The notes below the pieces were generated by a model. That model worked only from the letters and a program-made list of their open reading frames with translations, did not search any database and was not told the DNA's origin. 64,000 nt of DNA from a virus. Position numbers and translations under genes: made by a program. How positions within the stretch are numbered: the stretch's first letter is position 1; each line of letters starts with the position of its first letter. Of this stretch, positions 1 to 64,000 are shown one piece after another. The stretch spans positions 96,001 to 160,000 of IMG/VR virus record IMGVR_UViG_3300032046_005540. One strand, written 5' to 3'.

Positions 1-180
1 CAAAAATAAACCATAACCAAGAGGAGGCTCTACAACAATTCCAATACTAACTTCTCTCCAACTATGGGCAGGAATAATTACTTCCTCCACAGAATATAAA
101 TCAAAGCAGCTATCAGATTCATAAGTCTTTGTAGGTAATTTTGCATTTGGATGAATTAATTTACATTTAACAACTATCAT
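1..180 (-). CDS. dut: dUTPase (trimeric type), N-terminal part, truncated by the window edge
   Basis: Manual translation MIVVKCKLIHPNAKLPTKTYESDSCFDLYSVEEVIIPAHSWREVSIGIVVEPPLGYGLFL matches the dUTPase N-terminus (A.LP...xxxDL motif 1, G+..+.P.GY). ATGA overlap with the upstream gene. Confidence 0.85.
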   Translation of the reverse strand, partial: MIVVKCKLIHPNAKLPTKTYESDSCFDLYSVEEVIIPAHSWREVSIGIVVEPPLGYGLFL

Positions 181-542
181 CTTCCCTCCATCAATAAATT
201 TACTATTCTAACTATTTCTTCCCAATTGTTTTCAAATCTAACTGCTCGATCATCAATATAAACATCGGCAAATACTTTGCCTTGAGAACCATCATCAACT
301 TCATCAAAAGGTATATTATTTCTTTCTAAAAAATCTTTTATTATTCTTACTTGAGTAAGTCTTTCTGCTAAATTTGGATGTAATTTCGTATTGGCTCTGC
401 AAGAAGTTATAATAATATAACATCCTATTTCTTTCAATAGTCTAATACAACGAATAGCATTTTCTTTCAAAGGACCTATATCTGGATATTCATTTTCAAC
501 TATTGTTCCATCAAAATCTATAGCAACTACAAAAGGTCTCAT
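177..542 (-). CDS. HAD-superfamily phosphatase / nucleotidase-like protein
   Basis: Motif I IDFDGT, motif II TSCR, C-terminal GKVFADVYIDD. Confidence 0.75.
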   Translation of the reverse strand: MRPFVVAIDFDGTIVENEYPDIGPLKENAIRCIRLLKEIGCYIIITSCRANTKLHPNLAERLTQVRIIKDFLERNNIPFDEVDDGSQGKVFADVYIDDRAVRFENNWEEIVRIVNLLMEGR

Positions 543-1108
543 TGGACTCCTTTCACCTTATAGCAAGCTTCTTGAATATCTCGAAATTCTTTTGTAAATC
601 TATCCATTAAAATAATAGCAAAAGATTTTACATCATATCCTAAATCAGGAAGATCTTCTAAACCAATAGCTAATACAGGACAATTTTTTCCAACTTTAAT
701 ATTTAAACCTACATGGATAAGACCTGAAACTGGAGACGAAGTAGCAATAGAAACAGAAAGTTTTTTACAATCAACAAAAATATCATCTCCTTCACGACGA
801 AGTTTATAAGATTCTGGTATTGTTAAACTTCTTAAAAAATCAATAGTTTGTGTAATAAAAAGTCTTTGCCAAACAACCATTTCTCTTAAAGAAATATCAA
901 AAATCTCAATTATGAAATGAAGCATACTCTCACTACTAATAAAATCATTCTTTAATCTATCCTCACAATCTACCAAATGTTCTTTAACTTCCGCAGGGCC
1001 TATAAAACTTACAATACTATTTCCTTTTACTCCATGTGCGTAGGCAAAGTGAGAGTGTAATTGAGAACCATCATATTTTATTTCTCCATTTAAAGATCTA
1101 AACTTCAT
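539..1108 (-). CDS. DUF366 family protein (biotin/lipoate ligase-like fold; often neighbours que genes)
   Basis: YDGSQL...AY...G.KGNSIVSFIGP, VD.ED, I.S..MLHFIIE, REGDDI...KKLSVSIAT, IHVGLNI. Confidence 0.75.
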   Translation of the reverse strand: MKFRSLNGEIKYDGSQLHSHFAYAHGVKGNSIVSFIGPAEVKEHLVDCEDRLKNDFISSESMLHFIIEIFDISLREMVVWQRLFITQTIDFLRSLTIPESYKLRREGDDIFVDCKKLSVSIATSSPVSGLIHVGLNIKVGKNCPVLAIGLEDLPDLGYDVKSFAIILMDRFTKEFRDIQEACYKVKGVQ

Positions 1109-1119
1109 AATTTTATCTC

Positions 1120-1434
1120 CTATTTTAATGTAGAAATATATTCAATAGCAAGTTTAAGTTCATCAACAATCTTCTTAGCAAACTCTACCTCAATTCCACC
1201 AACAACAGAACTATCTTCATCTTCATAAAAATTTCCTTTACCAGTTTTTACTATACTTACAAAGTTAATATAAGGCTTACCCGATCGAATATTAATTTTA
1301 GCAACATAAGTTAATCCATCTTCACCTTTAATTTGCTTTTTTTCTTCAGTAAGATTCCAACATACACCAACGGAATCACCAACCATATGCACTTCTTTTT
1401 CATTAACGAAATAAATTCTAGGTTCTATTTCCAT
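1120..1434 (-). CDS. hypothetical protein
   Basis: 104-aa ORF with AGGAG RBS, in operon context. Confidence 0.6.
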   Translation of the reverse strand: MEIEPRIYFVNEKEVHMVGDSVGVCWNLTEEKKQIKGEDGLTYVAKINIRSGKPYINFVSIVKTGKGNFYEDEDSSVVGGIEVEFAKKIVDELKLAIEYISTLK

Positions 1435-1446
1435 AACATCTCCTTT

Positions 1447-2133
1447 TTAAGATATTAAATATTCCAAAGGATCTATTAAACCATTTGCCCTAAATGCTTC
1501 TAATCTCTCAACACAAGCAGAACATTTACCACAAGCTGGTCTTAAACCTTTATAACAAGAATGAGTTAGTTTATAAGGAACACAAAGTTTTATTCCTAAA
1601 GCAACTATTTCTTTTTTAGTCATATCAATAAATGGAGTTTTTATTTCAACTTGAACTCCATGGGTAGAACCTAAACTCAAAGTCTTTTCCAAGGCATCAT
1701 AAAAATCTCTTCTGCAATCTCTATAAACCTCAAAATCTTCTTTCACTGGGGTCATAAAAATTGTTATAGGATTCAAATCTAAAGATTCTCCATATGCTGC
1801 TGCAAGAGTAGCTAACATAGTATTTCTAAAAGGAACTACTGTTTGAATTTGATCTTTCATTTCTTCTGGAACTTTCCAATCCTTATCAGTTAATGCGCTA
1901 TGGCCTATTTGAGCTAAATCAAAATTTAAAATCTTTAAGTCTCCCACTCTTTTTTCTCCATATTTATTTTGATACCTTGCCCAAATAAGCGTTGCTGAAG
2001 TTATTTCAGCAACAGAATGTTTTTGTCCATAGTTAATACTTAAAGGATAAAGCGTCCATCCTTCTTTTAACATATGAGCAAATAATGTAGTAGAATCTAA
2101 ACCACCACTTAAAAGAAATATTCCTTCCTTCAT
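1447..2133 (-). CDS. queC: 7-cyano-7-deazaguanine synthase QueC
   Basis: SGGLDS PP-loop, YGQKH, VPFRN, Y.DCR, SCY...CG.C..C.ER Zn site. Confidence 0.95.
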   Translation of the reverse strand: MKEGIFLLSGGLDSTTLFAHMLKEGWTLYPLSINYGQKHSVAEITSATLIWARYQNKYGEKRVGDLKILNFDLAQIGHSALTDKDWKVPEEMKDQIQTVVPFRNTMLATLAAAYGESLDLNPITIFMTPVKEDFEVYRDCRRDFYDALEKTLSLGSTHGVQVEIKTPFIDMTKKEIVALGIKLCVPYKLTHSCYKGLRPACGKCSACVERLEAFRANGLIDPLEYLIS

Positions 2134-2135
2134 TT

Positions 2136-2603
2136 TTAGTTCTCCTTCTCATATGGAAATTTAATCCAAACATCTTTATCTTCACTTGCAGCAAAATAAT
2201 CAGGATCAAATTTTGAATTCTTTTTATAAAATAATACAGAAGTCCGAATGTTTTTGAACCCTTTTTTTCTATATAAATCCACAACGGCTTTCATCGTTTC
2301 TCCTGAATCTACTAATTCATCTACAATCAAAATTCTGCTTTCTTTTATAACATCAGGGAAACACAAATAAGACGGAGATCCTATTTTTAATTTAGATTGT
2401 TTATTTTCTTTAGTATAAGAACTTGTAACAACAATATCTAAAGGAATATTCCAACTATGAGACATAAAAAGTGCTGGAATAATACCCCCGCGAGAAATTC
2501 CCACAACAAGATCAAACTTTTCCTGAGCTTTGTTAGATATAATATCTATAAGGCGGTCAACTAACTGAAAGTAATATTCCCAAGAAATTTCTTCTTTTTT
2601 CAC
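2136..2603 (-). CDS. type I phosphoribosyltransferase (xanthine/guanine PRTase-like)
   Basis: VGISRGG, PRPP-binding ILIVDELVDSGETM, C-terminal WIKFPYE. Confidence 0.9.
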   Translation of the reverse strand: MKKEEISWEYYFQLVDRLIDIISNKAQEKFDLVVGISRGGIIPALFMSHSWNIPLDIVVTSSYTKENKQSKLKIGSPSYLCFPDVIKESRILIVDELVDSGETMKAVVDLYRKKGFKNIRTSVLFYKKNSKFDPDYFAASEDKDVWIKFPYEKEN

Positions 2604-3274
2604 TAAACACCTCTTTTATCTTTATCCCAAATTATTTTATGCATTTGAAGACTATACCGAACGTCTAATTGATCCTTCAAAATCCATTCTGCTAATGTTT
2701 TTGGATCCATCTTTCCCCAAACAGGAGAAAATACATATTGTTCTTGTTTTATTGTTTGAGAATTATATTTTAATATAACCATTTTCGCATAGTCATAATC
2801 TTCCCTGTCCCCAATAATAAACTTTATTTCATCACACGGACGAAGATAATAAAAATTTGTCCAACACATTCCTTTTTCCATTCCAGAAAAAGGACATTTT
2901 ACATCCATACAAACAACACTAATATAAGGAATATATTTATAAATAGAAAGACTACCATTAGTTTCAAGAATAATATCTTTATCTAATTCTTTATTTATAA
3001 ACTTAACAAGATCAAAACAATTTGGAGACTGGAGAGGCTCCCCACCGGATAATAAAACTCTTTTACAATAACGATATTTACTTATTTCTGATGCTATTTT
3101 ATTGAACGTCATTATCTTTCCTTCTTTATAAGCCCATTTGCTGTCACAAAAAGAACAACGTAGATTACAGCCTGTTAACCTAACAATAACAACAGGCAAT
3201 CCTTTAGTTTTACCTTCTCCAGAAAATGTATAATATATTTCATTAACTTTTATCCTTTTTGTTCCTTCTTTCAT
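2603..3274 (-). CDS. queE: 7-carboxy-7-deazaguanine synthase QueE (radical SAM)
   Basis: EIYYTFSGEG...G.P...VRLTGCNLRCSFCDS, SGGEPL, ETNG, LQMHKIIW. Confidence 0.93.
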   Translation of the reverse strand: MKEGTKRIKVNEIYYTFSGEGKTKGLPVVIVRLTGCNLRCSFCDSKWAYKEGKIMTFNKIASEISKYRYCKRVLLSGGEPLQSPNCFDLVKFINKELDKDIILETNGSLSIYKYIPYISVVCMDVKCPFSGMEKGMCWTNFYYLRPCDEIKFIIGDREDYDYAKMVILKYNSQTIKQEQYVFSPVWGKMDPKTLAEWILKDQLDVRYSLQMHKIIWDKDKRGV

Positions 3275-3906
3275 TTAATTATTCCCTCCTCCAACCAAGT
3301 TTTAATAGGATCAAACGTTTTTCTATGAAATGGAGTAATACCATATTTTCTAATTGCTTCAATATGTTTCTTAGTTCCATATCCAACATTTGTTTTCCAA
3401 CCATACTTTTCATATTCAGGAAACTGATCAACTAAACTTTTTATATACCTATCTCTTAATACCTTAGCAATAACAGAAGCAGCCATAATAGAAGGTTCTT
3501 TTTCATCTCCTTTTATTATCCATATTTGATGTTCAAAAGGAATATTTAAAAGTTGTTTTTGATTATATAATTTACCGTCTATCAAAACAGTATCAGAAAT
3601 TGTTTTACCTGCTGTTTGTAGTTTTGGAAGAACTTCAAAAATTGCTCTTTGCATAGCTAACCTTGTTACATTAAGAATATTTTTTTCATCTATTTCTTGT
3701 ATGTTTGCAGAACCAGTTGCAAAAACAAGACCAAAATCTTTAAACTTTTGAAAAAGGTCTTCTCGTTGTTTCAAAGTTAATTTTTTAGAATCATTTAATC
3801 CATCAAAAGAAGGGTAAGATTCCCACAAAACAGCACCAGCAACTACGGGCCCTGCCAAGCACCCTCTTCCAACTTCATCACACCCAATTACAGAATTTAA
3901 TTTCAC
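3271..3906 (-). CDS. rnhB: ribonuclease HII
   Basis: GCDEVGRGCLAGPVVA, DSKKL, KGD, AASVIAKVLRD, GYGT..H, HRKTF. Likely GTG start at 3906 after GGAGG; the ORF track extends to 3972. Confidence 0.93.
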   Translation of the reverse strand: MKLNSVIGCDEVGRGCLAGPVVAGAVLWESYPSFDGLNDSKKLTLKQREDLFQKFKDFGLVFATGSANIQEIDEKNILNVTRLAMQRAIFEVLPKLQTAGKTISDTVLIDGKLYNQKQLLNIPFEHQIWIIKGDEKEPSIMAASVIAKVLRDRYIKSLVDQFPEYEKYGWKTNVGYGTKKHIEAIRKYGITPFHRKTFDPIKTWLEEGIIK

Positions 3907-3907
3907 T

Positions 3908-4231
3908 TTACTTCCTCCTAAATTTTTTAAATTCTGAAGCTCGATATCTTCCAATCTCTTTATCAAGAGCAATTTCTAATGTTTTTTCTTTCGAAATAAC
4001 TTCAACCGGAGAAGTATCTATACTATATCCATCCCACGTTGTAAGAATTTCTTTTTCTTTACACCTATCACAACACATCGCAAATTCTAATTGCAATGGT
4101 TTTTTTCCTTCCTTTCTAAACTTTTCCTCTTCTTCTTCAGTTAAAGGGCTTAAACATACTTGATCCATTTCACAAAACTTTTTACGTTTCCTACAAAACT
4201 CACAAGTTATTAAAACATCATTATAACTCAT
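3908..4231 (-). CDS. hypothetical Cys-rich (possible Zn-binding) protein
   Basis: CEFC...C...C and CCDRC motifs. Confidence 0.55.
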   Translation of the reverse strand: MSYNDVLITCEFCRKRKKFCEMDQVCLSPLTEEEEEKFRKEGKKPLQLEFAMCCDRCKEKEILTTWDGYSIDTSPVEVISKEKTLEIALDKEIGRYRASEFKKFRRK

Positions 4232-4232
4232 T

Positions 4233-5033
4233 TTAGAAATCCCAATTCTTTTTAAAATATGCTACTGCATTATGTTCATGGATGCTTTCATATGACATTA
4301 CTTTAATACTATATCCCTCAATGCCAGATATTTTATTTAAAGCAATAGCAACATCTCTTGCTACATCCTCTACAAATTTTGGATTTTTAAATGCCTTTTC
4401 CGTAACCCATTTTTCATCTGGGCGTTTTAAAACAGGATAAATATCGCAACTTCCCATTGACTCAATCAAAGAAACAACATCTTCAATCCATAAAGGTTTA
4501 CCTAAAAACTTCAATCTTGCAGTTACTATTGCTCTCTGATTATGAGCACCATATTTACTTATTGCTTTACTACAAGGGCATAAAGTAGTTATTGGAACTG
4601 AAACTTCAAGGTAAAAATCATATTTATTAGATGTTAATCGACCTACAAAAGCACAAGAATACCCTTGGATCCCATTTACTCTTTTTACTGGAGATTCTTT
4701 AGGAATAAAATATTTAAACCTAAAAACAGCATAAGCGTCCTTTGTTTTAAGTTTTCTTTTTAACTCTTCTAAAAATACTCTTAACTTTCTTGAATTTATT
4801 GTTTTATAACGATATTGCATTAAAACCTCAGAAAACCTTGACATATTAATCCCTCTAATCTCTTTCTCAAGGTCTCCATACATTGAAACAATCGCTTGAG
4901 TTGTTTGATATTGTCTCTTTTGTTTTTTAGCAACTAATATAGGAAAACTAACATCTTCAATACCTACTCTATAAAGAGGCACTCCTCGTTTATCTTTTAA
5001 CGCTTGAATATCCGGTAATTGTTCTTCAACCAT
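4233..5033 (-). CDS. folE2: GTP cyclohydrolase I, type IB (FolE2)
   Basis: LPDIQ, RVGI, RGINMSRF, TTLCPCSK.IS.YGAHNQR, LKRPDEK.VTE, NPKFVED, ESIH.HNA. Start at 5033 after AGGAG; the track gives 5102. Confidence 0.93.
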   Translation of the reverse strand: MVEEQLPDIQALKDKRGVPLYRVGIEDVSFPILVAKKQKRQYQTTQAIVSMYGDLEKEIRGINMSRFSEVLMQYRYKTINSRKLRVFLEELKRKLKTKDAYAVFRFKYFIPKESPVKRVNGIQGYSCAFVGRLTSNKYDFYLEVSVPITTLCPCSKAISKYGAHNQRAIVTARLKFLGKPLWIEDVVSLIESMGSCDIYPVLKRPDEKWVTEKAFKNPKFVEDVARDVAIALNKISGIEGYSIKVMSYESIHEHNAVAYFKKNWDF

Positions 5034-5052
5034 AGCTTCTCCTTCCAATTTT

Positions 5053-5481
5053 TTATTCTCCATATATAGCACTCGATTTAGGACCTTCAAACACTTCAAC
5101 ACTTATAAGTTTAACAGGATAAAACTCAGATTGAAAATTGTAAAACAAAAATTGTGCCATATGTTCTGCCGTAGGATTTCCTTGCATAGGATAAATTTGT
5201 TGCCCTTGATCTTTTGAAATAACATTCTGACAATGTAAAATTTCTATAAGAGGATCAGCAAAATTCAATATAAGTCCATGATCCCAATGTTGATCAATCC
5301 ATCCTTGAATTACTTTTTTTACAACAGAAAAATCAACTACCATTCCATCTTTATTAAGATCTTCACTCTCAAATGTAAAAATAGCACGCCAAGAATGGCC
5401 ATGGATACGCCCGCAAGGTCCTTCATAATTTAATAACCTGTGAGCCGCATCCCATTTAACTTCCTTAGCAATCTTAAACAT
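5053..5481 (-). CDS. queD: 6-carboxytetrahydropterin synthase QueD
   Basis: AAHRL..Y.G.C..IHGHSW, GMVVDF, WDH, NPTAE, FE. Confidence 0.93.
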   Translation of the reverse strand: MFKIAKEVKWDAAHRLLNYEGPCGRIHGHSWRAIFTFESEDLNKDGMVVDFSVVKKVIQGWIDQHWDHGLILNFADPLIEILHCQNVISKDQGQQIYPMQGNPTAEHMAQFLFYNFQSEFYPVKLISVEVFEGPKSSAIYGE

Positions 5482-6082
5482 ATTTTTCCTCCATCAATTT
5501 TTTTAATACAGGTCTACATTTTTTTATTCTATTACGAACTGCCATTCCAGTAATACTTAACTCTCTTCCTATTTGTTCATAATTTGTAATACCTTTCAAC
5601 ATTACCTCAATAACTGCTTTTGTTTTGTTGTCTACATTCTTTGTTAATTTTTCAACTAAATCTTTTGTTTCAAGTTTTTTAACAAAACCACAATCATTTA
5701 TAAGTAAATGTTCTTGAACTTGATCAATATCAACCAAAGGTGCTTTTAAACTTTTAATAAAATTACAAGAAAAATTATAAAGTTGTTTTTTCATTAAATA
5801 ATTAAAACACATTCCTTTTTTTGGCTTCCATCCTCGAAGCAATCTCAACAAATCAATTTTAAGTTCTTGACTTAACTCCTTTGCATTTTCTGTATTTTTG
5901 CAAAAAGAATTTGCAACTTTTTGTATATACTTAGAAACAATTTGAATTAAAGTATTTATATACTTTTCATCTCTTGTCTCATAAAACCTTTCAGCAAGCC
6001 AATCAGCTTTCGTCATAGAAGAATCTTGAGAAGAATTTTCTGGAATTGTAAAAATATTATTATCAACCTTTATATGTATCAT
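5474..6082 (-). CDS. sigma-70 family (ECF-like) RNA polymerase sigma factor
   Basis: Region-2-like AKELSQEL.IDLL...W.PKKG..FNY and region-4 HTH YEQIGRELSITGMAVRNRI. Confidence 0.75.
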   Translation of the reverse strand: MIHIKVDNNIFTIPENSSQDSSMTKADWLAERFYETRDEKYINTLIQIVSKYIQKVANSFCKNTENAKELSQELKIDLLRLLRGWKPKKGMCFNYLMKKQLYNFSCNFIKSLKAPLVDIDQVQEHLLINDCGFVKKLETKDLVEKLTKNVDNKTKAVIEVMLKGITNYEQIGRELSITGMAVRNRIKKCRPVLKKLMEEKYV

Positions 6083-6533
6083 TATGTTCCTTTGATAAAA
6101 GGGTTAAATACTTTGCTAACTTTTTGTCAACTTTCAAAGAGTCAATACTAAAAAATGCTAGACTTTCCTTTTCAGAAGCTTCTAAAAAATTAATTGGTGT
6201 TCTCATATCTTGTTTTATTTTTGTAATATAAGCATTTGAAGCATTTCTAAAAGCTTCAACTTTTTTTGGAAGTTTATTATCACTATTCACATATTGTAAA
6301 ATCTTTTTAGGTCCACAAACAGTAAAAAAATTAATTTCTTTAAAAAAAGAAGGATTCTGCGTCATAAATTCAAATAACAAAAGAAGAGACATAAAATCTA
6401 ATAATACTAAATCTTTATCAAAAACTATTGAACGATGTAACAACCCCCACTCAGGTATTACAAAACTACATATTCCTAAACCTTCTTTATCACCTTTTAT
6501 TTTTTTATGAGAACCTTTGAAATAAAATTTCAT
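6063..6533 (-). CDS. hypothetical protein, possibly a degenerate RNase H-like fold
   Basis: N-terminus FYFKGS...GLGICSFVI resembles RNase HI YxDGS..GxG with the Asp lost. Start probably 6533 (track 6557). Confidence 0.4.
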   Translation of the reverse strand: MKFYFKGSHKKIKGDKEGLGICSFVIPEWGLLHRSIVFDKDLVLLDFMSLLLLFEFMTQNPSFFKEINFFTVCGPKKILQYVNSDNKLPKKVEAFRNASNAYITKIKQDMRTPINFLEASEKESLAFFSIDSLKVDKKLAKYLTLLSKEHNDTYKG

Positions 6534-6556
6534 AAATACCTCTACTTTATAATACA

Positions 6557-7216
6557 CTAAACGGAAAGAAGATTATCAAACTTTTCTAAAAATTTCAAAT
6601 AAAAAGAGTGTAATTTCTTAATCAAAGACTCAAGATCAATATTCTTTTCTGCTTTATAGTAACAAAGATATAGATCAAACCAATATTGACTTTCGTCATA
6701 CCATTGCCATAAATCTTTCAATCTTTTATAACACACCTCATATTCTTTAGAAGACAATTTATACAAAAGAACATTTTCTAATATATAATGCTTTTCTTTA
6801 ACTTTATTAAATATTTGACTTTCAATACTCTCACGAACTTCTCGAAATTTCATAATAGTTGTATCATCAGTTTTTGATTCAAGATTTTCCAACTTTCTTT
6901 TTAAAGTATCTAACGAAAAATTATTTTCATATCCAACCTTTTCAGCTAAAAAATGAACTGTTTCTTGAAACGATTTATGTTCTATTTCCATTACAAAATC
7001 AAAAACACTTGAACCTTTCTTACAACCAAAGCAATACCAAGTATTAGTTAAAGGAAATACAAAAAAACTCTTTGTTCTATTATCTGGGTGAAAAGGACAT
7101 AAAGATACATAATTATCTCCTGATTCTTCCAAAGGAATATTATATTCCTCAACTAAAGAAACAATATCAACTTTTTCTATGAGTTCACTTAAATCTATTT
7201 TTTTAAAATTAATCAT
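6557..7216 (-). CDS. DNA primase CHC2 zinc-binding domain protein (no TOPRIM domain)
   Basis: VDIVSLVE.Y..L...G..Y..LCPFHPD...SF.V......WYCFGC..G..VFDFVM.IE..SF.E.V..LA. Confidence 0.85.
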   Translation of the reverse strand: MINFKKIDLSELIEKVDIVSLVEEYNIPLEESGDNYVSLCPFHPDNRTKSFFVFPLTNTWYCFGCKKGSSVFDFVMEIEHKSFQETVHFLAEKVGYENNFSLDTLKRKLENLESKTDDTTIMKFREVRESIESQIFNKVKEKHYILENVLLYKLSSKEYEVCYKRLKDLWQWYDESQYWFDLYLCYYKAEKNIDLESLIKKLHSFYLKFLEKFDNLLSV

Positions 7217-7220
7217 TCAA

Positions 7221-7481
7221 CTATTTCTCGTTTTTTAATTTAGATTCCATCAATAAGTCATCAATTACTTTTCGACTTCTCTCAAAAGTTAATCCAACTT
7301 TCAATCCAGTAGAATATGTATTTTGACAAACATCTTTTTCAAAAAAGTCAAGAATTTCCTTACTTGGTAAAGAAACATTTCTATCAGTTTGAACAAATCT
7401 AATCTCTACCGATGGGATAAGACTATTAATTTCTAAAGTAAATAAATATAGTTTCCCATCCTCTGATTCAAAATATAACAT
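7221..7481 (-). CDS. hypothetical protein
   Basis: 86-aa ORF with AGGAGG RBS. Confidence 0.55.
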   Translation of the reverse strand: MLYFESEDGKLYLFTLEINSLIPSVEIRFVQTDRNVSLPSKEILDFFEKDVCQNTYSTGLKVGLTFERSRKVIDDLLMESKLKNEK

Positions 7482-7496
7482 TTTTATTTCCTCCTT

Positions 7497-8888
7497 TTAG
7501 AAGTCTTGTTCATCTCTTTTTGCTTTCTTCCAAATTTCTTGTAATTTATCTAAATCACCTATAAAATTTACACCAAAATCAGCAAATAATTCAATAGCTT
7601 TTGATTCACTATATCTACTCGCTACAATCTTTAAATAAACTTTTTTAGCGTGTTGAGTTGCCATTTCTTGTGCATTATTAATTCCATGCCAAATATTAAG
7701 GATTAAATCACAATGGGCTGCAGCCATATCTGAAAGAGCTACGTGTTCAGTATCCACTTCTTCCCTTTGAACATCTAAAGACCTTCTATTTTGTTGTGCC
7801 GCGGTCAATATAGATACCTTATAAGCTCTCGCAATCTCTTTTAATTCTCGAAATACATTATCATATTTTTCTGACCTATCTCTAAACTTTTCATCAGGTC
7901 TCATTAAATTAGCATAATCAATTAAAATATTATCAGGCTTAACTCCAAACACTTTTTTATGTAATTCTATTTCATAACCAACCCTCGAAGGTGTTATTCC
8001 TCGAGAAATATCAACTACATAAAAAGGACATTTTCTTTCTTTAAGATGCTCTAAAGTGTTCCTATAAATCTTTTCCTCTTCCTCAGTTAATTTAGCATCT
8101 CTTAAATCATTAAAAGAAATGCCGGTATATCTACTTTCCCACATTAATTGAAGCATTGCTAATTCCATTTCAATAGTAATATACATAACTTTATAACCTA
8201 AATCCGCGTCATTACATCCTACATTAAATAGAAAACGGCTTTTGCCTCTTTTCATTCTTCCAAAGACCATTGCAAGTTTTGAAGGAAATTGACCTCCAGT
8301 TGTTTGATCTAATTCAGTCATTCCATAAGGAATTCCTTTGTATTTTTCTGGATGTTCTTTTTTATCTAAATATTCTTTCCATCTTATCTCAGGATCTTCA
8401 TCAAGAAGAAGTCTACGAGTAACTTCATTTGAAGAATCGAATGTTTTAATATTTAAAATCTTTCCAGTAATATCTGACAAAGAATTAGAAATATTTCGGT
8501 CATTTGCTAAATCTTCTACCATATCAAAAGCAGTATTGTATAGTTCTCTTTTAATTTCTAATTCTTTCAACTCATCCAAATAAAACCTGAACCCAGAATC
8601 ATCTACAAATGTTTTTGATAACTCTCCATGTAAAGTTAATAAAGTAAATTGAAGATCAGTAGAAAACTCTTTTTCATTTCTTTTCAAAAACTTCTCTAAA
8701 ATATCGTAAGATAAAGTTTTATGATATTTTTCAAAATATCTACTTATTAAGTCAAATAACTTTTTATGATTTTCATCACAAAATGTTGAAACTTTAATTT
8801 TAGAAAGAGTTTCCTCTATATAACTAACATCTTTAAGTAGATATGAAAGAATAGTTTTTTCAACTACATTATCATTAAATTTTACCAT
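7497..8888 (-). CDS. dnaB: replicative DNA helicase, DnaB family
   Basis: GIPYG..ELD..TGG, Walker A GRMKRGKS, ITIEM, ILIDYANLM, LKEIAR, TAAQQNR. Confidence 0.92.
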   Translation of the reverse strand: MVKFNDNVVEKTILSYLLKDVSYIEETLSKIKVSTFCDENHKKLFDLISRYFEKYHKTLSYDILEKFLKRNEKEFSTDLQFTLLTLHGELSKTFVDDSGFRFYLDELKELEIKRELYNTAFDMVEDLANDRNISNSLSDITGKILNIKTFDSSNEVTRRLLLDEDPEIRWKEYLDKKEHPEKYKGIPYGMTELDQTTGGQFPSKLAMVFGRMKRGKSRFLFNVGCNDADLGYKVMYITIEMELAMLQLMWESRYTGISFNDLRDAKLTEEEEKIYRNTLEHLKERKCPFYVVDISRGITPSRVGYEIELHKKVFGVKPDNILIDYANLMRPDEKFRDRSEKYDNVFRELKEIARAYKVSILTAAQQNRRSLDVQREEVDTEHVALSDMAAAHCDLILNIWHGINNAQEMATQHAKKVYLKIVASRYSESKAIELFADFGVNFIGDLDKLQEIWKKAKRDEQDF

Positions 8889-8890
8889 AT

Positions 8891-9628
8891 TTATTCACTT
8901 TTTTTAGACTTTGGAAAGTTTACAAAAAATGGCATCGCAACATCAAAAGTAAGTCTTGGATCTTTAAAACTTTTAACTACTTCATAATAAGATTTCAAAG
9001 GCATTCCATTCCACTTTTTTTCATTCCACAACTTATTTAACTTTGTACCCTTTGCAGGCCTACAATACATTGCGTGAACTTGAATAATATTAGGAAGAGA
9101 CAAAGATTGTTCTAATGATTCTCTAAACTCCTTTATAGCAGTTTCATTATCTGTTACATAAGGTTTTGCTAATATATAAATAATATACTCAAAATTTCTA
9201 TTTTCACTAACTAACTTTTTTACATCTTCAAAATCAAAACCCTTTCCAATCTCTTTACTTCTATTAGGAAATACCGTCTCTAAACCAATACAAACTTCCA
9301 TTTCAATTTCAGGTTTTTCATTTGGAATAAATTCAGGTCTTGATTCTACTCTTAATTTTTTAACGCCATTTTCTTTTAAATACTTGATAACATCTCTCCA
9401 AGAAACTTGCATTTGTTCTAAATCAAAAAAGGATCCAGAATTAAAAATTCTAAAGTATTCAGGATACCCTCCATATGTTTCTTTACATGTTTTGAATTGG
9501 TCCCAAATATCTTCAGGAGTTGTTTCTGGATCCGTATCTTTTTTGAATCCACAGAAAATGCATCTACCCCATCTACAAGGCTTTACTCTTAAGCAAATTG
9601 TATTTTTATCCATCCAAACACATTTCAT
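8891..9628 (-). CDS. archaeosine biosynthesis radical SAM protein, RaSEA-like (TIGR01210-type)
   Basis: LRVKPCRWGRCIFCGF, IFNSGSFFD, VESRPEFI, EVCIGLET, IGKG, YILAKP correspond to RaSEA motifs (LRT.GC.W..C.MCGY, IFTSGSFLD, ESRPEF, IGLET, INKG, YLLLKP). Confidence 0.82.
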   Translation of the reverse strand: MKCVWMDKNTICLRVKPCRWGRCIFCGFKKDTDPETTPEDIWDQFKTCKETYGGYPEYFRIFNSGSFFDLEQMQVSWRDVIKYLKENGVKKLRVESRPEFIPNEKPEIEMEVCIGLETVFPNRSKEIGKGFDFEDVKKLVSENRNFEYIIYILAKPYVTDNETAIKEFRESLEQSLSLPNIIQVHAMYCRPAKGTKLNKLWNEKKWNGMPLKSYYEVVKSFKDPRLTFDVAMPFFVNFPKSKKSE

Positions 9629-9773
9629 TCATATCCTCCCTCTCTTCTAATCTCCTCAACTCAATATCTATCTCTTTAAGTTTTTTACTTTTTTTATCAA
9701 GTTCTTTTTCCAAATGAACAATTTGAAGTTCTAATTGACCTTTCTTTCTTTTCAAACAATTGTAGTCTTTCAT
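9606..9773 (-). CDS. small coiled-coil hypothetical protein (55 aa)
   Basis: Manual translation MKDYNCLKRKKGQLELQIVHLEKELDKK...; ATGA overlap with the arcS-like stop. Confidence 0.5.
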   Translation of the reverse strand: MKDYNCLKRKKGQLELQIVHLEKELDKKSKKLKEIDIELRRLEEREDMNEMCLDG

Positions 9774-10561
9774 ATTATCCCCTTTATTTTTTCAGCTTCG
9801 GTAGGAGTATCAATCCCACACAATTTAATAATTTCTAAAAATGGTTCATACCTATGAAAATTCCTATATTCGTCAAATTTATTAATTGAAAAATACTTTT
9901 TACATCTTAAATAAACTTGCCACAAATCCGGATACGAATTATTATATTTAAGAACAAACGGATGTTCCCAAAATTCTTCAGGAACTACTCCAATAGTAGT
10001 AATTACTACTTTATAATATTCGTCTAAATTTTCTATTTTCGCATATATCTCCTTATGAGTTTTTGAAGTGTTATAAGGTCTTTCAGCAGAACAAGACAAA
10101 AGTAAACATTTCTTTTTATCAGTTTTAAAACTACTCATTTGATCTAACAATTCACGAATATACAACCTATTATAAGAATGGAAACTTGATACCATTATCT
10201 TTTTATCTTCAGGTAAAATATCTTTAGTAACCCCTTTCAAATCAACTTGCATTAGAATATCAGAACAAATAGGAGTAAAAGAAGCAAACATTTCTATTAA
10301 ATCACGAAGACAACCTTTTTCTTTTGCCCTCTCTATCCAATTCAAAATTTCTTCAATAGAATAAATAGACCATAATCCATAATTAATATCTTTGTGAACA
10401 CTTTCTTTTTCAACCTCATGACCAAAATAAATCAAAAACGGAACTTGACTTAATGGTGCGTTCTTTACAAACCACTTCTCTTTCAACCCACGAGAAGCAA
10501 AAGATTTGAGTGCGGTTCCATTATAAACAAAAGGATATTTTTTAAAATCAACGGTTTTCAT
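9770..10561 (-). CDS. arcS: archaeosine synthase ArcS-like protein (TGT remnant + DUF5591, no PUA domain)
   Basis: LLLSCSAERPYNTSKTH matches ArcS LPCS..KPYS.S.SH; ITTIGVVPEE; KGCLRDLIE matches the G.LRELVE TGT remnant. Confidence 0.78.
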   Translation of the reverse strand: MKTVDFKKYPFVYNGTALKSFASRGLKEKWFVKNAPLSQVPFLIYFGHEVEKESVHKDINYGLWSIYSIEEILNWIERAKEKGCLRDLIEMFASFTPICSDILMQVDLKGVTKDILPEDKKIMVSSFHSYNRLYIRELLDQMSSFKTDKKKCLLLSCSAERPYNTSKTHKEIYAKIENLDEYYKVVITTIGVVPEEFWEHPFVLKYNNSYPDLWQVYLRCKKYFSINKFDEYRNFHRYEPFLEIIKLCGIDTPTEAEKIKGII

Positions 10562-10728
10562 ATTGCCTTAATAAAAGTTTTTATTGCTTTACAAATTTCA
10601 CAATGAGTAACAAAAGACTTTGCAGGTTTATTCTTTCTTTTAAATCCTAAAAATTTTCCTCTCCATTCCGCCACTATATCGATTTTTACATTACCACATT
10701 GCTCACATTTGTATGAAATAGCTTTCAT
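10558..10728 (-). CDS. small zinc-ribbon protein (56 aa)
   Basis: Manual translation MKAISYKCEQCGNV...HCEICKAIKTF; overlaps the arcS start (ATGA). Confidence 0.55.
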   Translation of the reverse strand: MKAISYKCEQCGNVKIDIVAEWRGKFLGFKRKNKPAKSFVTHCEICKAIKTFIKAI

Positions 10729-10729
10729 T

Positions 10730-11044
10730 TTATTTACCTCCTAAATTTTCAAATTCCTCGCAAGCTTTTTTAAAAACTTCTTTTTTTGTTTTTCTATTAT
10801 AAATAAAACTTTTACTGCCTAAACATTCTTCTACTTCATTCTCTTCGATTTTTTTAAATATTATAAATTCAGGTTCATAATATTTTGAATCTCCTCTACC
10901 ACACCAAGCAGTTTTTCCACCTACCTTACATAACATACCAATTTCTGTTTCTTTTATAATTTCTACATTCGCTCCGAAATCTACCCCAGGCACTTCTATA
11001 CAATTTTTTCCTTTTTCGTTAGTATATCTTTTTATAGTAGCCAT
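10730..11044 (-). CDS. hypothetical protein
   Basis: 104-aa ORF, RBS AGGAG. Confidence 0.55.
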   Translation of the reverse strand: MATIKRYTNEKGKNCIEVPGVDFGANVEIIKETEIGMLCKVGGKTAWCGRGDSKYYEPEFIIFKKIEENEVEECLGSKSFIYNRKTKKEVFKKACEEFENLGGK

Positions 11045-11787
11045 TATTTTTCTCCTAACAATTCTTTTTTAATATCTTTTAAAATCTCAGGACGAAAACT
11101 TTCACCAACTAAAGGAACATTGATCAATCTCTCTGAAAAAATTTCATAAATAGTTTTACCAAAGCCTTCTAAAACTTTTGAAGGTTCCTTATTAGAAGTT
11201 ACAATAAATGGTTTTCCCGAATAATACCTTTTCTTAAACAACTCATCTAACAAAGTATCAATCAATTCTGTTTTATATTTTTTGTCTATTTCATCTACGA
11301 GTAAAAAATCCACATCTTCTATAATATAGAAAAGAAATTCTTTTGTTCTCATATCTCTTAATGCGGTATGAGCTAAATTTATCAATTCCGAAAGAAGAAT
11401 AAAATGAGCTTTATATTTTTGAGTCAAAGCCTTTTTCAAAATTGAACATCCAATAAAACTTTTACCAACACCATAAGAACCATGAATAAACAAACCAGAA
11501 CCTGTTTCGACAACTTTAGATAAATTTTCCGAATACTTACCAATAATTTCTAATGAACCGCTATTTTTATCTAAAAATGGTGAAGTAAAGTATTTAAAAT
11601 CAAGTTCCAAATCCCAATAACTTCTAGGAATATTTGCATTAAGCATATCTACATAACGCCGAAACTCATCAATACAACTACACAATTTAAAACCTTCAGG
11701 AGTTAAATAACGACCTTTACCTTCACATTTAGAACAATTGTCTAAAATCTTTATTTTTAATTTTTCTACATCTTGAACGGAATACAT
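11044..11787 (-). CDS. DnaC/IstB-like AAA+ helicase loader
   Basis: N-terminal CxxC.G.G...C.C, Walker A GSYGVGKS, Walker B FLLVDEI, IVTSN, GESFR. Confidence 0.88.
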   Translation of the reverse strand: MYSVQDVEKLKIKILDNCSKCEGKGRYLTPEGFKLCSCIDEFRRYVDMLNANIPRSYWDLELDFKYFTSPFLDKNSGSLEIIGKYSENLSKVVETGSGLFIHGSYGVGKSFIGCSILKKALTQKYKAHFILLSELINLAHTALRDMRTKEFLFYIIEDVDFLLVDEIDKKYKTELIDTLLDELFKKRYYSGKPFIVTSNKEPSKVLEGFGKTIYEIFSERLINVPLVGESFRPEILKDIKKELLGEK

Positions 11788-11816
11788 TTATTCCTCTTTA
11801 CTTTTATCAAAACAGA

Positions 11817-11972
11817 TTAATTACCTTCTTTAATTCCCAGTTCCTTCCATTCTCTTTTTTTCAATATATCACAAGCTTCACCTAAACATAAGTTAAATTT
11901 TTCACATATTTGACATATATCCAACCCTTCTTTGAATGCTTTATAAACTTGATCTTCTAATGTCTGTTCCAT
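11817..11972 (-). CDS. small HTH-like hypothetical protein
   Basis: MEQTLEDQVYKAFKEGLDICQICEKFNL; RBS GGAG before ATG 11972. Confidence 0.45.
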   Translation of the reverse strand: MEQTLEDQVYKAFKEGLDICQICEKFNLCLGEACDILKKREWKELGIKEGN

Positions 11973-11983
11973 TTTTATCTCCT

Positions 11984-12526
11984 TTATCTTATAATAACCT
12001 TTGTTCCAACCATTACATTTCTCCATACTATTTCTAAATCTATATCCTCTAATCTAATACAACCATGCGAAACTCTTCCCTGAACTCTTGCTCCTCTAAT
12101 ACCATGAATTCCCACTTCACCTCCTAAATCTAACTTATACTTTCCTAAATGATTCCTTATAATTCTACTTGGATCATTAGGTGGAGGAATTGGTTTTCCT
12201 TCTTCTATAAATGCCCAATCTGGTTTTCTCCAAATTGGATTTCGAATTTTAGCTACAACCTTTCTTTCTCCCGAAGGAGTTCCAAATTTCCAAACTTTGT
12301 TTCCATATTTAAGAATTTTCCCTGTTCCTATTCCACATTTAGCTTTCCAAATTGTATCAGCATCTATTATCAAATATAAAGTCTGAGAGGTCTTATCAAT
12401 TAATATATAAGTTTTAGTTGAGTCTATTGTTCGGTCATGGTAATCTACTATTCCAACTCCATAACTTTTTTGGAAGCTAAAAAGTAAACTAAAAATAATA
12501 AGACTTAAAAAAATAGTTTTAGACAT
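11984..12526 (-). CDS. L,D-transpeptidase (YkuD family) with signal peptide
   Basis: ILIDKTSQTLYL, GTPSG, NPIW..PDW, catalytic GIHG...SHGCIRL; hydrophobic N-terminus. Confidence 0.9.
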   Translation of the reverse strand: MSKTIFLSLIIFSLLFSFQKSYGVGIVDYHDRTIDSTKTYILIDKTSQTLYLIIDADTIWKAKCGIGTGKILKYGNKVWKFGTPSGERKVVAKIRNPIWRKPDWAFIEEGKPIPPPNDPSRIIRNHLGKYKLDLGGEVGIHGIRGARVQGRVSHGCIRLEDIDLEIVWRNVMVGTKVIIR

Positions 12527-12537
12527 AATTCATCTAT

Positions 12538-12645
12538 TCAAGAAAATAACCAATCTATAAATTTACTAACAAACCACCAAATACCAAAAACCATTAATAT
12601 ACCTATAATAGGAATAAACAAAAGTAATACACCTTTAAATATCAT
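12538..12645 (-). CDS. small membrane protein (35 aa)
   Basis: MIFKGVLLLFIPIIGILMVFGIWWFVSKFIDWLFS. Confidence 0.4.
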   Translation of the reverse strand: MIFKGVLLLFIPIIGILMVFGIWWFVSKFIDWLFS

Positions 12646-12796
12646 ATACTTTTCCTTTTCGTTGTTTTCTTCTTATCAAAAAATACACTAACAAAAATAC
12701 AATAACAACAGGATTTTGAATACATAACCAAAGAGTAGCTACACAAAGTATAATTGTTAAAAAGATATGTAAAAATTTTAAAAATATATTAATCAT
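12635..12796 (-). CDS. small membrane protein (53 aa)
   Basis: MINIFLKFLHIFLTIILCVATLWLCIQNPVVIVFLLVYFLIRRKQRK... Confidence 0.45.
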   Translation of the reverse strand: MINIFLKFLHIFLTIILCVATLWLCIQNPVVIVFLLVYFLIRRKQRKGKVYDI

Positions 12797-12996
12797 TACT
12801 TTTCTTCTTTTTTCTTAAGACGAACAAATTTCATTCCTTGGTTTTCATAAACTTCAGCAGAACCTTCCAACAACAATATTGGTAATTCATTAAGATCCAC
12901 AAATCCGTTTGAATATCTTCCATCAATCCAACGGATATCTTCTTTTTCTAAAATCTTCAAAATGTTCTTTTTTGTCATTAGTTCTCCTTTTACCAA
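12796..12996 (-). CDS. hypothetical protein
   Basis: Short ORF in operon context. Confidence 0.45.
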   Translation of the reverse strand: MVKGELMTKKNILKILEKEDIRWIDGRYSNGFVDLNELPILLLEGSAEVYENQGMKFVRLKKKEEK

Positions 12997-13220
12997 TTAA
13001 TGAAGTCATCTTTCTCTTTTGCAACCTCTTCGTTAAGAGAGTCTAAAGATATCTTTATACAATCTTTAAAACCATAAGCATACATTTTATCGTCTACAAC
13101 TTCTCCCTTTTCGTCAAAAGCGAAGAATGAACCTACAAAACAAACTTCTCCTTTGTATTTCTCTATAAAATCTTCAATTGCTTTTTCTATTGCTTGAAAG
13201 TTATTTTTTGCTTTTTTCAT
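12990..13220 (-). CDS. hypothetical protein
   Basis: 76-aa ORF, GGAGG RBS. Confidence 0.55.
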   Translation of the reverse strand: MKKAKNNFQAIEKAIEDFIEKYKGEVCFVGSFFAFDEKGEVVDDKMYAYGFKDCIKISLDSLNEEVAKEKDDFINW

Positions 13221-13773
13221 TTTTATTCACCTCCTCTTTTCCTAAAGATTTTTTCAACTTCTCTTTTAACTCTTCTCCAGATAATTGACTCTTCGGTAAA
13301 TTTTCAATTTTAGTATCCTCTATCCTATTATACACCCTTTCACTTCGCTTGGAGACAAAATTTTTATAATTTTTTAGTTGATCGTCACTTGTTATCAATC
13401 CCATCTTAATTTTGTAATTCTCGTTTGCAGTTTCAAATAAAAAATCAATAAAGTCCTTAAATTGTTCTTTGGATAAATTTTTGTTCCTTTTCCAAAAGTT
13501 AGTAATTTTGAACGCCTCCAACCTAAAGGAAGCTGAAGATTCCATAACATATGTTTCTCCATAAGCTTCTTTATACTTCTTTAGAAAATAACGGATAAAG
13601 TGTTGACAATTCCATTCTTCCACATGAATATTCAAATCCATATCTTTGTGGTTCTTTGTGGAAAACACTTTAGGTTCTTCAAAGTCAAGCTGGTTCTTTA
13701 GGCGTTTAAGCTCCTTTTGCTGCTTTTCTAAAGTATGTAGTAGTAGGTTATATTCGATAGGGTCAATTTGCAT
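13201..13773 (-). CDS. hypothetical helical protein (possibly replication-associated)
   Basis: 190-aa ORF containing WNCQHFIRYF...Y...YG. Confidence 0.55.
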   Translation of the reverse strand: MQIDPIEYNLLLHTLEKQQKELKRLKNQLDFEEPKVFSTKNHKDMDLNIHVEEWNCQHFIRYFLKKYKEAYGETYVMESSASFRLEAFKITNFWKRNKNLSKEQFKDFIDFLFETANENYKIKMGLITSDDQLKNYKNFVSKRSERVYNRIEDTKIENLPKSQLSGEELKEKLKKSLGKEEVNKNEKSKK

Positions 13774-13793
13774 TTAAGTTTCTTATTCCACTT

Positions 13794-14114
13794 TTAATTT
13801 TGAAGATATTTATCTATTACCTTTTTAAACTCTTCGTTCATTAAAACATTATTTTTTTCAAGTAACTTTTCCGCTAACTCTTTAAAAATATCTAAAGGTA
13901 ATCCCGTCCCTAAAAGCCCTTTTTTAAAAGGAACACTTTGTCCTTTTGCGTCTTTTACATTTTTCCAATCTAATACACTATATTTTAAAAAAGTCAAAAT
14001 TCGATTTATAGGGGAACCTTTTAATTTAAGCCAATTTATACCAGCTACAGGAGTAAGTTTTTGACAAATAAAAGTTGCACCCTCAATTTCAATAGTAAAT
14101 TTTTCATTAATCAT
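13794..14114 (-). CDS. hypothetical protein, tail-assembly-chaperone-like
   Basis: LKYSVLDWKNVKDAKGQSVPF resembles the W.GV.D..G..VPF motif of tail chaperones. Confidence 0.4.
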   Translation of the reverse strand: MINEKFTIEIEGATFICQKLTPVAGINWLKLKGSPINRILTFLKYSVLDWKNVKDAKGQSVPFKKGLLGTGLPLDIFKELAEKLLEKNNVLMNEEFKKVIDKYLQN

Positions 14115-14170
14115 AAAATTATATTCTCCTTTCTATTCTATAAATAGTTATGAATAATCCCCTTTATTTA

Positions 14171-14614
14171 TTATTTAATGATCTCTCGGTCTTCGGCAAC
14201 CCAATCTAACCAACTAACTCCTGTATGGGGGTTATTTCCAGCATCAACCAAAAAATGTTTGAAATATTTCTTCTCTGGATAGTTAAGGTTTGTTTGATTT
14301 AAGAATGCTTCTTTTGAATCAAATATCTCTATAAAAACCCATCCGTTACTCTCTGCCATATAGTTAGTTTTAAGATAAGAGGCAAGCGTTAGAACTTCTT
14401 CTTTAGTAGCTTTTTCAGATACTAAAATTACTTTTCGTGATCCAAGTCCATAGTCCCTAAATACTTCATATTTAATGAGAAGTTGTTCTACTTTTTCTTG
14501 CAATTGATATTGCCCAGATGGCAAGTTGTTATTTTTAGGATCATTTCCACAAGAAAGACTGAAAAGAAATATTCCTAACAAAAAAATACCCAAAACTTCT
14601 TCTATCCATTTCAT
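14171..14614 (-). CDS. putative lipoprotein
   Basis: MKWIEEVLGIFLLGIFLFSLS-C lipobox; GGAGG RBS before ATG 14614. Confidence 0.65.
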   Translation of the reverse strand: MKWIEEVLGIFLLGIFLFSLSCGNDPKNNNLPSGQYQLQEKVEQLLIKYEVFRDYGLGSRKVILVSEKATKEEVLTLASYLKTNYMAESNGWVFIEIFDSKEAFLNQTNLNYPEKKYFKHFLVDAGNNPHTGVSWLDWVAEDREIIK

Positions 14615-14640
14615 AACTTTTCCTCCTTTTTTTAATGCTT

Positions 14641-15348
14641 TTACATCCTTCCAATAGGTAGAACACAACCAATACCTATACCTACATCCCAATTACCATG
14701 ATTTTTAGAATACATATCATAACCAAAATTCAAATTTAAAGGGCCCATTCCAACAATACATCCAAAAGATATTCCTAATTTATTATTAGACTTCATTGAT
14801 TCTTCATCTGGATTATCTTTAAGAAGATAGTCATTTTGCCAAACCCTAAATGTATCATCATGATATTTTCGATAATTTGTCCAACCATACCATCTTAAAG
14901 CCACATACGGGATTACTATATTACCCCCATATTTTTTAAAAATTTCTGGAGTATAGTTATCTCCCAATAAAATAGAATGAGATACACCTATACCTACAGA
15001 ACGAGATTCTTTTTGAATTCCCATGAATTTACTTTTATAAAAATGTTCCACTCTATCTATAGAAAAATTATAAACTTTATTCTGATCAACAAATTTACTA
15101 ACTTTCCCATCAAAATATAAACCCCACTCATGAGGTCCTGTAACTACAAAATAAAATCCTAAAGGTTGCTCTGGAAATCCTCCCACATAACCTACACCTA
15201 TATAACTTGGGGTACTTTCCAACTCTGCTCCATGAGATTTTGAAACTCCTAACAAACATACACATCCTGCACATACACAGAATAACAAGAAAATCAATGC
15301 TAATACTACTCCTATTGTTGCTCCAAATCCTTTTCTTACACTACCCAT
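14641..15348 (-). CDS. secreted / outer-membrane beta-barrel-like protein
   Basis: Hydrophobic N-terminus; alternating G/aromatic strands (GVGY, LGFYF, WGLYFD, VGIGVS, LNFGYD, VGIGIG). Confidence 0.55.
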   Translation of the reverse strand: MGSVRKGFGATIGVVLALIFLLFCVCAGCVCLLGVSKSHGAELESTPSYIGVGYVGGFPEQPLGFYFVVTGPHEWGLYFDGKVSKFVDQNKVYNFSIDRVEHFYKSKFMGIQKESRSVGIGVSHSILLGDNYTPEIFKKYGGNIVIPYVALRWYGWTNYRKYHDDTFRVWQNDYLLKDNPDEESMKSNNKLGISFGCIVGMGPLNLNFGYDMYSKNHGNWDVGIGIGCVLPIGRM

Positions 15349-15371
15349 GACTTACCTCCTTATTTAATGTT

Positions 15372-15405
15372 AATATATTATACACAAAATCATAGGAGGG
15401 AGTGC
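15372..15405 (-). promoter_or_regulatory. sigma70-type promoter, conserved ATTTTGTGTATAAT motif
   Basis: Perfect TATAAT inside a motif found 4 times in the window, upstream of an RBS and ORF. Confidence 0.7.
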
Positions 15406-15429
15406 TATTTATTTACTTTTTTAAAGTCT

Positions 15430-15954
15430 CTATAATACAATTTTTAATACTTTCTTCTCCTTTAAATCTAATTCATTCTCCAATCTACTATTCAAATGTC
15501 TTTTCATATCAAAACATCCTTTTGCCCCTTTAAACCAAAACTCAAATCTGTCTTCATGCAATTCTGCTTTTTTCAAAATTCTTTTTGTATTATGATAAGG
15601 AGCCAAAACAACAACCCGATTATATTTTGAAAAATCAGGGTGACTTTGTTTTATTTTTTCACTCATTTCATTCATAGTTTTCTTATTAAATTCATCAATT
15701 CGTTGCCTTTCTTCTTTAGATATATCTCTCATATATCGGGGGTATTCTTGCCAAGTATCATTGTATGGTTCAATTAAAGTATCAGGATTTAAAAACCCAT
15801 ATTTAGAAGATAAAATTACAATATCTGCTTTCAATTGTTCTGCGATACTTTTACATAATCTAAATTGAGGAGATATAGAATAACATTCTATCGCTTTTGT
15901 GGGTGCTTTTGTTTTACTTTTAGAACAACCAATAATACATAAAATTTTATTCAT
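15430..15954 (-). CDS. DUF6884 family protein (YaaA/DUF5591-like fold)
   Basis: IIGCSKSK...A..CY..S..F, ILSSKYGFL.P...IEPYND. Confidence 0.75.
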   Translation of the reverse strand: MNKILCIIGCSKSKTKAPTKAIECYSISPQFRLCKSIAEQLKADIVILSSKYGFLNPDTLIEPYNDTWQEYPRYMRDISKEERQRIDEFNKKTMNEMSEKIKQSHPDFSKYNRVVVLAPYHNTKRILKKAELHEDRFEFWFKGAKGCFDMKRHLNSRLENELDLKEKKVLKIVL

Positions 15955-15961
15955 TTCTAAC

Positions 15962-16342
15962 CTAACCTCTATTAAGTGGGGGGTGTGTAAAATGATCTCC
16001 TTCGAATTTTTTCAACAACATATTTTCTAAATCTCTCGCTTCTTTTTTAGTATCAACAGAAATAATTAAAACATACTTTTTCCCTTTTACTCGTAAAAAT
16101 CTATTTATTCTTTTATTTGTTTCTTGAGATGGTCCAGGATTATAATATCCACTCCACCTTATTCTTACATCATCGTCTGCTTTTCCAAGATATAAAATAT
16201 CCGATCCTCCCACTGGATGATTAAGAACTTTATCCCAAAAAATAACATAAACCGCAGGGCATTTAGGAAATGTTCCAATGTTTTCCCTAGTAAGAAGAAA
16301 ACATTTACACTCATACATTTCCTGTAACTCTTTGCTGTTCAT
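15962..16342 (-). CDS. GIY-YIG nuclease family protein
   Basis: PAVYVI...ILYLGKA..VRIRW..Y, LE..LL, PPLN. Confidence 0.75.
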   Translation of the reverse strand: MNSKELQEMYECKCFLLTRENIGTFPKCPAVYVIFWDKVLNHPVGGSDILYLGKADDDVRIRWSGYYNPGPSQETNKRINRFLRVKGKKYVLIISVDTKKEARDLENMLLKKFEGDHFTHPPLNRG

Positions 16343-16372
16343 AATCTCCTCCTTTGTTTTTGTTCTTTAATC

Positions 16373-16402
16373 TATTATACACAAAATACAGGAGATAGAT
16401 GC
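16373..16402 (-). promoter_or_regulatory. sigma70-type promoter, ATTTTGTGTATAAT motif
   Basis: Same motif as at 15376, 59487 and 59871; upstream of the GIY-YIG gene. Confidence 0.7.
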
Positions 16403-16454
16403 CCCCTATTATAATAAAATACAATAAAATCCACTAAATTTAACACTTTTATTA

Positions 16455-17936
16455 TCAACGTTTTACCTCTTTTATTACCACCCTAAACAATGCCTCTGAT
16501 TTATAAAGTCTTTTCCGCTTATTACTATGAGTCTTTAAATACTTATAAGGATCAAGAAAGTCAACCACTATCGCTGAAGTCTTTTCTTCAGTTTCTGTTT
16601 TGTAAGGTGTTAAACACCTAAGACGCTGAAATACTTTGATAGCAGACTTCCCTCCAGCAGCAATTACTACAACATCTAAATTTTGAACGTCAATCCCCTC
16701 ATCGCCTAAAGTTGTAATCAAACATAACAACCTTTTATCTTTTAAATCCTGAAATGTTTTTATTCTAAAATCAGTTTCGTCATTACCTTGTAAAAATATA
16801 GAGCTAGGAATTAACTCTTGAAGAATTTCTCCATGCTTTATTTTACTAACTAATACCATTGAAGACTTTCCTCTTTCCATCAAATTCTTTACCACTCTAC
16901 TTATAATGTTATTACGAAGGGTATTCTCCACAATACATTCTTTATAAATCGTCGTATAAGCCTTACTTGAAGGTCCAATGTTTTTAGGAAGTTTAATTAA
17001 ATGTATAGTAGGAGCAACTAAAAACCCACCTTTGATCAAGTCAGAATAACTAATTTCATATATCAAAGGACCAACTAAACCTTCAATATATAAATCAGTA
17101 TTATCCTCTCTAAATAAAGTTCCACTTCCACCGATTATATATTCTGCTTCTTTAATTTGGGTTAAAACAAATCTGTAACTTGCTGCCGAACAATGATGTG
17201 ACTCGTCCACCCAAACAAATTTCATCTCCTTAATTAACTTTTTTACATTTTCTTTTTCAGCAACTTTTGTAAGAGAAACCTCTTTCTTTTCTTTAGGTTC
17301 TAATGTATACTTTTTATCATAAGCAGAAATTGCAGATTGAATTGTTATAATCGTAACTCCGTCAAATTTAATATCACATTGACCATCTCCAACTATTCCT
17401 ACAGGAACTTGAGGCAGAAACTTTTGAAACTTTTCTTTCGTTTGATATGCAATATCAATACTTTGACAAAAAATAACAAAAGGAAAGATATTCAATCGGG
17501 CACAAACCATAGTCATTAATACCGTCTTTCCACTTCTAATCCTTGCCCAAATTCTTCCTCTTTTATGTTTTAGGATAGCTTCAACTGCATCCTTTTGATA
17601 AGGCCTTTCTTCAACACCTACTAACTCAAGAAGCTCTCCTTTTGTATAAATAGGTCTAAAATCTTCTATTTCATATGGAATAGAACTAGATTTTAAAACT
17701 TCTAAAACAATTGGTAGATGACCAGTTAAAAACTTACCAGAAGCTTTTGAAAACAAATGTTGTTGCCCATCCCATTGTTCTCGAACATATTTATTTTTTG
17801 AGGTAGCTTTTATAAAGAAACTATGTTGCACTTCATAAGCAAGTAAATTGTAGAGATCTTCAAAAATTTCTTTGGAAGGACTGAGAGGAATAAGTTGGGA
17901 ATACACTACACCTATCTTTACTTTGTAATTTTCCAT
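16455..17936 (-). CDS. superfamily 2 DEAD/DEAH-box helicase (UvsW-like)
   Basis: RPYQ, RSGKT, VDESHH, SGT..R.D, EGIDV, QRLR.L. Confidence 0.88.
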   Translation of the reverse strand: MENYKVKIGVVYSQLIPLSPSKEIFEDLYNLLAYEVQHSFFIKATSKNKYVREQWDGQQHLFSKASGKFLTGHLPIVLEVLKSSSIPYEIEDFRPIYTKGELLELVGVEERPYQKDAVEAILKHKRGRIWARIRSGKTVLMTMVCARLNIFPFVIFCQSIDIAYQTKEKFQKFLPQVPVGIVGDGQCDIKFDGVTIITIQSAISAYDKKYTLEPKEKKEVSLTKVAEKENVKKLIKEMKFVWVDESHHCSAASYRFVLTQIKEAEYIIGGSGTLFREDNTDLYIEGLVGPLIYEISYSDLIKGGFLVAPTIHLIKLPKNIGPSSKAYTTIYKECIVENTLRNNIISRVVKNLMERGKSSMVLVSKIKHGEILQELIPSSIFLQGNDETDFRIKTFQDLKDKRLLCLITTLGDEGIDVQNLDVVVIAAGGKSAIKVFQRLRCLTPYKTETEEKTSAIVVDFLDPYKYLKTHSNKRKRLYKSEALFRVVIKEVKR

Positions 17937-17941
17937 TTTAC

Positions 17942-18163
17942 TTAGACTTTTTCTACACCTTCTATACTTTTAATAGAGTCTTTATAATACAAAACAGTTC
18001 TTTCTTTAATATAAGAATCCTTACTTGGTATAAACTTCATACCAATAGAATCTAAGTCATTCCAAACAAGAATTCCAAAAAATAACTCTCCATTTTCATT
18101 TTTAAAAGTAACTTTTACTTTACTATTTATAAGAGAATCCAAAAATTCTTTACTATTCATCAT
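17942..18163 (-). CDS. Hfq/Sm-like RNA-binding protein
   Basis: FLDSL...VKV...NG...G.L...D...I and YKDSIKSI parallel Hfq FLNAL..V..NG..L.G.I..FD..I and YKHAISTV. Confidence 0.6.
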   Translation of the reverse strand: MMNSKEFLDSLINSKVKVTFKNENGELFFGILVWNDLDSIGMKFIPSKDSYIKERTVLYYKDSIKSIEGVEKV

Positions 18164-18437
18164 ACACCGCCTTTCTCATAGTATCTATATCATTTTGTGG
18201 AAATTCTTCACTTGTAAGATAAATAACACCAATAGGTGTTTCTACTAATACTTTCAAAAGAAGCCCTCGATAACTTGTACAATTTGTAAAATCAACCAAA
18301 GAACATTTCTCTTTTAAAATTTTTTGTAATTCCTCTAATGTATCCGGATGTAAATAAAGGTATTTAGGCCTTTCTCCAGTCGCTTCAATAAACTTTTCTA
18401 TTGCTTCCTCTAATTTATCTAACATATAAGTATCCAT
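18153..18437 (-). CDS. hypothetical protein
   Basis: 94-aa ORF, GGAG RBS. Confidence 0.55.
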   Translation of the reverse strand: MDTYMLDKLEEAIEKFIEATGERPKYLYLHPDTLEELQKILKEKCSLVDFTNCTSYRGLLLKVLVETPIGVIYLTSEEFPQNDIDTMRKAVYDE

Positions 18438-18615
18438 TTTTCTCCTTTACTTAAAATACAATCGCTAAACAAAACATTAACTTTATTTCTTTTCTTCTTT
18501 TGGATATAATCCTTTTTCTCGAAGGCGCTGTAATAAGTTTTCAAATGGTCTATAAGTATGGCCTTGTAGTCTTTTTTCTTTCTTTTCAAACCTTTTATCT
18601 TTATTCATTTCTTAC

Positions 18616-19386
18616 TCACTTTATTTCTTTAAGATGATTAAACATAGATTGAGGAATCGATAAGTAAACACCATCTACAATATTTTTAACAACATCAATA
18701 ACCTTATTTGCTTGCAGTAAAGTATAAGTTGTAAAATCTTTATCCGAAATCTCTTTAAATGTATTTAAATAATCTTCAGGAATAACAACACCAGGAATTT
18801 TTGATAAATTATCTAAATGATTTTTAGATTTTGGAATCATTATACCTAATAACACAGGTAAATTATATGGTTCTATTTCTTTTAAAAATTTTAATGCTTG
18901 ACTTATAGTAAATACAGGTTGCGTTTGAAGGTAATCAGCACCAGCATCTATTTTACTTTGTAAATATTTGTGATCTATATTATTCGGATCTACGGCAACA
19001 CCAACCAAAATATTATAAGACTTTACTAACTTAATTACATCAACTATACACGCCCCACTCCAAAATCCTTTACTATGAGGATCCCCAGATAAAACAAGTA
19101 TTATATTTACACCAATTGATGCTGCCTGAAGCATATCAGATCTTATTATAACTTCAGATCTCCCAGAAAGAGGATAATGAACAATTACTTTAAAGCCTTC
19201 GGATATCAAATATTGTGCAGTATAAAGAGCTGGTAATTTAGGTTTTCCCATTGGATTAGAAACAACACTAATAGTATCAATACCTACTTCTTTAAGTATT
19301 TTAATATGTTGAGATAGTTCTTTTAAATTTCCACTACCCGGAGGAATAATTTCAACAACTTTTGTAAAATTTGAAAACAATTTCAT
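18616..19386 (-). CDS. metF: methylenetetrahydrofolate reductase (MetF/YitJ C-terminal type)
   Basis: VEIIPP, ILVLSGDP, KIDAGADYLQTQPVF, PVLLGIM, IPGVVIP. Confidence 0.85.
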   Translation of the reverse strand: MKLFSNFTKVVEIIPPGSGNLKELSQHIKILKEVGIDTISVVSNPMGKPKLPALYTAQYLISEGFKVIVHYPLSGRSEVIIRSDMLQAASIGVNIILVLSGDPHSKGFWSGACIVDVIKLVKSYNILVGVAVDPNNIDHKYLQSKIDAGADYLQTQPVFTISQALKFLKEIEPYNLPVLLGIMIPKSKNHLDNLSKIPGVVIPEDYLNTFKEISDKDFTTYTLLQANKVIDVVKNIVDGVYLSIPQSMFNHLKEIK

Positions 19387-20372
19387 ATTTGCCTCATTAC
19401 TTCTAAATATTGGTTAACTCTAGTGGTAATTGTATGATTTTTCATTACTTCTTCCTGACCACATTTTGCTATTTGTTCTCTTTCATCGTCATGTTCTAAA
19501 TAATATATAACTTTAAATTTTAAATCTTCAATTGTTCCATCATAAGTTACTAAATGTTTCCCAGGAATAAAAAACTTTTCAAGATTATCCATAGGAGGAC
19601 AAATGAAAAAACATCCACAACCCATTGCTTTAAAAATTCTATCCGAAATTTTCCAACCCATATTATCTTTTATTACATGAAGAGTATCAAATGTTATTTT
19701 AGATTGCCTATAAACATTAGTCATTTCAGAACCATAAAGACATTGGTCGGAAGAATTTTCAGATATATTTCCAATAACCTTAACTTTACAAAAATCTTTT
19801 AAAGTATTAATACATTCCTCTCTCCTAAAAATGTTACGGCCTCTTTGCGAATTGCCTATAAAACAAATGTCATAAATTTCATAATTAGTATCTAACCTTT
19901 CAATTAAAGGTTTATAATATGTTTGATCATAATATTGGGGCAAAAACACTGCATTTTTTGCATAATCTTTTAATATTTCTGCCATTCCTTCAACTGATGT
20001 TATAATTAAATCAAATACTCCTTTATATCTACCCCAATATCCTAAATCATTTTTTGGTTTATAAGCATCAGCATTCCATAAAACTAACTTAAATCCCAAT
20101 TGTGATATTTTTTCAAAAAACTCTCTTGGTTCAACTCCTGCTCCAGTTACAAATACATAATCTGGATTAAATAATTTTACTGATTCAACCATATGAGTTT
20201 CATAGTTATATTTGGCAGTACCAGGAGGCAAAGGATGTTCATAGGGTAAACATCTTTCTGGCTCAATTAAACATTTAACTAAAACTTCATAGCCCAAATC
20301 TTTCATTTCCCGAGCAATCAAAAGACCATTTTGATAAGGCAAATTACAATAAACAAATGTTACTATTTTCAA
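19383..20372 (-). CDS. glycosyltransferase, CgeB/Glyco_trans_1_2 type
   Basis: DICFIGN, Y.QSKI, SDRIFKAMGCG, YYLEHDDEREQIA..GQ..V...HT...R. Confidence 0.85.
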   Translation of the reverse strand: MKIVTFVYCNLPYQNGLLIAREMKDLGYEVLVKCLIEPERCLPYEHPLPPGTAKYNYETHMVESVKLFNPDYVFVTGAGVEPREFFEKISQLGFKLVLWNADAYKPKNDLGYWGRYKGVFDLIITSVEGMAEILKDYAKNAVFLPQYYDQTYYKPLIERLDTNYEIYDICFIGNSQRGRNIFRREECINTLKDFCKVKVIGNISENSSDQCLYGSEMTNVYRQSKITFDTLHVIKDNMGWKISDRIFKAMGCGCFFICPPMDNLEKFFIPGKHLVTYDGTIEDLKFKVIYYLEHDDEREQIAKCGQEEVMKNHTITTRVNQYLEVMRQI

Positions 20373-21394
20373 AAATCACCCCCATCAATCACTTTTTGAA
20401 AAACATCTAAATACTGGGATTTTAAAACATTCCAAGAAAATTTATTCTCAATAATTTCTCTATTCCTTTTAGATACTTCTTTTAAATCAATGTTCATTAC
20501 AAAATTTATCTTAAAAACGAAATCATCTAAATCTGGTTCATAAACAACCTTTTCTTCACCAAAATGTGAATTATTTTTAACTTTTATAAGAAATTTTTTA
20601 TCTTCAACAACTTCATTCATTGGAGGAGCATCAGTTGTTATAACAGGAAAACCACAAGCCATTGCTTCATATATAGGAAGGCCATTTCCTTCAAAATGTG
20701 ATGGTGCTAAATAAATATCTCCTTCTTTATAAAGATCCATTATTTCAGGTTTTTCACCTACTCTTAAATCAACACCCTCAAGGCAGCCATATTTTTCAAG
20801 AGGAACTTGAGAATTTATAATTAACTTCACCTTCTCTTTATCTAACTTTTGAAAAGCTCTTAAAACTAAATCAGTACCTTTTCTTTTAAAATCTACATAA
20901 CCAGCATTATGTAATAATACTTTGTTTTCCCCTCTTTGAATAAATTTAAAATAATCTGTATCAATAGGATAAGGTAAATAATAACATTTCCATCCTTTAG
21001 ATTTTATTATATTATAACTCCACTTATTAACACAAAGCCACAAATCTACAAAATCTTTATACTTTTCAAGAATAGGTGTTCTTACACTATCTAACATAGG
21101 AATATAAACAATTTTAATTCCTTTTTCTTTTAAAATTTTTAAATAATCCCAACAAAAAGGATATTCTATTATCAAAACAACATCTAAACCAAAATTTATA
21201 AATTTTTCTAAAGCTTCTTTACTCAGATTTTCTTTTGAAGTTATTACAAAACTACATCTTAAATCATTTAAATTAGTGCCTTTTGCTTCCCATCTTATAA
21301 CAAGTTGACTATTAATTTCAAGATGTTTCCTAAAAAATTTTAACATTACTCCTAAACCAGAGTTATTAGCATATCCTATTGTGCCTATTCTCAT
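20369..21394 (-). CDS. GT4 glycosyltransferase
   Basis: RKGTD, PSHFEGNGLPIYEAMACGFPVITTD. Confidence 0.9.
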   Translation of the reverse strand: MRIGTIGYANNSGLGVMLKFFRKHLEINSQLVIRWEAKGTNLNDLRCSFVITSKENLSKEALEKFINFGLDVVLIIEYPFCWDYLKILKEKGIKIVYIPMLDSVRTPILEKYKDFVDLWLCVNKWSYNIIKSKGWKCYYLPYPIDTDYFKFIQRGENKVLLHNAGYVDFKRKGTDLVLRAFQKLDKEKVKLIINSQVPLEKYGCLEGVDLRVGEKPEIMDLYKEGDIYLAPSHFEGNGLPIYEAMACGFPVITTDAPPMNEVVEDKKFLIKVKNNSHFGEEKVVYEPDLDDFVFKINFVMNIDLKEVSKRNREIIENKFSWNVLKSQYLDVFQKVIDGGDF

Positions 21395-22347
21395 AATTTT
21401 AGTTTTTTCTTAATAATTGAAAGGTATCTACCAACACTTTTATCAATAGTATATTTATCAAAAATTTCTTTTTGCCCTTTTAATGCTATCTTTTCTCTCG
21501 CATCTTCGTGTTTTAAATAATAATCAATTTTCTCTAACATTTCTTCTTTAGTATGAAAAACATCAAGATGTTTTTTAAGAATAAAAAGCTCTTCAATTCC
21601 TGGAATATATTCAGTTAAAAGAAAACATCCACATCCCATAACCTGATACATTCTAACAGAAAATTGTAGGTTGTAATTTAATTCTCCTCCAGAAATCATA
21701 TTCAAACCTATTTTAGATTTCTTATAACAATCTGCTATAAATTTTCCATCATAATTAATAACACTTCCTAAAGAACTAAATCCCCATCCAACAATTATTG
21801 TTCTATATCCCTTTTTAACTATTTCTTTAAGGTATTCTTCTCTTTGTAGAGAACAAGGCGTTTTATTACCTACAAAAATAACATCATCTGCTTTTGCTAA
21901 AATATTATCTGATTTATAATAAGTATGATCAAAAAAATGAGGACTCCAAACAACTTTATCTGTATAAGGTTTTGCAATCTCAATATGCCCTTTCATTGTA
22001 GTTATAAATAAATCAATAATATCAAACGCTTCTAAAAATAAATGTTTTGAATTTTTTTGATTAAGCCAATAAGCATCTGGATGCCATATTACAATTTTTG
22101 CTCCCAAACTTTTTAAACATTTAATAATATCAAAGCCTCGATTTATTCCTCCAGTCTGAAATACAAAATCAGGTTTAAATTCTAAATAAAGAATTCTAAT
22201 TTGTTCTGCTGATTGATCAAAAAATCCAATAACAATTTCATGCCCTTGTCTTTTTAACTCTTCTACAATTCTAATACCATCCTGATATTCATTCAAACCA
22301 TTGCAAGTTTTAAAAGGAAACCTTTTTACAATCACTAATATCTTCAT
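21391..22347 (-). CDS. glycosyltransferase, CgeB type
   Basis: DVIFVG, SKIGLN, RMYQVMGCG.FLLTE, EKIDYYL.H...REKIA. Confidence 0.85.
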   Translation of the reverse strand: MKILVIVKRFPFKTCNGLNEYQDGIRIVEELKRQGHEIVIGFFDQSAEQIRILYLEFKPDFVFQTGGINRGFDIIKCLKSLGAKIVIWHPDAYWLNQKNSKHLFLEAFDIIDLFITTMKGHIEIAKPYTDKVVWSPHFFDHTYYKSDNILAKADDVIFVGNKTPCSLQREEYLKEIVKKGYRTIIVGWGFSSLGSVINYDGKFIADCYKKSKIGLNMISGGELNYNLQFSVRMYQVMGCGCFLLTEYIPGIEELFILKKHLDVFHTKEEMLEKIDYYLKHEDAREKIALKGQKEIFDKYTIDKSVGRYLSIIKKKLKL

Positions 22348-23285
22348 AAATATACTCTCTTTTTAATTACATCTAAATATTGATTTACACGGGCATCAAT
22401 GTCATGTTTTTCCATTACCTCTTGATATCCTTGTATAGCTATTTTTTCTCTAATCTTTGGATGTTCCAAATAATAATCAATTTTTTCTATCATTTCTTCT
22501 TTAGTATGGAAAACATCGAGGTGAACTCCAGGAATAAACATTGTTTCAATATTAGGAATGTATTCAGTTAAAAGGAAACATCCACTTCCCATAACTTGAT
22601 ACACTCTAACTGAAAATTGTAAATCACAATTAAATATACCTCCAGAAACTATATTTAATCCTATTTTAGAACTTTTATATGCTTTCGCAATATGCTCTCC
22701 ATTCCAATCTGCTTTAGTTTCTTCATCATTAATAGTAAAACCATGCCCGACAACTTTTAACTTATACTTTTTCTCAAGCTCTTTTAAATATTCTTCTCTT
22801 TGAGGAGATGCTTCAGTTTTTCCTCCAATAAAACAAATGCCATTTTCTTGCTTAATATTCTTATTTGTTTTAAAAAAAGTTGAATCAAAATAGTGAGGAG
22901 CCCAAACTACCTTATCAGTATAAGATTTTGAAACTTCAACATGACCTCTCATTGTAACTAAAAACAAATCAAACACGTTAAAAGCATCTAAAAAATAAGA
23001 TCTGGAAGGTTCTCTAAATAACCAATAAGCATCAGGATACCACATTACTAATTTTGCACCTAAATCTTTTAAACTATTTTGAACTCCAAGGTTACCTTTT
23101 GAATGTCCCATTCCTGTTTGAAATACAAAATCAGGCTGAAATTTTCTATATCTTGATATATAATCTTCTATTGATTTTCCAAAAGAAGCAGTATGAGTTT
23201 CATGACCCAATCGAGATAACGACTCTTGTATTCGTATTCCATCAGAAAAAGAATTTTTAGTTTCTATGATTAACATTATTTTCAT
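22344..23285 (-). CDS. glycosyltransferase, CgeB type (paralogue of 21391..22347)
   Basis: Same motifs as its neighbour. Start probably 23285 (track 23345). Confidence 0.85.
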   Translation of the reverse strand: MKIMLIIETKNSFSDGIRIQESLSRLGHETHTASFGKSIEDYISRYRKFQPDFVFQTGMGHSKGNLGVQNSLKDLGAKLVMWYPDAYWLFREPSRSYFLDAFNVFDLFLVTMRGHVEVSKSYTDKVVWAPHYFDSTFFKTNKNIKQENGICFIGGKTEASPQREEYLKELEKKYKLKVVGHGFTINDEETKADWNGEHIAKAYKSSKIGLNIVSGGIFNCDLQFSVRVYQVMGSGCFLLTEYIPNIETMFIPGVHLDVFHTKEEMIEKIDYYLEHPKIREKIAIQGYQEVMEKHDIDARVNQYLDVIKKRVYL

Positions 23286-23287
23286 AT

Positions 23288-24034
23288 TTACATACCTTCT
23301 ACAAAAGGATCTACATCTCTCCATAAGAGTAAAATACATGGCCAATCTTTAGTTTTATTCATTAATTGTTTACTAGATCTTAAATCAATTATACCATCCT
23401 TACATATTCTACCATATGAAAAACCTAATTTTTCAACTAAATTAAAAAATTGTAATTCAGTAAAACCAGCTAATTCGTAATGACGATTACTGAGTTCACA
23501 CACCATTACTAATTTAGAACTGCGATTAATAAGATTTTGAAGTCCTTCAATTACCCCAACCTCAGCACCATCTACAACAATTTTAATAAAATCTGCTTTC
23601 TCAACATTTTGTAAAATATCATCTCCAACAGCTACTTCTAAATCTAATTCTTTTTTATTTTTATAATAAGAAACTCCAGTCTTATTATGTAATCCAAAAT
23701 TAAAAGGTTTAATATTTTTATATAATTCTGAATTCTTTACAAGAACCTCATAAGTACCGAAAAATGGTTCAAAAGCATAAATAATTCCTGTTTCTCCTAT
23801 TTTTTGAGAAGCCATTACAGAATATATTCCTACATTTGCACCAACATCAATACAAGTCATTCCTGGTTTTAAATATTTACCTACAACATCAAGTTTTTCA
23901 TTTTCATAAGTACCTAACTTAATACATTTGCTAACAAAATAATCACTACCCACTCTAACTTTTTCATCTTTTTTGGCTTCATCATCTTTATCAAGAAGCC
24001 ACATTTTTCCTACAAAAGTATCAACTAATTCCAT
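23288..24034 (-). CDS. FkbM family methyltransferase
   Basis: GTYE, IDVGANVG.YS, YAFEP, FIKI.VDGAE..V..G. Start probably 24034. Confidence 0.88.
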   Translation of the reverse strand: MELVDTFVGKMWLLDKDDEAKKDEKVRVGSDYFVSKCIKLGTYENEKLDVVGKYLKPGMTCIDVGANVGIYSVMASQKIGETGIIYAFEPFFGTYEVLVKNSELYKNIKPFNFGLHNKTGVSYYKNKKELDLEVAVGDDILQNVEKADFIKIVVDGAEVGVIEGLQNLINRSSKLVMVCELSNRHYELAGFTELQFFNLVEKLGFSYGRICKDGIIDLRSSKQLMNKTKDWPCILLLWRDVDPFVEGM

Positions 24035-24045
24035 TATTATTCTCC

Positions 24046-24786
24046 TTACGGTTTTTGTAAAACTACTCCTACAGGCATGCATCTCGACACATACATTGGA
24101 TATGTTTTACAAAATTTTGAAAAAAGAGTATCAAAATTATCAAAATTATCTTTATCATTTAATAATTTTAAACCAGTATCTTCAATTAATTCTTTAATTT
24201 TGTCTGGAGTATAACATGTAATAATTGGATCCGCAGGACTTCCATACCATGTCTTAAACTCTTTGTAAGCTTCTAAAGTAAAAACAATTCTACCCCCAGG
24301 TTTTAAAATTCTATCTAATTCTTTAAATATAATTTTTGCATCTTCTATTGGATTATGCTCTAAAGAACTACAAGAAACAATATGATCAAAAAAATTACTT
24401 TCAAAATTTGTACATTTTAAATTTTGACAAGAAAATCTCAGGTCTACATCAAATTGTTTTTCTTTTTCTTTTGACCACTCTTCAATATGACTACCTCTTC
24501 TATCTACAGTATATAATTCATAACGTTTTGCTAAAAAAATTTGAAAAACTCCTCTACCACATCCAGCATCCAAAATTTTATCTTTTGGAAGAAATGCAGC
24601 CTCTGGTATTGCTTTTACTGGAAGATGCCAGTATATCCAAGGATAGTCTAACATATATTGGCTTATAGCAAGGCTTTCTTCAGCTTCTTTAATGCTATGG
24701 CTTGTTCTACATATTTCAATCAATTCCTCATTTACTCTTTGATATTCAAATGTATTTTTCAAATCAATATCTAATAATTCTATCAT
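24046..24786 (-). CDS. class I SAM-dependent methyltransferase
   Basis: ILDAGCGRG, FDHIVSCSSLEH, RILKPGG. Confidence 0.88.
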   Translation of the reverse strand: MIELLDIDLKNTFEYQRVNEELIEICRTSHSIKEAEESLAISQYMLDYPWIYWHLPVKAIPEAAFLPKDKILDAGCGRGVFQIFLAKRYELYTVDRRGSHIEEWSKEKEKQFDVDLRFSCQNLKCTNFESNFFDHIVSCSSLEHNPIEDAKIIFKELDRILKPGGRIVFTLEAYKEFKTWYGSPADPIITCYTPDKIKELIEDTGLKLLNDKDNFDNFDTLFSKFCKTYPMYVSRCMPVGVVLQKP

Positions 24787-24803
24787 TATTTTACTCCTCT
24801 TAT

Positions 24804-25526
24804 TTATTTTGTTTTTGAAAAAATTACTCCTAAAGGAATAAATTCCCTACTTTTACATACCGAATATTCATTAAATATATCTACAATAATTTCTTCAATT
24901 TGATTAAAATTATTACCAGAATTAAACAAATATAAATTTGTATTTTCAATTAATTCTTTTATTTCTTTTTCAGTATAACAAGTTATAATAGGATCTCTAA
25001 CAGATGGATAAATAACTTTAAATTTTTTCCAAGCAACCAAAGTAAAAATAATTAATCCCCCAGGCTTCAAAATTCTATCCATTTCTTTAAATATTAATTT
25101 AACATCCTCAAAAGAATTATGTTCTAATGAACTACATGAAACTATATAATCAAAAAAATTATCTTCATAATTAGTATTTTTTAAATTTTCTTCTTTAAAA
25201 TTAATTTTTATATTAAATTGTTTTTCTCTTTTTACTATCCAAGAATTATAGATTTCTTTTCTCTTATCACAATTATAAACTTCTGCTCCTTCCAAAGCTA
25301 AATATAATTGAAGCGTTCCTATTCCTCCTCCAGCATCCAAAATTCTCTTTCCTGAAATTTCTGGTAAATGAATTATAATCCAAGGATAATCAAGCATATA
25401 TGATGATATTGCTAATCCTTTTTTACCTTGCAATTTAGTTACTTGTGTATAAATATTAAGTAATTTTTTACTTATTTCTTGATATTCTTTTCTATTTTTA
25501 ATGTTAGAGTTTAATAACTCAATCAT
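24804..25526 (-). CDS. class I SAM-dependent methyltransferase (paralogue of 24046..24786)
   Basis: ILDAGGGIG, FDYIVSCSSLEH, RILKPGG; shares YMLDYPW. Confidence 0.88.
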   Translation of the reverse strand: MIELLNSNIKNRKEYQEISKKLLNIYTQVTKLQGKKGLAISSYMLDYPWIIIHLPEISGKRILDAGGGIGTLQLYLALEGAEVYNCDKRKEIYNSWIVKREKQFNIKINFKEENLKNTNYEDNFFDYIVSCSSLEHNSFEDVKLIFKEMDRILKPGGLIIFTLVAWKKFKVIYPSVRDPIITCYTEKEIKELIENTNLYLFNSGNNFNQIEEIIVDIFNEYSVCKSREFIPLGVIFSKTK

Positions 25527-26770
25527 TATTCTCCTCCATATACTTTATTTACAATTTCAATCAAATTTTCCGAAACATAATCAATTTCAGACATTGTTAT
25601 TTCTGTTGCAGTAGGGATATAAAATCCTGTTTCCATATATTCTTCAGCTTTTGGATATCTTTGTCCTTTAAATTTTTCATAATAAACTGGCTGAAGATGC
25701 ATTGGAACAAAAAAAGGTCTTGTTTGAATTCCTTTATCCGCTAACATCTTTCTTACTAAATTTTTCTTTCTACCATCTCTAGGAGATAAAATCACCTCAA
25801 ACATCCAACAAACTGGACATACATCTGACTCTGGAGGATAGTTTGGTATTACTATGTGCTTTTCTCCTTGAAAATTTCTAATATATGAATTCCTTGTTAT
25901 CTTCCTTCTCTCTATTATTTCATCTAATCTTACTAATTGAGCCCTTCCCAAAGCTGCCTGAAGAGCAGTTAATCTATAATTAAATCCAACAAGTCTATGA
26001 TAATAATGTCTTTCAGAACCAAAAGCATGATTTATTAAAGTTCTAACACGATTAGCAACATCAGCATCATTTGTTGTAATCATTCCTCCTTCCCCGCATG
26101 AGACTAATTTCGATGCGTGTAAAGAATATGCAGCAATATCTCCTATTCCTCCAACTATCTTACCTTTATAAGATGCGCAATGACCTTCAGCAGCATCTTC
26201 AACTACAAGGAGATTATAGTTATTTGCAATTTCTAAGATTTTTTCCATCTTACAAGGATACCCAGAAATATGAACTGGAATAATTGCTTTTGTTTTTTTA
26301 GTAACTTTATTTTCAATTTTATTCACATCAATATTTAAATGTTCATCAGCATCTACTAAAACTGGAGTAGCTCCACAATAAATTACTGTTGCAATAGTAG
26401 CTATAAAAGTATAAGCTGGAATAATAACTTCATCTCCAAGTCCTATACCAAAAGTTGTTAATGCTAAATGTAAAGCGCTAGTTCCATTAGAACAAGCTAC
26501 TGCATAATTAACGTCCATCTTATCAGCAAATTCTTTTTCAAACTTTTTCACTTCTGGCCCTATGGAAGAAATCCATCCAGACTCTACTACATCATAAATG
26601 TATTTCTTTTCCAAACTACCAATAAAAGGTTCACAAACATAAATTTTAGCTTTCCCCATTGGTCTTTTATCTTTCAAAATTTCTTTAACTTCAGGTTCAA
26701 TATCTGGAAAAACTAATCCAAGTTCTTTTTCAAATTCCATAGAAGCTTTTTCAGGCAATTTTAAAAGCAT
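25526..26770 (-). CDS. DegT/DnrJ/EryC1/StrS sugar aminotransferase (perosamine synthase-like)
   Basis: SGWISS.G, SNGTSALHLAL, EDAAE, SLHASKLVSCGEGGM (PLP lysine), GFNYR. Confidence 0.92.
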   Translation of the reverse strand: MLLKLPEKASMEFEKELGLVFPDIEPEVKEILKDKRPMGKAKIYVCEPFIGSLEKKYIYDVVESGWISSIGPEVKKFEKEFADKMDVNYAVACSNGTSALHLALTTFGIGLGDEVIIPAYTFIATIATVIYCGATPVLVDADEHLNIDVNKIENKVTKKTKAIIPVHISGYPCKMEKILEIANNYNLLVVEDAAEGHCASYKGKIVGGIGDIAAYSLHASKLVSCGEGGMITTNDADVANRVRTLINHAFGSERHYYHRLVGFNYRLTALQAALGRAQLVRLDEIIERRKITRNSYIRNFQGEKHIVIPNYPPESDVCPVCWMFEVILSPRDGRKKNLVRKMLADKGIQTRPFFVPMHLQPVYYEKFKGQRYPKAEEYMETGFYIPTATEITMSEIDYVSENLIEIVNKVYGGE

Positions 26771-26783
26771 TTTTTCTTTCCTT

Positions 26784-27287
26784 TTATTTAATAGCCACAA
26801 CACAAATATTAGTTTGAGAACAATGCCGACTATAAGGGGGTTTATTAATTTGTTTTATATTTTTAAATCCCGCTTCTGTCATAAACATAGAAAGATATTC
26901 AAAATCAAATGCTATGTATTTACGCATTCCTTCTTCATCCTTTCCAAAGAACCCCTGAACTAATCTTCCCATTGGAAGTATTCCATCAATAACTGGAATT
27001 TTTCCAGCAAGATATTGTTGCATAATAGGAACCATATTATCTACTTCTATAATAATTTGACTTCCAGGTTTTAAAACACGATACCAATTTTTTAAAGCAA
27101 TTGACACATTACTTCTTGAAAAAGTATGTAAACAATGAGATGCATAAATAAAATCCACAGAATTATTTTCAAAAGATTTCAAATAAATAATATCTTCAAT
27201 CTGAACACCTTCAAAAGGGACAAGGTCAATGTTTATAAACCCAGGAAGAATTGTTTTATGACAACCAAGATTTAGTTTTATTTCCAT
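26784..27287 (-). CDS. SAM-dependent methyltransferase (type 11-like)
   Basis: KLNLGC...GFINID, SVDFIYASH, WYRVLKPG. Confidence 0.82.
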   Translation of the reverse strand: MEIKLNLGCHKTILPGFINIDLVPFEGVQIEDIIYLKSFENNSVDFIYASHCLHTFSRSNVSIALKNWYRVLKPGSQIIIEVDNMVPIMQQYLAGKIPVIDGILPMGRLVQGFFGKDEEGMRKYIAFDFEYLSMFMTEAGFKNIKQINKPPYSRHCSQTNICVVAIK

Positions 27288-27299
27288 TCTTTTTTTTCT

Positions 27300-27884
27300 T
27301 TAAATATTAATTTCAATCAAAAAAGCACGTTTTCCAGTTGGAATATCTATTTTCTTTGCTATTATACGTTTAATTTTATAAGGCTTATTAATAAATTCAA
27401 AATCTTTTTCTAAGAAAAAGTGTTTATGATCTGGGCTCCAAAAACTGCCCAAAACTAGAGTAGTTAAAACAACTTTATGTTTAGCTAATTTTATCATATT
27501 AAAAATAGCCTTTTTATAATCCACAATATGTTCAACAACCTCAAGGGCAACCACAACATCATACGATTTTGATAAATTAACATTAAGTATATCTTGAAGA
27601 TAAAAAGTATAATCATAATTTTTCTCTTTACAAACTTCCTTCATTGTTACTAAATCATCTTCTTTAATATCCAACATTTCAACTTTTTTCCCTCGACTTA
27701 ATAAATATAAAGAAAAATCTCAAAGTCCTGGGCCAACCTCTAAAAAAGTATCAAATGGATTTATAATTTCAAGAACTCTTTGATGTAATTCACTTAAAGG
27801 GGCTTGTCCATATTCATCCCACCCTTCTTCAAAAGGTTTTTCTAACATTGCATATAAACAATCTTTAGTAGAATATTTTATCAT
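27300..27884 (-). pseudogene. class I SAM methyltransferase interrupted by an in-frame TGA at codon 55 (27720-27722)
   Basis: ATG 27884 overlaps the upstream stop and reads ...FLEVGPGL-TGA-DFSLYLLSRGKKVEMLDI, in frame with the 27300..27677 ORF (YDVVVALEVVEH). Confidence 0.75.
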
Positions 27885-28939
27885 TTTATAATCTTTTCTA
27901 AAATAGTAAGAATTTGTTGAGCTACTACATTAGGGGCAGCATTATTTTTTATCCATTCGTGTCCTTCTGTAGCAAAGGCTACCGCCTCTTCGTAGTTACT
28001 ATAAATCCACTTTATCTTATCCCCCATTGCTTGCCAATATCCTGGTTCTATATAATATGAATATGATCCTTCAGTAACTCTTTGAACAGGATAATCAAAT
28101 ATAATTGAAGGTTTCTTACAATATAATGCTTCTGTCGAAGGAGTACCAGCAGCAGTGTCCCACATTTGAGTAAAAATATGAAGTTTACATTTCTTCATCA
28201 ATTCTGCTTTTTTCTTATCCTGAATATATCCTAAAAACTCCACATCTGCTCCTAAATCTTTTGTAAGTTTTTCTAATTCTCCTCTTAAACCCCCATCAGA
28301 AGCAATTACTAACTTCTTACCCGCGTAATGGCAAGCTCTAATTGCAAGATCAACTCTTTTCATAGGAGCTAATCTACTAACCATAAAAATAAAATTTTCT
28401 GTTTCTTGCCCAGGAATTAAATCAAAAAGTTCTATATCCGTTGGATAAAAATTACAAAAACAATCCTTTCTTCCAATTAATTTTTTAACCTGTTCTGGAA
28501 TAACTGGATTTATTCCAGTTAAATAATTAATTTTTTTATAAGCTTCTAAAAAAGGTCTTTGAATTATACAAAGGCGTTGATATTCTTGAGGAGAAATATA
28601 TTCTAAATTTGAGCCTTCAGCAATATCAAGAATTTGTTGTAAAGCAGGAATTTTATATCTTTCTTGGTATTTAAAAGTTTCTATAGAACTTCCTTGCTGA
28701 GTTCCAAAAATTACATTAAACTTTTCGCTTTGCCAAATATTTTCAAATTCACTCCAAGTATAAAAACGAATATTATTTTTAGTAAATTCATCATCATTAG
28801 TTCTATCCGAAACAGCATTGCTATACTGCGGATTAATGAAAACAACATTATGCCCTTGTTTTGAAAAATAAATTGAATACTTGTTTAACTGTACAATATT
28901 CCCTGATGAAATTACTAATATTTTCATTTTATTTTCCAT
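27881..28939 (-). CDS. GT4 glycosyltransferase
   Basis: VSRLAPMKRVDLAI.A, GG.R.ELE, VEFLGYI, EAL...KP.I. Confidence 0.85.
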   Translation of the reverse strand: MENKMKILVISSGNIVQLNKYSIYFSKQGHNVVFINPQYSNAVSDRTNDDEFTKNNIRFYTWSEFENIWQSEKFNVIFGTQQGSSIETFKYQERYKIPALQQILDIAEGSNLEYISPQEYQRLCIIQRPFLEAYKKINYLTGINPVIPEQVKKLIGRKDCFCNFYPTDIELFDLIPGQETENFIFMVSRLAPMKRVDLAIRACHYAGKKLVIASDGGLRGELEKLTKDLGADVEFLGYIQDKKKAELMKKCKLHIFTQMWDTAAGTPSTEALYCKKPSIIFDYPVQRVTEGSYSYYIEPGYWQAMGDKIKWIYSNYEEAVAFATEGHEWIKNNAAPNVVAQQILTILEKIIK

Positions 28940-29915
28940 TCAACACCTCTTCATAAACTTTAGAATATTGTCTACCAATTGTTTCATATGAAAAATATTT
29001 TTCAATCCATTTTCTAGCTCTATTTTCAAGATCATATGAAAAATCATAATCTTTAATAATTTTTATAAGATCATTTCCAAGAGTTTCCTCAGATGAACTT
29101 AATACAGGAATATGTTCCCCAATTTTTCCATCAGAAAGTTCCATACACCTTTTTTCACTAACATAAGTAACTACAGGAATTCTCATAGCCATTGCCTCAA
29201 GACTAGACCTGCCAATATAACCAACAATCTTACTAATCTTAATTCCATGATAATAACAACTTGAAGTGCTAAGACGCTCCAAAAATTCCTTATGAGAAAT
29301 TGCTTTAGATGCATTATCCCAACATATTTCTTTTTTTCCTAAAATATGTTTTTCAAATAACTCTCTATCTTCTTGGGAAGTTCTAAATGCAAATCCAAAA
29401 TAAGTCGTAATTTTACCAGTCATTTTTATATAGCTTGGAATCAAAGATTTTGTATCTACAGCATGAGGAATAAATGTAGAATCTATTCCATCTTTAAATC
29501 TTAACATAGGATTTTGAACAACCAATTTCCATCCTTTAGATTTCATAATTGGATTTAATACTTTATGATCGTTTCTATATTCTGTTCCAGTCATTGTAAC
29601 TACAATTGGTTTGTCTAAAGGAATTTCAATTCCTGACCAATCAGAATTTGTAGGAATATTATTCCACACATTAATAATATCAGCACTTCTTATTAAATCC
29701 ATAACCAAATCATAATTTTCAAGTTTATTAGCAACTGCTCCAGGATGAGAATAACAATGGCATGGAATTATAATATCATGAGGAAAATCCCAAGGATGCT
29801 TACTAAGAGAGATATGCCTTGTATAGAACTCCTCAGAAACTGAATTTACTGCTTTTGAAACTTGACAACCAGATCCCGCATAATCACTTTGACATAAAAT
29901 TACAACATTTTTCAT
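28929..29915 (-). CDS. GT-B fold glycosyltransferase
   Basis: IPHAVD, GRSSLEAMAMRIPVV, RKWIEKYFSYE.IG. Confidence 0.78.
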   Translation of the reverse strand: MKNVVILCQSDYAGSGCQVSKAVNSVSEEFYTRHISLSKHPWDFPHDIIIPCHCYSHPGAVANKLENYDLVMDLIRSADIINVWNNIPTNSDWSGIEIPLDKPIVVTMTGTEYRNDHKVLNPIMKSKGWKLVVQNPMLRFKDGIDSTFIPHAVDTKSLIPSYIKMTGKITTYFGFAFRTSQEDRELFEKHILGKKEICWDNASKAISHKEFLERLSTSSCYYHGIKISKIVGYIGRSSLEAMAMRIPVVTYVSEKRCMELSDGKIGEHIPVLSSSEETLGNDLIKIIKDYDFSYDLENRARKWIEKYFSYETIGRQYSKVYEEVLNGK

Positions 29916-30844
29916 TTCACCAATTCCTCTAAAATACCTTTAGCTATATTAAAATTTATTTTTAATACTTTTTGAGAAACATTATAACTTGCCTCACAAA
30001 GATCAGTATAAAGATCTGGAGAACTCAAAATTAAATCTATTCTCTTTTTTATTTCAACAGAATTATTTGGATTTTTAACTTTACATATTTCACTTAACAT
30101 ATACTCATAAGAATACCAATATACAGAAGGACTAACAATTACTGGTATTTTAAGTAACCCCAATTCTAATACAAAATAGCAAAAGCTTTCTGATAAAGAT
30201 ACTTGAAGACCTAATTTCATTCCTCGAAGTATATTATAATATTTTTCATTAGATACCCAATCAGACCAAATCCAATCTTGTTTAAAAAGAGATTTACTTA
30301 ATTCAAACAATTCTGGTTTAGAACCAAAAGTATATAACCCTTCATCTTTATATTTTGAAGTTGCTACCGCTAAAGCCTGATTATAAAAATTTTTGTTTCC
30401 TCTATTTATTCCTCCACAGCATATTCCTCTTCTACTTTCAAATTGAGGTTCAGGTAATTTTTTATTAAACAATGGGGGAAGCCATTTAATTTTATCTCCC
30501 CAAATAGAACTTAAAGCATCTGCATCTGGTTTATGAAGTAAAAACAAATAATCTAAAATACCTTTGTTTACTTCTTGGATTTTTCCATTCAACAAATTCA
30601 ATTCATTTGAAAATTCACACTGAAGAATTGGCGAGCAAAAAAGGAAACTTGTTTTATAATTAAAATCTTCTTTTCTTAAAGGGCTATAACCGAAACCGAT
30701 AACTAATTTTGTATCAGGAGTTGGATTAAAGGTTTCAAATGTTTGAAGTTCAACTTCTGGAATTAAACTCAACCCCTCAAAACACGAAAAAGCTCCCCCA
30801 AAACCAAGACATTGTTTTGGTATAACTGCAATAATTTTAGGCAT
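29912..30844 (-). CDS. GT-B fold glycosyltransferase
   Basis: KNFYNQ, LGLQVSLSESFCY..LE...KIPVIVS. Confidence 0.72.
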   Translation of the reverse strand: MPKIIAVIPKQCLGFGGAFSCFEGLSLIPEVELQTFETFNPTPDTKLVIGFGYSPLRKEDFNYKTSFLFCSPILQCEFSNELNLLNGKIQEVNKGILDYLFLLHKPDADALSSIWGDKIKWLPPLFNKKLPEPQFESRRGICCGGINRGNKNFYNQALAVATSKYKDEGLYTFGSKPELFELSKSLFKQDWIWSDWVSNEKYYNILRGMKLGLQVSLSESFCYFVLELGLLKIPVIVSPSVYWYSYEYMLSEICKVKNPNNSVEIKKRIDLILSSPDLYTDLCEASYNVSQKVLKINFNIAKGILEELVK

Positions 30845-31618
30845 CTATTTTCCTATATAAGGTTTTAAATATTGAACAATTCTTTCTGTATTATTTAAAA
30901 TATCGTTTTCCCAAAATCTTAATAAAATAAAATTACTTTCTTTTGCTATTTGCTTATGTTTCTCTTCTCTTTGTTTATTTTTTATTTGAACAAAATTTAA
31001 TTTTTCAAATTTTTTAGGATTCCCATGCCAATAGTCTCCATCAACTTCAATGAGAATGTTAGTATTTGAAAGATGAAAGTCAAAAAGATGATTTCCTAAT
31101 CGAAATTGATGTTCAAAAGGAATACCTAAAGAATTTAATATTTCTTTCATTTTTAATTCAGGTTTAGTATCTTTATAAGGGCCTTTATAATTTTTCATTT
31201 TAAATAAAACTGATTCTCGCATTTTTTGTTTTGCCTCTTCAGAATTAATAAAACCCAAAGTTTCTTTTCTTTTTAAACGAGCTTTACTTAACTTTTGTTT
31301 TGTTTCATCAGAACGAAGTTTACTATATTTAGCTACTCTTTCATCTGTTTCTTTTGTTAGATCTTTATTCCAAGCCTGCTTACCATACATAGGATTATTT
31401 TTACCAGATTGATTTCTTCCATACATAGGATTCTTATCACCTTTATTAGCACAACTATAACATCTAATAGATTTTCTATCAATTTCTTTCCCGCAATCAA
31501 TACAATATAAAGGATATTTTCCAGACCAAAGAGGATTTAATTCTCCTTTTTTTGCACAAGAAGAACAACGTTTTCCAAATCCTTTAATTTCTTTTTCACA
31601 ATCTATACACTTATTCAT
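30845..31618 (-). CDS. free-standing endonuclease: Zn-ribbon/NUMOD3 + DUF559/Vsr-like nuclease domain
   Basis: CIDC repeats, NPMYG, TKPELKM, FDF...IEVDGDYWH, LLRFWE. Confidence 0.82.
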   Translation of the reverse strand: MNKCIDCEKEIKGFGKRCSSCAKKGELNPLWSGKYPLYCIDCGKEIDRKSIRCYSCANKGDKNPMYGRNQSGKNNPMYGKQAWNKDLTKETDERVAKYSKLRSDETKQKLSKARLKRKETLGFINSEEAKQKMRESVLFKMKNYKGPYKDTKPELKMKEILNSLGIPFEHQFRLGNHLFDFHLSNTNILIEVDGDYWHGNPKKFEKLNFVQIKNKQREEKHKQIAKESNFILLRFWENDILNNTERIVQYLKPYIGK

Positions 31619-32547
31619 TATAATACCTTCTCAATTTCCTTTAAATATTCCCGAACTCTAATATTAATTGTATGGTCTTCTAAAACTCTCTGTTGACCAC
31701 TTCTTGCTATTTGTTCTCTTTCATCTTCATGCTCCAAGTAGTAATCAATCTTATCATATAAATCTTTTTCACCATCAAATACTACTAAATGTTTTCCATT
31801 ATCAAATAATTGATTTAAATCTATAATATTTTGAGTTAAACAAAACGATCCACAGCCTAAAATCTTATATATACGATCAGACATTTGAAGAGAACAAGGA
31901 TTTAGCACTGTAATAAAATTCAAAGCAATTTTTGAATTCCTATATATATTTGCAATTTCTTTAGTTTCCACAGCAATACTTGGAACATTAAATCCTCTTC
32001 CAACAACTTTTATTTTATATTTTTCATACAACTTAGGAATACACTCATTCCGATCTGGAGAAATACCCCCGTTATTATTTCCGATAAAACATATATTATA
32101 TATTTCACATTTTGGATCCAATCTTTCAATATTTGGTTTATAATAAGTTTGATCATAATATTGAGGTCCCCAAACAACTTTTTTAGCAAAACCTTCAAGT
32201 TGAGGAACAATTCCTTTTACTGCAACTAAAATTAAATCAAACTTTCCTTTTACCTGTTTAAAAAACTCAGTATCTGGAGAAAAGGTAGGCCCATACGCAT
32301 CTGGATACCATAAAACTAATTTATGTCCTAATTGTTTTAAAGGCAATAAATGTTGAGGAGAAGCAGTTCGTCCACCACATTGTAAAACGAAATTAGGTTT
32401 ATATTGTTCTACACTTTTAACAATTTCAGAAGAAGGAGCACCGACTGGGAAAGTAAAAACTTCATGTCCTTCTTCTCTAAAAACTCTCGCCATAAGCAAA
32501 CCATTCTGATTTGTCGAGTGTAAAGGAGCTAAAATAAATATTTTCAT
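31618..32547 (-). CDS. glycosyltransferase, CgeB type (paralogue of 19383..20372)
   Basis: PQYYDQTYYKP.IERLD, ICFIGN, SDRIYKILGCG, YYLEHEDEREQIA. Confidence 0.85.
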   Translation of the reverse strand: MKIFILAPLHSTNQNGLLMARVFREEGHEVFTFPVGAPSSEIVKSVEQYKPNFVLQCGGRTASPQHLLPLKQLGHKLVLWYPDAYGPTFSPDTEFFKQVKGKFDLILVAVKGIVPQLEGFAKKVVWGPQYYDQTYYKPNIERLDPKCEIYNICFIGNNNGGISPDRNECIPKLYEKYKIKVVGRGFNVPSIAVETKEIANIYRNSKIALNFITVLNPCSLQMSDRIYKILGCGSFCLTQNIIDLNQLFDNGKHLVVFDGEKDLYDKIDYYLEHEDEREQIARSGQQRVLEDHTINIRVREYLKEIEKVL

Positions 32548-32555
32548 TTTAATCC

Positions 32556-33074
32556 TCAATAAGGATAAATTTTCGAAATCTTTTTTGCTTGAACACCTAA
32601 ATCATAAAAATATGCATTAGATCTTGGATCTCTTCCACCAATTTCAAAACCAGCACTTTCAACCAGGTCATCTAATCTTTTTCTGTCAAATGTTAATCGA
32701 TGAACATTCTCTCCATACTCTTGATTTCCAAATAGTAATCTACTAAATTCTGCACAAGGTATTTTACCTTCTATATAATCTTTAGCAATTTTTTCAGCAT
32801 CAGGACAATAAATTCTCAATACCCCTTCTGATTTCAAAATTCTATACCACTCTGCTAATGTTTTTATTATTTTATTTGGATGAATATGCTCTATTGTATG
32901 AGATATTCTAATTTCATCTACTGAGTCATCTTTAAACATTGGTAAGTCTGTAATATCATGTATAATATCAACTCCCGGAAGATTCCTTATATCAATATTA
33001 GTAAAACCTATTAATATAGGAGATCCAGGACCTCCTTCATACTTTTCTGCTCCTCCTAAATTTAATTTCAACAT
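32556..33074 (-). CDS. SAM-dependent methyltransferase (type 11-like)
   Basis: KLNLGG...GFTNID, SVDEI..SH.IEH, EWYRILK..G.L.I..PD. Confidence 0.82.
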   Translation of the reverse strand: MLKLNLGGAEKYEGGPGSPILIGFTNIDIRNLPGVDIIHDITDLPMFKDDSVDEIRISHTIEHIHPNKIIKTLAEWYRILKSEGVLRIYCPDAEKIAKDYIEGKIPCAEFSRLLFGNQEYGENVHRLTFDRKRLDDLVESAGFEIGGRDPRSNAYFYDLGVQAKKISKIYPY

Positions 33075-33772
33075 ATTTTTCCCAAAACTTCAATTTCTTT
33101 TAAATCTTTTATAACAATCAATTTTAAATCTTTATATCCATATTCATTTAACAATTTTCTTCTTTTTGTATAATACTGTTTATCAGTTAATTTAAAATCA
33201 AATGAATGAAATTCAACTACAATTTTATCATTTATTAAAAAATCAAACCTATTTAAAAAATTATGTTTAACTTTAAAACCTAATTCTTTTAGTTTTATAT
33301 AACAATCTTTTTCTGATAAAGAAGGGAAAAATTCATTGTCATAATAACATTTCTTACCATGACTATTTCTTAATGAGCGTTGGATAGCTTCTGGAGTACT
33401 ATATATAAAATTTTCTCTTTTTTTCAATGTATCACTAATTTTCTTTTTTGTTTTTTCAGAATGGGGAATATCTTTATTCCAAGAAGATATGCCTATATGA
33501 GATTTGCTCATATTTCTTTTCCATTCTTTAGAAAAAGGAGGACGTTTTTTACCTTTTCTTGACTTACTTATTTTTTCTCTAACTTCTGGTCTTTTTGCCG
33601 GATTATTTTCACCAACAAGTTTTCCTTTATTCTTTTTACTTATTTTCATTTTTGTTTTATTAGAATGATGTTCCCCATAAAAAGGATTTCTTACACCTTT
33701 GTGAGAACAAACAGCACATCTCTTAGCTAATCTACTAATTTCTTTTTCACAATCAATACAATAATTTTTCAT
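33068..33772 (-). CDS. free-standing NUMOD3-domain putative homing endonuclease
   Basis: CIDC, NPFYG.HHS..TK.KIS, HSEKTKKKIS; C-terminal S..E...FDF.....VEFH nuclease-like domain. Confidence 0.75.
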   Translation of the reverse strand: MKNYCIDCEKEISRLAKRCAVCSHKGVRNPFYGEHHSNKTKMKISKKNKGKLVGENNPAKRPEVREKISKSRKGKKRPPFSKEWKRNMSKSHIGISSWNKDIPHSEKTKKKISDTLKKRENFIYSTPEAIQRSLRNSHGKKCYYDNEFFPSLSEKDCYIKLKELGFKVKHNFLNRFDFLINDKIVVEFHSFDFKLTDKQYYTKRRKLLNEYGYKDLKLIVIKDLKEIEVLGKIC

Positions 33773-33773
33773 A

Positions 33774-34715
33774 TTATATTTTTTCTAAAAGCTTTACAAC
33801 TTTATTATTATTATTTTCCATCACTGAAACTGCTATATTCTTTGATAAGATACACAAATCTTTATACAAAATAGAATCAAAATAAATTTTTTTGATCTTC
33901 TCTCCTATTAAAATAGGGTTATCAAGATTTTCAATAAAACAAAACTTTTTTAAAGTAGAATCTTCAACATACCAAGATATACTAGGACTAACAACTGAAG
34001 GAATACTCAACATTGCAAGTTCCCAAGTCGAATAATTAAAACTTTCGCTAAACGAAATCTGTATTCCCAATCTTACAGTATTCATTAAATCTAAAAGTTG
34101 TTGCCTTTGTAATCTTGGGTATAACGTAATATTCTTCATATCAAATAAATTTGCAAAAAATTGGCACATTTGAACTTTTTCTTGTCCTGTTATAACAAAA
34201 GGATCTTCAACGCTTGAATATTTTATTGCTCCAAACATTGTTGCTAAATTTTTATGTTTATCTGAAGTCCCAAAAAAACAAATACTTTTCCTATCTTCTA
34301 CATTAAAACTATTTTTTGGTTGCAAATCCCATTGTAAAGCAGGAGGTAAATAAATAATTTTTTCATTTTTAAAAAGATAAGTTAGCCTTTCTGAAAGTAA
34401 AAATATATAATCAATATCTCCACTTTTTAACATATTCTTATATCTTAACAAAGCATCCAAATCCCCATTCAAACTTGAAGGAACCACATGAGCCTGAGCT
34501 AAAGGAGAACAAAAAAGAACTCCTATTTTCCTTCCTTTCTTCCTTAATCTCAATAAATCAATTTCTCCAATACCACAAGAAATAATCAAATCTCCATCTT
34601 GATCTTGGAGTTGTTCCCAAGGAATATGTTTAGTTTTCCCAGTAACTTCTAAATGTTTTAAGGCCCAATAAGCACCAGTATCTTGCCATGCTTGAGGGCA
34701 GGTTGTAATTATCAT
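33774..34715 (-). CDS. GT-B fold glycosyltransferase (paralogue of 29912..30844)
   Basis: LFCSP, HKNL, LGIQISFSESFNY..WE...IPSVVSPS..WY. Confidence 0.72.
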   Translation of the reverse strand: MIITTCPQAWQDTGAYWALKHLEVTGKTKHIPWEQLQDQDGDLIISCGIGEIDLLRLRKKGRKIGVLFCSPLAQAHVVPSSLNGDLDALLRYKNMLKSGDIDYIFLLSERLTYLFKNEKIIYLPPALQWDLQPKNSFNVEDRKSICFFGTSDKHKNLATMFGAIKYSSVEDPFVITGQEKVQMCQFFANLFDMKNITLYPRLQRQQLLDLMNTVRLGIQISFSESFNYSTWELAMLSIPSVVSPSISWYVEDSTLKKFCFIENLDNPILIGEKIKKIYFDSILYKDLCILSKNIAVSVMENNNNKVVKLLEKI

Positions 34716-34898
34716 ATTTTTTTACTATTTTAACTGCTCAAAGCAATTAGTTCACAAAGTTCGTCTATGTTTTCTCTTATTTTTCTAATTTCTTCTTTAA
34801 TCAATCCCCTTATATCTGGTTCTTTATAGGGTAATCCTTCTGTATACAACTCAATTTCTTGAATATTAAGTTGCAATTTTGTTATTAACATCCCAAAT

Positions 34899-35246
34899 TT
34901 AGATATCATTATTATCTCCTTTTGGTCCTTTATAATATGTCCCTATCTTTTTTCTATATGCTTTTACTCTCCTATATAAAACTTTTGAAAGTTCTTCTGC
35001 CTGTTCAGCATTTAACAAAATTTCATCGAAACTAAGTTCAGGTGTTTTCCATCCTTTAATATATTGCCAACATCTTTTTACCCTTTGCCACAAATTAGCA
35101 GGATCACTATATTGAATTTCAAAATAAAATACATCATCATTTTCATAAAATTTTTTATCTACACGAACAACCATTTTATCTTCACATCCGGCACACGAAC
35201 AGTATAATTCAAGTAGATCATCATAATAAGGTTTTATGGTTTTCAT
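34899..35246 (-). CDS. hypothetical protein
   Basis: 115-aa ORF containing LWQRVK..W.YI.G. Confidence 0.55.
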   Translation of the reverse strand: MKTIKPYYDDLLELYCSCAGCEDKMVVRVDKKFYENDDVFYFEIQYSDPANLWQRVKRCWQYIKGWKTPELSFDEILLNAEQAEELSKVLYRRVKAYRKKIGTYYKGPKGDNNDI

Positions 35247-35259
35247 AAAGTCTCCTAAT

Positions 35260-36204
35260 TCAATTTATAACTTTTTCAAAAATTTGTTTCCATTTATAAA
35301 TAAATCGTTCAGGGGGAAATACTTCTTTAACAAGTTGTTTTCCTCTTTGCCCAATTTTTTTTGCTCTCTCTGGATTTTCTAGTAACTCAATTATCTTTTT
35401 TCTTAAATCAGTAGCATTATTTGAAGTTAAAGCATTTATTCCATCTTTTAACAACAAATGCATTTCGCAACAATCTGTTGAAACTACGGGTGCACCAACT
35501 GCCATTGCCTCTAGCAAACTCATAGGAATGGGGGAGGCTGTGGCGGAATTAAAGTAAGCCCCAGCTTTTACTAATAGCTTTTTTATTTCATCATTGGGCA
35601 TTAATCCTTTACAAGCCTCCCCTATATTTTCATTACTATAACCATAAACTCTAACATCTTTTAATCCCCAAGTTGAATTAACCCAAAGTAAATAACCACA
35701 ACACCAATCTCTGTTTGGAAATTCGTTGCAAACAGTTATTATTGACTTTTCTCCTCCTTCATAATTTGGAAATTCATTTACATCTATTGCATGATAAATT
35801 ACAGAATTTTTATCATCCTCTTTCATTCCCCAAGCTTGCATACTTGATTTTGTTATAAAAATAGTATGATCAATAAATTTCTCTCTGTTTTCTTTCCAAG
35901 TATTCACATTCCAATCGTTATATGGCCAAGTATGCTCTGTAAAAACTCTTGGAATTAATTGAAAACCTTCCTCATAAGAAGAAATAATAGTTGGATGACG
36001 ATGAATAAGCATTAAATCAAAATCTTTTTGTTTATCTAAAGCTTCTTCTTTAGAAATCTCAAAAACATTATTGGGTTTTGATACTTGTTCATCCCAACAA
36101 ACTTTATTATTCTCATCTATAATATGATAAAATTCAACTTCTAGAATAGAAGCTAAATTCTTCTGATATGTAGAATGGGCGAAATGGGATAAAATTTTTA
36201 ACAT
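35260..36204 (-). CDS. GT4 glycosyltransferase
   Basis: IYHAID, SPIPMSLLEAMAVGAPVVST, G.RG...V...F. Confidence 0.88.
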   Translation of the reverse strand: MLKILSHFAHSTYQKNLASILEVEFYHIIDENNKVCWDEQVSKPNNVFEISKEEALDKQKDFDLMLIHRHPTIISSYEEGFQLIPRVFTEHTWPYNDWNVNTWKENREKFIDHTIFITKSSMQAWGMKEDDKNSVIYHAIDVNEFPNYEGGEKSIITVCNEFPNRDWCCGYLLWVNSTWGLKDVRVYGYSNENIGEACKGLMPNDEIKKLLVKAGAYFNSATASPIPMSLLEAMAVGAPVVSTDCCEMHLLLKDGINALTSNNATDLRKKIIELLENPERAKKIGQRGKQLVKEVFPPERFIYKWKQIFEKVIN

Positions 36205-36207
36205 TAT

Positions 36208-37362
36208 TTATATATTCTCCAAAAACAAATTTAATCTCTCAGCACTTTCTGTCCAAGTCAATTTTCTATCTATAAGTTCTTGTCTTTGCTCCAATGCTTT
36301 TTCTTTAGCCATTTCATTCTTTTCAAATGAACGAACCATTACTCTCTCAAACTCTTGCCAGTCAGGAATTGTAATTTGTTGTGGCGGCTCGTAGACGTGT
36401 TGCCAGAAAAGTTCTCTACGTAATTGTTCCCATTTATAGTTTAAAATAACAGTTTTCTCTGGATTTAAATATGTATCAGGAGCAGTTCCTCCAGTTGTAA
36501 TTATAGGTAACCCACTTGCTATTGCTTCTATAATAGGCATTCCAAAAGCTTCTCCTGAACTTGGCAAAATAAACACATCAGCATTATGATACAATTTACT
36601 CATATCTTCTGGTGTTAATGCCCCATGAACTAAATAAACTTTAGGCCCCTCCCCCAAACCTAATCCAGCGTGATTTCTTACAGCATTTATTTTTTCAATA
36701 CATTGAATTTTATCAATAGTCCCAGCACCTTTTCCATATACTTTTAAAATTAAACCAACATCTTTATTAGTTCTAAATGTTTTAAGAAAAGATAAAATCA
36801 TTTGAGATATATTTTTACGATCTCCAGGAGTCCATTGACCAATACTTAAAAAATTAAATTTTGTAGAAATTTCTTCTTTTGGAAGTAAAGGTTGTTTATC
36901 TAAAGTATACATATCAAAATCAACTCCAAATGGAATTGTAGTAATAGGAACCTTAACACCACTTTCCATAAATGTCTTTACATTAAAAGGTGTAGGAACT
37001 ATACATCCATCTAAACGATTTAAAATATAAGCCCAAGTTGGAGTAATTTTATCAGTTTCCAGCATAGTAAATCCAAAATATTTTTTATAATTATGAGGCC
37101 ATTGAAATTCAATAGGAATAGACATATGAATAAGAATACTTTCTTCAGGAGGGTATTCTTTTCTTCGTAGGAGATCAAGAATTTCACGATCTTCAGGAGA
37201 TAATTCAATATCTCCAGCAGTTAACCATTGAAGATTTTGTAAAGCAATATCGTAGGAATCTTTGTATTTTTTATAAAAAGCTAAAATCAAACTTCTACTT
37301 ACTGAACCATACCCTGAAAAATTATCTACAGTGGCTCTAAACACTACTTTCTTTTTATTCAT
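36208..37362 (-). CDS. GT4 glycosyltransferase
   Basis: SGYG, ETD, DRKN, PSSGEAFGMPIIEAIASGLP. Confidence 0.9.
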   Translation of the reverse strand: MNKKKVVFRATVDNFSGYGSVSRSLILAFYKKYKDSYDIALQNLQWLTAGDIELSPEDREILDLLRRKEYPPEESILIHMSIPIEFQWPHNYKKYFGFTMLETDKITPTWAYILNRLDGCIVPTPFNVKTFMESGVKVPITTIPFGVDFDMYTLDKQPLLPKEEISTKFNFLSIGQWTPGDRKNISQMILSFLKTFRTNKDVGLILKVYGKGAGTIDKIQCIEKINAVRNHAGLGLGEGPKVYLVHGALTPEDMSKLYHNADVFILPSSGEAFGMPIIEAIASGLPIITTGGTAPDTYLNPEKTVILNYKWEQLRRELFWQHVYEPPQQITIPDWQEFERVMVRSFEKNEMAKEKALEQRQELIDRKLTWTESAERLNLFLENI

Positions 37363-37537
37363 CTATACTCTCCTTCTTCTATTTCTTTTCTAAAGACAAT
37401 GAACATATCTAACTACAATTTTCTTTGGGCTAATTTTTATTAGTCCCTTTTTGTTTAATATTAATGTATTTCTAATTTCTATTCTACCCAAATCACGGTC
37501 AATTATTATATTAGATCTCATTTTAATTCCTTTCTTT

Positions 37538-38755
37538 TTATTTTGTTTCTGGAATTGTGGTAATTGTGTATTGAGGATATTTTTTCCAACTTACTACAGT
37601 TTCTTTCAAAACATTTTCAATATTTTCAACCATCTTCTCTGAAGAATAATTATCAACAATATGTTGTCTACATTTAGATGCCTTATCTTTTAACAATTCC
37701 TTATTAGAATAAGCTTCCTCTAAAGCTTCTAATACATCTTCATCCGATACAAATCTTTGATCAATATAAGGAACTTGTTGACTACCAAATTGACTAATAA
37801 CTTTAGGTTTAACTAACCAACCATTTTCTTCTGTAATTATTCCACCAGATCCAGCGGTCTCTGCGGCTATACATGGCGTTCCACAAGCCATAGATTCAGC
37901 TAAAGGTAATCCAAAACCTTCTGCATATGCAATGTTTATACTTATATCAAACATATTATATAAATGAGTTAAAAAAGTATCATCCTGACCTCTTGGTTCA
38001 CTCACCGCAACTGGAAGATCTGGATATAATGTATTTCGAAGATATAACAAATTAGTTCCTTCAGGATCAAAAGGACTTGAATGCAAAAACAATAAAACAT
38101 CTTTTTTATCTTTTGCAAATTTTGAAAATATTCTATAAAGATCTAATATTCTTTTACGTAAAATATTTCTTCCTACATATCCAACTATAAATTTAAAATC
38201 TACAAGTTGAGGTTGATTTTTAAAAATCTCTTTTTTAAAATTAGAAACTGTTTCCTCTGGAAGAATTTTAAACACTTCAGTATTTACTCCCATAGGAGCA
38301 TAAAAAATAGGGGTATCTTTATAATTATTGATTAGTAATTCATAAATAAATTTAGATCCGGCGGCAATTGCATCTGTAGAACGGTAAAATATAGTATTAA
38401 ATTTAGGAAAAGGTTGATCATCCCATAAATGATAGAAAACTAAAGGGCAAGCATTACGAATTTCATTATCAATTTCAAAAACATGAGTTAAATGTCTTGG
38501 ATCCGAATTTATAATCATTACATCTGGTTTATGTTCTTTTAAAACAAAACGGATATCATTAATGTTCGCATAATTATAAACAGAGTAAAGCACCATCCCA
38601 TTCCAAGGATATGCTTTAAAAGGTCCTGGATTTATAGAACCTGCAAGTATAATAATTTGATGACCTTTTGCTCTTAAACCTGTTAACAAATCTTTTCCTA
38701 CTTTACCATAACCAGTTGGAATTGTAGGGGAATCAGAAAGGTATAAAATCTTCAC
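37538..38755 (-). CDS. GT4 glycosyltransferase
   Basis: SDSP..PTGYG, GRN..RKR, EGFGLPLAESMACGTP; GTG start after GGAGG. Confidence 0.9.
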   Translation of the reverse strand: MKILYLSDSPTIPTGYGKVGKDLLTGLRAKGHQIIILAGSINPGPFKAYPWNGMVLYSVYNYANINDIRFVLKEHKPDVMIINSDPRHLTHVFEIDNEIRNACPLVFYHLWDDQPFPKFNTIFYRSTDAIAAGSKFIYELLINNYKDTPIFYAPMGVNTEVFKILPEETVSNFKKEIFKNQPQLVDFKFIVGYVGRNILRKRILDLYRIFSKFAKDKKDVLLFLHSSPFDPEGTNLLYLRNTLYPDLPVAVSEPRGQDDTFLTHLYNMFDISINIAYAEGFGLPLAESMACGTPCIAAETAGSGGIITEENGWLVKPKVISQFGSQQVPYIDQRFVSDEDVLEALEEAYSNKELLKDKASKCRQHIVDNYSSEKMVENIENVLKETVVSWKKYPQYTITTIPETK

Positions 38756-38843
38756 TAAAGCCTCCTTTGACTTTAATTAACTTTATTTTAAAAATACTCC
38801 ATCACTATTAAATACAATTCAAAACCTCTATTTTAACAAAATT

Positions 38844-39773
38844 TTATGTTACATGAATGATAACACCACCAACAGAAGTAGAACCTCCTACAATTGTATA
38901 AATTCTAATAAAATACAAAGAAGTAACGGATAATGTAGATATAGGAAGAAGTAAATCATAAAAACCACTACCTGCTGGAAAACTTGTAGAAGTTGTAAGA
39001 ACTACACTTTCTGTTAATGAATTAAGAATATCAACTTGAAGAGTTCCCGGAGCAACAGCAGTCAAAACATAAAATCTTACAGTCATAAGAGTACTATCTG
39101 CTGAATGTTTATATGCTATTTCAGCTTTCTTTCGTGTTCCACTATTATCAACCCAATACATAGGCCAAGCCATATTATTTAAAACAGTGCCTGCTTGACG
39201 ATCTTTATTCCAAGCTTCATCAACTATTGGAATCGCAACTAATTGAGATCTTAATAACAAAAGAGGACGTTGATCTGCGCCTAAATAAGATAAACATATT
39301 CCTCCACTTTCATCACTAGGAGCAGAACCTTCTCTAAGAATTCTATAACTATCATATGCTCTAGTATAATGAAAGGCTCCACTATCATCATTTTCAGAAA
39401 TACTATATTGCACATCATAATAAATATTTACATAATCTCCAGAACCACTTGCTGTTTTTGAAGGCCAAGCTGGATGATAGTAAGGATCAGTAGCAATACT
39501 ACCACTTGCAGTTATACTATCTGGAACATATATTATTCTCCCATATTTATCAATAGCAATTCCTGAATTAACAACACTTCCACTAACTTGTAAATCATTA
39601 TAGGATAAAGAAGGTATTGCAACTCCAGGCTGTTCTATAAGAGCAGCTAAAGTATCCCTAAATAATCTAATTTTTGAATATTCTATATTATTAAGATCCT
39701 GTTCAAAAACATTTTGATCTTCAAAAAATATACTTTTAAAACCATTGTAAGACATTATACCCTCCACAATCAA
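38844..39773 (-). CDS. putative tail fibre / baseplate appendage protein (paralogue 3)
   Basis: Shares an N-terminal module with the two upstream ORFs; lies after the baseplate wedge. Confidence 0.6.
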   Translation of the reverse strand: MIVEGIMSYNGFKSIFFEDQNVFEQDLNNIEYSKIRLFRDTLAALIEQPGVAIPSLSYNDLQVSGSVVNSGIAIDKYGRIIYVPDSITASGSIATDPYYHPAWPSKTASGSGDYVNIYYDVQYSISENDDSGAFHYTRAYDSYRILREGSAPSDESGGICLSYLGADQRPLLLLRSQLVAIPIVDEAWNKDRQAGTVLNNMAWPMYWVDNSGTRKKAEIAYKHSADSTLMTVRFYVLTAVAPGTLQVDILNSLTESVVLTTSTSFPAGSGFYDLLLPISTLSVTSLYFIRIYTIVGGSTSVGGVIIHVT

Positions 39774-40777
39774 ATAACATCAATAACCATCTCTGAAATC
39801 ATAGCAACATCTGTTGGATTAACATTTGCTAAAGATACGGTAACATCATATAATACATTAGATAGTAAAGTTGTAGGTAAATTAATAGAAAAAGAATAAC
39901 TTCCAGCACCCGCAAAATTATAAGTATCAAAAACAGTAGCAATTATAACCTTAACACTTCCGGGATCAGAAGCTGCAGAAGCCGTAAAATGAATATTCAC
40001 TTGTGCTTCTCCATAATATCTAAAAGATGTTCTTGCTTTTAAAATAAGAACTCCCGTGTCTGGTCCTAAATCTCCAGATTGCCATGCAATAGCAGCAAAA
40101 GAATTATTAGCAACATCTGTTGCAACAATTGATTTTCTAAAAATTTCCCTTGCTGGTGTAGTAAATGTTTGTATAGCACATAATAAAAGAGGTCGAATAT
40201 CATTAATACTTCCACTACTTGGTATATCTCCATCAGTATTAATAGGAAAACTTGCTAAACATAAACCACCACTATTTTCACTAGGTAAAACATTCTCAAC
40301 AGAAATCCTATAACTATCATATTCCCTAGTATAAAAAGAGGTCCCTTCATCATTTGTTCCTGAAATACCCTGTTGAGTTGTATAATAAATATTTACATAA
40401 TATGTAGTAAGTTCTTCCGGTAATTGATTATGAGCAATATTTTGCCTATCTGGCCATGCTGGATGGTAATAAGGATCAGTATAAATACTACCACTTGCAG
40501 CAGTAGAACTAGGAACATAAATTAATCTACCAAATTTATCAACAGCATATCCAGGATTAATAGTAAAATGTTTTGCATCAACATATTCTACTTTCAACGC
40601 AGACTCACTAAGAGAATGTATTGCTACTCCAGGTTGTATTATCATTGACTTAATAGAATTTCTAATAGTTTCAAGTTTTGTATATTCTATATTATTAAGA
40701 TCTTGAGAATACATTAGTTGATCGTCAAAGAATTTACTTCCAGCACCTCTATAAAGATCAGTAATAGTTAATACCAT
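39770..40777 (-). CDS. putative tail fibre / baseplate appendage protein (paralogue 2)
   Basis: FF.DQ...DL.NIEY.K, QPGVAI, PG.A.DK.GR.IYVP, YHP..P. Confidence 0.6.
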   Translation of the reverse strand: MVLTITDLYRGAGSKFFDDQLMYSQDLNNIEYTKLETIRNSIKSMIIQPGVAIHSLSESALKVEYVDAKHFTINPGYAVDKFGRLIYVPSSTAASGSIYTDPYYHPAWPDRQNIAHNQLPEELTTYYVNIYYTTQQGISGTNDEGTSFYTREYDSYRISVENVLPSENSGGLCLASFPINTDGDIPSSGSINDIRPLLLCAIQTFTTPAREIFRKSIVATDVANNSFAAIAWQSGDLGPDTGVLILKARTSFRYYGEAQVNIHFTASAASDPGSVKVIIATVFDTYNFAGAGSYSFSINLPTTLLSNVLYDVTVSLANVNPTDVAMISEMVIDVI

Positions 40778-40786
40778 TTTTCCTCC

Positions 40787-41833
40787 TCAATCTACATCAA
40801 TAACAAGATCTCTTACATAAAAAGTTCCCGCATACGTAAAAGTTCGCATCCAAATTTCTACAGAATACAAAGTACTTGGAGTTAATCCAGAAACATCTAA
40901 AGAAAAATCACATATCTGAGAATTAACAATAACATTATAAGAACCCGAAGTCATTAAAATATGTCCTGGACTAGTATAAATATAAGCATAAACATATGCA
41001 TTAGTTGAAGGTTGAGAATAACTTGGAACACAAAATCTAACATTCATTGCTGTTGATCCCGAACGATGTTGATAACTAATATCAGCTTTTGTTTGATTAT
41101 ATGCAGTTGCAGTTGCTGCCCAATAATTATTACTAGCCAACGCATTTGCTAAATTAGTAGCTATTCGGGACAATGCAAAAACTCTTCGAGAACTTGGAAC
41201 AGAACCACTCGCAGCTACATTTGAATATACTTCCAAAAGAGGTCTCATATCAGTAATTTCGCTAAATCTAATATTACCACTATTATTTACTTCAAAACTA
41301 CCTAAACATACTCCTAAACTTCCTGACCCAAAACTACTTGAAGTTCCAGCTTGAAAATCTTCACAAGCAATATAATAACTATCATAATCACGAGTATAAT
41401 AAGATTCTCCTTCATCATCCGATTCAGTAATATCTTGTTGAGTGTTATAATAAATATTTACATAATATCTTGTAGAAACACTTGGCACTTTGCTATGAGG
41501 TAAATTTTCTCTATCAGGATATTTTGGATGATACTCTGGATCGTCAATAGTATTTCCATATTGAGAAACATCATTTGGAACATAAATTAATCTACCAAAT
41601 TTATCTATTGCAAATCCTGGATTAACAGTAAAATGTTTAGAATCAACATATTCTACTTTCAAAGAGGAATCAGAAAGAGACTCGATAGCTACTCCAGGCT
41701 GTTTTATACAAGCAGCTAATGAATCTCGAATAGTTTTAAGTTTTGTATACTCAATGTTATCGAGATCTCTATGAATATAATTAACATATTGATCATTAAA
41801 AAATATACTTCCAGCACCTTCATATGATACCAT
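40787..41833 (-). CDS. putative tail fibre / baseplate appendage protein (paralogue 1)
   Basis: Same conserved N-terminus with a divergent beta-rich C-terminus. Confidence 0.6.
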   Translation of the reverse strand: MVSYEGAGSIFFNDQYVNYIHRDLDNIEYTKLKTIRDSLAACIKQPGVAIESLSDSSLKVEYVDSKHFTVNPGFAIDKFGRLIYVPNDVSQYGNTIDDPEYHPKYPDRENLPHSKVPSVSTRYYVNIYYNTQQDITESDDEGESYYTRDYDSYYIACEDFQAGTSSSFGSGSLGVCLGSFEVNNSGNIRFSEITDMRPLLEVYSNVAASGSVPSSRRVFALSRIATNLANALASNNYWAATATAYNQTKADISYQHRSGSTAMNVRFCVPSYSQPSTNAYVYAYIYTSPGHILMTSGSYNVIVNSQICDFSLDVSGLTPSTLYSVEIWMRTFTYAGTFYVRDLVIDVD

Positions 41834-41845
41834 TTTTTAACTCCT

Positions 41846-43255
41846 TTACAAAATAATAGATGTATAATATGGATCTGCAGAACCACTTTCATATGCTTTT
41901 ACTGAAAACTGGTGTAATTTAAAACTATCAACAAACCAAGTAAATACATGCACTCTATATTGATAATATCTTTCAACGCTTCCTTTATAAATAACTTGCC
42001 CTGAATATACTTCTGACCAAGCACCAGCTGGAGGTAAAGCGTTAAATGATCTTGCTTCAACTCTAATTTGGCAATCATACCCTAAATCTGGAACCCAATC
42101 ATAAGCCCAATCATAATCACTATAAATTAAATTAGATTCTGTAAGATCAATTATAGGACTTGTATAAATATTATTAACAATAGCCCCACTTGATTTTACA
42201 AAACCCCCAGTTCCAGGAACAGTCATTGTAGTTGAACCACTAAAAGCAGAATCAATAGTTGGAACTAAATTACCAACTGCTCCACAACTAACTTCAAATA
42301 CACTTGGATCATAAAAAGAACCACTCGAACCAGAACTAAGTTGAGCTGTTGTTGTTACTGCAGAATAATAATTTTCATAATAAACTCTTAAATCAGTATG
42401 AGCAGGCTTTACATCTCTCAATGCCTTTTCAATAGCAGTTTGCCTATCTTTTTGAGGTTCAGGTAACCAAACAATAATATCTGCTGCAAACTTTCCTTCT
42501 AACTTATCATATAATCTTGTATTTTTCCCAAGCTTACTAAAAGTAACTACATAATTACTTCCTGAAGAAAAACTATGTGGAGGTGCAGTAATTGGATAAT
42601 AAACTAATAAATAATCCCACCAAGAACCTCCGTAATAATTAGTAAGAATTTGAGTTAAATCAGCAGAACCTGATTCTAAAAGTAAAGCACCACTCCATTC
42701 ATTTTTAAACCAATTTTTACCAGCATCTATAATATAATACGGACTAGTACTAGCAACAGAAACAACTCCTATCTCTGTTTTCAATTTCCAACGTGGTATT
42801 TGATAATATTCTTTTGTATCTGGAGTTATTAAAGTAAAAGCGTGCCCTACTCTTTTCATTGCATTAATAGTTCCTCCAGTCATTGCTGCTTGCATTAAAA
42901 AGTTTATTTCCTTTCGATAACTTGGAATAGATCCAGATCCATAATAACCAATTATATAAGAACCAGACGCATAAGAACCTGAAAGAGGAGTATATAAATC
43001 TTCATTAGCATTTTGGTAGAAAAACTTTCGTTGCCCAAAATATGTTCCAAAATTATCATAAAGCTTTTGAGTAGAAGCAGTATCAATACTTAAATCCTCA
43101 TACACTTCTTCAAGATCAATACTTCCTGAAGCAAATTCATTCGCATACGTTCTGATAACTTTGTATAGATGAGTATCATCAGAAAAATATGCTGCATAGT
43201 ATTTAGTTATTAAACCACGTAATTTTTTTATAAAAGAATTTAACGAGGTAGCCAT
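41846..43255 (-). CDS. baseplate wedge protein (P2 gpI / T4 gp7-like)
   Basis: DLSIDTA...LYDNFG, YR...L...GGT...MK, L..VKPAH; follows baseplate J. Confidence 0.7.
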   Translation of the reverse strand: MATSLNSFIKKLRGLITKYYAAYFSDDTHLYKVIRTYANEFASGSIDLEEVYEDLSIDTASTQKLYDNFGTYFGQRKFFYQNANEDLYTPLSGSYASGSYIIGYYGSGSIPSYRKEINFLMQAAMTGGTINAMKRVGHAFTLITPDTKEYYQIPRWKLKTEIGVVSVASTSPYYIIDAGKNWFKNEWSGALLLESGSADLTQILTNYYGGSWWDYLLVYYPITAPPHSFSSGSNYVVTFSKLGKNTRLYDKLEGKFAADIIVWLPEPQKDRQTAIEKALRDVKPAHTDLRVYYENYYSAVTTTAQLSSGSSGSFYDPSVFEVSCGAVGNLVPTIDSAFSGSTTMTVPGTGGFVKSSGAIVNNIYTSPIIDLTESNLIYSDYDWAYDWVPDLGYDCQIRVEARSFNALPPAGAWSEVYSGQVIYKGSVERYYQYRVHVFTWFVDSFKLHQFSVKAYESGSADPYYTSIIL

Positions 43256-43264
43256 TATTACTCC

Positions 43265-44677
43265 TTAACTTTTTACAGAAACAGTAACTACTCCAGCTTG
43301 GGCATAAGAATCCCAAGGAATTACTAAATTCCCATCTGCATCTTGTGTAATATTTCCAGTTGCTATATTTTCTTGAAACTTTGTAAGAGGAACTAAAACA
43401 TCATCTACTCCTTCAACTGCAGCAATTATTGCTATAATATCTGACTGCTGAACTTCCTGGCCAATTAAATAACTATTTAGTTTTTCTGTTATTGCAGTTT
43501 GAACGCTTGTAGCTAAAGTTGAAGCATCATACCCAGCAAATAATTCAACAGTAGCAGTAACATCTATCCAGCGAACTTTTGCTTCCTTAACTAAAACATC
43601 TGCACCAACAATCTTTGCACTATCTCCATCAACTGCTGCCTGTAAAGTAGAAATTAATGCATTATATACATAAGTTATTATAATAGTTTCACCATCAGCA
43701 AGAATTGGTAAAAAGTAAAATTCATCATTACCACGAACCGACCCAGCATAAACACTAGAATCTTTTACAATAGTATAATGAGTACCTTCAGTTAAATTTC
43801 CAGTAACACTTCCAACAGCAGAAAAACTTCCACTTACTGTATAAAGATGAACTGGTTGTGAATTAAAAGTATGATAGTCTGCTCCAGAATAATAAATAAA
43901 AGTATCAATTGATTGATTAGAAACTCCACCTCTTACATAAATATCGACAGCACCAAAAGATGATCTTAATGTATATGCTTCCCCAGGACCTACAACTAAA
44001 GCATCTGTAACATTTTCATCTTTCATTACTTGTTCATAATAACCTGCCTTTGTTCCTACATTATTTCCTAATAAAACACTTTTTACTCGTAATGTTAAAG
44101 CTGAAATAGATTCTTCATCTTCTCCTGTAGTTATTGTAGCTTCATTAAAACATCCAGAAACATCTGCAACAGCAGTAACTAAAACACAAATAGCACCAGC
44201 ATCAACATTAGCTTGGGATCCTCCAGCAACTGCTCTTATTGGAGCTTCTGCTTCCCACTGACCAGTATCAGGATTAAAACTTCCAGGATTTGATATAGTA
44301 ACAGTTTGTAATGTAACAAATTGTTGAGCACCAACTTCTGCTCCAGGTTTAGTACTTATTGTAGTTCCTGCTGGAATAGTTGCAGTAGTTCCAGATCTAT
44401 TATAAAAAGTTACTGTTCCTGTTGCCCGAACTGCGGCTTTTCTTTCCAGTTGTAAATTCTCTGCTAATTTTACTAAATCATCTGTAGAAGCTAAATCTGG
44501 AGATTGAGCTTTCGAAATTACATCCAATTCAGCATAAAAATTATCTAATTCATTTGCAACCGGATTAATTATAACATCTCTTGTAAAAGTTCCTTCTTTC
44601 GTGTCCACACTTGGATGTAGCCTTTTCAAAAAGTTAATCATACTTTGAACAATATTTGAAAAACTCTTTCTCGCCAT
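43265..44677 (-). CDS. baseplate J-like protein
   Basis: L..LA....L.RK.A..ATG.VTF, IPAGT, G...NV.AG.I, N.....GEDEES...L..R, G.VDIYV. Confidence 0.9.
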   Translation of the reverse strand: MARKSFSNIVQSMINFLKRLHPSVDTKEGTFTRDVIINPVANELDNFYAELDVISKAQSPDLASTDDLVKLAENLQLERKAAVRATGTVTFYNRSGTTATIPAGTTISTKPGAEVGAQQFVTLQTVTISNPGSFNPDTGQWEAEAPIRAVAGGSQANVDAGAICVLVTAVADVSGCFNEATITTGEDEESISALTLRVKSVLLGNNVGTKAGYYEQVMKDENVTDALVVGPGEAYTLRSSFGAVDIYVRGGVSNQSIDTFIYYSGADYHTFNSQPVHLYTVSGSFSAVGSVTGNLTEGTHYTIVKDSSVYAGSVRGNDEFYFLPILADGETIIITYVYNALISTLQAAVDGDSAKIVGADVLVKEAKVRWIDVTATVELFAGYDASTLATSVQTAITEKLNSYLIGQEVQQSDIIAIIAAVEGVDDVLVPLTKFQENIATGNITQDADGNLVIPWDSYAQAGVVTVSVKS

Positions 44678-44689
44678 AAATTTCTCCTT

Positions 44690-45601
44690 TTATAAAGAAA
44701 CACTGCCTTGTAATATTGCCATAGATCCTTCAACATTTGTTATTCTTACTTTAAAACCTAATTGCCTTGGATCTCCTTCAATTTCATAAATTTCAATATT
44801 TTCTATTTTATCAATTAATTCTTTTAAAGAAAATTTATATCCTCTCTCAATACCATCACGTTGTAAATAACGTAATCTTAAAACAGCATCCATAATAGAC
44901 TGTTTTAATTTAGTCTCTCGAAATCCTTCAGTTTGTAATGCTCCTACACTATTAATAACATAAGATCCATAATCTGCATAAAATGGATTATCACCTTTAG
45001 AAGTTATTGTAATTTTTACTAATTCTTGCAAAAGTTTTTCTACTTCACTAACAGTAAGAACATCGCCCAAAGGACTAAATTTTATATCATAATAAAAACC
45101 TTTTCCTAAACATCTTGGACAAGTATTTAAAGTAAATTTTCCGCTTGGTAAATTGTGATCACAAATATGCTCTAATTTAACATCATACAATACTAATTTT
45201 GTTTCATCTTTAGTTTTTAAACTAAAATTTGAAACAACTTTTGAAATTTTTGCAAACGAAAAAGAATCTGGCGATGTTGCTGGAATAATTTTTGCATCTG
45301 ATAAAATAATCTGTTGTCTTATATAAAAAACAGAGGCATCAGATATAATCGTTTGTTGCAAGGTACTTATAATATTAGCATTTGATATAATTAATTGTTG
45401 AACTCCTGTTTTAATATTAGCATCAGATAAAATAATTTGCTGAATATTTTCAACTAAAATATTAGTATCAGATATAATTAATTGTTGAATCGTTACTTTT
45501 ATATTTGCATCTGAAGTAATTAATTCTTGCCGTGTTTGAGGAACAAATTCATATGCACCTATATCATATCCACATATTTGTATTGGTCTAACATGAATCA
45601 T
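44690..45601 (-). CDS. gp25-like baseplate protein with N-terminal 14-aa repeats and CxH/CxxC motif
   Basis: EKLLQELVKITIT.KG.NPF...YGS gp25-like core; CDH...CPRCLG.G; six QQxIxSDANI repeats. Confidence 0.65.
   Translation of the reverse strand: MIHVRPIQICGYDIGAYEFVPQTRQELITSDANIKVTIQQLIISDTNILVENIQQIILSDANIKTGVQQLIISNANIISTLQQTIISDASVFYIRQQIILSDAKIIPATSPDSFSFAKISKVVSNFSLKTKDETKLVLYDVKLEHICDHNLPSGKFTLNTCPRCLGKGFYYDIKFSPLGDVLTVSEVEKLLQELVKITITSKGDNPFYADYGSYVINSVGALQTEGFRETKLKQSIMDAVLRLRYLQRDGIERGYKFSLKELIDKIENIEIYEIEGDPRQLGFKVRITNVEGSMAILQGSVSL
45285..45540 (-). repeat. six tandem ~42-bp coding repeats (QQLIISDANIxxxx)
   Basis: QELITSDANI, QQLIISDTNI, QQIILSDANI, QQLIISNANI, QQTIISDASV, QQIILSDAKI. 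Confidence 0.8.
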
Positions 45602-45612
45602 ATTATATCCTC

Positions 45613-46611
45613 TTACAAAGGTCGTGTATTACCATCATGATCGGTGTATATTCCAACATCTGTAGCAGTGCTTATACAAGGAGAAGATCCTAATAAATAA
45701 TAATCTGAATTCGAAACGTCAAAAAATTTTGGATCTCCTTCTTTTCCATTAGCTTCCTTCCCATTTAAAGAACCCGAGCCCGCCTGAAATACTGTTAAAT
45801 TATCAAATTCACAATCTCCTGCTTCAACCCAAACATCCACATAAACAAATTGCCCATTAGTATATTGATAAAAATTATAATCTATATGAAATTTATTATT
45901 CCAATCAGATACATGTTGGGGGTAATACTTAATCAAATAATAACTCAAAGAACTTAAAACTCCAGCAAAAATATTATTTTTAATATATATATCAAATAAT
46001 GCATTATTTGGAGAATATATCACTAAACATTGAGTATTATAGCTTGCATCCTTATCTGTTCCGAAGACAGTATTATAATAAAAATGCCCTGTTTCACCAT
46101 TAACAAAATAAAATGCTACAGCAGGTACAGAATGAATTTTGCCTTCTGCAAAAATATTATTATAAACCTGAACCTGATTACATCCATAACCCCCGCCCCC
46201 AAATTGAGAGGAATATTTTGTTCTACAATTTCTAACTATTGTATATATACCTACAATACTCACATCATTAATAGCACTACTCCCATTATCAACATAAAAC
46301 CCATCCATAGTAATATAATCTCTTTGAAAATTTGCTCTTTTAATTTTGATTTCTCCTGAATCTCCTGTATAAATTCCAAATCTATCAGCAATATATTCTA
46401 TTCTACTTCCAGAACTACCATTATTTACAGGTTGAATTCCTCTTTCTATATCAGTTGACTCAAGATAATAAGAACCTGATCCAACATATACAGTATCTCC
46501 AGCAACCATATTCATATTAGCATTTCTTAGAGTCTTCCAGGCTCCACTTCCACTCAGCCCATTATTGTAATCACTTCCACACCATCGTCTAATATAATAA
46601 GTGTAAGTCAT
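45613..46611 (-). CDS. right-handed beta-helix (pectin lyase-like) virion protein
   Basis: YY...G.D.N.G.S...AWKT, AGDTVYV..G.Y, NNIF, DP.F......Y.L...SPCI, D.DG..RP. Confidence 0.75.
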   Translation of the reverse strand: MTYTYYIRRWCGSDYNNGLSGSGAWKTLRNANMNMVAGDTVYVGSGSYYLESTDIERGIQPVNNGSSGSRIEYIADRFGIYTGDSGEIKIKRANFQRDYITMDGFYVDNGSSAINDVSIVGIYTIVRNCRTKYSSQFGGGGYGCNQVQVYNNIFAEGKIHSVPAVAFYFVNGETGHFYYNTVFGTDKDASYNTQCLVIYSPNNALFDIYIKNNIFAGVLSSLSYYLIKYYPQHVSDWNNKFHIDYNFYQYTNGQFVYVDVWVEAGDCEFDNLTVFQAGSGSLNGKEANGKEGDPKFFDVSNSDYYLLGSSPCISTATDVGIYTDHDGNTRPL

Positions 46612-49319
46612 ACTAACACCTTCCCAGTAATTTCTAACTCTTTTCCTTCTACTGTCAAAATATATATTGTGAATTCTAACTCCGTAGTAGAAATTTCTGT
46701 GATTTCAACTTTTTTAACACTGTCAATCAATTCTCTCGGCGAAAAATAACCGTCTCCAACACCTTTGTTTGCTTCTCTTTTTTGATATTTCATTAAATTA
46801 AAAATAGAATTTAGTAAATCTGATTTTATTATTGGTTTTAAATCATCTATTGGAACTTGTCCTACCCTCTTTTTAAGATTTGCTCCATATTCAGGGTGAA
46901 AAGGATTAAAATCTGTTATTGTAATCTTTTCTAATTCTTGAGCCAATTTTGTTTCATCCCATACTTGAGGAACTAATCCTCCAGCATCAAATTGAATATC
47001 ATAATAAAAACCAGTTCCTAAACATCTAGGACAAGTATTTAAAGTAAATTGACCTCTATTTGGTAAATAATGAGTACAAGGCCATTTTAATTGAGGTTCT
47101 CTATAAGGAGTTCTACGTATTAAAATAGGCCCTATTTTAGGAATACTCCAAGCAAATGGAGGTTCTATAGGTTTTATAAAAACTTCATCACATCCAATAT
47201 CAAATCCAAGTCCCATCGGGCGATTTTGTAAATCATAATCAATATAAACACCTACATTATAAGAAGACCCATCCCAATCTGTCCATTGTATAAGTGCATT
47301 ATCAACACAAGGAGAAAGCACTTTTATATGAAATCCATCTCCTTCAAACAAAGGATTTCCTTCATAAGAATTTAAATCTTGAGATGATCCTGATTGCCAT
47401 AAAGTTAAAGTATCCCAATAGTTTGCTCCTTCATATGCAAATACTTGTCCCACATCTCCATATTGATAAAAGTTACCATCAAAAATACATTCATCAATAG
47501 AACCTGCTGGTATTGAAATAACGGGGTCTGATCCAACGGAAGGAGCACTACTTTCTTTTACACATTTCATTATATTATTTATAACTATATCATACCTACT
47601 ACCATTAAAACAATAACCTCCTACAACTGCTCTTCCATGGGGATGAATAAAAGTATTATGAAAATAAAAATTAGCACAACCATTTGCAGTATACATTGCA
47701 TATCTAGCATAATTTATTGCTCCAAAAAATGGACTCGCCCACGCTACGTTATTAATAAATTTACATCCCCAAACCCCACCACAAAAAAATCCATGATCCA
47801 CTCTACATTGTTCAAATTCTAACCCATGTCCTCCCCAAGATACTACTCCTGCATGTACAGTATCAATATATGTAAAAAAATCATAAAAATAAATATTAGA
47901 AACTCTAATATGGTGTCTTGGCATCGTAAGATAATAAGGGTATTGGGCAGACATATTTAAAAAGAATTTTATTTTTATATCTCCAGGAAGATCTCCAGTA
48001 TAAATTCCTTTTTTATCTCCTACCCACGTGGTATATGATCCTGAAATTGATGCATAAAAGCCTTCATCATATGTTCCAGAACCTATATATACAATATCAT
48101 AAGGGCTAACAGTATCTGTAGCTTTCCTAATAGTTTTCCAAGCATTACTTGGACTTAAACCATCATTTGCATTATCTCCACTTGTTCTTACATAATAAGT
48201 TTTAGTATAAAGTTCTGGAATATCTTGAAATTCATAACATCCTTTACAAACTGAAGATCCAGATCTTAAATTATATTCTATATCAAAATATGGAACAAGA
48301 CCAAATGATCCAGTTGGAGCACCTGTGTTTACACAAGGAGATAAATTAAATAACTTGTACCCAGATGCATTTTGATAAAATCCTCTTAAATATGTCCATC
48401 CTTCTGTAGCATTTCCATCTAATCCTGTATCTGCTTGCCACTGTGTTAAATTTTTTATACCATAACCAAAATTTCCTTCATAATATTCATAATGATTATA
48501 ATCACAATATTGCCAAATTACATTTCCTCCACAGTAATAATTATATACTCCACCACATTTATTACTAAAATTAATGAAAATATTATTAATGCTTGAAACA
48601 TATATTGGATCAGTTGCAGTCATAGCAACCACTCCAGTCACCCCGACCACAGCAGACATTTGCAAAGTGCAATTAATTATTTTTAAATCAATAGCTACAT
48701 GAAAAGAATTGTTATTATTTGAGGAAACACACCCAATAATTTTTTCTGCATAACCCAATAAACAATTTGTAAATTGACCATTGGCATTACCAATACCACT
48801 ACTTTCTGCAATTTTACATTTATCTAAATATCCTATACAATTTCCAGGATTTTTACCAACAGAACTTTCTATATTTACCGAACCTCCATAATAATAAATC
48901 CCTCCAGACCATACACCATAATGTGAAAAAATATCAAAACCCTCAACATTTATAACAGCATCTTGAATTATAACAAAATCAACTTGCACAGGTCCAGGAG
49001 TATCATCTGTAAGCCATTGACAATTTGGATCTGCTAAAAAATAAACAGGAATTGTTGAAAGCCCTCCTTGTTTTGCCCAGATATGGTTTCCTGTAGAACT
49101 ATAAGGATCTTCTCCAGATGTATAAGTTCCAGGACCTACATGAATAGTATCTCCTTCTCTTATAATTCCTGAATAAATTGCTGCATTACACGGAGCAAAT
49201 GTCTGCCAAGCATCGTCTTTACTAGTTCCACTATTTGAATCATTTCCATTTTGTTTAGAAATATACCAATCGGCAGCTATTTCAGCGTTAGAAGTAATAA
49301 TTTGTTGTTTAATAACCAA
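46608..49319 (-). CDS. tandem beta-helix protein fused to a C-terminal gp25-like domain
   Basis: Two G.D.N.G.S...AW.T beta-helix units, each ending SPC...D....R....(D/K)GC.E; then CTH..CPRCLG.G and KLAQELEKITIT..NPFHPEYG. Confidence 0.7.
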   Translation of the reverse strand: MVIKQQIITSNAEIAADWYISKQNGNDSNSGTSKDDAWQTFAPCNAAIYSGIIREGDTIHVGPGTYTSGEDPYSSTGNHIWAKQGGLSTIPVYFLADPNCQWLTDDTPGPVQVDFVIIQDAVINVEGFDIFSHYGVWSGGIYYYGGSVNIESSVGKNPGNCIGYLDKCKIAESSGIGNANGQFTNCLLGYAEKIIGCVSSNNNNSFHVAIDLKIINCTLQMSAVVGVTGVVAMTATDPIYVSSINNIFINFSNKCGGVYNYYCGGNVIWQYCDYNHYEYYEGNFGYGIKNLTQWQADTGLDGNATEGWTYLRGFYQNASGYKLFNLSPCVNTGAPTGSFGLVPYFDIEYNLRSGSSVCKGCYEFQDIPELYTKTYYVRTSGDNANDGLSPSNAWKTIRKATDTVSPYDIVYIGSGTYDEGFYASISGSYTTWVGDKKGIYTGDLPGDIKIKFFLNMSAQYPYYLTMPRHHIRVSNIYFYDFFTYIDTVHAGVVSWGGHGLEFEQCRVDHGFFCGGVWGCKFINNVAWASPFFGAINYARYAMYTANGCANFYFHNTFIHPHGRAVVGGYCFNGSRYDIVINNIMKCVKESSAPSVGSDPVISIPAGSIDECIFDGNFYQYGDVGQVFAYEGANYWDTLTLWQSGSSQDLNSYEGNPLFEGDGFHIKVLSPCVDNALIQWTDWDGSSYNVGVYIDYDLQNRPMGLGFDIGCDEVFIKPIEPPFAWSIPKIGPILIRRTPYREPQLKWPCTHYLPNRGQFTLNTCPRCLGTGFYYDIQFDAGGLVPQVWDETKLAQELEKITITDFNPFHPEYGANLKKRVGQVPIDDLKPIIKSDLLNSIFNLMKYQKREANKGVGDGYFSPRELIDSVKKVEITEISTTELEFTIYILTVEGKELEITGKVLV

Positions 49320-49328
49320 AGTATCTCC

Positions 49329-49847
49329 TTACATCACATTTAAAAGTTCAATCCAGCGATCTATTAAAGCTAATCGAGCCGTTAATTGTTGTTGTGCCCT
49401 TGTTGATAAATTTAAAGCCGCATTCGCACTGTTCAGGCGATAGTGTATTTCTGATAAAATATCCTCCACATCTGAGAATCCTTCTATCCTTAATCCAGAA
49501 ACTCCTGCTCCTTTAATCATACTTCGTAACAATTCTTGTAGTTGTGGGCAGTTTTGTACTACATCTCCGAAATGAGTTACATTAATTATATTTTTCACTG
49601 CTCCTAATTTATTGCCAACTGCAACAAACAAATTGTTAAATTTTTCCGAAAGCATATTATTTCTCTGAATTTGAAAAGCCAATTTGTTTACTTTTAGTTC
49701 TAACAAACTTCTTTGCTGTTGCAAAAATAGTTTCAAAGCATTTCGAACAGGATAAGATAAAGATAAAAGGGCAACAAGGAAACAAGTAGAAAATCCTGTT
49801 TTTTTATGAAGTTCATCGACTAATTCCTGTGTTATAGTATCAATCAT
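49329..49847 (-). CDS. hypothetical helical protein in the baseplate cluster
   Basis: 172-aa ORF with coiled-coil character. Confidence 0.55.
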   Translation of the reverse strand: MIDTITQELVDELHKKTGFSTCFLVALLSLSYPVRNALKLFLQQQRSLLELKVNKLAFQIQRNNMLSEKFNNLFVAVGNKLGAVKNIINVTHFGDVVQNCPQLQELLRSMIKGAGVSGLRIEGFSDVEDILSEIHYRLNSANAALNLSTRAQQQLTARLALIDRWIELLNVM

Positions 49848-49877
49848 TTTTTTCCTAAATTTTTTATTTGTTTATTT

Positions 49878-50984
49878 TTATATTACAATTCTTAACTCAT
49901 TTTTTACTTCTTCTGCATTATTCAAAATATCATCTTCCCAAAACCTTAATAAAACAAATCCACTATCTTTTGCTACCTTATTTTTAATAAAATCTCTTTG
50001 TTTTATTTCTTTTTGCCTTTCATTTAATTTACTAAACTTTTTAGGATTCCCATGCCAGTAGTCTCCATCTACTTCTACCAAAATGTTTGAATTACTAATA
50101 TAAAAATCAAATGAATATCCTTTCAAACGATATTGATGTTCAAAGGGAATGTTTAATTCATTAAGAATCTCTTTCATTTTAAGTTCTGGTTTAGTATCTT
50201 TAAAAGGACCTTTATACTTTTTTATATTTTGTGCTCCTATTTCTTTATACGTCCTTAAAACATACCCATTTCTTTTAACAACACTTGTTATCGTAGCATT
50301 ACCACAACTCCACTTTTGTGCTAAAGTAGTAGTGCTTGGCTTCTCTTCTGAAAAATATTCATTACAAATTTCTACTTCTTGTTCTTTTGAAAATTTATGT
50401 TTCTTTTGTTTTGTTTCCTCAGAAAATTTTCTACCTGTTAATGTTTTACTTATTTTTTCTTTTGTAACATTGAGCATAGGGTTATGTTTTTTACCTTTAG
50501 TTGAATTACTTACTTTTTTTACTCTTTCATCAGTTTCTTTAGTAAGGTCTTTATTCCAAGCTTTACGTCCCATACAAGATATACTTAAATTATTTCTTTG
50601 TTCTTCAGAACGTTTTTGTCCTTTAAGTTTATCACTTCCTCTTCTTACTCTTTCATCTGTTTCTTTTGTTAATCCAATATTCCAAGCTTTTTGACCTTTG
50701 TGACATTCACTACTATTTCTTAATTTATATCCATTCTTTTTAATGATATTACTTATAGTTACATTACTACAATTCCATTTTTTAGCTAAAACATATGTGT
50801 TTACTTTTTTATCAGAAAAATATTCAGCACAAATTTGCAATTCTTGCTCTTTTGTAAATGTACAAAGGTTTCTTTTATGTTCTTCAGAAAGAGGAATATT
50901 CTTATTCCAGGCTTTTTGACCTTTATGTGATATACTTGATTTTCTTTTATGTTCTTCAGTTTGTTTATACCCTTTTATAAACAT
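49878..50984 (-). CDS. free-standing endonuclease: NUMOD3/HTH repeats + DUF559/Vsr-like domain
   Basis: EEHKRK, AWNKDLTKETDERV, GPFKDTKPELKM, VEVDGDYWH, LLRFWE. Confidence 0.82.
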   Translation of the reverse strand: MFIKGYKQTEEHKRKSSISHKGQKAWNKNIPLSEEHKRNLCTFTKEQELQICAEYFSDKKVNTYVLAKKWNCSNVTISNIIKKNGYKLRNSSECHKGQKAWNIGLTKETDERVRRGSDKLKGQKRSEEQRNNLSISCMGRKAWNKDLTKETDERVKKVSNSTKGKKHNPMLNVTKEKISKTLTGRKFSEETKQKKHKFSKEQEVEICNEYFSEEKPSTTTLAQKWSCGNATITSVVKRNGYVLRTYKEIGAQNIKKYKGPFKDTKPELKMKEILNELNIPFEHQYRLKGYSFDFYISNSNILVEVDGDYWHGNPKKFSKLNERQKEIKQRDFIKNKVAKDSGFVLLRFWEDDILNNAEEVKNELRIVI

Positions 50985-50996
50985 ATGTCTTTCCTA

Positions 50997-52094
50997 TCAT
51001 TCTAACTTAACTTTTGTAGATATTTCATTAATAGATTGTTGAACTGGAACACCAGTAAATCCTGAAGCTGGGTCAGGATGTGTATGCCCATTATAAGTAG
51101 TTATAAAATCTGAAAGAACCACAGCCTTTTCGTTTCCTGCTCCCCCCAACAATATATTATCACAAACTACTTTTAGTTTTTTATCATTTGCAAGTGACAT
51201 GGAAACATTCCCTTCCTTGTCTACTGTAAATTCAAATCCTATAGTGCTTTTGGTTCTTATTTGAATACATATTTCGTTTCCAGATTCTGCGTGGTTGTCA
51301 GTGGTTTCTTCCGGTGAATATACAGTATTTAACCCAGAACCAGTCCTTTTAATTTTCGTTCCTAGAATAACTTCAACAAATGGATTATCTACTTCAGGAG
51401 CTGTAGTAGGATCTACATCTGCTGTTTCCAAAACTCTTAATCTAAATTCTGTAAATGCTTTACCTCCATTTAAAATAGAAGTATTATTCCTTGTAACTAA
51501 AACCATTTCTGAATTCTGAGTAGGATCTGGATATGTAGGCATTTCCCGTTTCACTAAACCAAAATCAAGAACTCCAGCTTCAGTAGTACATTGATAAGTC
51601 ATACTATTTTGATGAATTACATTATCAGTAGGATCTAATTCCCACCAATCTCCAGTTCCGTCTCGAAAAACAATTTTCCCAGAGTTTGACATATAAATTT
51701 CAGATCCTGTAGGAATAGGAATAGGAAATTGTTGATTTTGATCCGTTTCAAAACCAGAATAACTTCTCCAAAGTTTTTCTCCTGGTTGTAATTGTTTAGC
51801 CTCTCCTGCTTGAACTTGTTTAGCATACCCTATAGGCATATATCTATCAATTTCAGGAATATCTCCTTCTCTCATCGCAACAAGTATAACTGCTCCTGGA
51901 ACTGGAAAATCAAAAGAACCAAATGCTGCTTGACTTATAACAATATTATCTCTTCCACTTGGATGATCTAACCATTTAATAGCAACAGTCCCTTTTTCAG
52001 CATTTACACTTGTTATAACTGCAAGACGATGATATGGAGTTCTAGATAGTAAATGTCCACCAAAAGGTCTCTCATTTGGAAAGTATCTCCTCAT
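50997..52094 (-). CDS. baseplate central spike (gpV/gp5-like)
   Basis: N-terminal OB-fold (A.ITSVN..KGTV.I...P.PG..V), C-terminal YNGHTH metal-binding tip motif. Confidence 0.75.
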   Translation of the reverse strand: MRRYFPNERPFGGHLLSRTPYHRLAVITSVNAEKGTVAIKWLDHPSGRDNIVISQAAFGSFDFPVPGAVILVAMREGDIPEIDRYMPIGYAKQVQAGEAKQLQPGEKLWRSYSGFETDQNQQFPIPIPTGSEIYMSNSGKIVFRDGTGDWWELDPTDNVIHQNSMTYQCTTEAGVLDFGLVKREMPTYPDPTQNSEMVLVTRNNTSILNGGKAFTEFRLRVLETADVDPTTAPEVDNPFVEVILGTKIKRTGSGLNTVYSPEETTDNHAESGNEICIQIRTKSTIGFEFTVDKEGNVSMSLANDKKLKVVCDNILLGGAGNEKAVVLSDFITTYNGHTHPDPASGFTGVPVQQSINEISTKVKLE

Positions 52095-54472
52095 GACTTA
52101 ACTCCTCCCCCTCTTATAGTTAACTTTGCTTTAGTATAAGGTTCTGGATCTACAAAACCTGTTTCTCCTCGAACCATACAATATCTCAAAGGGTCTTTTC
52201 CTTCTACATAACCTATAGGTTGATATTTAGAAATTTCATCTTCTACAGAAACATTAAGTGAGACCAATCCATAATAATGTGTTTCGTATTGACCACCTTT
52301 AGATTTTATTTTCACAAAATCTGCATCGCTTTCTATAACAATTCCATTATGAGTTGCATATACTTCAGCTTGTTTTACTTTTAAAGTCGGATTTGTTAAT
52401 TTTAAAGAGCTTAAATCTATTCCGTTAGGTAATTGTTCATTTTCTCCCGAACTATTAACTCTATATCTTGTTTGCCCTGGATAAGAAGTTTCAACCTTAT
52501 TATTATTGGAAGCACCAAAAGGCCAAATAAGAGGATCATCTTTACTACTTTTTGAAGTAACTGCTGCATGAACAGCTGTTGATTCCATAGTAACATTTCT
52601 TCTTCCAACTTCTCCATCAGTAGCAGAATATCGAGTATACGCTAAAGTTTCTGGAAGACGTTCCCAAGGCTTTCTTCCATAAGTTAATCCTAAAGTTGTA
52701 GTAAATGTTTCACCAAAAGCAAAATTATGAGTTATTGAATGAACATAATATATCATATTACGAAAAGGTATATATACTGGCATTGCCATTCTTATTTCAG
52801 GTCTTCCAACTATTGTAATAGTTCCAGTTCTTCTTTCCGCAAATGTTCTAAAAAGTAATGATTGTGCATAATAATAACAATCAGCAGCAGTTCTTACAAA
52901 TGGATGACTTACCGTAAGCATTCTTCTACCATATTTAAAAATAAGTCCAGAATCCTCATAAAAATTTACATAATTAAAAGGATATTGGACTCCTTCAATC
53001 ATATCCATCTGCCCTACAACTAAAATAGAAGTAATTAAAGATTCATCACTTTCGGTATTCCCCCAACTAAGAATATCTTCATTTCTCAAAATATAAACTT
53101 CCGGTATATCTTCAGTAAGTATATGTCTATTATCAAATCTTGGTTGATGATACCAAATATCTCCATTAGCATCAGCATAAAATTCAAAATTAGATGTTTT
53201 TGCTATTTCATAAATAATTTCTAAATGAGTTCTATATTCATTATCATAACTATCATAAGTAGTTCTAGCAAATCTTTTATAAGGAGTCTTTTGTAATTCT
53301 CCCATATCAGAATATTCTTGCTTTTCCATAGGAATTTGAATATGTATTCTTGATTTCTGAAACAACTTATCCAAATCAGATACATCTTCACTTACAACAA
53401 TTCCTTCTTTAGTATTTTCAAAAGTAAGAGGACTAAGAATAGGAGTTTTTCCTCTAACTGAAGTAAAAAGTAAAGAAGACTCAGGACTTAACATAGGATT
53501 AAATTCAAATTCGCCAACTCCCCTCACTTTTAAACCTTCTGCGTCAATTCCCCCTAAAACTAAAAGTTTAATAATCTGCCAAGGTTCCATACCAGTAAAA
53601 CGCTTCGACCACATTCTCATAGTATCAGCACCAGCATCTGGAAGACCTTCAGTAAGAGTTGAAGGATTTACATTAGCATAAGTCATTTTTAACCATTTAG
53701 TAACATCTTCTCCAGAAATTGTTATTTTTGAAAAATTTTCAGAGTATTCATCACTAATTGAATTTACAATTCCAGTAAAAGCAACAATATATTCATAAGG
53801 AATGCTTTCATTATAAAATCTTCGAGAAAATAAAACTACAACCCGATCCATAGGACTAAAAACACATCTTCCCTGATCCACCATTCCTTCATATTTTTCA
53901 TAAAAATCTAAATTTGGACGAGAGTCTTTAACAACAGAGTCAAGATCCGTTCCTGTTAACTCAACAAAAGTATCAACACTTTCTAATTGTTCTTTTGCAT
54001 GTTCTTCTAACCATTCTTTATTTTGAGCTTTTTTCCAATAACCAATAAGACCATCTTTTTTATTTTGATATCTTTCTAAAATACAAACATCTCCATTAGG
54101 TAAAAGAAAAAATCTCTTAAACTCTTCGTGATTTAACCACTCTAAAGCATTTTTATAAGGATAAGAAGATTTTAATGAAACTGATTTTTTTCCATATATA
54201 TCTAAAGGAGGATCATTTAAATTTTTAATTTCAAAATCAAGATCATCTTTTATAAAATATCTTTCGTTTTTGTTATTTAAAGTAATACTAAATGTTCCTG
54301 GTTGAGAAGTAATATTTAAAGTAGTATTAATACTAATAATATCACTTATATCCGGAGCGACAATTTTTTTAGCCTCTCTTAACTTTCCGGAGCCAGTCCA
54401 TTTTTCATCTAAAAAATAAACAAGAGCTTTTGGAAAATAATGATTAATTCTATGTTTAGTTTCATCTATCAT
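52091..54472 (-). CDS. baseplate hub protein (gp27/gpD-like) with C-terminal degenerate M23 domain
   Basis: PGTFSITL.N, FTGIV..I, ISGED..K.L, FEFYAD.NG.I....P, G.ITI.GRPEIR..P, FTTTL.L.YGR; tail WP...GIDL...VYATHNG.V...IG.V. Confidence 0.75.
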   Translation of the reverse strand: MIDETKHRINHYFPKALVYFLDEKWTGSGKLREAKKIVAPDISDIISINTTLNITSQPGTFSITLNNKNERYFIKDDLDFEIKNLNDPPLDIYGKKSVSLKSSYPYKNALEWLNHEEFKRFFLLPNGDVCILERYQNKKDGLIGYWKKAQNKEWLEEHAKEQLESVDTFVELTGTDLDSVVKDSRPNLDFYEKYEGMVDQGRCVFSPMDRVVVLFSRRFYNESIPYEYIVAFTGIVNSISDEYSENFSKITISGEDVTKWLKMTYANVNPSTLTEGLPDAGADTMRMWSKRFTGMEPWQIIKLLVLGGIDAEGLKVRGVGEFEFNPMLSPESSLLFTSVRGKTPILSPLTFENTKEGIVVSEDVSDLDKLFQKSRIHIQIPMEKQEYSDMGELQKTPYKRFARTTYDSYDNEYRTHLEIIYEIAKTSNFEFYADANGDIWYHQPRFDNRHILTEDIPEVYILRNEDILSWGNTESDESLITSILVVGQMDMIEGVQYPFNYVNFYEDSGLIFKYGRRMLTVSHPFVRTAADCYYYAQSLLFRTFAERRTGTITIVGRPEIRMAMPVYIPFRNMIYYVHSITHNFAFGETFTTTLGLTYGRKPWERLPETLAYTRYSATDGEVGRRNVTMESTAVHAAVTSKSSKDDPLIWPFGASNNNKVETSYPGQTRYRVNSSGENEQLPNGIDLSSLKLTNPTLKVKQAEVYATHNGIVIESDADFVKIKSKGGQYETHYYGLVSLNVSVEDEISKYQPIGYVEGKDPLRYCMVRGETGFVDPEPYTKAKLTIRGGGVKS

Positions 54473-56029
54473 TTATAAATTTACCTCAAACTTTTGGCCT
54501 TTGTCATTATACATTATATATGATTTTTTTCTCATATTTAAACTACTAATTTTTAGATTACTTAATTCATCAAAAAAAGAAGCATCAAAATCTATTATCA
54601 AATAATCTCCATACTTACCCCCAAGTGAATGAGCGGTATTTATTACTTGATCTATTGCAATCATTTTCTCTTGAGGAGTTTTAGCTTGTTCTAACATATT
54701 TTTAAATTTTTTAAACAATTGAACTCTACTTCCTTTCCAGTAACCTAAAGTAGTCAAAAATCCAGAAATTACTCGATCAAGAAGTTCTTCGTCATAAATA
54801 CCTTTTGCTTCTTGAATATATAATCTTCTTACTTCTTGTTTTGTAACATAAACCCAAGAACCAAGGGGTGGAGAGTTAGGATCAATATTTTCTTCACCAT
54901 TTGCTTTTTTCCTCATATTTAAACTAAATGATATTCCTTCCAATTCTTTTACTCTTTCTTTAGCTTCTCTACGAACATTGGGATCTGGATCTTTTGTTAA
55001 TTCTTCTAATGTTATTGGAAAAGTTCCCCGGTTAGTAGCAACCCGATAACGAATTTCAGGATCTGGATTTTTAGCAAGTTCTGCTAAAGCTTCAGGAGGA
55101 GTAGAAGGATTATAGGCAATATTCATAAGGATATTTTCATTTTTATCTTTTGCAAGTTCTGCTAAAGCTTCAGGAGGAGTAGAAGGATTATAGGCAACAA
55201 ACCAACGAATATAATAATCTTTATTTTTTGATAATTCAGCTAAAATTTCTGGAGGTGTTGTAAGACTTTCTGCAACACTCCAACGAACATCTTCATCTTC
55301 ATCTTTTGCTAATTCTCTAAATACTTCAAGAAAAGCATTAGGACTTTTTACTAATTTTATTTTCTCAGATTCAGGTATAGTTAAATATTCTTCTGGGGCT
55401 ACAACTTCCTGACCTCTTATTTGTAAATCTTCTGTTACAAACTTTTGAATATCAGAAGAAAGATATGGAATTAGTTGTTCTGGAGTAGCTTGGGCTTTAA
55501 TATTTAAAGCATCTGAAAACCATTTTTCAACTTTAGGAAAATCGTGAAAAATTAGCCCCTTACTATGTTCAATGTCATTAATGTGATCTATTATAATTAT
55601 AAGTTGTTTAGTATCAGCCGTATTAATTAGTTGAATTAAAGATTCAGTAATATCTTCCCAAGCAAAACCCCAAAATCCTTTTTTCCATCTTCCCGTTTTA
55701 TATATATAAGCAATTTGCTCTAAAGTTAAATCTTTAATTTTTATATTTCGATGTATAAGATCCTTCAATTCAAATCCAAGTTCTTTTTTCCAATTTTTTT
55801 GACCACCAACTAAATAAGTTTCAAACCACTTTTCTAATTCAGCATAAACCATTTTTGTAATTAAAGGAACATATTCTTCTTTTACTTGCTGAACAATCAT
55901 ATCTTTATATTCTTTAGCATAAGGATTTTGTTCTAAATATTGAGCAGAAAGAAGGCTAACACCATAAAAATCAAAAAATAGTTGTTTATCAAGTTGAGAG
56001 GTTTTACGAAAACTTAATGAATATAACAT
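54473..56029 (-). CDS. HEAT/LRV-repeat modular protein
   Basis: About five 26-aa repeats VAxNPSTPPExLxELAKD. Confidence 0.7.
   Translation of the reverse strand: MLYSLSFRKTSQLDKQLFFDFYGVSLLSAQYLEQNPYAKEYKDMIVQQVKEEYVPLITKMVYAELEKWFETYLVGGQKNWKKELGFELKDLIHRNIKIKDLTLEQIAYIYKTGRWKKGFWGFAWEDITESLIQLINTADTKQLIIIIDHINDIEHSKGLIFHDFPKVEKWFSDALNIKAQATPEQLIPYLSSDIQKFVTEDLQIRGQEVVAPEEYLTIPESEKIKLVKSPNAFLEVFRELAKDEDEDVRWSVAESLTTPPEILAELSKNKDYYIRWFVAYNPSTPPEALAELAKDKNENILMNIAYNPSTPPEALAELAKNPDPEIRYRVATNRGTFPITLEELTKDPDPNVRREAKERVKELEGISFSLNMRKKANGEENIDPNSPPLGSWVYVTKQEVRRLYIQEAKGIYDEELLDRVISGFLTTLGYWKGSRVQLFKKFKNMLEQAKTPQEKMIAIDQVINTAHSLGGKYGDYLIIDFDASFFDELSNLKISSLNMRKKSYIMYNDKGQKFEVNL
55074..55197 (-). 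repeat. exact 46-bp direct repeat (55074-55119 / 55152-55197), 78-bp period
   Basis: gcaagttctgctaaagcttcaggaggagtagaaggattataggcaa occurs twice (AYNPSTPPEALAELA). Confidence 0.9.
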
Positions 56030-56038
56030 TTTATCCTC

Positions 56039-56875
56039 CTAATCACTTTTTCTTTCTCCTTCAGCAAGTTGACGTAAATATTTCAAAGTATCCGCATTAC
56101 GAACAAGAGTTTGCTGTATTTCTTGTTGAGCTCTACTAACAGAAGTTGCTTCATATTCTACTGCAAATTCTACTCTATATTCAAACTGAAAAGGTTTTTC
56201 TCCAACTTCTTCATATCCAAAACTTCTTAAGTGCCCTACAAAAATATTTCCTCTATATTCTAACCCTAACATTTGCATAAAACCAAGTTCTTGTTGAGTT
56301 TGATCTTCTTCATATAATATTTCAAAATCTTTAAATATCCTATAAGCTTCAGAATTATCTTCTGTTGGACTTGGAATATCGGTTATTGATTGAACATTTT
56401 CTGGAGGAGTCGGAGTTACATTTCCAGTCGTTCCTCCAAACGCAATAGTAGATATATCTGGTCCCCAATGTTGAAATTCAAAACCACCTCTAGTTCTTAT
56501 TTTAGTAATTAATTTATTTTTTGCAATGCTAATATTTCGAGGATTTATGTGAAAAGTAAAATATGCCTTGGCCCCAACATTTTCTTCTTTCTCTTTTCCC
56601 ATTACATCAAATCTTTCACTATTTCTTATAATAAAAGGAGTATTTTTTTCATCAACATCTCTATAAACTCTATAAACCATACCAGCATCTACTTTTTTAG
56701 TTAAATCAGTATCATCATTAATTTTTTCCATTGATCCTTCAATAATATATTCTGCTCCTCTTGGAAATAATGGATTACTTCGAGTGGCTACATTTATATA
56801 TCCAGAAACCGTTGCTCCTTTTTCTTCCCTTACTTTATTTAATTTCCAAATTCTTATAATTTCTCTTTTTCCCAT
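56039..56875 (-). CDS. tail tube initiator / baseplate-tube junction protein (putative)
   Basis: F.INP.NI....K......TRGG...HWG.D...I.F.GTTG, F.G....F...E....PF.F.Y...F.V; follows the tape measure gene. Confidence 0.65.
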   Translation of the reverse strand: MGKREIIRIWKLNKVREEKGATVSGYINVATRSNPLFPRGAEYIIEGSMEKINDDTDLTKKVDAGMVYRVYRDVDEKNTPFIIRNSERFDVMGKEKEENVGAKAYFTFHINPRNISIAKNKLITKIRTRGGFEFQHWGPDISTIAFGGTTGNVTPTPPENVQSITDIPSPTEDNSEAYRIFKDFEILYEEDQTQQELGFMQMLGLEYRGNIFVGHLRSFGYEEVGEKPFQFEYRVEFAVEYEATSVSRAQQEIQQTLVRNADTLKYLRQLAEGERKSD

Positions 56876-56897
56876 AAATTACCTTTCATTTACTTTT

Positions 56898-58856
56898 TTA
56901 TGCCCCTCCATGTATTAAATCAGAAATACTTGGCTGTTTTCCTAAAGGAATTGCGATTATTGGAAATTTTATAATAATTTCTTCCTTACCTTTTGTTATC
57001 TCCGGAATCCCCGCTTCTATTGTTCTTATTCTTTCGAGGGGAAGAGCTCGTTCACCAACCCCTTTTCTATATTTTTCATAAGTATAAGCAATTTCCCTTT
57101 TTAAATCTTCAGGAGAAAGATATCCTCCTTTTACTTCTTCCATAGCTTTTCGTGCAAGTCTTTCTTCACCAGTTTCACGTAATCTTTGAGCTCCTAATAG
57201 TCCTGTTAATGCAGTATATTCTCCTGCTGCAGTTGTTTTTAACCATTCCTTTTTTTCTCTTTCTTCTGCTTTTGTTTTAGCCCATTCCTGAGCCGCTGTA
57301 ACAGCTTTCACAACTTGGTCAAGAGATATCATAGAAGTGGTAAGTAAAGCTAAATAGGGTATTAACCTTGCAAATCCCAAAGTAGTAGCTCCTAATCCAG
57401 CTCCAAGTCCTGCTGCTCCGACACCTAATCCTCCAGCACCTCCACCAAATCCTACTCCTCTTAAAGCTAAAGCAGTCATTATAGCTCCAGGGACAGCACC
57501 TAAAACAGCACCTCCAATACCTCCAGCAGCACCAGCAACCCCTCCTAACCCTTGGGATCTCAAATAATCCATAAATTGTAAGAAAGGATAATACCATTCT
57601 CGCATTCCTTTAGTACTTGTTTCCATCGTCTTTCTTAATTCATCAAGAGCATTAGTAAGTTCTTGTGTAGGAGTTTTCATTTCCTCAATAGACTTTGTAA
57701 AAACTTCACCACCTTTTTCTAATGTGGGGACTACTCGTTGAAATTGCATAAGTTCCATATCCATAAATTGTTTAAAACCTATAGATTGTATTGCTTTATT
57801 AGAAAACATTTTTAAGGTTTCTTTTCCAGCAATTGCGAAAACTTGCCCAAAAAGCTCTGGAGCGGCTGTTGTTTGAAAAACATCTGCCTGCTGCGCAACT
57901 CCTAAACCTCTGAAGGTAGAAGCCTCCCCATATCTTTTTTTAGCTGCCACATCTAATGCTTCTTTAGTTTCGGGAGAAACATCTTCCCAAGCTCTGCCCA
58001 ACATCATTGCCATTTTTACTCTAAGGTTGAACCCTCCTGCAGTCATTTGAGATTGAGCTAATGTTTGCATAACATTTTGTGCTTCTCTTGCGGTTATAGT
58101 TCCTTTCTTTAAATCATCAGTAAATAAATTCGTAAATGCCATTGCATCACGAATTGAAAAACCATATTGTTGTATTTGAGAAGTCAACCCAAAAACAGTA
58201 TTTTTATAAAGTTCTAAAGGAACTCCCGCGGCCGCTGCATTCAAAGCCATTGTTTCATAAGAATCAGCAATATTATCTATTGACATTCCTAGTTGTTCAT
58301 GCATAGTAACAAAATCTCTTGGAAAAGACTTACTTATGCCTAAAGAATATTTAACAAAAAGAGGAAGCATTTGATTAATTTCTTGTTCCGACCACATCCT
58401 CTGCTCAGTTAACGCTTTCATAATCTCTTCAGCCGCAGATCTTGCTGCTTTACCTCCCATCCCGGAAGCCGTAGAAAGTTGCTCATAATATTTAGTAATT
58501 GATACTACACCTATTCCAAGAGCTCTATTTAATTCAGACTGTTTCTTTTCAAGGTTGTCCATTTCTCGCAACATTACTGCCATACCACCAACTGCTAAAC
58601 CTAATCTTGTAGTAAATAAATGTAATTGTTGGGAATTCTCAAAGATAAGAGGTCCAAGTCTTGCACTCTCTTTATTCATGACCCCAAGCTGATTTAAAAA
58701 GGTATTAATATGCCCCCCAGCATAAGACCAGCCAAAGAGTCTAAATAAAGCTTCGAAAGAATTTGTTAAAGTAGTAACACCTACAGCAGCTTCTTTTCCA
58801 CCAGGCCCTAACTTACCTAATTGTTCTGACATTCCAGCTAATTCTTCACCAACCAT
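56898..58856 (-). CDS. tail tape measure protein
   Basis: Ala/Gly/Met-rich helical protein with a Gly-rich hydrophobic stretch, downstream of tube and chaperones. Confidence 0.75.
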   Translation of the reverse strand: MVGEELAGMSEQLGKLGPGGKEAAVGVTTLTNSFEALFRLFGWSYAGGHINTFLNQLGVMNKESARLGPLIFENSQQLHLFTTRLGLAVGGMAVMLREMDNLEKKQSELNRALGIGVVSITKYYEQLSTASGMGGKAARSAAEEIMKALTEQRMWSEQEINQMLPLFVKYSLGISKSFPRDFVTMHEQLGMSIDNIADSYETMALNAAAAGVPLELYKNTVFGLTSQIQQYGFSIRDAMAFTNLFTDDLKKGTITAREAQNVMQTLAQSQMTAGGFNLRVKMAMMLGRAWEDVSPETKEALDVAAKKRYGEASTFRGLGVAQQADVFQTTAAPELFGQVFAIAGKETLKMFSNKAIQSIGFKQFMDMELMQFQRVVPTLEKGGEVFTKSIEEMKTPTQELTNALDELRKTMETSTKGMREWYYPFLQFMDYLRSQGLGGVAGAAGGIGGAVLGAVPGAIMTALALRGVGFGGGAGGLGVGAAGLGAGLGATTLGFARLIPYLALLTTSMISLDQVVKAVTAAQEWAKTKAEEREKKEWLKTTAAGEYTALTGLLGAQRLRETGEERLARKAMEEVKGGYLSPEDLKREIAYTYEKYRKGVGERALPLERIRTIEAGIPEITKGKEEIIIKFPIIAIPLGKQPSISDLIHGGA

Positions 58857-58873
58857 AAAACTCCTTTATAAAT

Positions 58874-58912
58874 AAAAAAAAGCAGGTAACCTATAAAAGC
58901 ATTACCTGCTTT
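58874..58912 (-). terminator. Rho-independent terminator
   Basis: AAAGCAGGTAA-N12-TTACCTGCTTT followed by a T run on the minus strand. Confidence 0.75.
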
Positions 58913-58966
58913 GAGTTCTTCTCAAAAGCTTGGTTATTTATAAAATCTTCGTTCAAAAAACTTTGT

Positions 58967-59461
58967 TCAAAAAACCTCGTTCAACATCCCATTTGATAAT
59001 AAATTTTCATAAACCTCTTTAAAAGATTGCAAAAATTCTTTTTCAGAGTAACTATCTTCAAGGTCATCTTCACAGAGGATTTCATAATAACGGCGGGCTA
59101 ATTCATCCTTAGTAAATCCCGGATGGTTTTTAATTTGGCAAAGAACTGTCGAAGGACTTACTATTCCTTTATTTAACGGTAGTTTTTCAAAATATTTATG
59201 CCCTTTAGCAGTTATTACAGGAACTTTCTCCATTTCATTTTCCTTCACAATTTCATCAGAAGGGTCTAAACATTCTGGTTTAAAAAGAAGATGCCATGCC
59301 GAAGTATCACGAGTTCTATCTAACCTTACTTCAATTATAGAAGGAAAAATAGCTACTACTGTTCCTGTTTTTCCTACAGGATCAACAATACCATTATCTC
59401 CATTACGGGCTCTTTCATTAATCTTAACCTTCATTCTTCCCTTTACTTCACTTTGTTTCAT
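58967..59461 (-). CDS. hypothetical moron-like protein
   Basis: Has its own promoter, AGGAGG RBS and terminator; N-terminus SH3/KOW-like (G.TGTVV). Confidence 0.6.
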   Translation of the reverse strand: MKQSEVKGRMKVKINERARNGDNGIVDPVGKTGTVVAIFPSIIEVRLDRTRDTSAWHLLFKPECLDPSDEIVKENEMEKVPVITAKGHKYFEKLPLNKGIVSPSTVLCQIKNHPGFTKDELARRYYEILCEDDLEDSYSEKEFLQSFKEVYENLLSNGMLNEVF

Positions 59462-59484
59462 CTCTCCTCCTTATTTTATTGTTC

Positions 59485-59515
59485 AATATATTATACACAA
59501 AATTTAAAGAAAAGA
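59485..59515 (-). promoter_or_regulatory. sigma70-type promoter (31-bp element duplicated at 59869-59899)
   Basis: TTGTTC-N18-TATAAT; identical 31-mer upstream of the next ORF. Confidence 0.75.
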
Positions 59516-59578
59516 ACAATTTTCTTAGATATAATCCTTTTTGATTTTGGGGTATAATTAAAGACATTTTACTACCTC

Positions 59579-59848
59579 CTAAATAACTATTTCAAACTTA
59601 TATCCTCTATCATTATACATTGTAATTTTTTTAGATTGCTTTCTTTTAATAATGCTACTACAAGAAGACCAATAAATGTTATTTTGTAATTTTTCTTTAG
59701 GTTCATTCTTCTTATTTGAACACATCCCCCACAATATAAGAAAGGCTAATCCAACAGGAGTTACTGCAACTCCTACAATAAGTATAATAAAAAGAATTAC
59801 AAAAAATCCTTTGCATAATTTTTCTATTATATTTAAAAAGTTTAACAT
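59579..59848 (-). CDS. small membrane protein (moron-like)
   Basis: Long hydrophobic segment; own promoter and RBS. Confidence 0.55.
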   Translation of the reverse strand: MLNFLNIIEKLCKGFFVILFIILIVGVAVTPVGLAFLILWGMCSNKKNEPKEKLQNNIYWSSCSSIIKRKQSKKITMYNDRGYKFEIVI

Positions 59849-59868
59849 TTATTGCTCCTTTCTTATCT

Positions 59869-59899
59869 AATATATTATACACAAAATTTAAAGAAAAGA
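59869..59899 (-). promoter_or_regulatory. sigma70-type promoter (copy 2 of the 31-bp element)
   Basis: aatatattatacacaaaatttaaagaaaaga, identical to 59485-59515. Confidence 0.75.
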
Positions 59900-59907
59900 G
59901 TAACTTT

Positions 59908-60543
59908 TTACATATAATCCATCTCAACACTATCCCCTTCATCCTGACTTTCAAGATATTCTTGAGTTTTTTCATCAAACAAAACATTTTCTCGAGTGCT
60001 TTCTTCTGATTGTTTTACTCGATCATACAACTCTTTATCTAACCAAGGCTGCAACATTTCAAAAACATTTTTAATTAATTCAACTATGTATTTATTTTTA
60101 TCTTTATTACTTTTTACTGAATTATAAAAGATCCACAACAATTGAGCATTATTATATTTTGAAGAATTTAAAACTTTATCAATTCCAGAACTTTTAGATA
60201 CTTCCCATAAAAACTTAGATTGAACATCATTCTCTACAATATCCTCAACTATTTTATTTAAACCTTTAATCCATTCATTGTAAACTTTAGTATACTTTTC
60301 AAATATTTTATCAACTACAAAAAAGTTTAAAGATCTTAAAAAAGCTTCTTTTTCTTTCTCAGATTTATTTGGAATAATCAAAACAGAAGCTAAAAGTTTA
60401 ACACATTCCTCTAAAGTCTGAGGAAAAGGTTTTTCATCAATTTTTAAAGTTAAAGACCAATCAACTTTTTTAAAAGGTTTAATTGTTATTACAGGTAATA
60501 TATTTTCAAAAATAGCATTTTTTACTTGCTCTTTACTAAACAT
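59908..60543 (-). CDS. putative tail assembly chaperone 2
   Basis: Between tube and tape measure; weak similarity to the upstream chaperone (KPF...W, LLA, VV..I...Y.K). Confidence 0.55.
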   Translation of the reverse strand: MFSKEQVKNAIFENILPVITIKPFKKVDWSLTLKIDEKPFPQTLEECVKLLASVLIIPNKSEKEKEAFLRSLNFFVVDKIFEKYTKVYNEWIKGLNKIVEDIVENDVQSKFLWEVSKSSGIDKVLNSSKYNNAQLLWIFYNSVKSNKDKNKYIVELIKNVFEMLQPWLDKELYDRVKQSEESTRENVLFDEKTQEYLESQDEGDSVEMDYM

Positions 60544-60552
60544 AAATTCTCC

Positions 60553-60586
60553 AAAAAAAAGCGAGCAGTTTTCTATTTCTGCTCGC
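60553..60586 (-). terminator. Rho-independent terminator overlapping the chaperone-1 stop codon
   Basis: GCGAGCAG-N10-CTGCTCGC followed by T8 on the minus strand. Confidence 0.75.
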
Positions 60587-61136
60587 CTTTAGGTTCTACA
60601 TAAGCTCTAACTTGAACAGAAGGATCTTTAGATTCTTCATCAAGCTTTTTTACTTCTTCAACAACTTTTTGTGCTTCTACTTCTTTTTCTTTTGTTTCTT
60701 CCTTAGTCTCTTCTCCTTTTCCCAATAAAAAAGTTTGTTGTTCTTCTTGCAATTTATTATACTCAGCATCGATAACATTTACAACAACTGAATCCCACTT
60801 TTTAATAAGGATTTTTTTATAATCAAGAACCGAAATAGCAGTTTCCTTATCAAGATCGTGATCCTTATTATAAGCATCCACTTGTTCCTGAGTAATAAAA
60901 GGTTCTCCATTAATAGAAATTATACATCTTGCAAGCAATTCAACTTTAGCAAGCCAAGCAATTACACTAAAAGGAGTATCTGCAAGAGCTTTTGCTATCT
61001 CAATATTCTTTCCTACATCTAACAACTCAATTTCAACTTCCCAATCTTGAACTTTGGATCCTTTCCAAGTTCTAAAAGGTTTAACTTTTTTCTTTGCCAT
61101 ACGAGTTATGTATGTCAAAACTTCACCATAATTCAT
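60573..61136 (-). CDS. putative tail assembly chaperone 1
   Basis: Immediately after the tube gene; ELLARCIISING.P...W...VV..I...Y..L. Confidence 0.6.
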   Translation of the reverse strand: MNYGEVLTYITRMAKKKVKPFRTWKGSKVQDWEVEIELLDVGKNIEIAKALADTPFSVIAWLAKVELLARCIISINGEPFITQEQVDAYNKDHDLDKETAISVLDYKKILIKKWDSVVVNVIDAEYNKLQEEQQTFLLGKGEETKEETKEKEVEAQKVVEEVKKLDEESKDPSVQVRAYVEPKGEQK

Positions 61137-61164
61137 TTCTTCCTCCTTTACTTTAATAAACTAA

Positions 61165-61647
61165 TTATGCAACCCGAGTAGGTCTTACCGTCATTGTTTC
61201 AACATTAGTAATTGCTCCTGTAGAAATAGTTTTACCCCAATCAGTAATCCAACAATCCTCATAAGTTGTATAAACAATTCCTGCATTACCATCAGCCTTC
61301 CCCGGAGGACCAGTTACCGCATTATTAAAAAGATTTGTTTGCGGATGATGAATTGCTTCTTTAATATCTACAGATCTAATTTGATTTTGAATATCTTTAG
61401 TCACAATTCCGAAATGATCAAACAAAACTTTATTATATAATCGAACTTTCTCAAGTCTTATTGTATAATCAGTAACTCCAGGAACGATCTCTTTTATTTG
61501 GCCTCCGTTAGTTGCGATTTCTCTTACAACATCAACCGTCCTTGTTTGCGTTGGATTAAAACTTCGAAGAGTACCAACAGGAATATCATCGATAGATACA
61601 TCATAGGAAAACCATACTTCGCTAGCAGTGAATGGAAGTCTTGCCAT
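61165..61647 (-). CDS. tail tube protein
   Basis: VG.L.SF.P...R....VREI......EIVPG, Y.DCWI....; downstream of sheath; GGAGG before ATG 61647. Confidence 0.8.
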   Translation of the reverse strand: MARLPFTASEVWFSYDVSIDDIPVGTLRSFNPTQTRTVDVVREIATNGGQIKEIVPGVTDYTIRLEKVRLYNKVLFDHFGIVTKDIQNQIRSVDIKEAIHHPQTNLFNNAVTGPPGKADGNAGIVYTTYEDCWITDWGKTISTGAITNVETMTVRPTRVA

Positions 61648-62527
61648 AATTTTCACCTCCAATTAAATTTTTTAATTTCATTTTTACTTCTTCAGTATTA
61701 TTCAAAATATCATCTTCCCAAAATCTTAGAAGAATGAAGTTATTGCTTTTAGCTACTTCATTATGTTTAATATCTCTTTCTTTTACTTTTAATTGCATTT
61801 TATTTAACTTTTGAAACTTTAAAGGATTACTATGATAGTAATCTCCATCTACTTCTATAAGAACATTAGAATTGAGAATATGAAAATCAAATAAACAATG
61901 CTCAAGTCGATATTGATGTTCAAAAGAAATGTTTAAAGAAGTCAAAATCTCTTTCATTTTAAGTTCAGGTTTTGTATTTGTAAAAGGACCTGAATGATTT
62001 TGAATATGAAGTAATGCACTTTTACTCATTTTTTCTTTTGTTTTTTCAGAATGAGGCCCTAATTTTTTACCTTCACGAGATTTTGATTGTTTTCTTTTTA
62101 TTTCAGAAGCTTTCTCTTCCCCATAAAATTCTTCATAAGTTTTTTCTCTTCGAGGACCTCCTATTTTTTCACAAGATTCTTTAGGCCAATTCTTTTTATG
62201 AGGTCGCGGAGGTTTTCTATTTCTTTGTGCTTCTAAAAAATTAACCCGAAAAACAGGGTCAGACATTGTTTTTTTAACACTCTTACTTGTTTTTTCGTGC
62301 TCTTCTTTTCGAGACCATCTAACAAAAGAACTTGCTTTTAACTTTTTTTTATGTTCTTCAGATTTTGGCTTACCTTTATTTGCTTCACTTTTTGATCTTG
62401 TAGGAATATTATATTTTCGCATCCACCGTAACACAGTTGCATCTGAAATATCTAACAAATTTCCAATTTGTTTTAATGTTAATCGTTTTCGAATATAATA
62501 TTCTTCGAGTATTTCTTTACTTATCAT
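61622..62527 (-). CDS. free-standing endonuclease: HTH + NUMOD3 + DUF559/Vsr-like domain
   Basis: LTLKQIG..L.IS..TV..W, KSEEHKKKL, HSEKTKEKMS, TKPELKM, IEVDGDYYH, LLRFWE. Confidence 0.82.
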   Translation of the reverse strand: MISKEILEEYYIRKRLTLKQIGNLLDISDATVLRWMRKYNIPTRSKSEANKGKPKSEEHKKKLKASSFVRWSRKEEHEKTSKSVKKTMSDPVFRVNFLEAQRNRKPPRPHKKNWPKESCEKIGGPRREKTYEEFYGEEKASEIKRKQSKSREGKKLGPHSEKTKEKMSKSALLHIQNHSGPFTNTKPELKMKEILTSLNISFEHQYRLEHCLFDFHILNSNVLIEVDGDYYHSNPLKFQKLNKMQLKVKERDIKHNEVAKSNNFILLRFWEDDILNNTEEVKMKLKNLIGGENYGKTSIHC

Positions 62528-62550
62528 TTTAATCCTTATAATTATTAAAA

Positions 62551-63921
62551 TTACACATACAAATAAAAAGTCACGCGAATGTAGTCAAGTGGATAAAGGA
62601 ACTTTATTGCACCGGTCACGTCTACTTGTCTTGGATCTACTAAACTTTGAACCGCCTTAATTGGAACCTCTCCAGTTAGGGGATCTGTTTTTGTTCCATA
62701 AGCATAAATATATCCATTTCTAACCATTGCGTTCCAAATAGCCTTTAATGCTTCTTCAACCAATCCAGGAGTTTCTGGCCCTATCACAATTCCTTTACCA
62801 ATAAACCTTTCATCAAGTTTATTTCTTGTAATCCTGCGAACATAATCATCACTTGCTATAATAGAAACTTCAACCGTATCCGCAGAAGTTGGATCAGTAG
62901 TTAAAGCATGTCTAACTTTTACAACTCCAGACACACTATAACACACCAAAACTCCATTTGCTCCTAGCCGATTCATATCATATGGTTCATATTCCTCATC
63001 TAAAAGAGAGAAGCCTACAAGAGTTTTTCCTGTTACTGGATATACAACTTTCTCTTGACTCGTAATAGCACCAGCAACTGCGGCCGCTATATAAGAACCA
63101 TCTAAAGTCAAATCATTTCTATCCACATTATCTCCAGGAAATACTAAAATAGCACGACTACTTGCTAATGCGTTTGCTTTAGTAATATGATTATCAACAG
63201 TCGAAGAAGAGCTCATTCCCAAAATACATTCTCTTTCATGTCCAATTAAAGGTTGAGATTCTAACAAACAATGATTAACAAAATAAGCTTGTTGTGTAGA
63301 ATCAACGGTAATTGGAACTACATATGCAACATTCTTTTTCTTTCTTAACTTGTTTACTGCAGTTTGCCAATCAGAATCAGCAGAACCACTAACTTGAACA
63401 CACATAACAGCAGGAGCACCATTTTCTAATGCTAAATTTGCAGCCATTGTCATAGAACCATCAGCGGCTGCACTTTCCTCTCCATAAAAAGCAAGCACAT
63501 CATCTGAATCTACAAACGTTGTAGGATCAAACTGAGTTGCATCTACTGGATAGGTATAAGAAACATAATATGTTTCTCCTTCTCTTGGCTGACCATCTCC
63601 AGGAGTTCCACTATTCCATTCTATATATCCTAAATTATTCTCATCAGTTCCAGCACCATAAGTCCAATTTCCTATCCAATTTGAATAACTTCCAGAAACA
63701 CCAGGAATAGCAGCAACTTGACTAACAGTAACATTAAAATGTTGTAAAAAATCTTGATTTGAAGACCCAGAACCAGCTGCTCTGACCACAGCTTCATCTA
63801 TTACTGTTCTAATACTTGGACCAGTTGCTATAATTGCTGGAATTCTGACCTCCTCAGAAATATTAATTATTCTTTGATTAGCAATACTAACGACTTCCAC
63901 TCCAGGACTTTTATATACCAT
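62551..63921 (-). CDS. contractile tail sheath protein
   Basis: Y.SPGV.V, A.LA.ENGA, ER, G.Y.AAA.AG, MN.L...GV, V.VRH.LTT, DPR.V.V.....YPL.YI.V.F. Confidence 0.9.
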   Translation of the reverse strand: MVYKSPGVEVVSIANQRIINISEEVRIPAIIATGPSIRTVIDEAVVRAAGSGSSNQDFLQHFNVTVSQVAAIPGVSGSYSNWIGNWTYGAGTDENNLGYIEWNSGTPGDGQPREGETYYVSYTYPVDATQFDPTTFVDSDDVLAFYGEESAAADGSMTMAANLALENGAPAVMCVQVSGSADSDWQTAVNKLRKKKNVAYVVPITVDSTQQAYFVNHCLLESQPLIGHERECILGMSSSSTVDNHITKANALASSRAILVFPGDNVDRNDLTLDGSYIAAAVAGAITSQEKVVYPVTGKTLVGFSLLDEEYEPYDMNRLGANGVLVCYSVSGVVKVRHALTTDPTSADTVEVSIIASDDYVRRITRNKLDERFIGKGIVIGPETPGLVEEALKAIWNAMVRNGYIYAYGTKTDPLTGEVPIKAVQSLVDPRQVDVTGAIKFLYPLDYIRVTFYLYV

Positions 63922-64000
63922 TTGAAACCTCCTTTAATAAATTATTTTCGATTTCTTTTAAATTCTTTATAACAATCAATTTTAAATTTTTATATCCATA
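63911..64000 (-). CDS. C-terminus of another NUMOD3-type endonuclease (paralogue of 33068..33772), truncated by the window edge
   Basis: YGYKNLKLIVIKNLKEIENNLLKEVSNGI* vs YGYKDLKLIVIKDLKEIE. Confidence 0.7.
   Translation of the reverse strand, partial: YGYKNLKLIVIKNLKEIENNLLKEVSNGI

Follow-up and report, generated by a model that had tools for sequence, protein, structure and literature searches.

Eight tail proteins of an uncultured 168-kb phage contain the tripeptide Ser-Gly-Ser (SGS) ~12 times more often than expected by chance, and since this excess goes together with a conserved pair of glycosyltransferases, it probably marks the attachment sites of the phage's own sugar coat. The tail block was read from minus-strand ORFs of a 64,000-nt stretch of the genome (hereafter “the window”, to which all coordinates refer).

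SGS enrichment and its specificity

Translation yielded 30 SGS in 3,622 aa of eight tail proteins (3, 2, 4, 10, 1, 4, 3, and 3 in order of position), exactly the per-protein numbers counted in an initial sequence-only reading of the window (~3,620 aa), and composition predicts only 2.4–2.5 sites, in line with the 2–3 estimated in that reading. When the proteins were individually shuffled, as had been proposed there as a check, a nine-protein outer-tail set was expected to contain 2.48 SGS (30 observed, z = 18.0), with a highest simulated count of 8 in 1,000 shuffles. Across the 22 ORFs of the structural block, 3.45 sites were expected (z = 14.8) and the observed 30 were reached in none of 2,000 shuffles, SGS being the top outlier among all tripeptides (Poisson P = 1.8e-18, or 1.5e-14 once multiplied by 8,000 tripeptides). 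Related tripeptides in the same block remained at chance level (observed/expected: SGT 6/3.0, TGS 4/3.0, TGT 4/2.8, NGS 3/2.5, SGN 2/2.5, SAS 0/3.0). GSG, SSG, and GSS were slightly elevated, probably because they overlap with SGS contexts.

The serine codons within SGS are a mixture of AGT and TCN, so the signal acts at the protein level, which rules out a DNA-repeat or codon artefact. Low-complexity runs are ruled out as well, adjacent SGS copies being found at only two places.

Distribution of SGS among virion proteins

The excess is confined to outer virion proteins. Three fibre-like paralogues of 309 aa (38844..39773, SGS at residues 64, 90, and 109), 335 aa (39770..40777, residues 95 and 188), and 348 aa (40787..41833, residues 170, 209, 258, and 296) lie at one end of the tail block; the first is ~40% identical to the other two and is called a fibre from gene position only, and searches against PHROGs and Pfam gave no family for these ORFs. 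A 469-aa protein directly after Baseplate J (41846..43255) contains 10 SGS for 0.41 expected, and the Baseplate J-like wedge subunit itself (470 aa, 43265..44677; phrog_6, E = 7e-52) a single one at residue 282. Two further tail proteins, one of 332 aa without a match in family scans (45613..46611; residues 20, 45, 67, and 279) and one of 903 aa with weak baseplate-wedge and beta-helix-like matches (46608..49319; residues 353, 426, and 643), precede a long SGS-free block on the same strand (49329..62527), beyond which lies the tail sheath (456 aa, 62551..63921; phrog_2839, E = 2e-37; residues 51, 76, and 178).

The SGS-free block includes inner tail parts and two homing endonucleases, among them a hub-like protein with an M23 peptidase (52091-54472), an LRV/HEAT repeat protein (54473-56029), and a tube-initiator-like protein (56039-56875), in line with the earlier statement that tube and hub lack the motif. 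Small tail ORFs are also found in this block, with neither SGS nor a Ser/Thr-rich tail. Similarly, the major capsid protein has no SGS, 2.7% Ser, and no Ser/Thr-rich tail. Left of 38.8 kb, the ORFs contain two SGS, the number already counted from the sequence, one of them in a 245-aa RaSEA-like ORF (8891-9628; TIGR01210, E = 4e-30, below cut-off). The remainder of the genome contains 17 SGS for 9.5 expected; six of the 17 fall in ORFs that adjoin the major capsid protein gene and lie upstream of the sheath, and without these ORFs the count is near chance.

Conservation and structural context of the sites

The AF2 model of the sheath (pLDDT 89.5) matches solved sheaths with Z-scores of 30–35, and the three SGS of this protein are all in loops of the N-terminal half. 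Among 81 sheath homologues, the mean SGS count is 3.43 for 0.32 expected, with eight recurrent positions, each before residue 210. Seven of these eight are loops in the model, the outcome anticipated when mapping onto predicted structures was first suggested, exposure being judged here on this one model and from secondary structure only.

For the 469-aa protein, the AF2 model built from 12 sequences had a pLDDT of 39, too low for site mapping. Across 12 orthologues (40–94% identity), its SGS at residues 43, 107, 308, and 339 are invariant and a fifth is nearly so, while the residues flanking the conserved sites vary. The sequence-only reading had placed SGS at non-conserved positions, which holds between some paralogues but not for the site at residue 95 of the second fibre-like paralogue, which aligns with the one at residue 90 of the first, nor for the four to five invariant sites of the 469-aa protein. 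Judged from these alignments, the SGS excess is under selection, because some sites are invariant and others turn over at loop hot spots.

A glycosyltransferase pair behind the fibre genes

On the same strand, 88 bp past the last fibre gene, is a soluble GT4 glycosyltransferase (GT-A, 37538..38755; PF00534 and PF13439 above cut-offs) with invariant E279 and E287 forming an EX7E motif. Its neighbor is a second GT-B-fold transferase (GT-B, 36208..37362; PF00534 and PF20706), in which E271 and E279 are invariant with the same EX7E spacing, and since the motif is kept in both subunits, it does not tell the chain-starting one apart. In 69 of 78 viral loci from IMG/VR, the ORF immediately after GT-A is GT-B-like, and this adjacency is also seen in Flavobacterium phage vB_FspM_immuto_2-6A (immuto), Rhodothermus phage RM378, Microcystis phage Mel-JY01, and further metagenome contigs, with different downstream sugar genes. 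A model of the GT-A/GT-B complex scored 0.86 (best of three controls 0.00), above a mark attained by 58 out of 80 solved complexes and 2 out of 110 mismatched pairs; runs shared at least 93% of contacts with partner pLDDT of at least 91, and the modelled interface involves the GT-A C-terminal tail. This passing score may stem from a resemblance to the solved GtfA-GtfB complex; a sequence search of solved structures with GT-A and GT-B recovered generic GT4 enzymes only.

The remaining glycan cluster (18616..36204, minus strand) is, like the two transferase genes beside it, devoid of SGS and encodes about nine further GT1/GT4/CgeB-like transferases (~11 in the whole complement) and six SAM methyltransferase ORFs (some partial), together with a LegC/PseC-like aminotransferase, an MTHFR-like ORF, and inserted homing endonucleases. 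Five CgeB-like ORFs (19383-20372, 21391-22347, 22344-23345, 31618-32559, and 35260-36204) score above the PF13524 gathering threshold, which indicates domain membership only. None of the cluster ORFs has a membrane segment, which fits an action within the cell, and the cluster lacks a flippase, a polymerase, and any membrane segment that could serve export.

Co-occurrence of the pair and the motif across phages

In two syntenic relatives, L003 and L004, the tail proteins total 20 and 26 SGS (~2–3 expected) and the transferases contain none; both keep the order of fibre genes followed by transferase genes, the pair being located directly behind the fibre genes in close relatives. Beyond these, we followed an earlier proposal to compare SGS enrichment with transferase content across phages, and SGS and/or TGS ranked among the top tripeptides genome-wide in all eight pair-bearing genomes and in none of five genomes without the pair (T4, K, SPO1, Myrna, and S-CBS4); the 13 genomes sampled lack phylogenetic independence, and their negative controls are distant phages. 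Genome-wide, SGS ranked first in G001, G004, and immuto, fourth in the phage studied here, fifth in RM378 and Mel-JY01, and sixth in G002, and TGS first in G005, second in G004, and sixth in RM378. A strict S-G-S is seen in the studied phage and in G001, which is the closest of the whole genomes tested (39% GT-A identity); of the more distant GT-A carriers, immuto, RM378, G002, G004, and G005 show T-G-S as well. The transferase and its putative motif vary together across these genomes. When the 10-kb flanks of GT-A were pooled from 80 viral loci, the SGS excess was just 1.85-fold, a weak and non-independent signal, because these flanks are mostly non-structural and structural genes mostly lie further off.

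A general property of tail fibres is ruled out, as the control phages have no SGS excess: no ORF with three or more SGS was found in T4, K, SPO1, or Myrna, and the distantly homologous Myrna sheath is free of SGS. Searched by blastn among 50,697 phage records, the tail block had no match.

The three cultured carriers resemble the studied phage in their adjacent GT-A and GT-B homologues (~27–34% identical) and in a genome-wide [S/T]-G-S excess. The ORFs enriched in immuto carry tail-spike and tail-fibre annotations, and genes for aminotransferases and a methyltransferase come after its pair; PHROGs and Pfam searches assigned no family to the ORFs enriched in RM378 and Mel-JY01. The RM378 annotation is uninformative. 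They differ in that Thr is apparently also taken at the first motif position in immuto and RM378, and all three have other downstream sugar genes and structural proteins not detectably similar by DNA search.

A putative O-glycosylation sequon and its alternatives

A sequon, such as N-x-S/T, would be expected to be a short motif enriched in, and confined to, a class of substrates and co-occurring with a transferase, as found here for SGS. We thus consider it fairly likely that S-G-S is a sequon at which enzymes encoded by the phage O-glycosylate virion proteins in the cytoplasm. GT-A and GT-B, encoded right after the fibre genes, would act as a soluble GT4-type heterodimer, with GT-A the catalytic half of the initiating pair and GT-B its predicted partner. 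Where S-G-S lies in an exposed loop of a fibre, outer baseplate, or sheath protein, or of some head-associated ones, this pair would read it and add a first sugar to one of its two serines. The other transferases, the LegC/PseC-like aminotransferase, and the methyltransferases would then extend it into a lineage-specific methylated amino-sugar glycan, which could possibly protect the virion against proteases or binding factors, or tune adsorption. Here, glycan attachment, acceptor serine, order of steps, and biological role are all inferred. The idea that SGS sites are selected acceptors for the adjacent transferases was already part of the sequence-only reading: its excess, selection, outer-virion confinement, and link to the fibre-adjacent pair are upheld, its non-conserved positions prove half right, and the acceptor role stays putative.

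The excess, specificity, and conservation of SGS demand a motif reader but name none, and many ORFs of the 168-kb genome have no assigned function, so that S-G-S might be read by something other than a glycosyltransferase (phosphorylation, acylation, ADP-ribosylation, or docking of an assembly factor) that is co-inherited with the pair. We regard this as unlikely, given that GT-A/GT-B is the only gene pair found to track the motif across very different genomes (in a targeted test rather than an all-gene screen), and that scanning the cluster and tail block for known families revealed no kinase or other modifying enzyme.

It is rather improbable that the 20-kb cluster has DNA or a host polymer as its target, its proximity to SGS-rich proteins being coincidental or indirect. 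Some phage transferases do hypermodify DNA (Pyle et al., 2024, cited in PMC12619734), the studied phage has ArcS/RaSEA-like and other deazaguanine genes and modifies its own DNA, and most cluster transferases have no demonstrated target. However, decoration of DNA or polymer leaves both the SGS excess and its tie to the pair unexplained, and it fits poorly with a pair sitting straight behind the fibre genes in close relatives and with a cluster devoid of export functions.

Finally, an unmodified structural turn favored by tail-protein folds would suit the loop location of the sites in the sheath model and the hydrophobic residue that follows 49 of 75 SGS (background 0.42), as at a loop-to-strand junction, but is very improbable, as turn-compatible SGT, TGS, NGS, DGS, SGN, and SGD are at chance, SGS is shared by proteins of unrelated families, such as the sheath, Baseplate J, and the fibre-like paralogues, and T4, K, SPO1, and Myrna, sheath of the latter included, lack SGS-rich proteins.

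Comparison with known glycosylation systems

The O-glycosylation proposed here finds its closest phage parallel in mycobacteriophages, whose virions are glycosylated by phage glycosyltransferases (Freeman et al., 2023, via PMC12619734), with glycans on the C-termini of capsid and tail-tube subunits (PMC12619734). Both systems involve soluble phage glycosyltransferases and methyltransferases proposed to decorate virion proteins inside the cell, but here the capsid protein and small tail ORFs lack a Ser/Thr-rich tail or SGS, and the candidate sites are instead isolated tripeptides in fibre, baseplate, and sheath loops. Myrna, from the mycobacteriophage cluster with the nearest database sheaths, has neither the pair nor the SGS excess.

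In Streptococcus and Staphylococcus, GtfA/GtfB is a two-subunit O-GlcNAc transferase of serine-rich-repeat adhesins, in which side-by-side GT-B-fold proteins form one complex and start cytoplasmic Ser O-glycosylation, the glycan being extended by further transferases and the partner subunit GtfB having lost its catalytic residues. Likewise, GT-A is a GT4-type GT-B enzyme, adjacent to GT-B and modelled in complex with it. However, similarity is at the generic GT4 level only (TIGR02918 reached 21.1 bits against a cut-off of 574.6, for GT-B only), no DUF1975 was reported for the pair, GT-B keeps its EX7E residues, the putative substrates are isolated tripeptides rather than long Ser-rich repeats, and the predicted interface engages the GT-A C-terminal tail.

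Two other systems are comparable in part. The bacterial autotransporter heptosyltransferases TibC and Aah act in the cytoplasm on a folded beta-rich protein and modify numerous serines in its exposed turns, and eukaryotic proteoglycan xylosylation uses a Ser-Gly core with nearby acidic residues as its O-glycosylation signal. Acidic residues are likewise over-represented at position +4 of SGS (18 of 75 sites), but the enzyme families of both systems differ, none being matched in GT-A/GT-B scans.

Implications

A literature search on an SGS glycosylation motif and on O-linked glycans of phage fibres returned nothing relevant, and no paper describing the motif was found. To our knowledge, mycobacteriophages are the only phages whose enzymes have been shown to glycosylate virions, without a defined signal. 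Since three cultured phages carry the pair, the idea put forward here is directly testable. Whether [S/T]-G-S (strictly S-G-S in this lineage) is a widespread O-glycosylation signal in exposed loops of outer virion proteins, read by a conserved GT4-type heterodimer, extended into lineage-specific glycans, and common to phages that infect Flavobacterium, Microcystis, Rhodothermus, and many uncultured hosts, we regard as an even call. If so, it would be the first short O-glycosylation signal to be defined for viruses of bacteria. Glycosylated particles would then be predictable from sequence alone, with GT-A relatives at no fewer than 584 places in IMG/VR, and the large sugar-gene clusters of environmental phages would be accounted for. 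Such a signal would also offer a portable tag and enzyme pair for glyco-engineering, and would bear on phage stability, host recognition, and immune visibility.

Genome setting and gene order

The genome is a single viral contig of 168,267 bp (30% G+C; the window is its bases 96001–160000), with nearly all genes on the minus strand; comparison with 50,697 deposited phages gave no close relative, and its sheath shares ~30% identity with the sheaths of cluster C mycobacteriophages. In transcription order, the tail block opens with the sheath (62551–63921), followed by small tail ORFs and a homing endonuclease, then by a tube-initiator-like ORF, a repeat protein, a hub-like ORF with an M23 peptidase and a second endonuclease, then by two large tail proteins, a sheath-initiator-like ORF and Baseplate J, and finally by a 469-aa protein (41846–43255) and three paralogous fibre-like ORFs. 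Inside this module, an LRV/HEAT-repeat protein of 518 aa (54473–56029) lies between the hub-like and tube-initiator-like ORFs. A 20-kb glycan block begins 88 bp past the fibre-like ORFs and includes ~11 GT1/GT4/CgeB-like glycosyltransferases, six methyltransferase ORFs, a LegC/PseC-like aminotransferase and an MTHFR-like ORF; no membrane segment was found in any ORF of this cluster.

Several of the methyltransferase ORFs (26784–27287, 27300–27677, 32556–33074) align to their Pfam profiles only in part, and NUMOD3/Vsr-like homing endonucleases (30845–31618, 33068–33772) adjoin these ORFs; insertion of endonucleases may have split or truncated the genes. HNH-type homing endonucleases are also unusually dense among the structural genes (window 49878–50984 and 61622–62527; genome 161565–162551, 163382–164362 and 11164–12147). 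Farther left, a RaSEA-like ORF (8891–9628; TIGR01210, E 4e-30) and an ArcS-like ORF (9770–10561; E 2e-14), both scoring far under their family cut-offs, are flanked by the helicase loader and DnaB; Flavobacterium phage vB_FspM_immuto_2-6A (immuto) also has DpdA and QueC/D/E/F genes.

Ser-Gly-Ser is over-represented in outer tail proteins

The sequence-only reading had counted 30 Ser-Gly-Ser (SGS) tripeptides in eight virion proteins and two in all ORFs to their left, and both counts proved exact (3,622 aa for the eight proteins). Per-protein shuffling predicts 2.48 SGS for a nine-protein outer-tail set (z 18), and the 22 ORFs of the structural block hold 30 against 3.45 expected (z 14.8). SGS is by far the strongest outlier of all tripeptides in this block, so that the prior choice of this motif does not inflate the excess; the Poisson probability of the count is 1.8e-18, or 1.5e-14 when corrected for 8,000 tripeptides. 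The signal is specific and directional, with SGT, TGS, TGT, NGS, SGN, DGS and SAS all at chance across the structural block. Since the SGS serines are encoded by AGT as well as TCN codons, the excess is a protein-level feature.

The inner tail parts, the endonucleases of the tail block and every transferase lack SGS, and among the HNH-type endonucleases it occurs only in the copy at genome 11164–12147. The remaining genome carries 17 SGS against 9.5 expected; six of these fall in ORFs next to the capsid gene and upstream of the sheath, including one ORF with a weak virion-protein match. SGS is absent from the capsid protein. A 168-aa ORF (genome 6286–6792) lying immediately upstream of its gene (genome 5251–6240) holds two SGS against 0.17 expected, and could be a head decoration protein bearing the tag for the SGS-free capsid. 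Genome-wide, only SDA, DAN and QQI exceed SGS in over-representation, MRK coming next; their excess probably stems from repeated linkers of giant polyprotein-like ORFs outside the window (6833–11167, 15322–22196, 48395–58186 and others).

Sites are under selection, and most sheath positions lie in predicted loops

Orthologues of the 469-aa protein, which bears 10 SGS, span 94% down to 40% identity, and SGS at residues 43, 107, 308 and 339 is invariant in 12 of 12 sequences amid variable flanks, with a nearly invariant fifth copy at residue 195. Serines are conserved at 76% inside SGS vs. 54% elsewhere in the protein, and SGS copies are gained and lost in a loop of variable length near residue 92. 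One homologue (P0004, 72% identical) lies on a 43.5-kb contig deposited within a “Candidatus Cloacimonetes bacterium” metagenome-assembled genome, a weak hint as to host or habitat.

Every one of 81 sheath homologues (35–93% identical) has at least one SGS, with a mean of 3.43 vs. 0.32 expected (TGS 0.96, SGT 0.33). These recur at eight positions (49–51, 62, 76, 90, 104, 154, 178 and 206–207), all before residue 210, and any given lineage has SGS at a subset of these, so that SGS number is kept while positions shift. Among the three fibre paralogues, most sites differ, as the sequence-only reading had remarked in calling the sites non-conserved, but one is common to two paralogues and the remark is thus only partly right. 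Two syntenic metagenomic relatives with the same fibre-then-transferase order, L003 (168,190-bp contig, 40% identity) and L004 (107,894-bp contig, 62%), have 20 and 26 SGS in their tail proteins vs. about 2–3 expected, and none in their transferases.

Structural placement was read from secondary structure on the sheath model, which is confident (pLDDT 89.5, pTM 0.81) and matches solved sheaths (Z 30–35). All three sites of this sheath map to loops, as do seven of the eight positions used across the family, most of them between strands of a beta-rich segment (27–125); the eighth falls at a helix start. Around the tripeptide, a hydrophobic residue occupies +1 in 49 of 75 sites (background 0.42, p 4e-5) and an acidic one +4 in 18 (background 0.10, p 5e-4), a weak extension of the motif; proline occurs at −1 or +1 in none of the 75.

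A conserved glycosyltransferase pair

The two transferases nearest the fibres, GT-A (37538–38755) and GT-B (36208–37362), have adjacent homologues in immuto, Microcystis phage Mel-JY01, Rhodothermus phage RM378 and further metagenome contigs. GT-A relatives occur at at least 584 places in IMG/VR, and among 78 fetched loci with a GT-A ORF, a GT-B-like ORF follows directly in 69, five more running to the contig edge. Beyond its own family, the top matches of GT-B in a set of 1.84 billion proteins are giant proteins, 1,000–5,000 aa long, in which GT-B-like domains are repeated in tandem up to six times.

The EX7E glutamates are retained in both GT-A and GT-B. Their complex model scores 0.86 (best of three controls 0.00), passing a mark that 58 of 80 complexes of known structure and 2 of 110 mismatched pairs attained. 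At least 93% of contacts are common to the runs, partner pLDDT is at least 91, and the predicted interface sets the GT-A C-terminal tail (394–404) on GT-B 241–250. This modeling supports binding between GT-A and GT-B, although a GtfA–GtfB complex is already solved and the result may partly reflect likeness to it.

Genes downstream of the pair vary, with methylated amino-sugar genes in this phage and immuto, and NeuB plus a CMP-sugar synthetase in a marine contig (L083); it is thus the pair that stays constant, which is what a step reading a constant signal should show. In L083 (JGI 3300030117, 14,253 bp), positions 3692–13781 encode a GT-A/GT-B-like pair, then an epimerase/dehydratase, NeuB, an acetyltransferase, an aminotransferase and the CMP-sugar synthetase. 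As this set is a nonulosonic-acid pathway, gene content suggests that different lineages may attach different sugars to the same signal.

Motif enrichment follows the pair

All tripeptides were ranked genome-wide in 13 genomes, eight with the pair and five without. Carriers showed 47 SGS against 12.3 expected (rank 4) in this phage, 51/13.6 (rank 1) in G001, 63/26.7 (rank 1) in G004, 49/26.5 (rank 14) in G005, 48/21.4 (rank 6) in G002, 65/24.5 (rank 1) in immuto, 29/11.2 (rank 5) in RM378 and 89/32.9 (rank 5) in Mel-JY01. The other five gave 14/15.5 (rank 2982) in T4, 13/12.5 (rank 1950) in K, 10/12.7 (rank 2862) in SPO1, 24/18.6 (rank 760) in Myrna and 18/12.6 (rank 390) in S-CBS4, which has only a single weak GT-A-like gene. 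Enrichment of SGS and/or TGS was seen in 8/8 genomes with the pair vs. 0/5 without (one-sided Fisher test ~8e-4, 1 in 1,287 by hand arithmetic, for genomes that are not independent). No ORF of T4, K, SPO1 or Myrna reaches three SGS, and the Myrna sheath lacks the tripeptide; the enriched ORFs of immuto are annotated as tail spike and tail fibre.

Of the whole genomes tested, G001 is the nearest to this phage (GT-A 39% identical), and the two have strict S-G-S in common, with TGS at chance in this phage (9/9.2) as in G001 (12/13.3). TGS is also enriched in the more distant GT-A carriers immuto (rank 4), RM378 (rank 6; SGT 8/8.6), G002 (rank 10), G004 (rank 2; SGT rank 3005) and G005 (rank 1); in Mel-JY01 it reaches 45/22.8 (rank 33), with repeats also raising SGT. 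It is not enriched in T4, SPO1, Myrna or S-CBS4, and not clearly so in K (18/10.1, rank 187). These comparisons hint that transferase and motif change together.

A candidate sequon for virion glycosylation

The best-supported reading, which we consider fairly probable, is that S-G-S acts as a sequon at which virion proteins are O-glycosylated in the cytoplasm; the GT-A/GT-B pair would start the glycan at S-G-S and other enzymes of the cluster would extend it. A less likely rival is that S-G-S serves as a site for another modification or as a docking motif, recognized by some factor inherited along with the pair. The glycan cluster might instead target DNA or a host polymer, but the SGS excess would then stay unexplained. 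A purely structural turn is hard to square with the specificity of SGS and with the control phages.

The proposed sequon glycosylation would work similarly to mycobacteriophage virion glycosylation and to the two-subunit GtfA/GtfB system, yet belongs to neither: unlike in the former, the capsid protein and small tail ORFs here lack C-terminal Ser/Thr tails, and unlike in the latter, similarity to GtfA is only generic to GT4, GT-B retains its catalytic residues, and the sites are isolated tripeptides rather than Ser-rich repeats. We found no paper in the literature describing an SGS signal in phages. This genome presents strict S-G-S at about twelve-fold, with a large glycan cluster directly after the fibres, and ties the motif to a defined and widespread transferase pair with three cultured carrier phages (immuto, RM378 and Mel-JY01).

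What the first reader, a model, noticed from the sequence alone, without database searches (positions are those of the whole stretch)
45540..45660. Beta-helix C-terminal cap split across two genes
Seen: the 332-aa beta-helix ends ...IYTDHDGNTRPL*. After 11 nt containing an RBS (GAGGA), the next ORF starts MIHVRPIQICGYDIGAYEF. The intact motif D..RP.G...DIG..E (choice-of-anchor-Q-like) is present in the 903-aa paralogue (DYDLQNRPMGLGFDIGCDE). The split has its own RBS and a duplicated RP, so it looks evolved rather than erroneous. Inference: the gp25-like protein completes the fold in trans and docks the adhesin non-covalently.
Basis: partly seen in the sequence, partly recalled or inferred. 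Interest (0 to 1): 0.7.

Follow-up and report, generated by a model that had tools for sequence, protein, structure and literature searches.

The report
Phage beta-helix gene split at its cap
In a 168-kb tailed phage, a gene for a sugar-binding or sugar-cutting beta-helix that relatives carry fused to a baseplate protein has been cleanly split in two inside the helix's end-cap; the split is conserved and under selection, so the two proteins most likely snap back together without a covalent link.

Summary
ORF1 (45613-46611, minus strand, 332 aa) ends ...DHDGNTRPL-TAA. An 11-nt spacer GAGGATATAAT follows. ORF2 (44690-45601, minus strand, 303 aa) then starts MIHVRPIQICGYDIGAYEF, in the -1 frame.

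It is not an assembly error. The same stop, Shine-Dalgarno sequence (SD) and start occur in five independent assemblies carrying three ORF1 alleles. Both ORFs are under purifying selection (dN/dS about 0.3 at dS 0.4-0.56).

All other relatives found carry the cap motif unbroken:
- 597-599-aa orthologues that are 80-82% identical to ORF2;
- a second paralogue family, which includes the window's 903-aa protein;
- the nearest relative of the ORF1 helix.

So this is a derived gene fission, at about position 45 of 58 of the choice-of-anchor-Q domain profile.

ORF2 continues as six QQxIxSDAxI repeats, a CxH...CxxC knuckle and a gp25-like sheath-initiator domain, just upstream of Baseplate_J. The helix fold is Pel9A/PL9-like.

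Completion of the cap in trans is inferred, not shown:
- canonical cap residues in ORF2's first 22 residues are invariant, while non-motif positions vary (p about 0.009);
- the complex prediction gave only weak support (0.41 against 0.01 for the best control).

Frameshift, ribosome bypass and pseudogene readings are unlikely. This is a new variant of the known phage "genes-in-pieces" theme, of moderate interest. The scan also noted this stretch when it was read in an overlapping window.

The parts
45613..46611 (-). ORF1, 332 aa: right-handed beta-helix (Pel9A/PL9-like) that lacks the last ~12 residues of its C-terminal capping segment
   Evidence: (PF22842 precomputed for P0017). It is 30% identical to the paralogue helix, whose model matches PL9 lyases at Z 19.6-19.8. 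dN/dS against L009 is 0.32.
45616..45642 (-). First half of the cap motif, D-H-D-G-N-T-R-P-L (ORF1 residues 324-332), followed by TAA at 45613-45615
   Evidence: It matches choice_anch_Q profile positions 18-45 of 58 only.
45602..45612 (-). 11-nt intergenic spacer GAGGATATAAT holding the Shine-Dalgarno sequence GAGGA, 6 nt before the ATG
   Evidence: It is conserved, with one substitution, in L009, and identical in L011, L012 and L021.
45536..45601 (-). ORF2 residues 1-22, MIHV-RP-IQICGY-DIGAYEF-VPQ: second half of the cap motif, the proposed docking peptide
   Evidence: Motif positions are invariant between the window and L009 while 6 of 11 non-motif positions differ (p 0.0085).
45272..45535 (-). 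ORF2 residues ~23-110: six tandem ~14-15-aa QQxIxSDAxI repeats (spacer or stalk)
   Evidence: The same repeats occur in the fused relatives and in a 960-aa open frame near the end of the genome.
44690..45178 (-). ORF2 residues ~142-303: CxH...CxxC knuckle plus gp25-like (sheath-initiator) domain
   Evidence: It lies directly upstream of Baseplate_J.
46608..49319 (-). 903-aa paralogue: two beta-helices, an intact cap and a gp25-like domain in one polypeptide
47184..47240 (-). Intact cap motif DYDLQNRPMGLGFDIGCDE of the paralogue (residues 694-712)
   Evidence: It is modelled with block-mean pLDDT of about 95 up to model residue 340 and 83 for residues 341-350.
43265..44677 (-). Baseplate_J (gp6-like) wedge gene immediately downstream of ORF2
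   Evidence: PF04865 at 1.7e-22; phrog_6 at 7e-52.

Best explanation
An ancestral single gene encoded a baseplate-anchored glycan-recognising protein. Its parts, in order, were a Pel9A/PL9-like right-handed beta-helix, a choice-of-anchor-Q-type C-terminal capping segment, a QQxIxSDAxI repeat stalk, a Zn-knuckle and a gp25-like sheath-initiator domain. In this phage lineage the gene has been split inside the capping segment. ORF1 keeps the helix up to D-x-D-G-x-x-R-P. ORF2 is translated from its own SD and ATG 11 nt after ORF1's stop, probably coupled to ORF1. It begins R-P-x6-D-I-G-A-Y-E-F and continues as stalk and gp25-like domain. The proposed mechanism is that ORF2's first ~20 residues pack onto the open C-terminal end of the ORF1 helix. 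This would complete the cap in trans and tether the helix non-covalently to the baseplate, reproducing the architecture of the fused relatives. Shown: the split, its conservation, selection on both halves, and fused relatives. Inferred: separate translation and binding in trans.
For: 1. The junction (TAA, GAGGA, 11 nt, ATG) is present in five assemblies from several samples, with three ORF1 alleles.
2. Window against L009: ORF1 has dS 0.56 and dN/dS 0.32; ORF2 has dS 0.38 and dN/dS 0.27.
3. The junction resembles all other stop-SD-ATG junctions of the operon.
4. Fused forms exist. P0021-24 (597-599 aa) are 80-82% identical to ORF2 over 96% of it. L010, P0025-27 and the whole type-B paralogue family have the motif unbroken. 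The closest intact relative of the ORF1 helix, P0034, is also unbroken. Among 179 proteins collected, only this lineage is split.
5. In ORF2's first 22 residues, all 10 canonical motif positions are identical between the window and L009, while 6 of 11 other positions differ (p 0.0085). The 13 codons for YDIGAYEFVPQTR differ only by two synonymous changes.
6. In the AF2 model of the intact paralogue helix (mean pLDDT 86.3), the residues beyond the split point are confidently placed (block means 95 and 83). PL9 lyase alignments span to model residue 345.
7. Complex prediction, ORF1 with ORF2 residues 1-45: weak support, score 0.41, best of 3 controls 0.01. The mark was reached by 58 of 80 solved complexes and 2 of 110 mismatched pairs. 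At 0.60 or under it was reached by only 7 of those 80 solved complexes and by both mismatches that passed. The runs agree in at least 85% of contacts, and the partner's pLDDT is at least 40 (41-44). My own alignments were used, so the counts hold only roughly. Halves of a split gene may pass by likeness to intact solved folds.
Against: The complex prediction is only weak, and the partner's own fold is uncertain. ORF1 is predicted to fold confidently even with unrelated partners (pLDDT 84-85 against 90-91), so the cap may not be structurally required. DSSP shows the cap as an ordered loop rather than a regular strand, so the interface would be small. Only three alleles exist, which is too few for covariation. 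There are no protein-level data. ORF2's gp25-like assignment is sub-threshold for ORF2 itself.
Confidence: 0.6

Rival explanations
1. Real fission, but no reconstitution. ORF1 is an independent helix protein, either soluble or attached through another surface. ORF2's N-terminal peptide is a vestige, or has another role.
For: ORF1 is modelled confidently without its partner (controls at pLDDT 84-85). Relatives exist whose gp25-like protein carries no helix or cap peptide at all (P0004, P0008, the ~201-aa open frames in L017 and L018). So the peptide is not needed for the gp25-like function. The complex score is only weak.
Against: The peptide keeps the full canonical consensus (YDIGAYEF) across dS of about 0.4, while neighbouring positions drift. 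The two halves always co-occur and are adjacent. All other relatives keep helix and anchor physically joined.
Confidence: 0.22
2. Recoding joins the two ORFs. One route is a -1 frameshift near CCU-UUG-UAA, which would add about 12 extra residues. The other is a T4 gene-60-like ribosome hop from Pro CCU to Pro CCA over 35 nt, which would restore D-x-D-G-x-x-R-P-x6-DIGAYE exactly.
For: ORF2 is in the -1 frame, and that frame is open from 9 codons before its ATG. The duplicated Arg-Pro gives a synonymous take-off and landing pair (CGA-CCT and AGA-CCA), conserved in L009.
Against: There is no X-XXY-YYZ slippery heptamer. The region has no significant RNA structure (z 0.11). The stop is not adjacent to the CCU codon, because UUG intervenes. 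Landing from the stop-adjacent Leu codon on downstream UUA or UUG runs into stops within about 10 codons (sequence). A strong SD at canonical spacing and an ATG, like all neighbouring genes, explain expression without recoding.
Confidence: 0.05
3. Artefact or dying gene: an assembly or sequencing error, or a recent pseudogenisation of a fused gene.
For: A different relative (L023) does show a break at a G9 homopolymer that looks like an error, so such artefacts occur in this gene family.
Against: Five assemblies share the junction. There is no homopolymer. A 35-nt difference with stop, SD and ATG is not a simple indel. Both halves show dN/dS of about 0.3 at substantial dS.
Confidence: 0.03

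Closest known systems
Fused orthologues in related metagenomic phages (P0021-P0024, 597-599 aa; also L010, P0025-27)
   Same: Same locus, directly upstream of Baseplate_J. Same order of helix, cap, QQxIxSDAxI repeats, CxH...CxxC knuckle and gp25-like domain. 80-82% identity to ORF2 over 96% of it.
   Different: One polypeptide. The helix allele is only 31% identical to ORF1. The cap is shorter and lacks Pro (DYDYDSRSSDIGADE), whereas the split lineage keeps the canonical D.DG..RP and RP......DIGAYE.
Phage 'genes-in-pieces': T4 topoisomerase gp39/gp60, Aeromonas phage Aeh1 NrdA split by mobE, phage 25 gp43A/B (reviewed in PMC2988022)
   Same: A reading frame that is contiguous in relatives is split into two polypeptides that must reassemble. 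A free-standing homing-endonuclease-like gene (NUMOD3 plus DUF559/Vsr) sits in the same operon.
   Different: The known cases are enzymes, and their halves are separated by an endonuclease gene or an untranslated insert. Here a structural receptor-binding protein is split by only 11 nt, at the terminal cap of a beta-helix.
Choice-of-anchor Q domain (NCBIfam NF041518) at the C-terminal end of right-handed beta-helix proteins
   Same: The two halves together spell the domain's D.DG..RP......DIGAYE signature. Bacterial relatives of ORF1 (P0020, P0091, P0173) hit the model at 43-54 bits.
   Different: Neither ORF reaches the cut-off alone. ORF1 covers profile positions 18-45 only, and the remainder is on another polypeptide.
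gp25-like sheath initiators (Pfam PF10934; solved examples Afp9 6rao_H, PA0617 6u5b_a, 9euf_L)
   Same: Gene position upstream of Baseplate_J. 9 of 21 family members hit PF10934, best E 3.5e-8. Profile hits to solved sheath initiators all fall on the same stretch.
   Different: ORF2 itself is sub-threshold (19-20 bits against 32.9). It carries an N-terminal stalk and a CxH...CxxC knuckle. There are two paralogues in one baseplate operon.
Pel9A / PL9 rhamnogalacturonan lyases and phage tailspike beta-helices
   Same: Fold of the paralogue helix: 5olq_A Z 19.8 (rmsd 3.4, 260 aligned) and 1ru4 Z 19.6 (rmsd 3.7, 256 aligned).
   Different: 12-16% identity. Catalytic residues were not examined. Typical tailspikes attach through N-terminal adaptors, whereas here the C-terminal end faces the anchor.

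Membership tests
Choice-of-anchor Q domain (NF041518) | Match to the NCBIfam model above its 25-bit cut-off | tested here: not met
   ORF1 C-terminus: 13.7 bits, E 0.057, profile positions 18-45 of 58. ORF2 residues 1-60: no hit. Canonical relatives: 43-54 bits.
Choice-of-anchor Q domain (NF041518) | Contiguous D.DG..RP......DIGAYE signature in one polypeptide | tested here: not met
   The signature is divided between the ORF1 C-terminus and the ORF2 N-terminus. This is the finding itself.
Right-handed parallel beta-helix, Pel9A/PL9-like | Beta-helix fold similar to solved PL9 enzymes | tested here: met
   The model of the paralogue helix (pLDDT 86.3) matches 5olq_A at Z 19.8 and 1ru4 at Z 19.6. 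ORF1 aligns with it end to end at 30% identity. ORF1 itself was not modelled separately with AF2.
Right-handed parallel beta-helix, Pel9A/PL9-like | Catalytic Ca-binding Asp residues and catalytic Lys of PL9 lyases | not tested
   No residue-level superposition was available.
gp25-like sheath initiator (PF10934) | Pfam match above the gathering score (32.9 bits) | tested here: inconclusive
   ORF2: 19-19.8 bits, E 8e-4 to 1.5e-3. 9 of 21 aligned relatives match at E<=0.01, best 3.5e-8.
gp25-like sheath initiator (PF10934) | Gene immediately upstream of the gp6-like Baseplate_J gene in a contractile-tail baseplate operon | tested here: met
   The arrangement is the same in L009-L016.
gp25-like sheath initiator (PF10934) | Handshake strands that pair with the first sheath disc | not testable with these tools
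   This needs a virion or baseplate structure.
Phage genes-in-pieces (split by a mobile element) | Contiguous in relatives, split here, both halves retained | tested here: met
Phage genes-in-pieces (split by a mobile element) | Homing endonuclease gene or other insert between the halves | tested here: not met
   Only 11 nt lie between the ORFs. The nearest endonuclease-like gene is 49878-50984, three genes upstream.
T4 gene-60-type translational bypass | Identical take-off and landing codons, a stop directly 3' of the take-off codon, and a take-off stem-loop | tested here: not met
   CCU and CCA are synonymous, not identical. UUG lies between CCU and UAA. Fold z-score is 0.11.

The most novel reading that the evidence does not exclude
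The N-terminal ~20 residues of a sheath-initiator-like baseplate protein act as a detachable cap and dock for a beta-helix receptor-binding or depolymerase protein. This would be a so far undescribed way of attaching a phage receptor-binding module: through its C-terminal end, by fold complementation. It could make the helix stable only once it is mounted on the baseplate, and it could serve as a natural plug-in tag for exchanging helices.
Probability: 0.5. Interest if true: 0.55.

Novelty: new variant of a known kind. Interest (0 to 1): 0.45.

Why it matters
Receptor-binding proteins of tailed phages are normally attached by N-terminal adaptor domains. A naturally selected split that leaves a ~20-residue capping peptide on the baseplate protein and a cap-less beta-helix on a separate polypeptide would be a compact non-covalent docking principle. 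It is a natural fragment-complementation experiment on the beta-helix C-terminal cap. It would be useful for understanding how such caps stabilise helices, and possibly for engineering exchangeable receptor-binding modules. It also adds a structural-protein example, with no intervening mobile element, to the short list of phage genes-in-pieces.

Tried and rejected
- AF2 model of the fused orthologue P0021 from a 15-row alignment: pLDDT was below 50 for residues 268-524, so it says nothing about the cap.
- Origin of the 35 nt between the two Arg codons as a diverged tandem duplication of the downstream cap-coding sequence. The best local match is GGATATAATAT to GGATATGATAT. Shuffle p is 0.045, and 127 of 2844 genome windows score as well. 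Not significant.
- PDB sequence search with a canonical cap region: no solved chain carries the motif, so its structural role could not be read from a crystal structure.
- Literature searches for 'choice-of-anchor Q' and 'gene fission' plus 'tailspike' returned 0 papers.
- tblastn of ORF1 against GenBank phages: no match. ORF2 matched only Bacillus phage G gp187, 38% identity over the gp25-like part.
- Further scans for more split-lineage members found only contigs already known, apart from L021.
- A fused version of the ORF1-type helix was looked for among 532-2000-aa relatives of ORF2 and in the any-length representative search. None was found. The searches have limited sensitivity.
- Intein or split-intein reading rejected: no intein-sized segments flank the junction.

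Full report
**Observation**

The window is bases 96001-160000 of a 168,267-bp IMG/VR virus record of about 30% GC. All genes discussed here are on the minus strand.

- ORF1 (45613-46611, 332 aa) ends ...IYTDHDGNTRPL, with TAA at 45613-45615.
- The next 11 nt are GAGGATATAAT.
- ORF2 (44690-45601, 303 aa) starts MIHVRPIQICGYDIGAYEF.
- ORF2 is in the -1 frame relative to ORF1, and 35 nt separate the two Arg codons.
- The 903-aa protein encoded just upstream (46608-49319) contains the unbroken DYDLQNRPMGLGFDIGCDE at residues 694-712.

**What the parts are**

ORF1 aligns end to end with the helix part of the 903-aa paralogue (30% identity, residues 372-702). It also aligns with the helix part of the fused relative P0021 (31% identity). 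In both cases it stops exactly at their R(P).

An AF2 model of the paralogue's second helix plus cap has mean pLDDT 86.3. Its best solved look-alikes are:
- the glycoside hydrolase BT_1002, 5mqp_C (Z 20.5);
- the PL9 rhamnogalacturonan lyase 5olq_A (Z 19.8, rmsd 3.4, 260 aligned);
- Pel9A, 1ru4 (Z 19.6);
- then PL6 lyases, GH136 enzymes and phage tailspikes.

Bacterial relatives of ORF1 that carry the canonical D.DG..RP.G..YDIGAYE match NCBIfam choice_anch_Q at 43-54 bits. ORF1's C-terminus matches only profile positions 18-45 of 58, at 13.7 bits. The break therefore falls about three quarters of the way through that domain. In the model, the residues beyond the break point are confidently placed (block means 95 and 83), but they form an ordered loop rather than a strand.

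After the 22-residue cap peptide, ORF2 has six QQxIxSDAxI repeats. A CxH...CxxC knuckle follows, then a C-terminal domain that is weakly gp25-like:
- Pfam PF10934: 19-20 bits for ORF2 itself;
- 9 of 21 aligned relatives match, best E 3.5e-8;
- profile hits to solved sheath initiators all fall on the same stretch.

The next gene is Baseplate_J. The wider operon holds an M23-peptidase hub-like protein and three paralogous fibre-like proteins. It also holds a NUMOD3 plus DUF559/Vsr homing-endonuclease-like gene.

**Is the split real?**

The same arrangement, with TAA, GAGGA, 11 nt and ATG, occurs in:
- L009 (Ga0315296);
- L011, which is the same contig as L013, L022 and L025 (Ga0373630);
- L012 (Ga0373629);
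- L021 (Ga0315289).

These carry three distinct ORF1 alleles, 74-76% identical in protein. Between the window and L009, ORF1 has dS 0.56 and dN/dS 0.32, and ORF2 has dS 0.38 and dN/dS 0.27.

The junction is indistinguishable from the other stop-SD-ATG junctions of the operon. There is no homopolymer and no significant RNA structure (z 0.11). An assembly error or a fresh pseudogene is therefore very unlikely.

**Direction of change**

All other relatives found have the motif in one chain:
- P0021-24, 597-599 aa, 80-82% identical to ORF2 over 96% of it;
- L010, whose frame is open at the 5' contig end;
- P0025-27;
- the second paralogue family: P0012, P0014, P0015, P0028, P0030 and the ~900-aa proteins;
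- P0034, the closest intact relative of the ORF1 helix, at 44% identity.

Among 179 proteins collected, only this lineage ends at RP or starts at the RP...DIGAYE peptide. In the phage's whole genome, the two half motifs are unique and adjacent. The split is thus a derived fission.

The fused orthologues carry a different helix allele and a shorter cap without Pro. So the ORF1-type helix, with its canonical cap, was probably acquired by module exchange before or together with the fission. This is an inference.

The N-terminal module of this gp25-like family is generally variable. It can be absent, repeats only, F5/8-type-C, other domains, or one or two helices.

**Do the halves reassemble?**

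Evidence bearing on this:
1. The two halves strictly co-occur.
2. In ORF2's first 22 residues, all 10 canonical motif positions are identical between the window and L009, while 6 of 11 other positions differ (p 0.0085). The codons for YDIGAYEFVPQTR differ only synonymously.
3. The cap residues are an integral, confidently modelled part of the intact fold.
4. Complex prediction of ORF1 with ORF2 residues 1-45 gave weak support: score 0.41, best of 3 controls 0.01.
   - The mark was reached by 58 of 80 solved complexes and 2 of 110 mismatched pairs.
   - At 0.60 or under it was reached by only 7 of those 80 solved complexes and by both mismatches that passed.
   - The runs agree in at least 85% of contacts, and the partner's pLDDT is 41-44.
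   - My own alignments were used, so the counts hold only roughly.
   - Halves of a split fold can pass by likeness to intact solved folds.

Against reassembly: ORF1 is modelled confidently even beside unrelated partners (pLDDT 84-85), and the interface would be small. I put cap completion in trans at about 0.6.

**Rivals**

- *Fission without reconstitution* (0.22). The peptide would be a vestige. This is hard to square with its selective conservation.
- *Recoding* (0.05). A -1 shift lacks a slippery heptamer and a stimulatory structure. A gene-60-like hop from CCU to CCA would restore the canonical motif exactly. But the stop is not adjacent to the take-off codon, the two codons are only synonymous, and a hop from the stop-adjacent Leu codon lands in frames that soon terminate.
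- *Artefact or pseudogene* (0.03).

**Comparison with what is known**

Phage genes-in-pieces are documented: T4 gp39/gp60, Aeh1 NrdA split by mobE, and phage 25 gp43A/B. Their halves reassemble into working enzymes (PMC2988022). Here the protein is structural, no mobile element lies between the halves, and the cut is in the terminal cap of a beta-helix. An endonuclease-like gene is nearby and is variably present among relatives. A past insertion and loss is therefore conceivable, but it is not shown. A test for a tandem-duplication origin of the 35 nt was not significant.

**Verdict**

Docking in trans is the best-supported mechanism but remains unproven. It is a new variant of a known kind, of moderate interest.

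Noticed in passing
window 46608-49319 and 44690-45178 (minus strand): The baseplate operon has two gp25-like paralogues, each with an invariant CxH...CxxC knuckle before the gp25-like domain. Simpler relatives (L017, L018) show only one gp25-like open frame, about 201 aa, upstream of Baseplate_J, and in L016 the second paralogue is an undecorated ~198-aa open frame.
   Followed up: partly
window 49878-50984 (minus strand): A free-standing homing-endonuclease-like gene (NUMOD3 plus DUF559/Vsr-like, 368 aa) lies inside the baseplate operon. It is absent at this place in L011. A DUF559-type gene sits directly upstream of the 901-aa paralogue in L009. In L015, an open frame with a similar N-terminus lies between the two gp25-like genes; it was not scanned.
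   Followed up: partly
L011:8001-9886 compared with window 44690-46611: Mosaicism. ORF2 and the last ~90 codons of ORF1 are (nearly) identical in nucleotides between the window and L011, while ORF1 codons 1-240 have dS 0.5-0.7. The most variable part (dN 0.23-0.37) is the helix middle, codons 61-240. A recombination breakpoint therefore lies inside ORF1, not at the gene boundary.
   Followed up: partly
L023:4478-5786, G-run at about 5013-5021: In another relative, an F5/8-type-C domain gene and the repeat plus gp25-like gene overlap by 47 nt and are broken at a run of nine G. P0005 (403 aa) is the fused version. This is probably a sequencing error, or a phase-variable tract.
   Followed up: partly
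G000:C1 about 165380-167980 (outside the window): A 960-aa open frame near the end of the genome is made largely of the same ~15-aa QQxIxSDAxI repeats that form the stalk of ORF2.
   Followed up: no
L011:8001-8963 and L021: The 320-aa gene call for the L011-type ORF1 probably starts 9 codons too late. The open frame carries an upstream MTTYYIRRS... that matches the family N-terminus.
   Followed up: yes
window 46608-46611: The ORF1 start overlaps the stop of the 903-aa gene (ATGA-type overlap). Together with the 11-nt ORF1-ORF2 spacer, this suggests that the three genes are translationally coupled.
   Followed up: no
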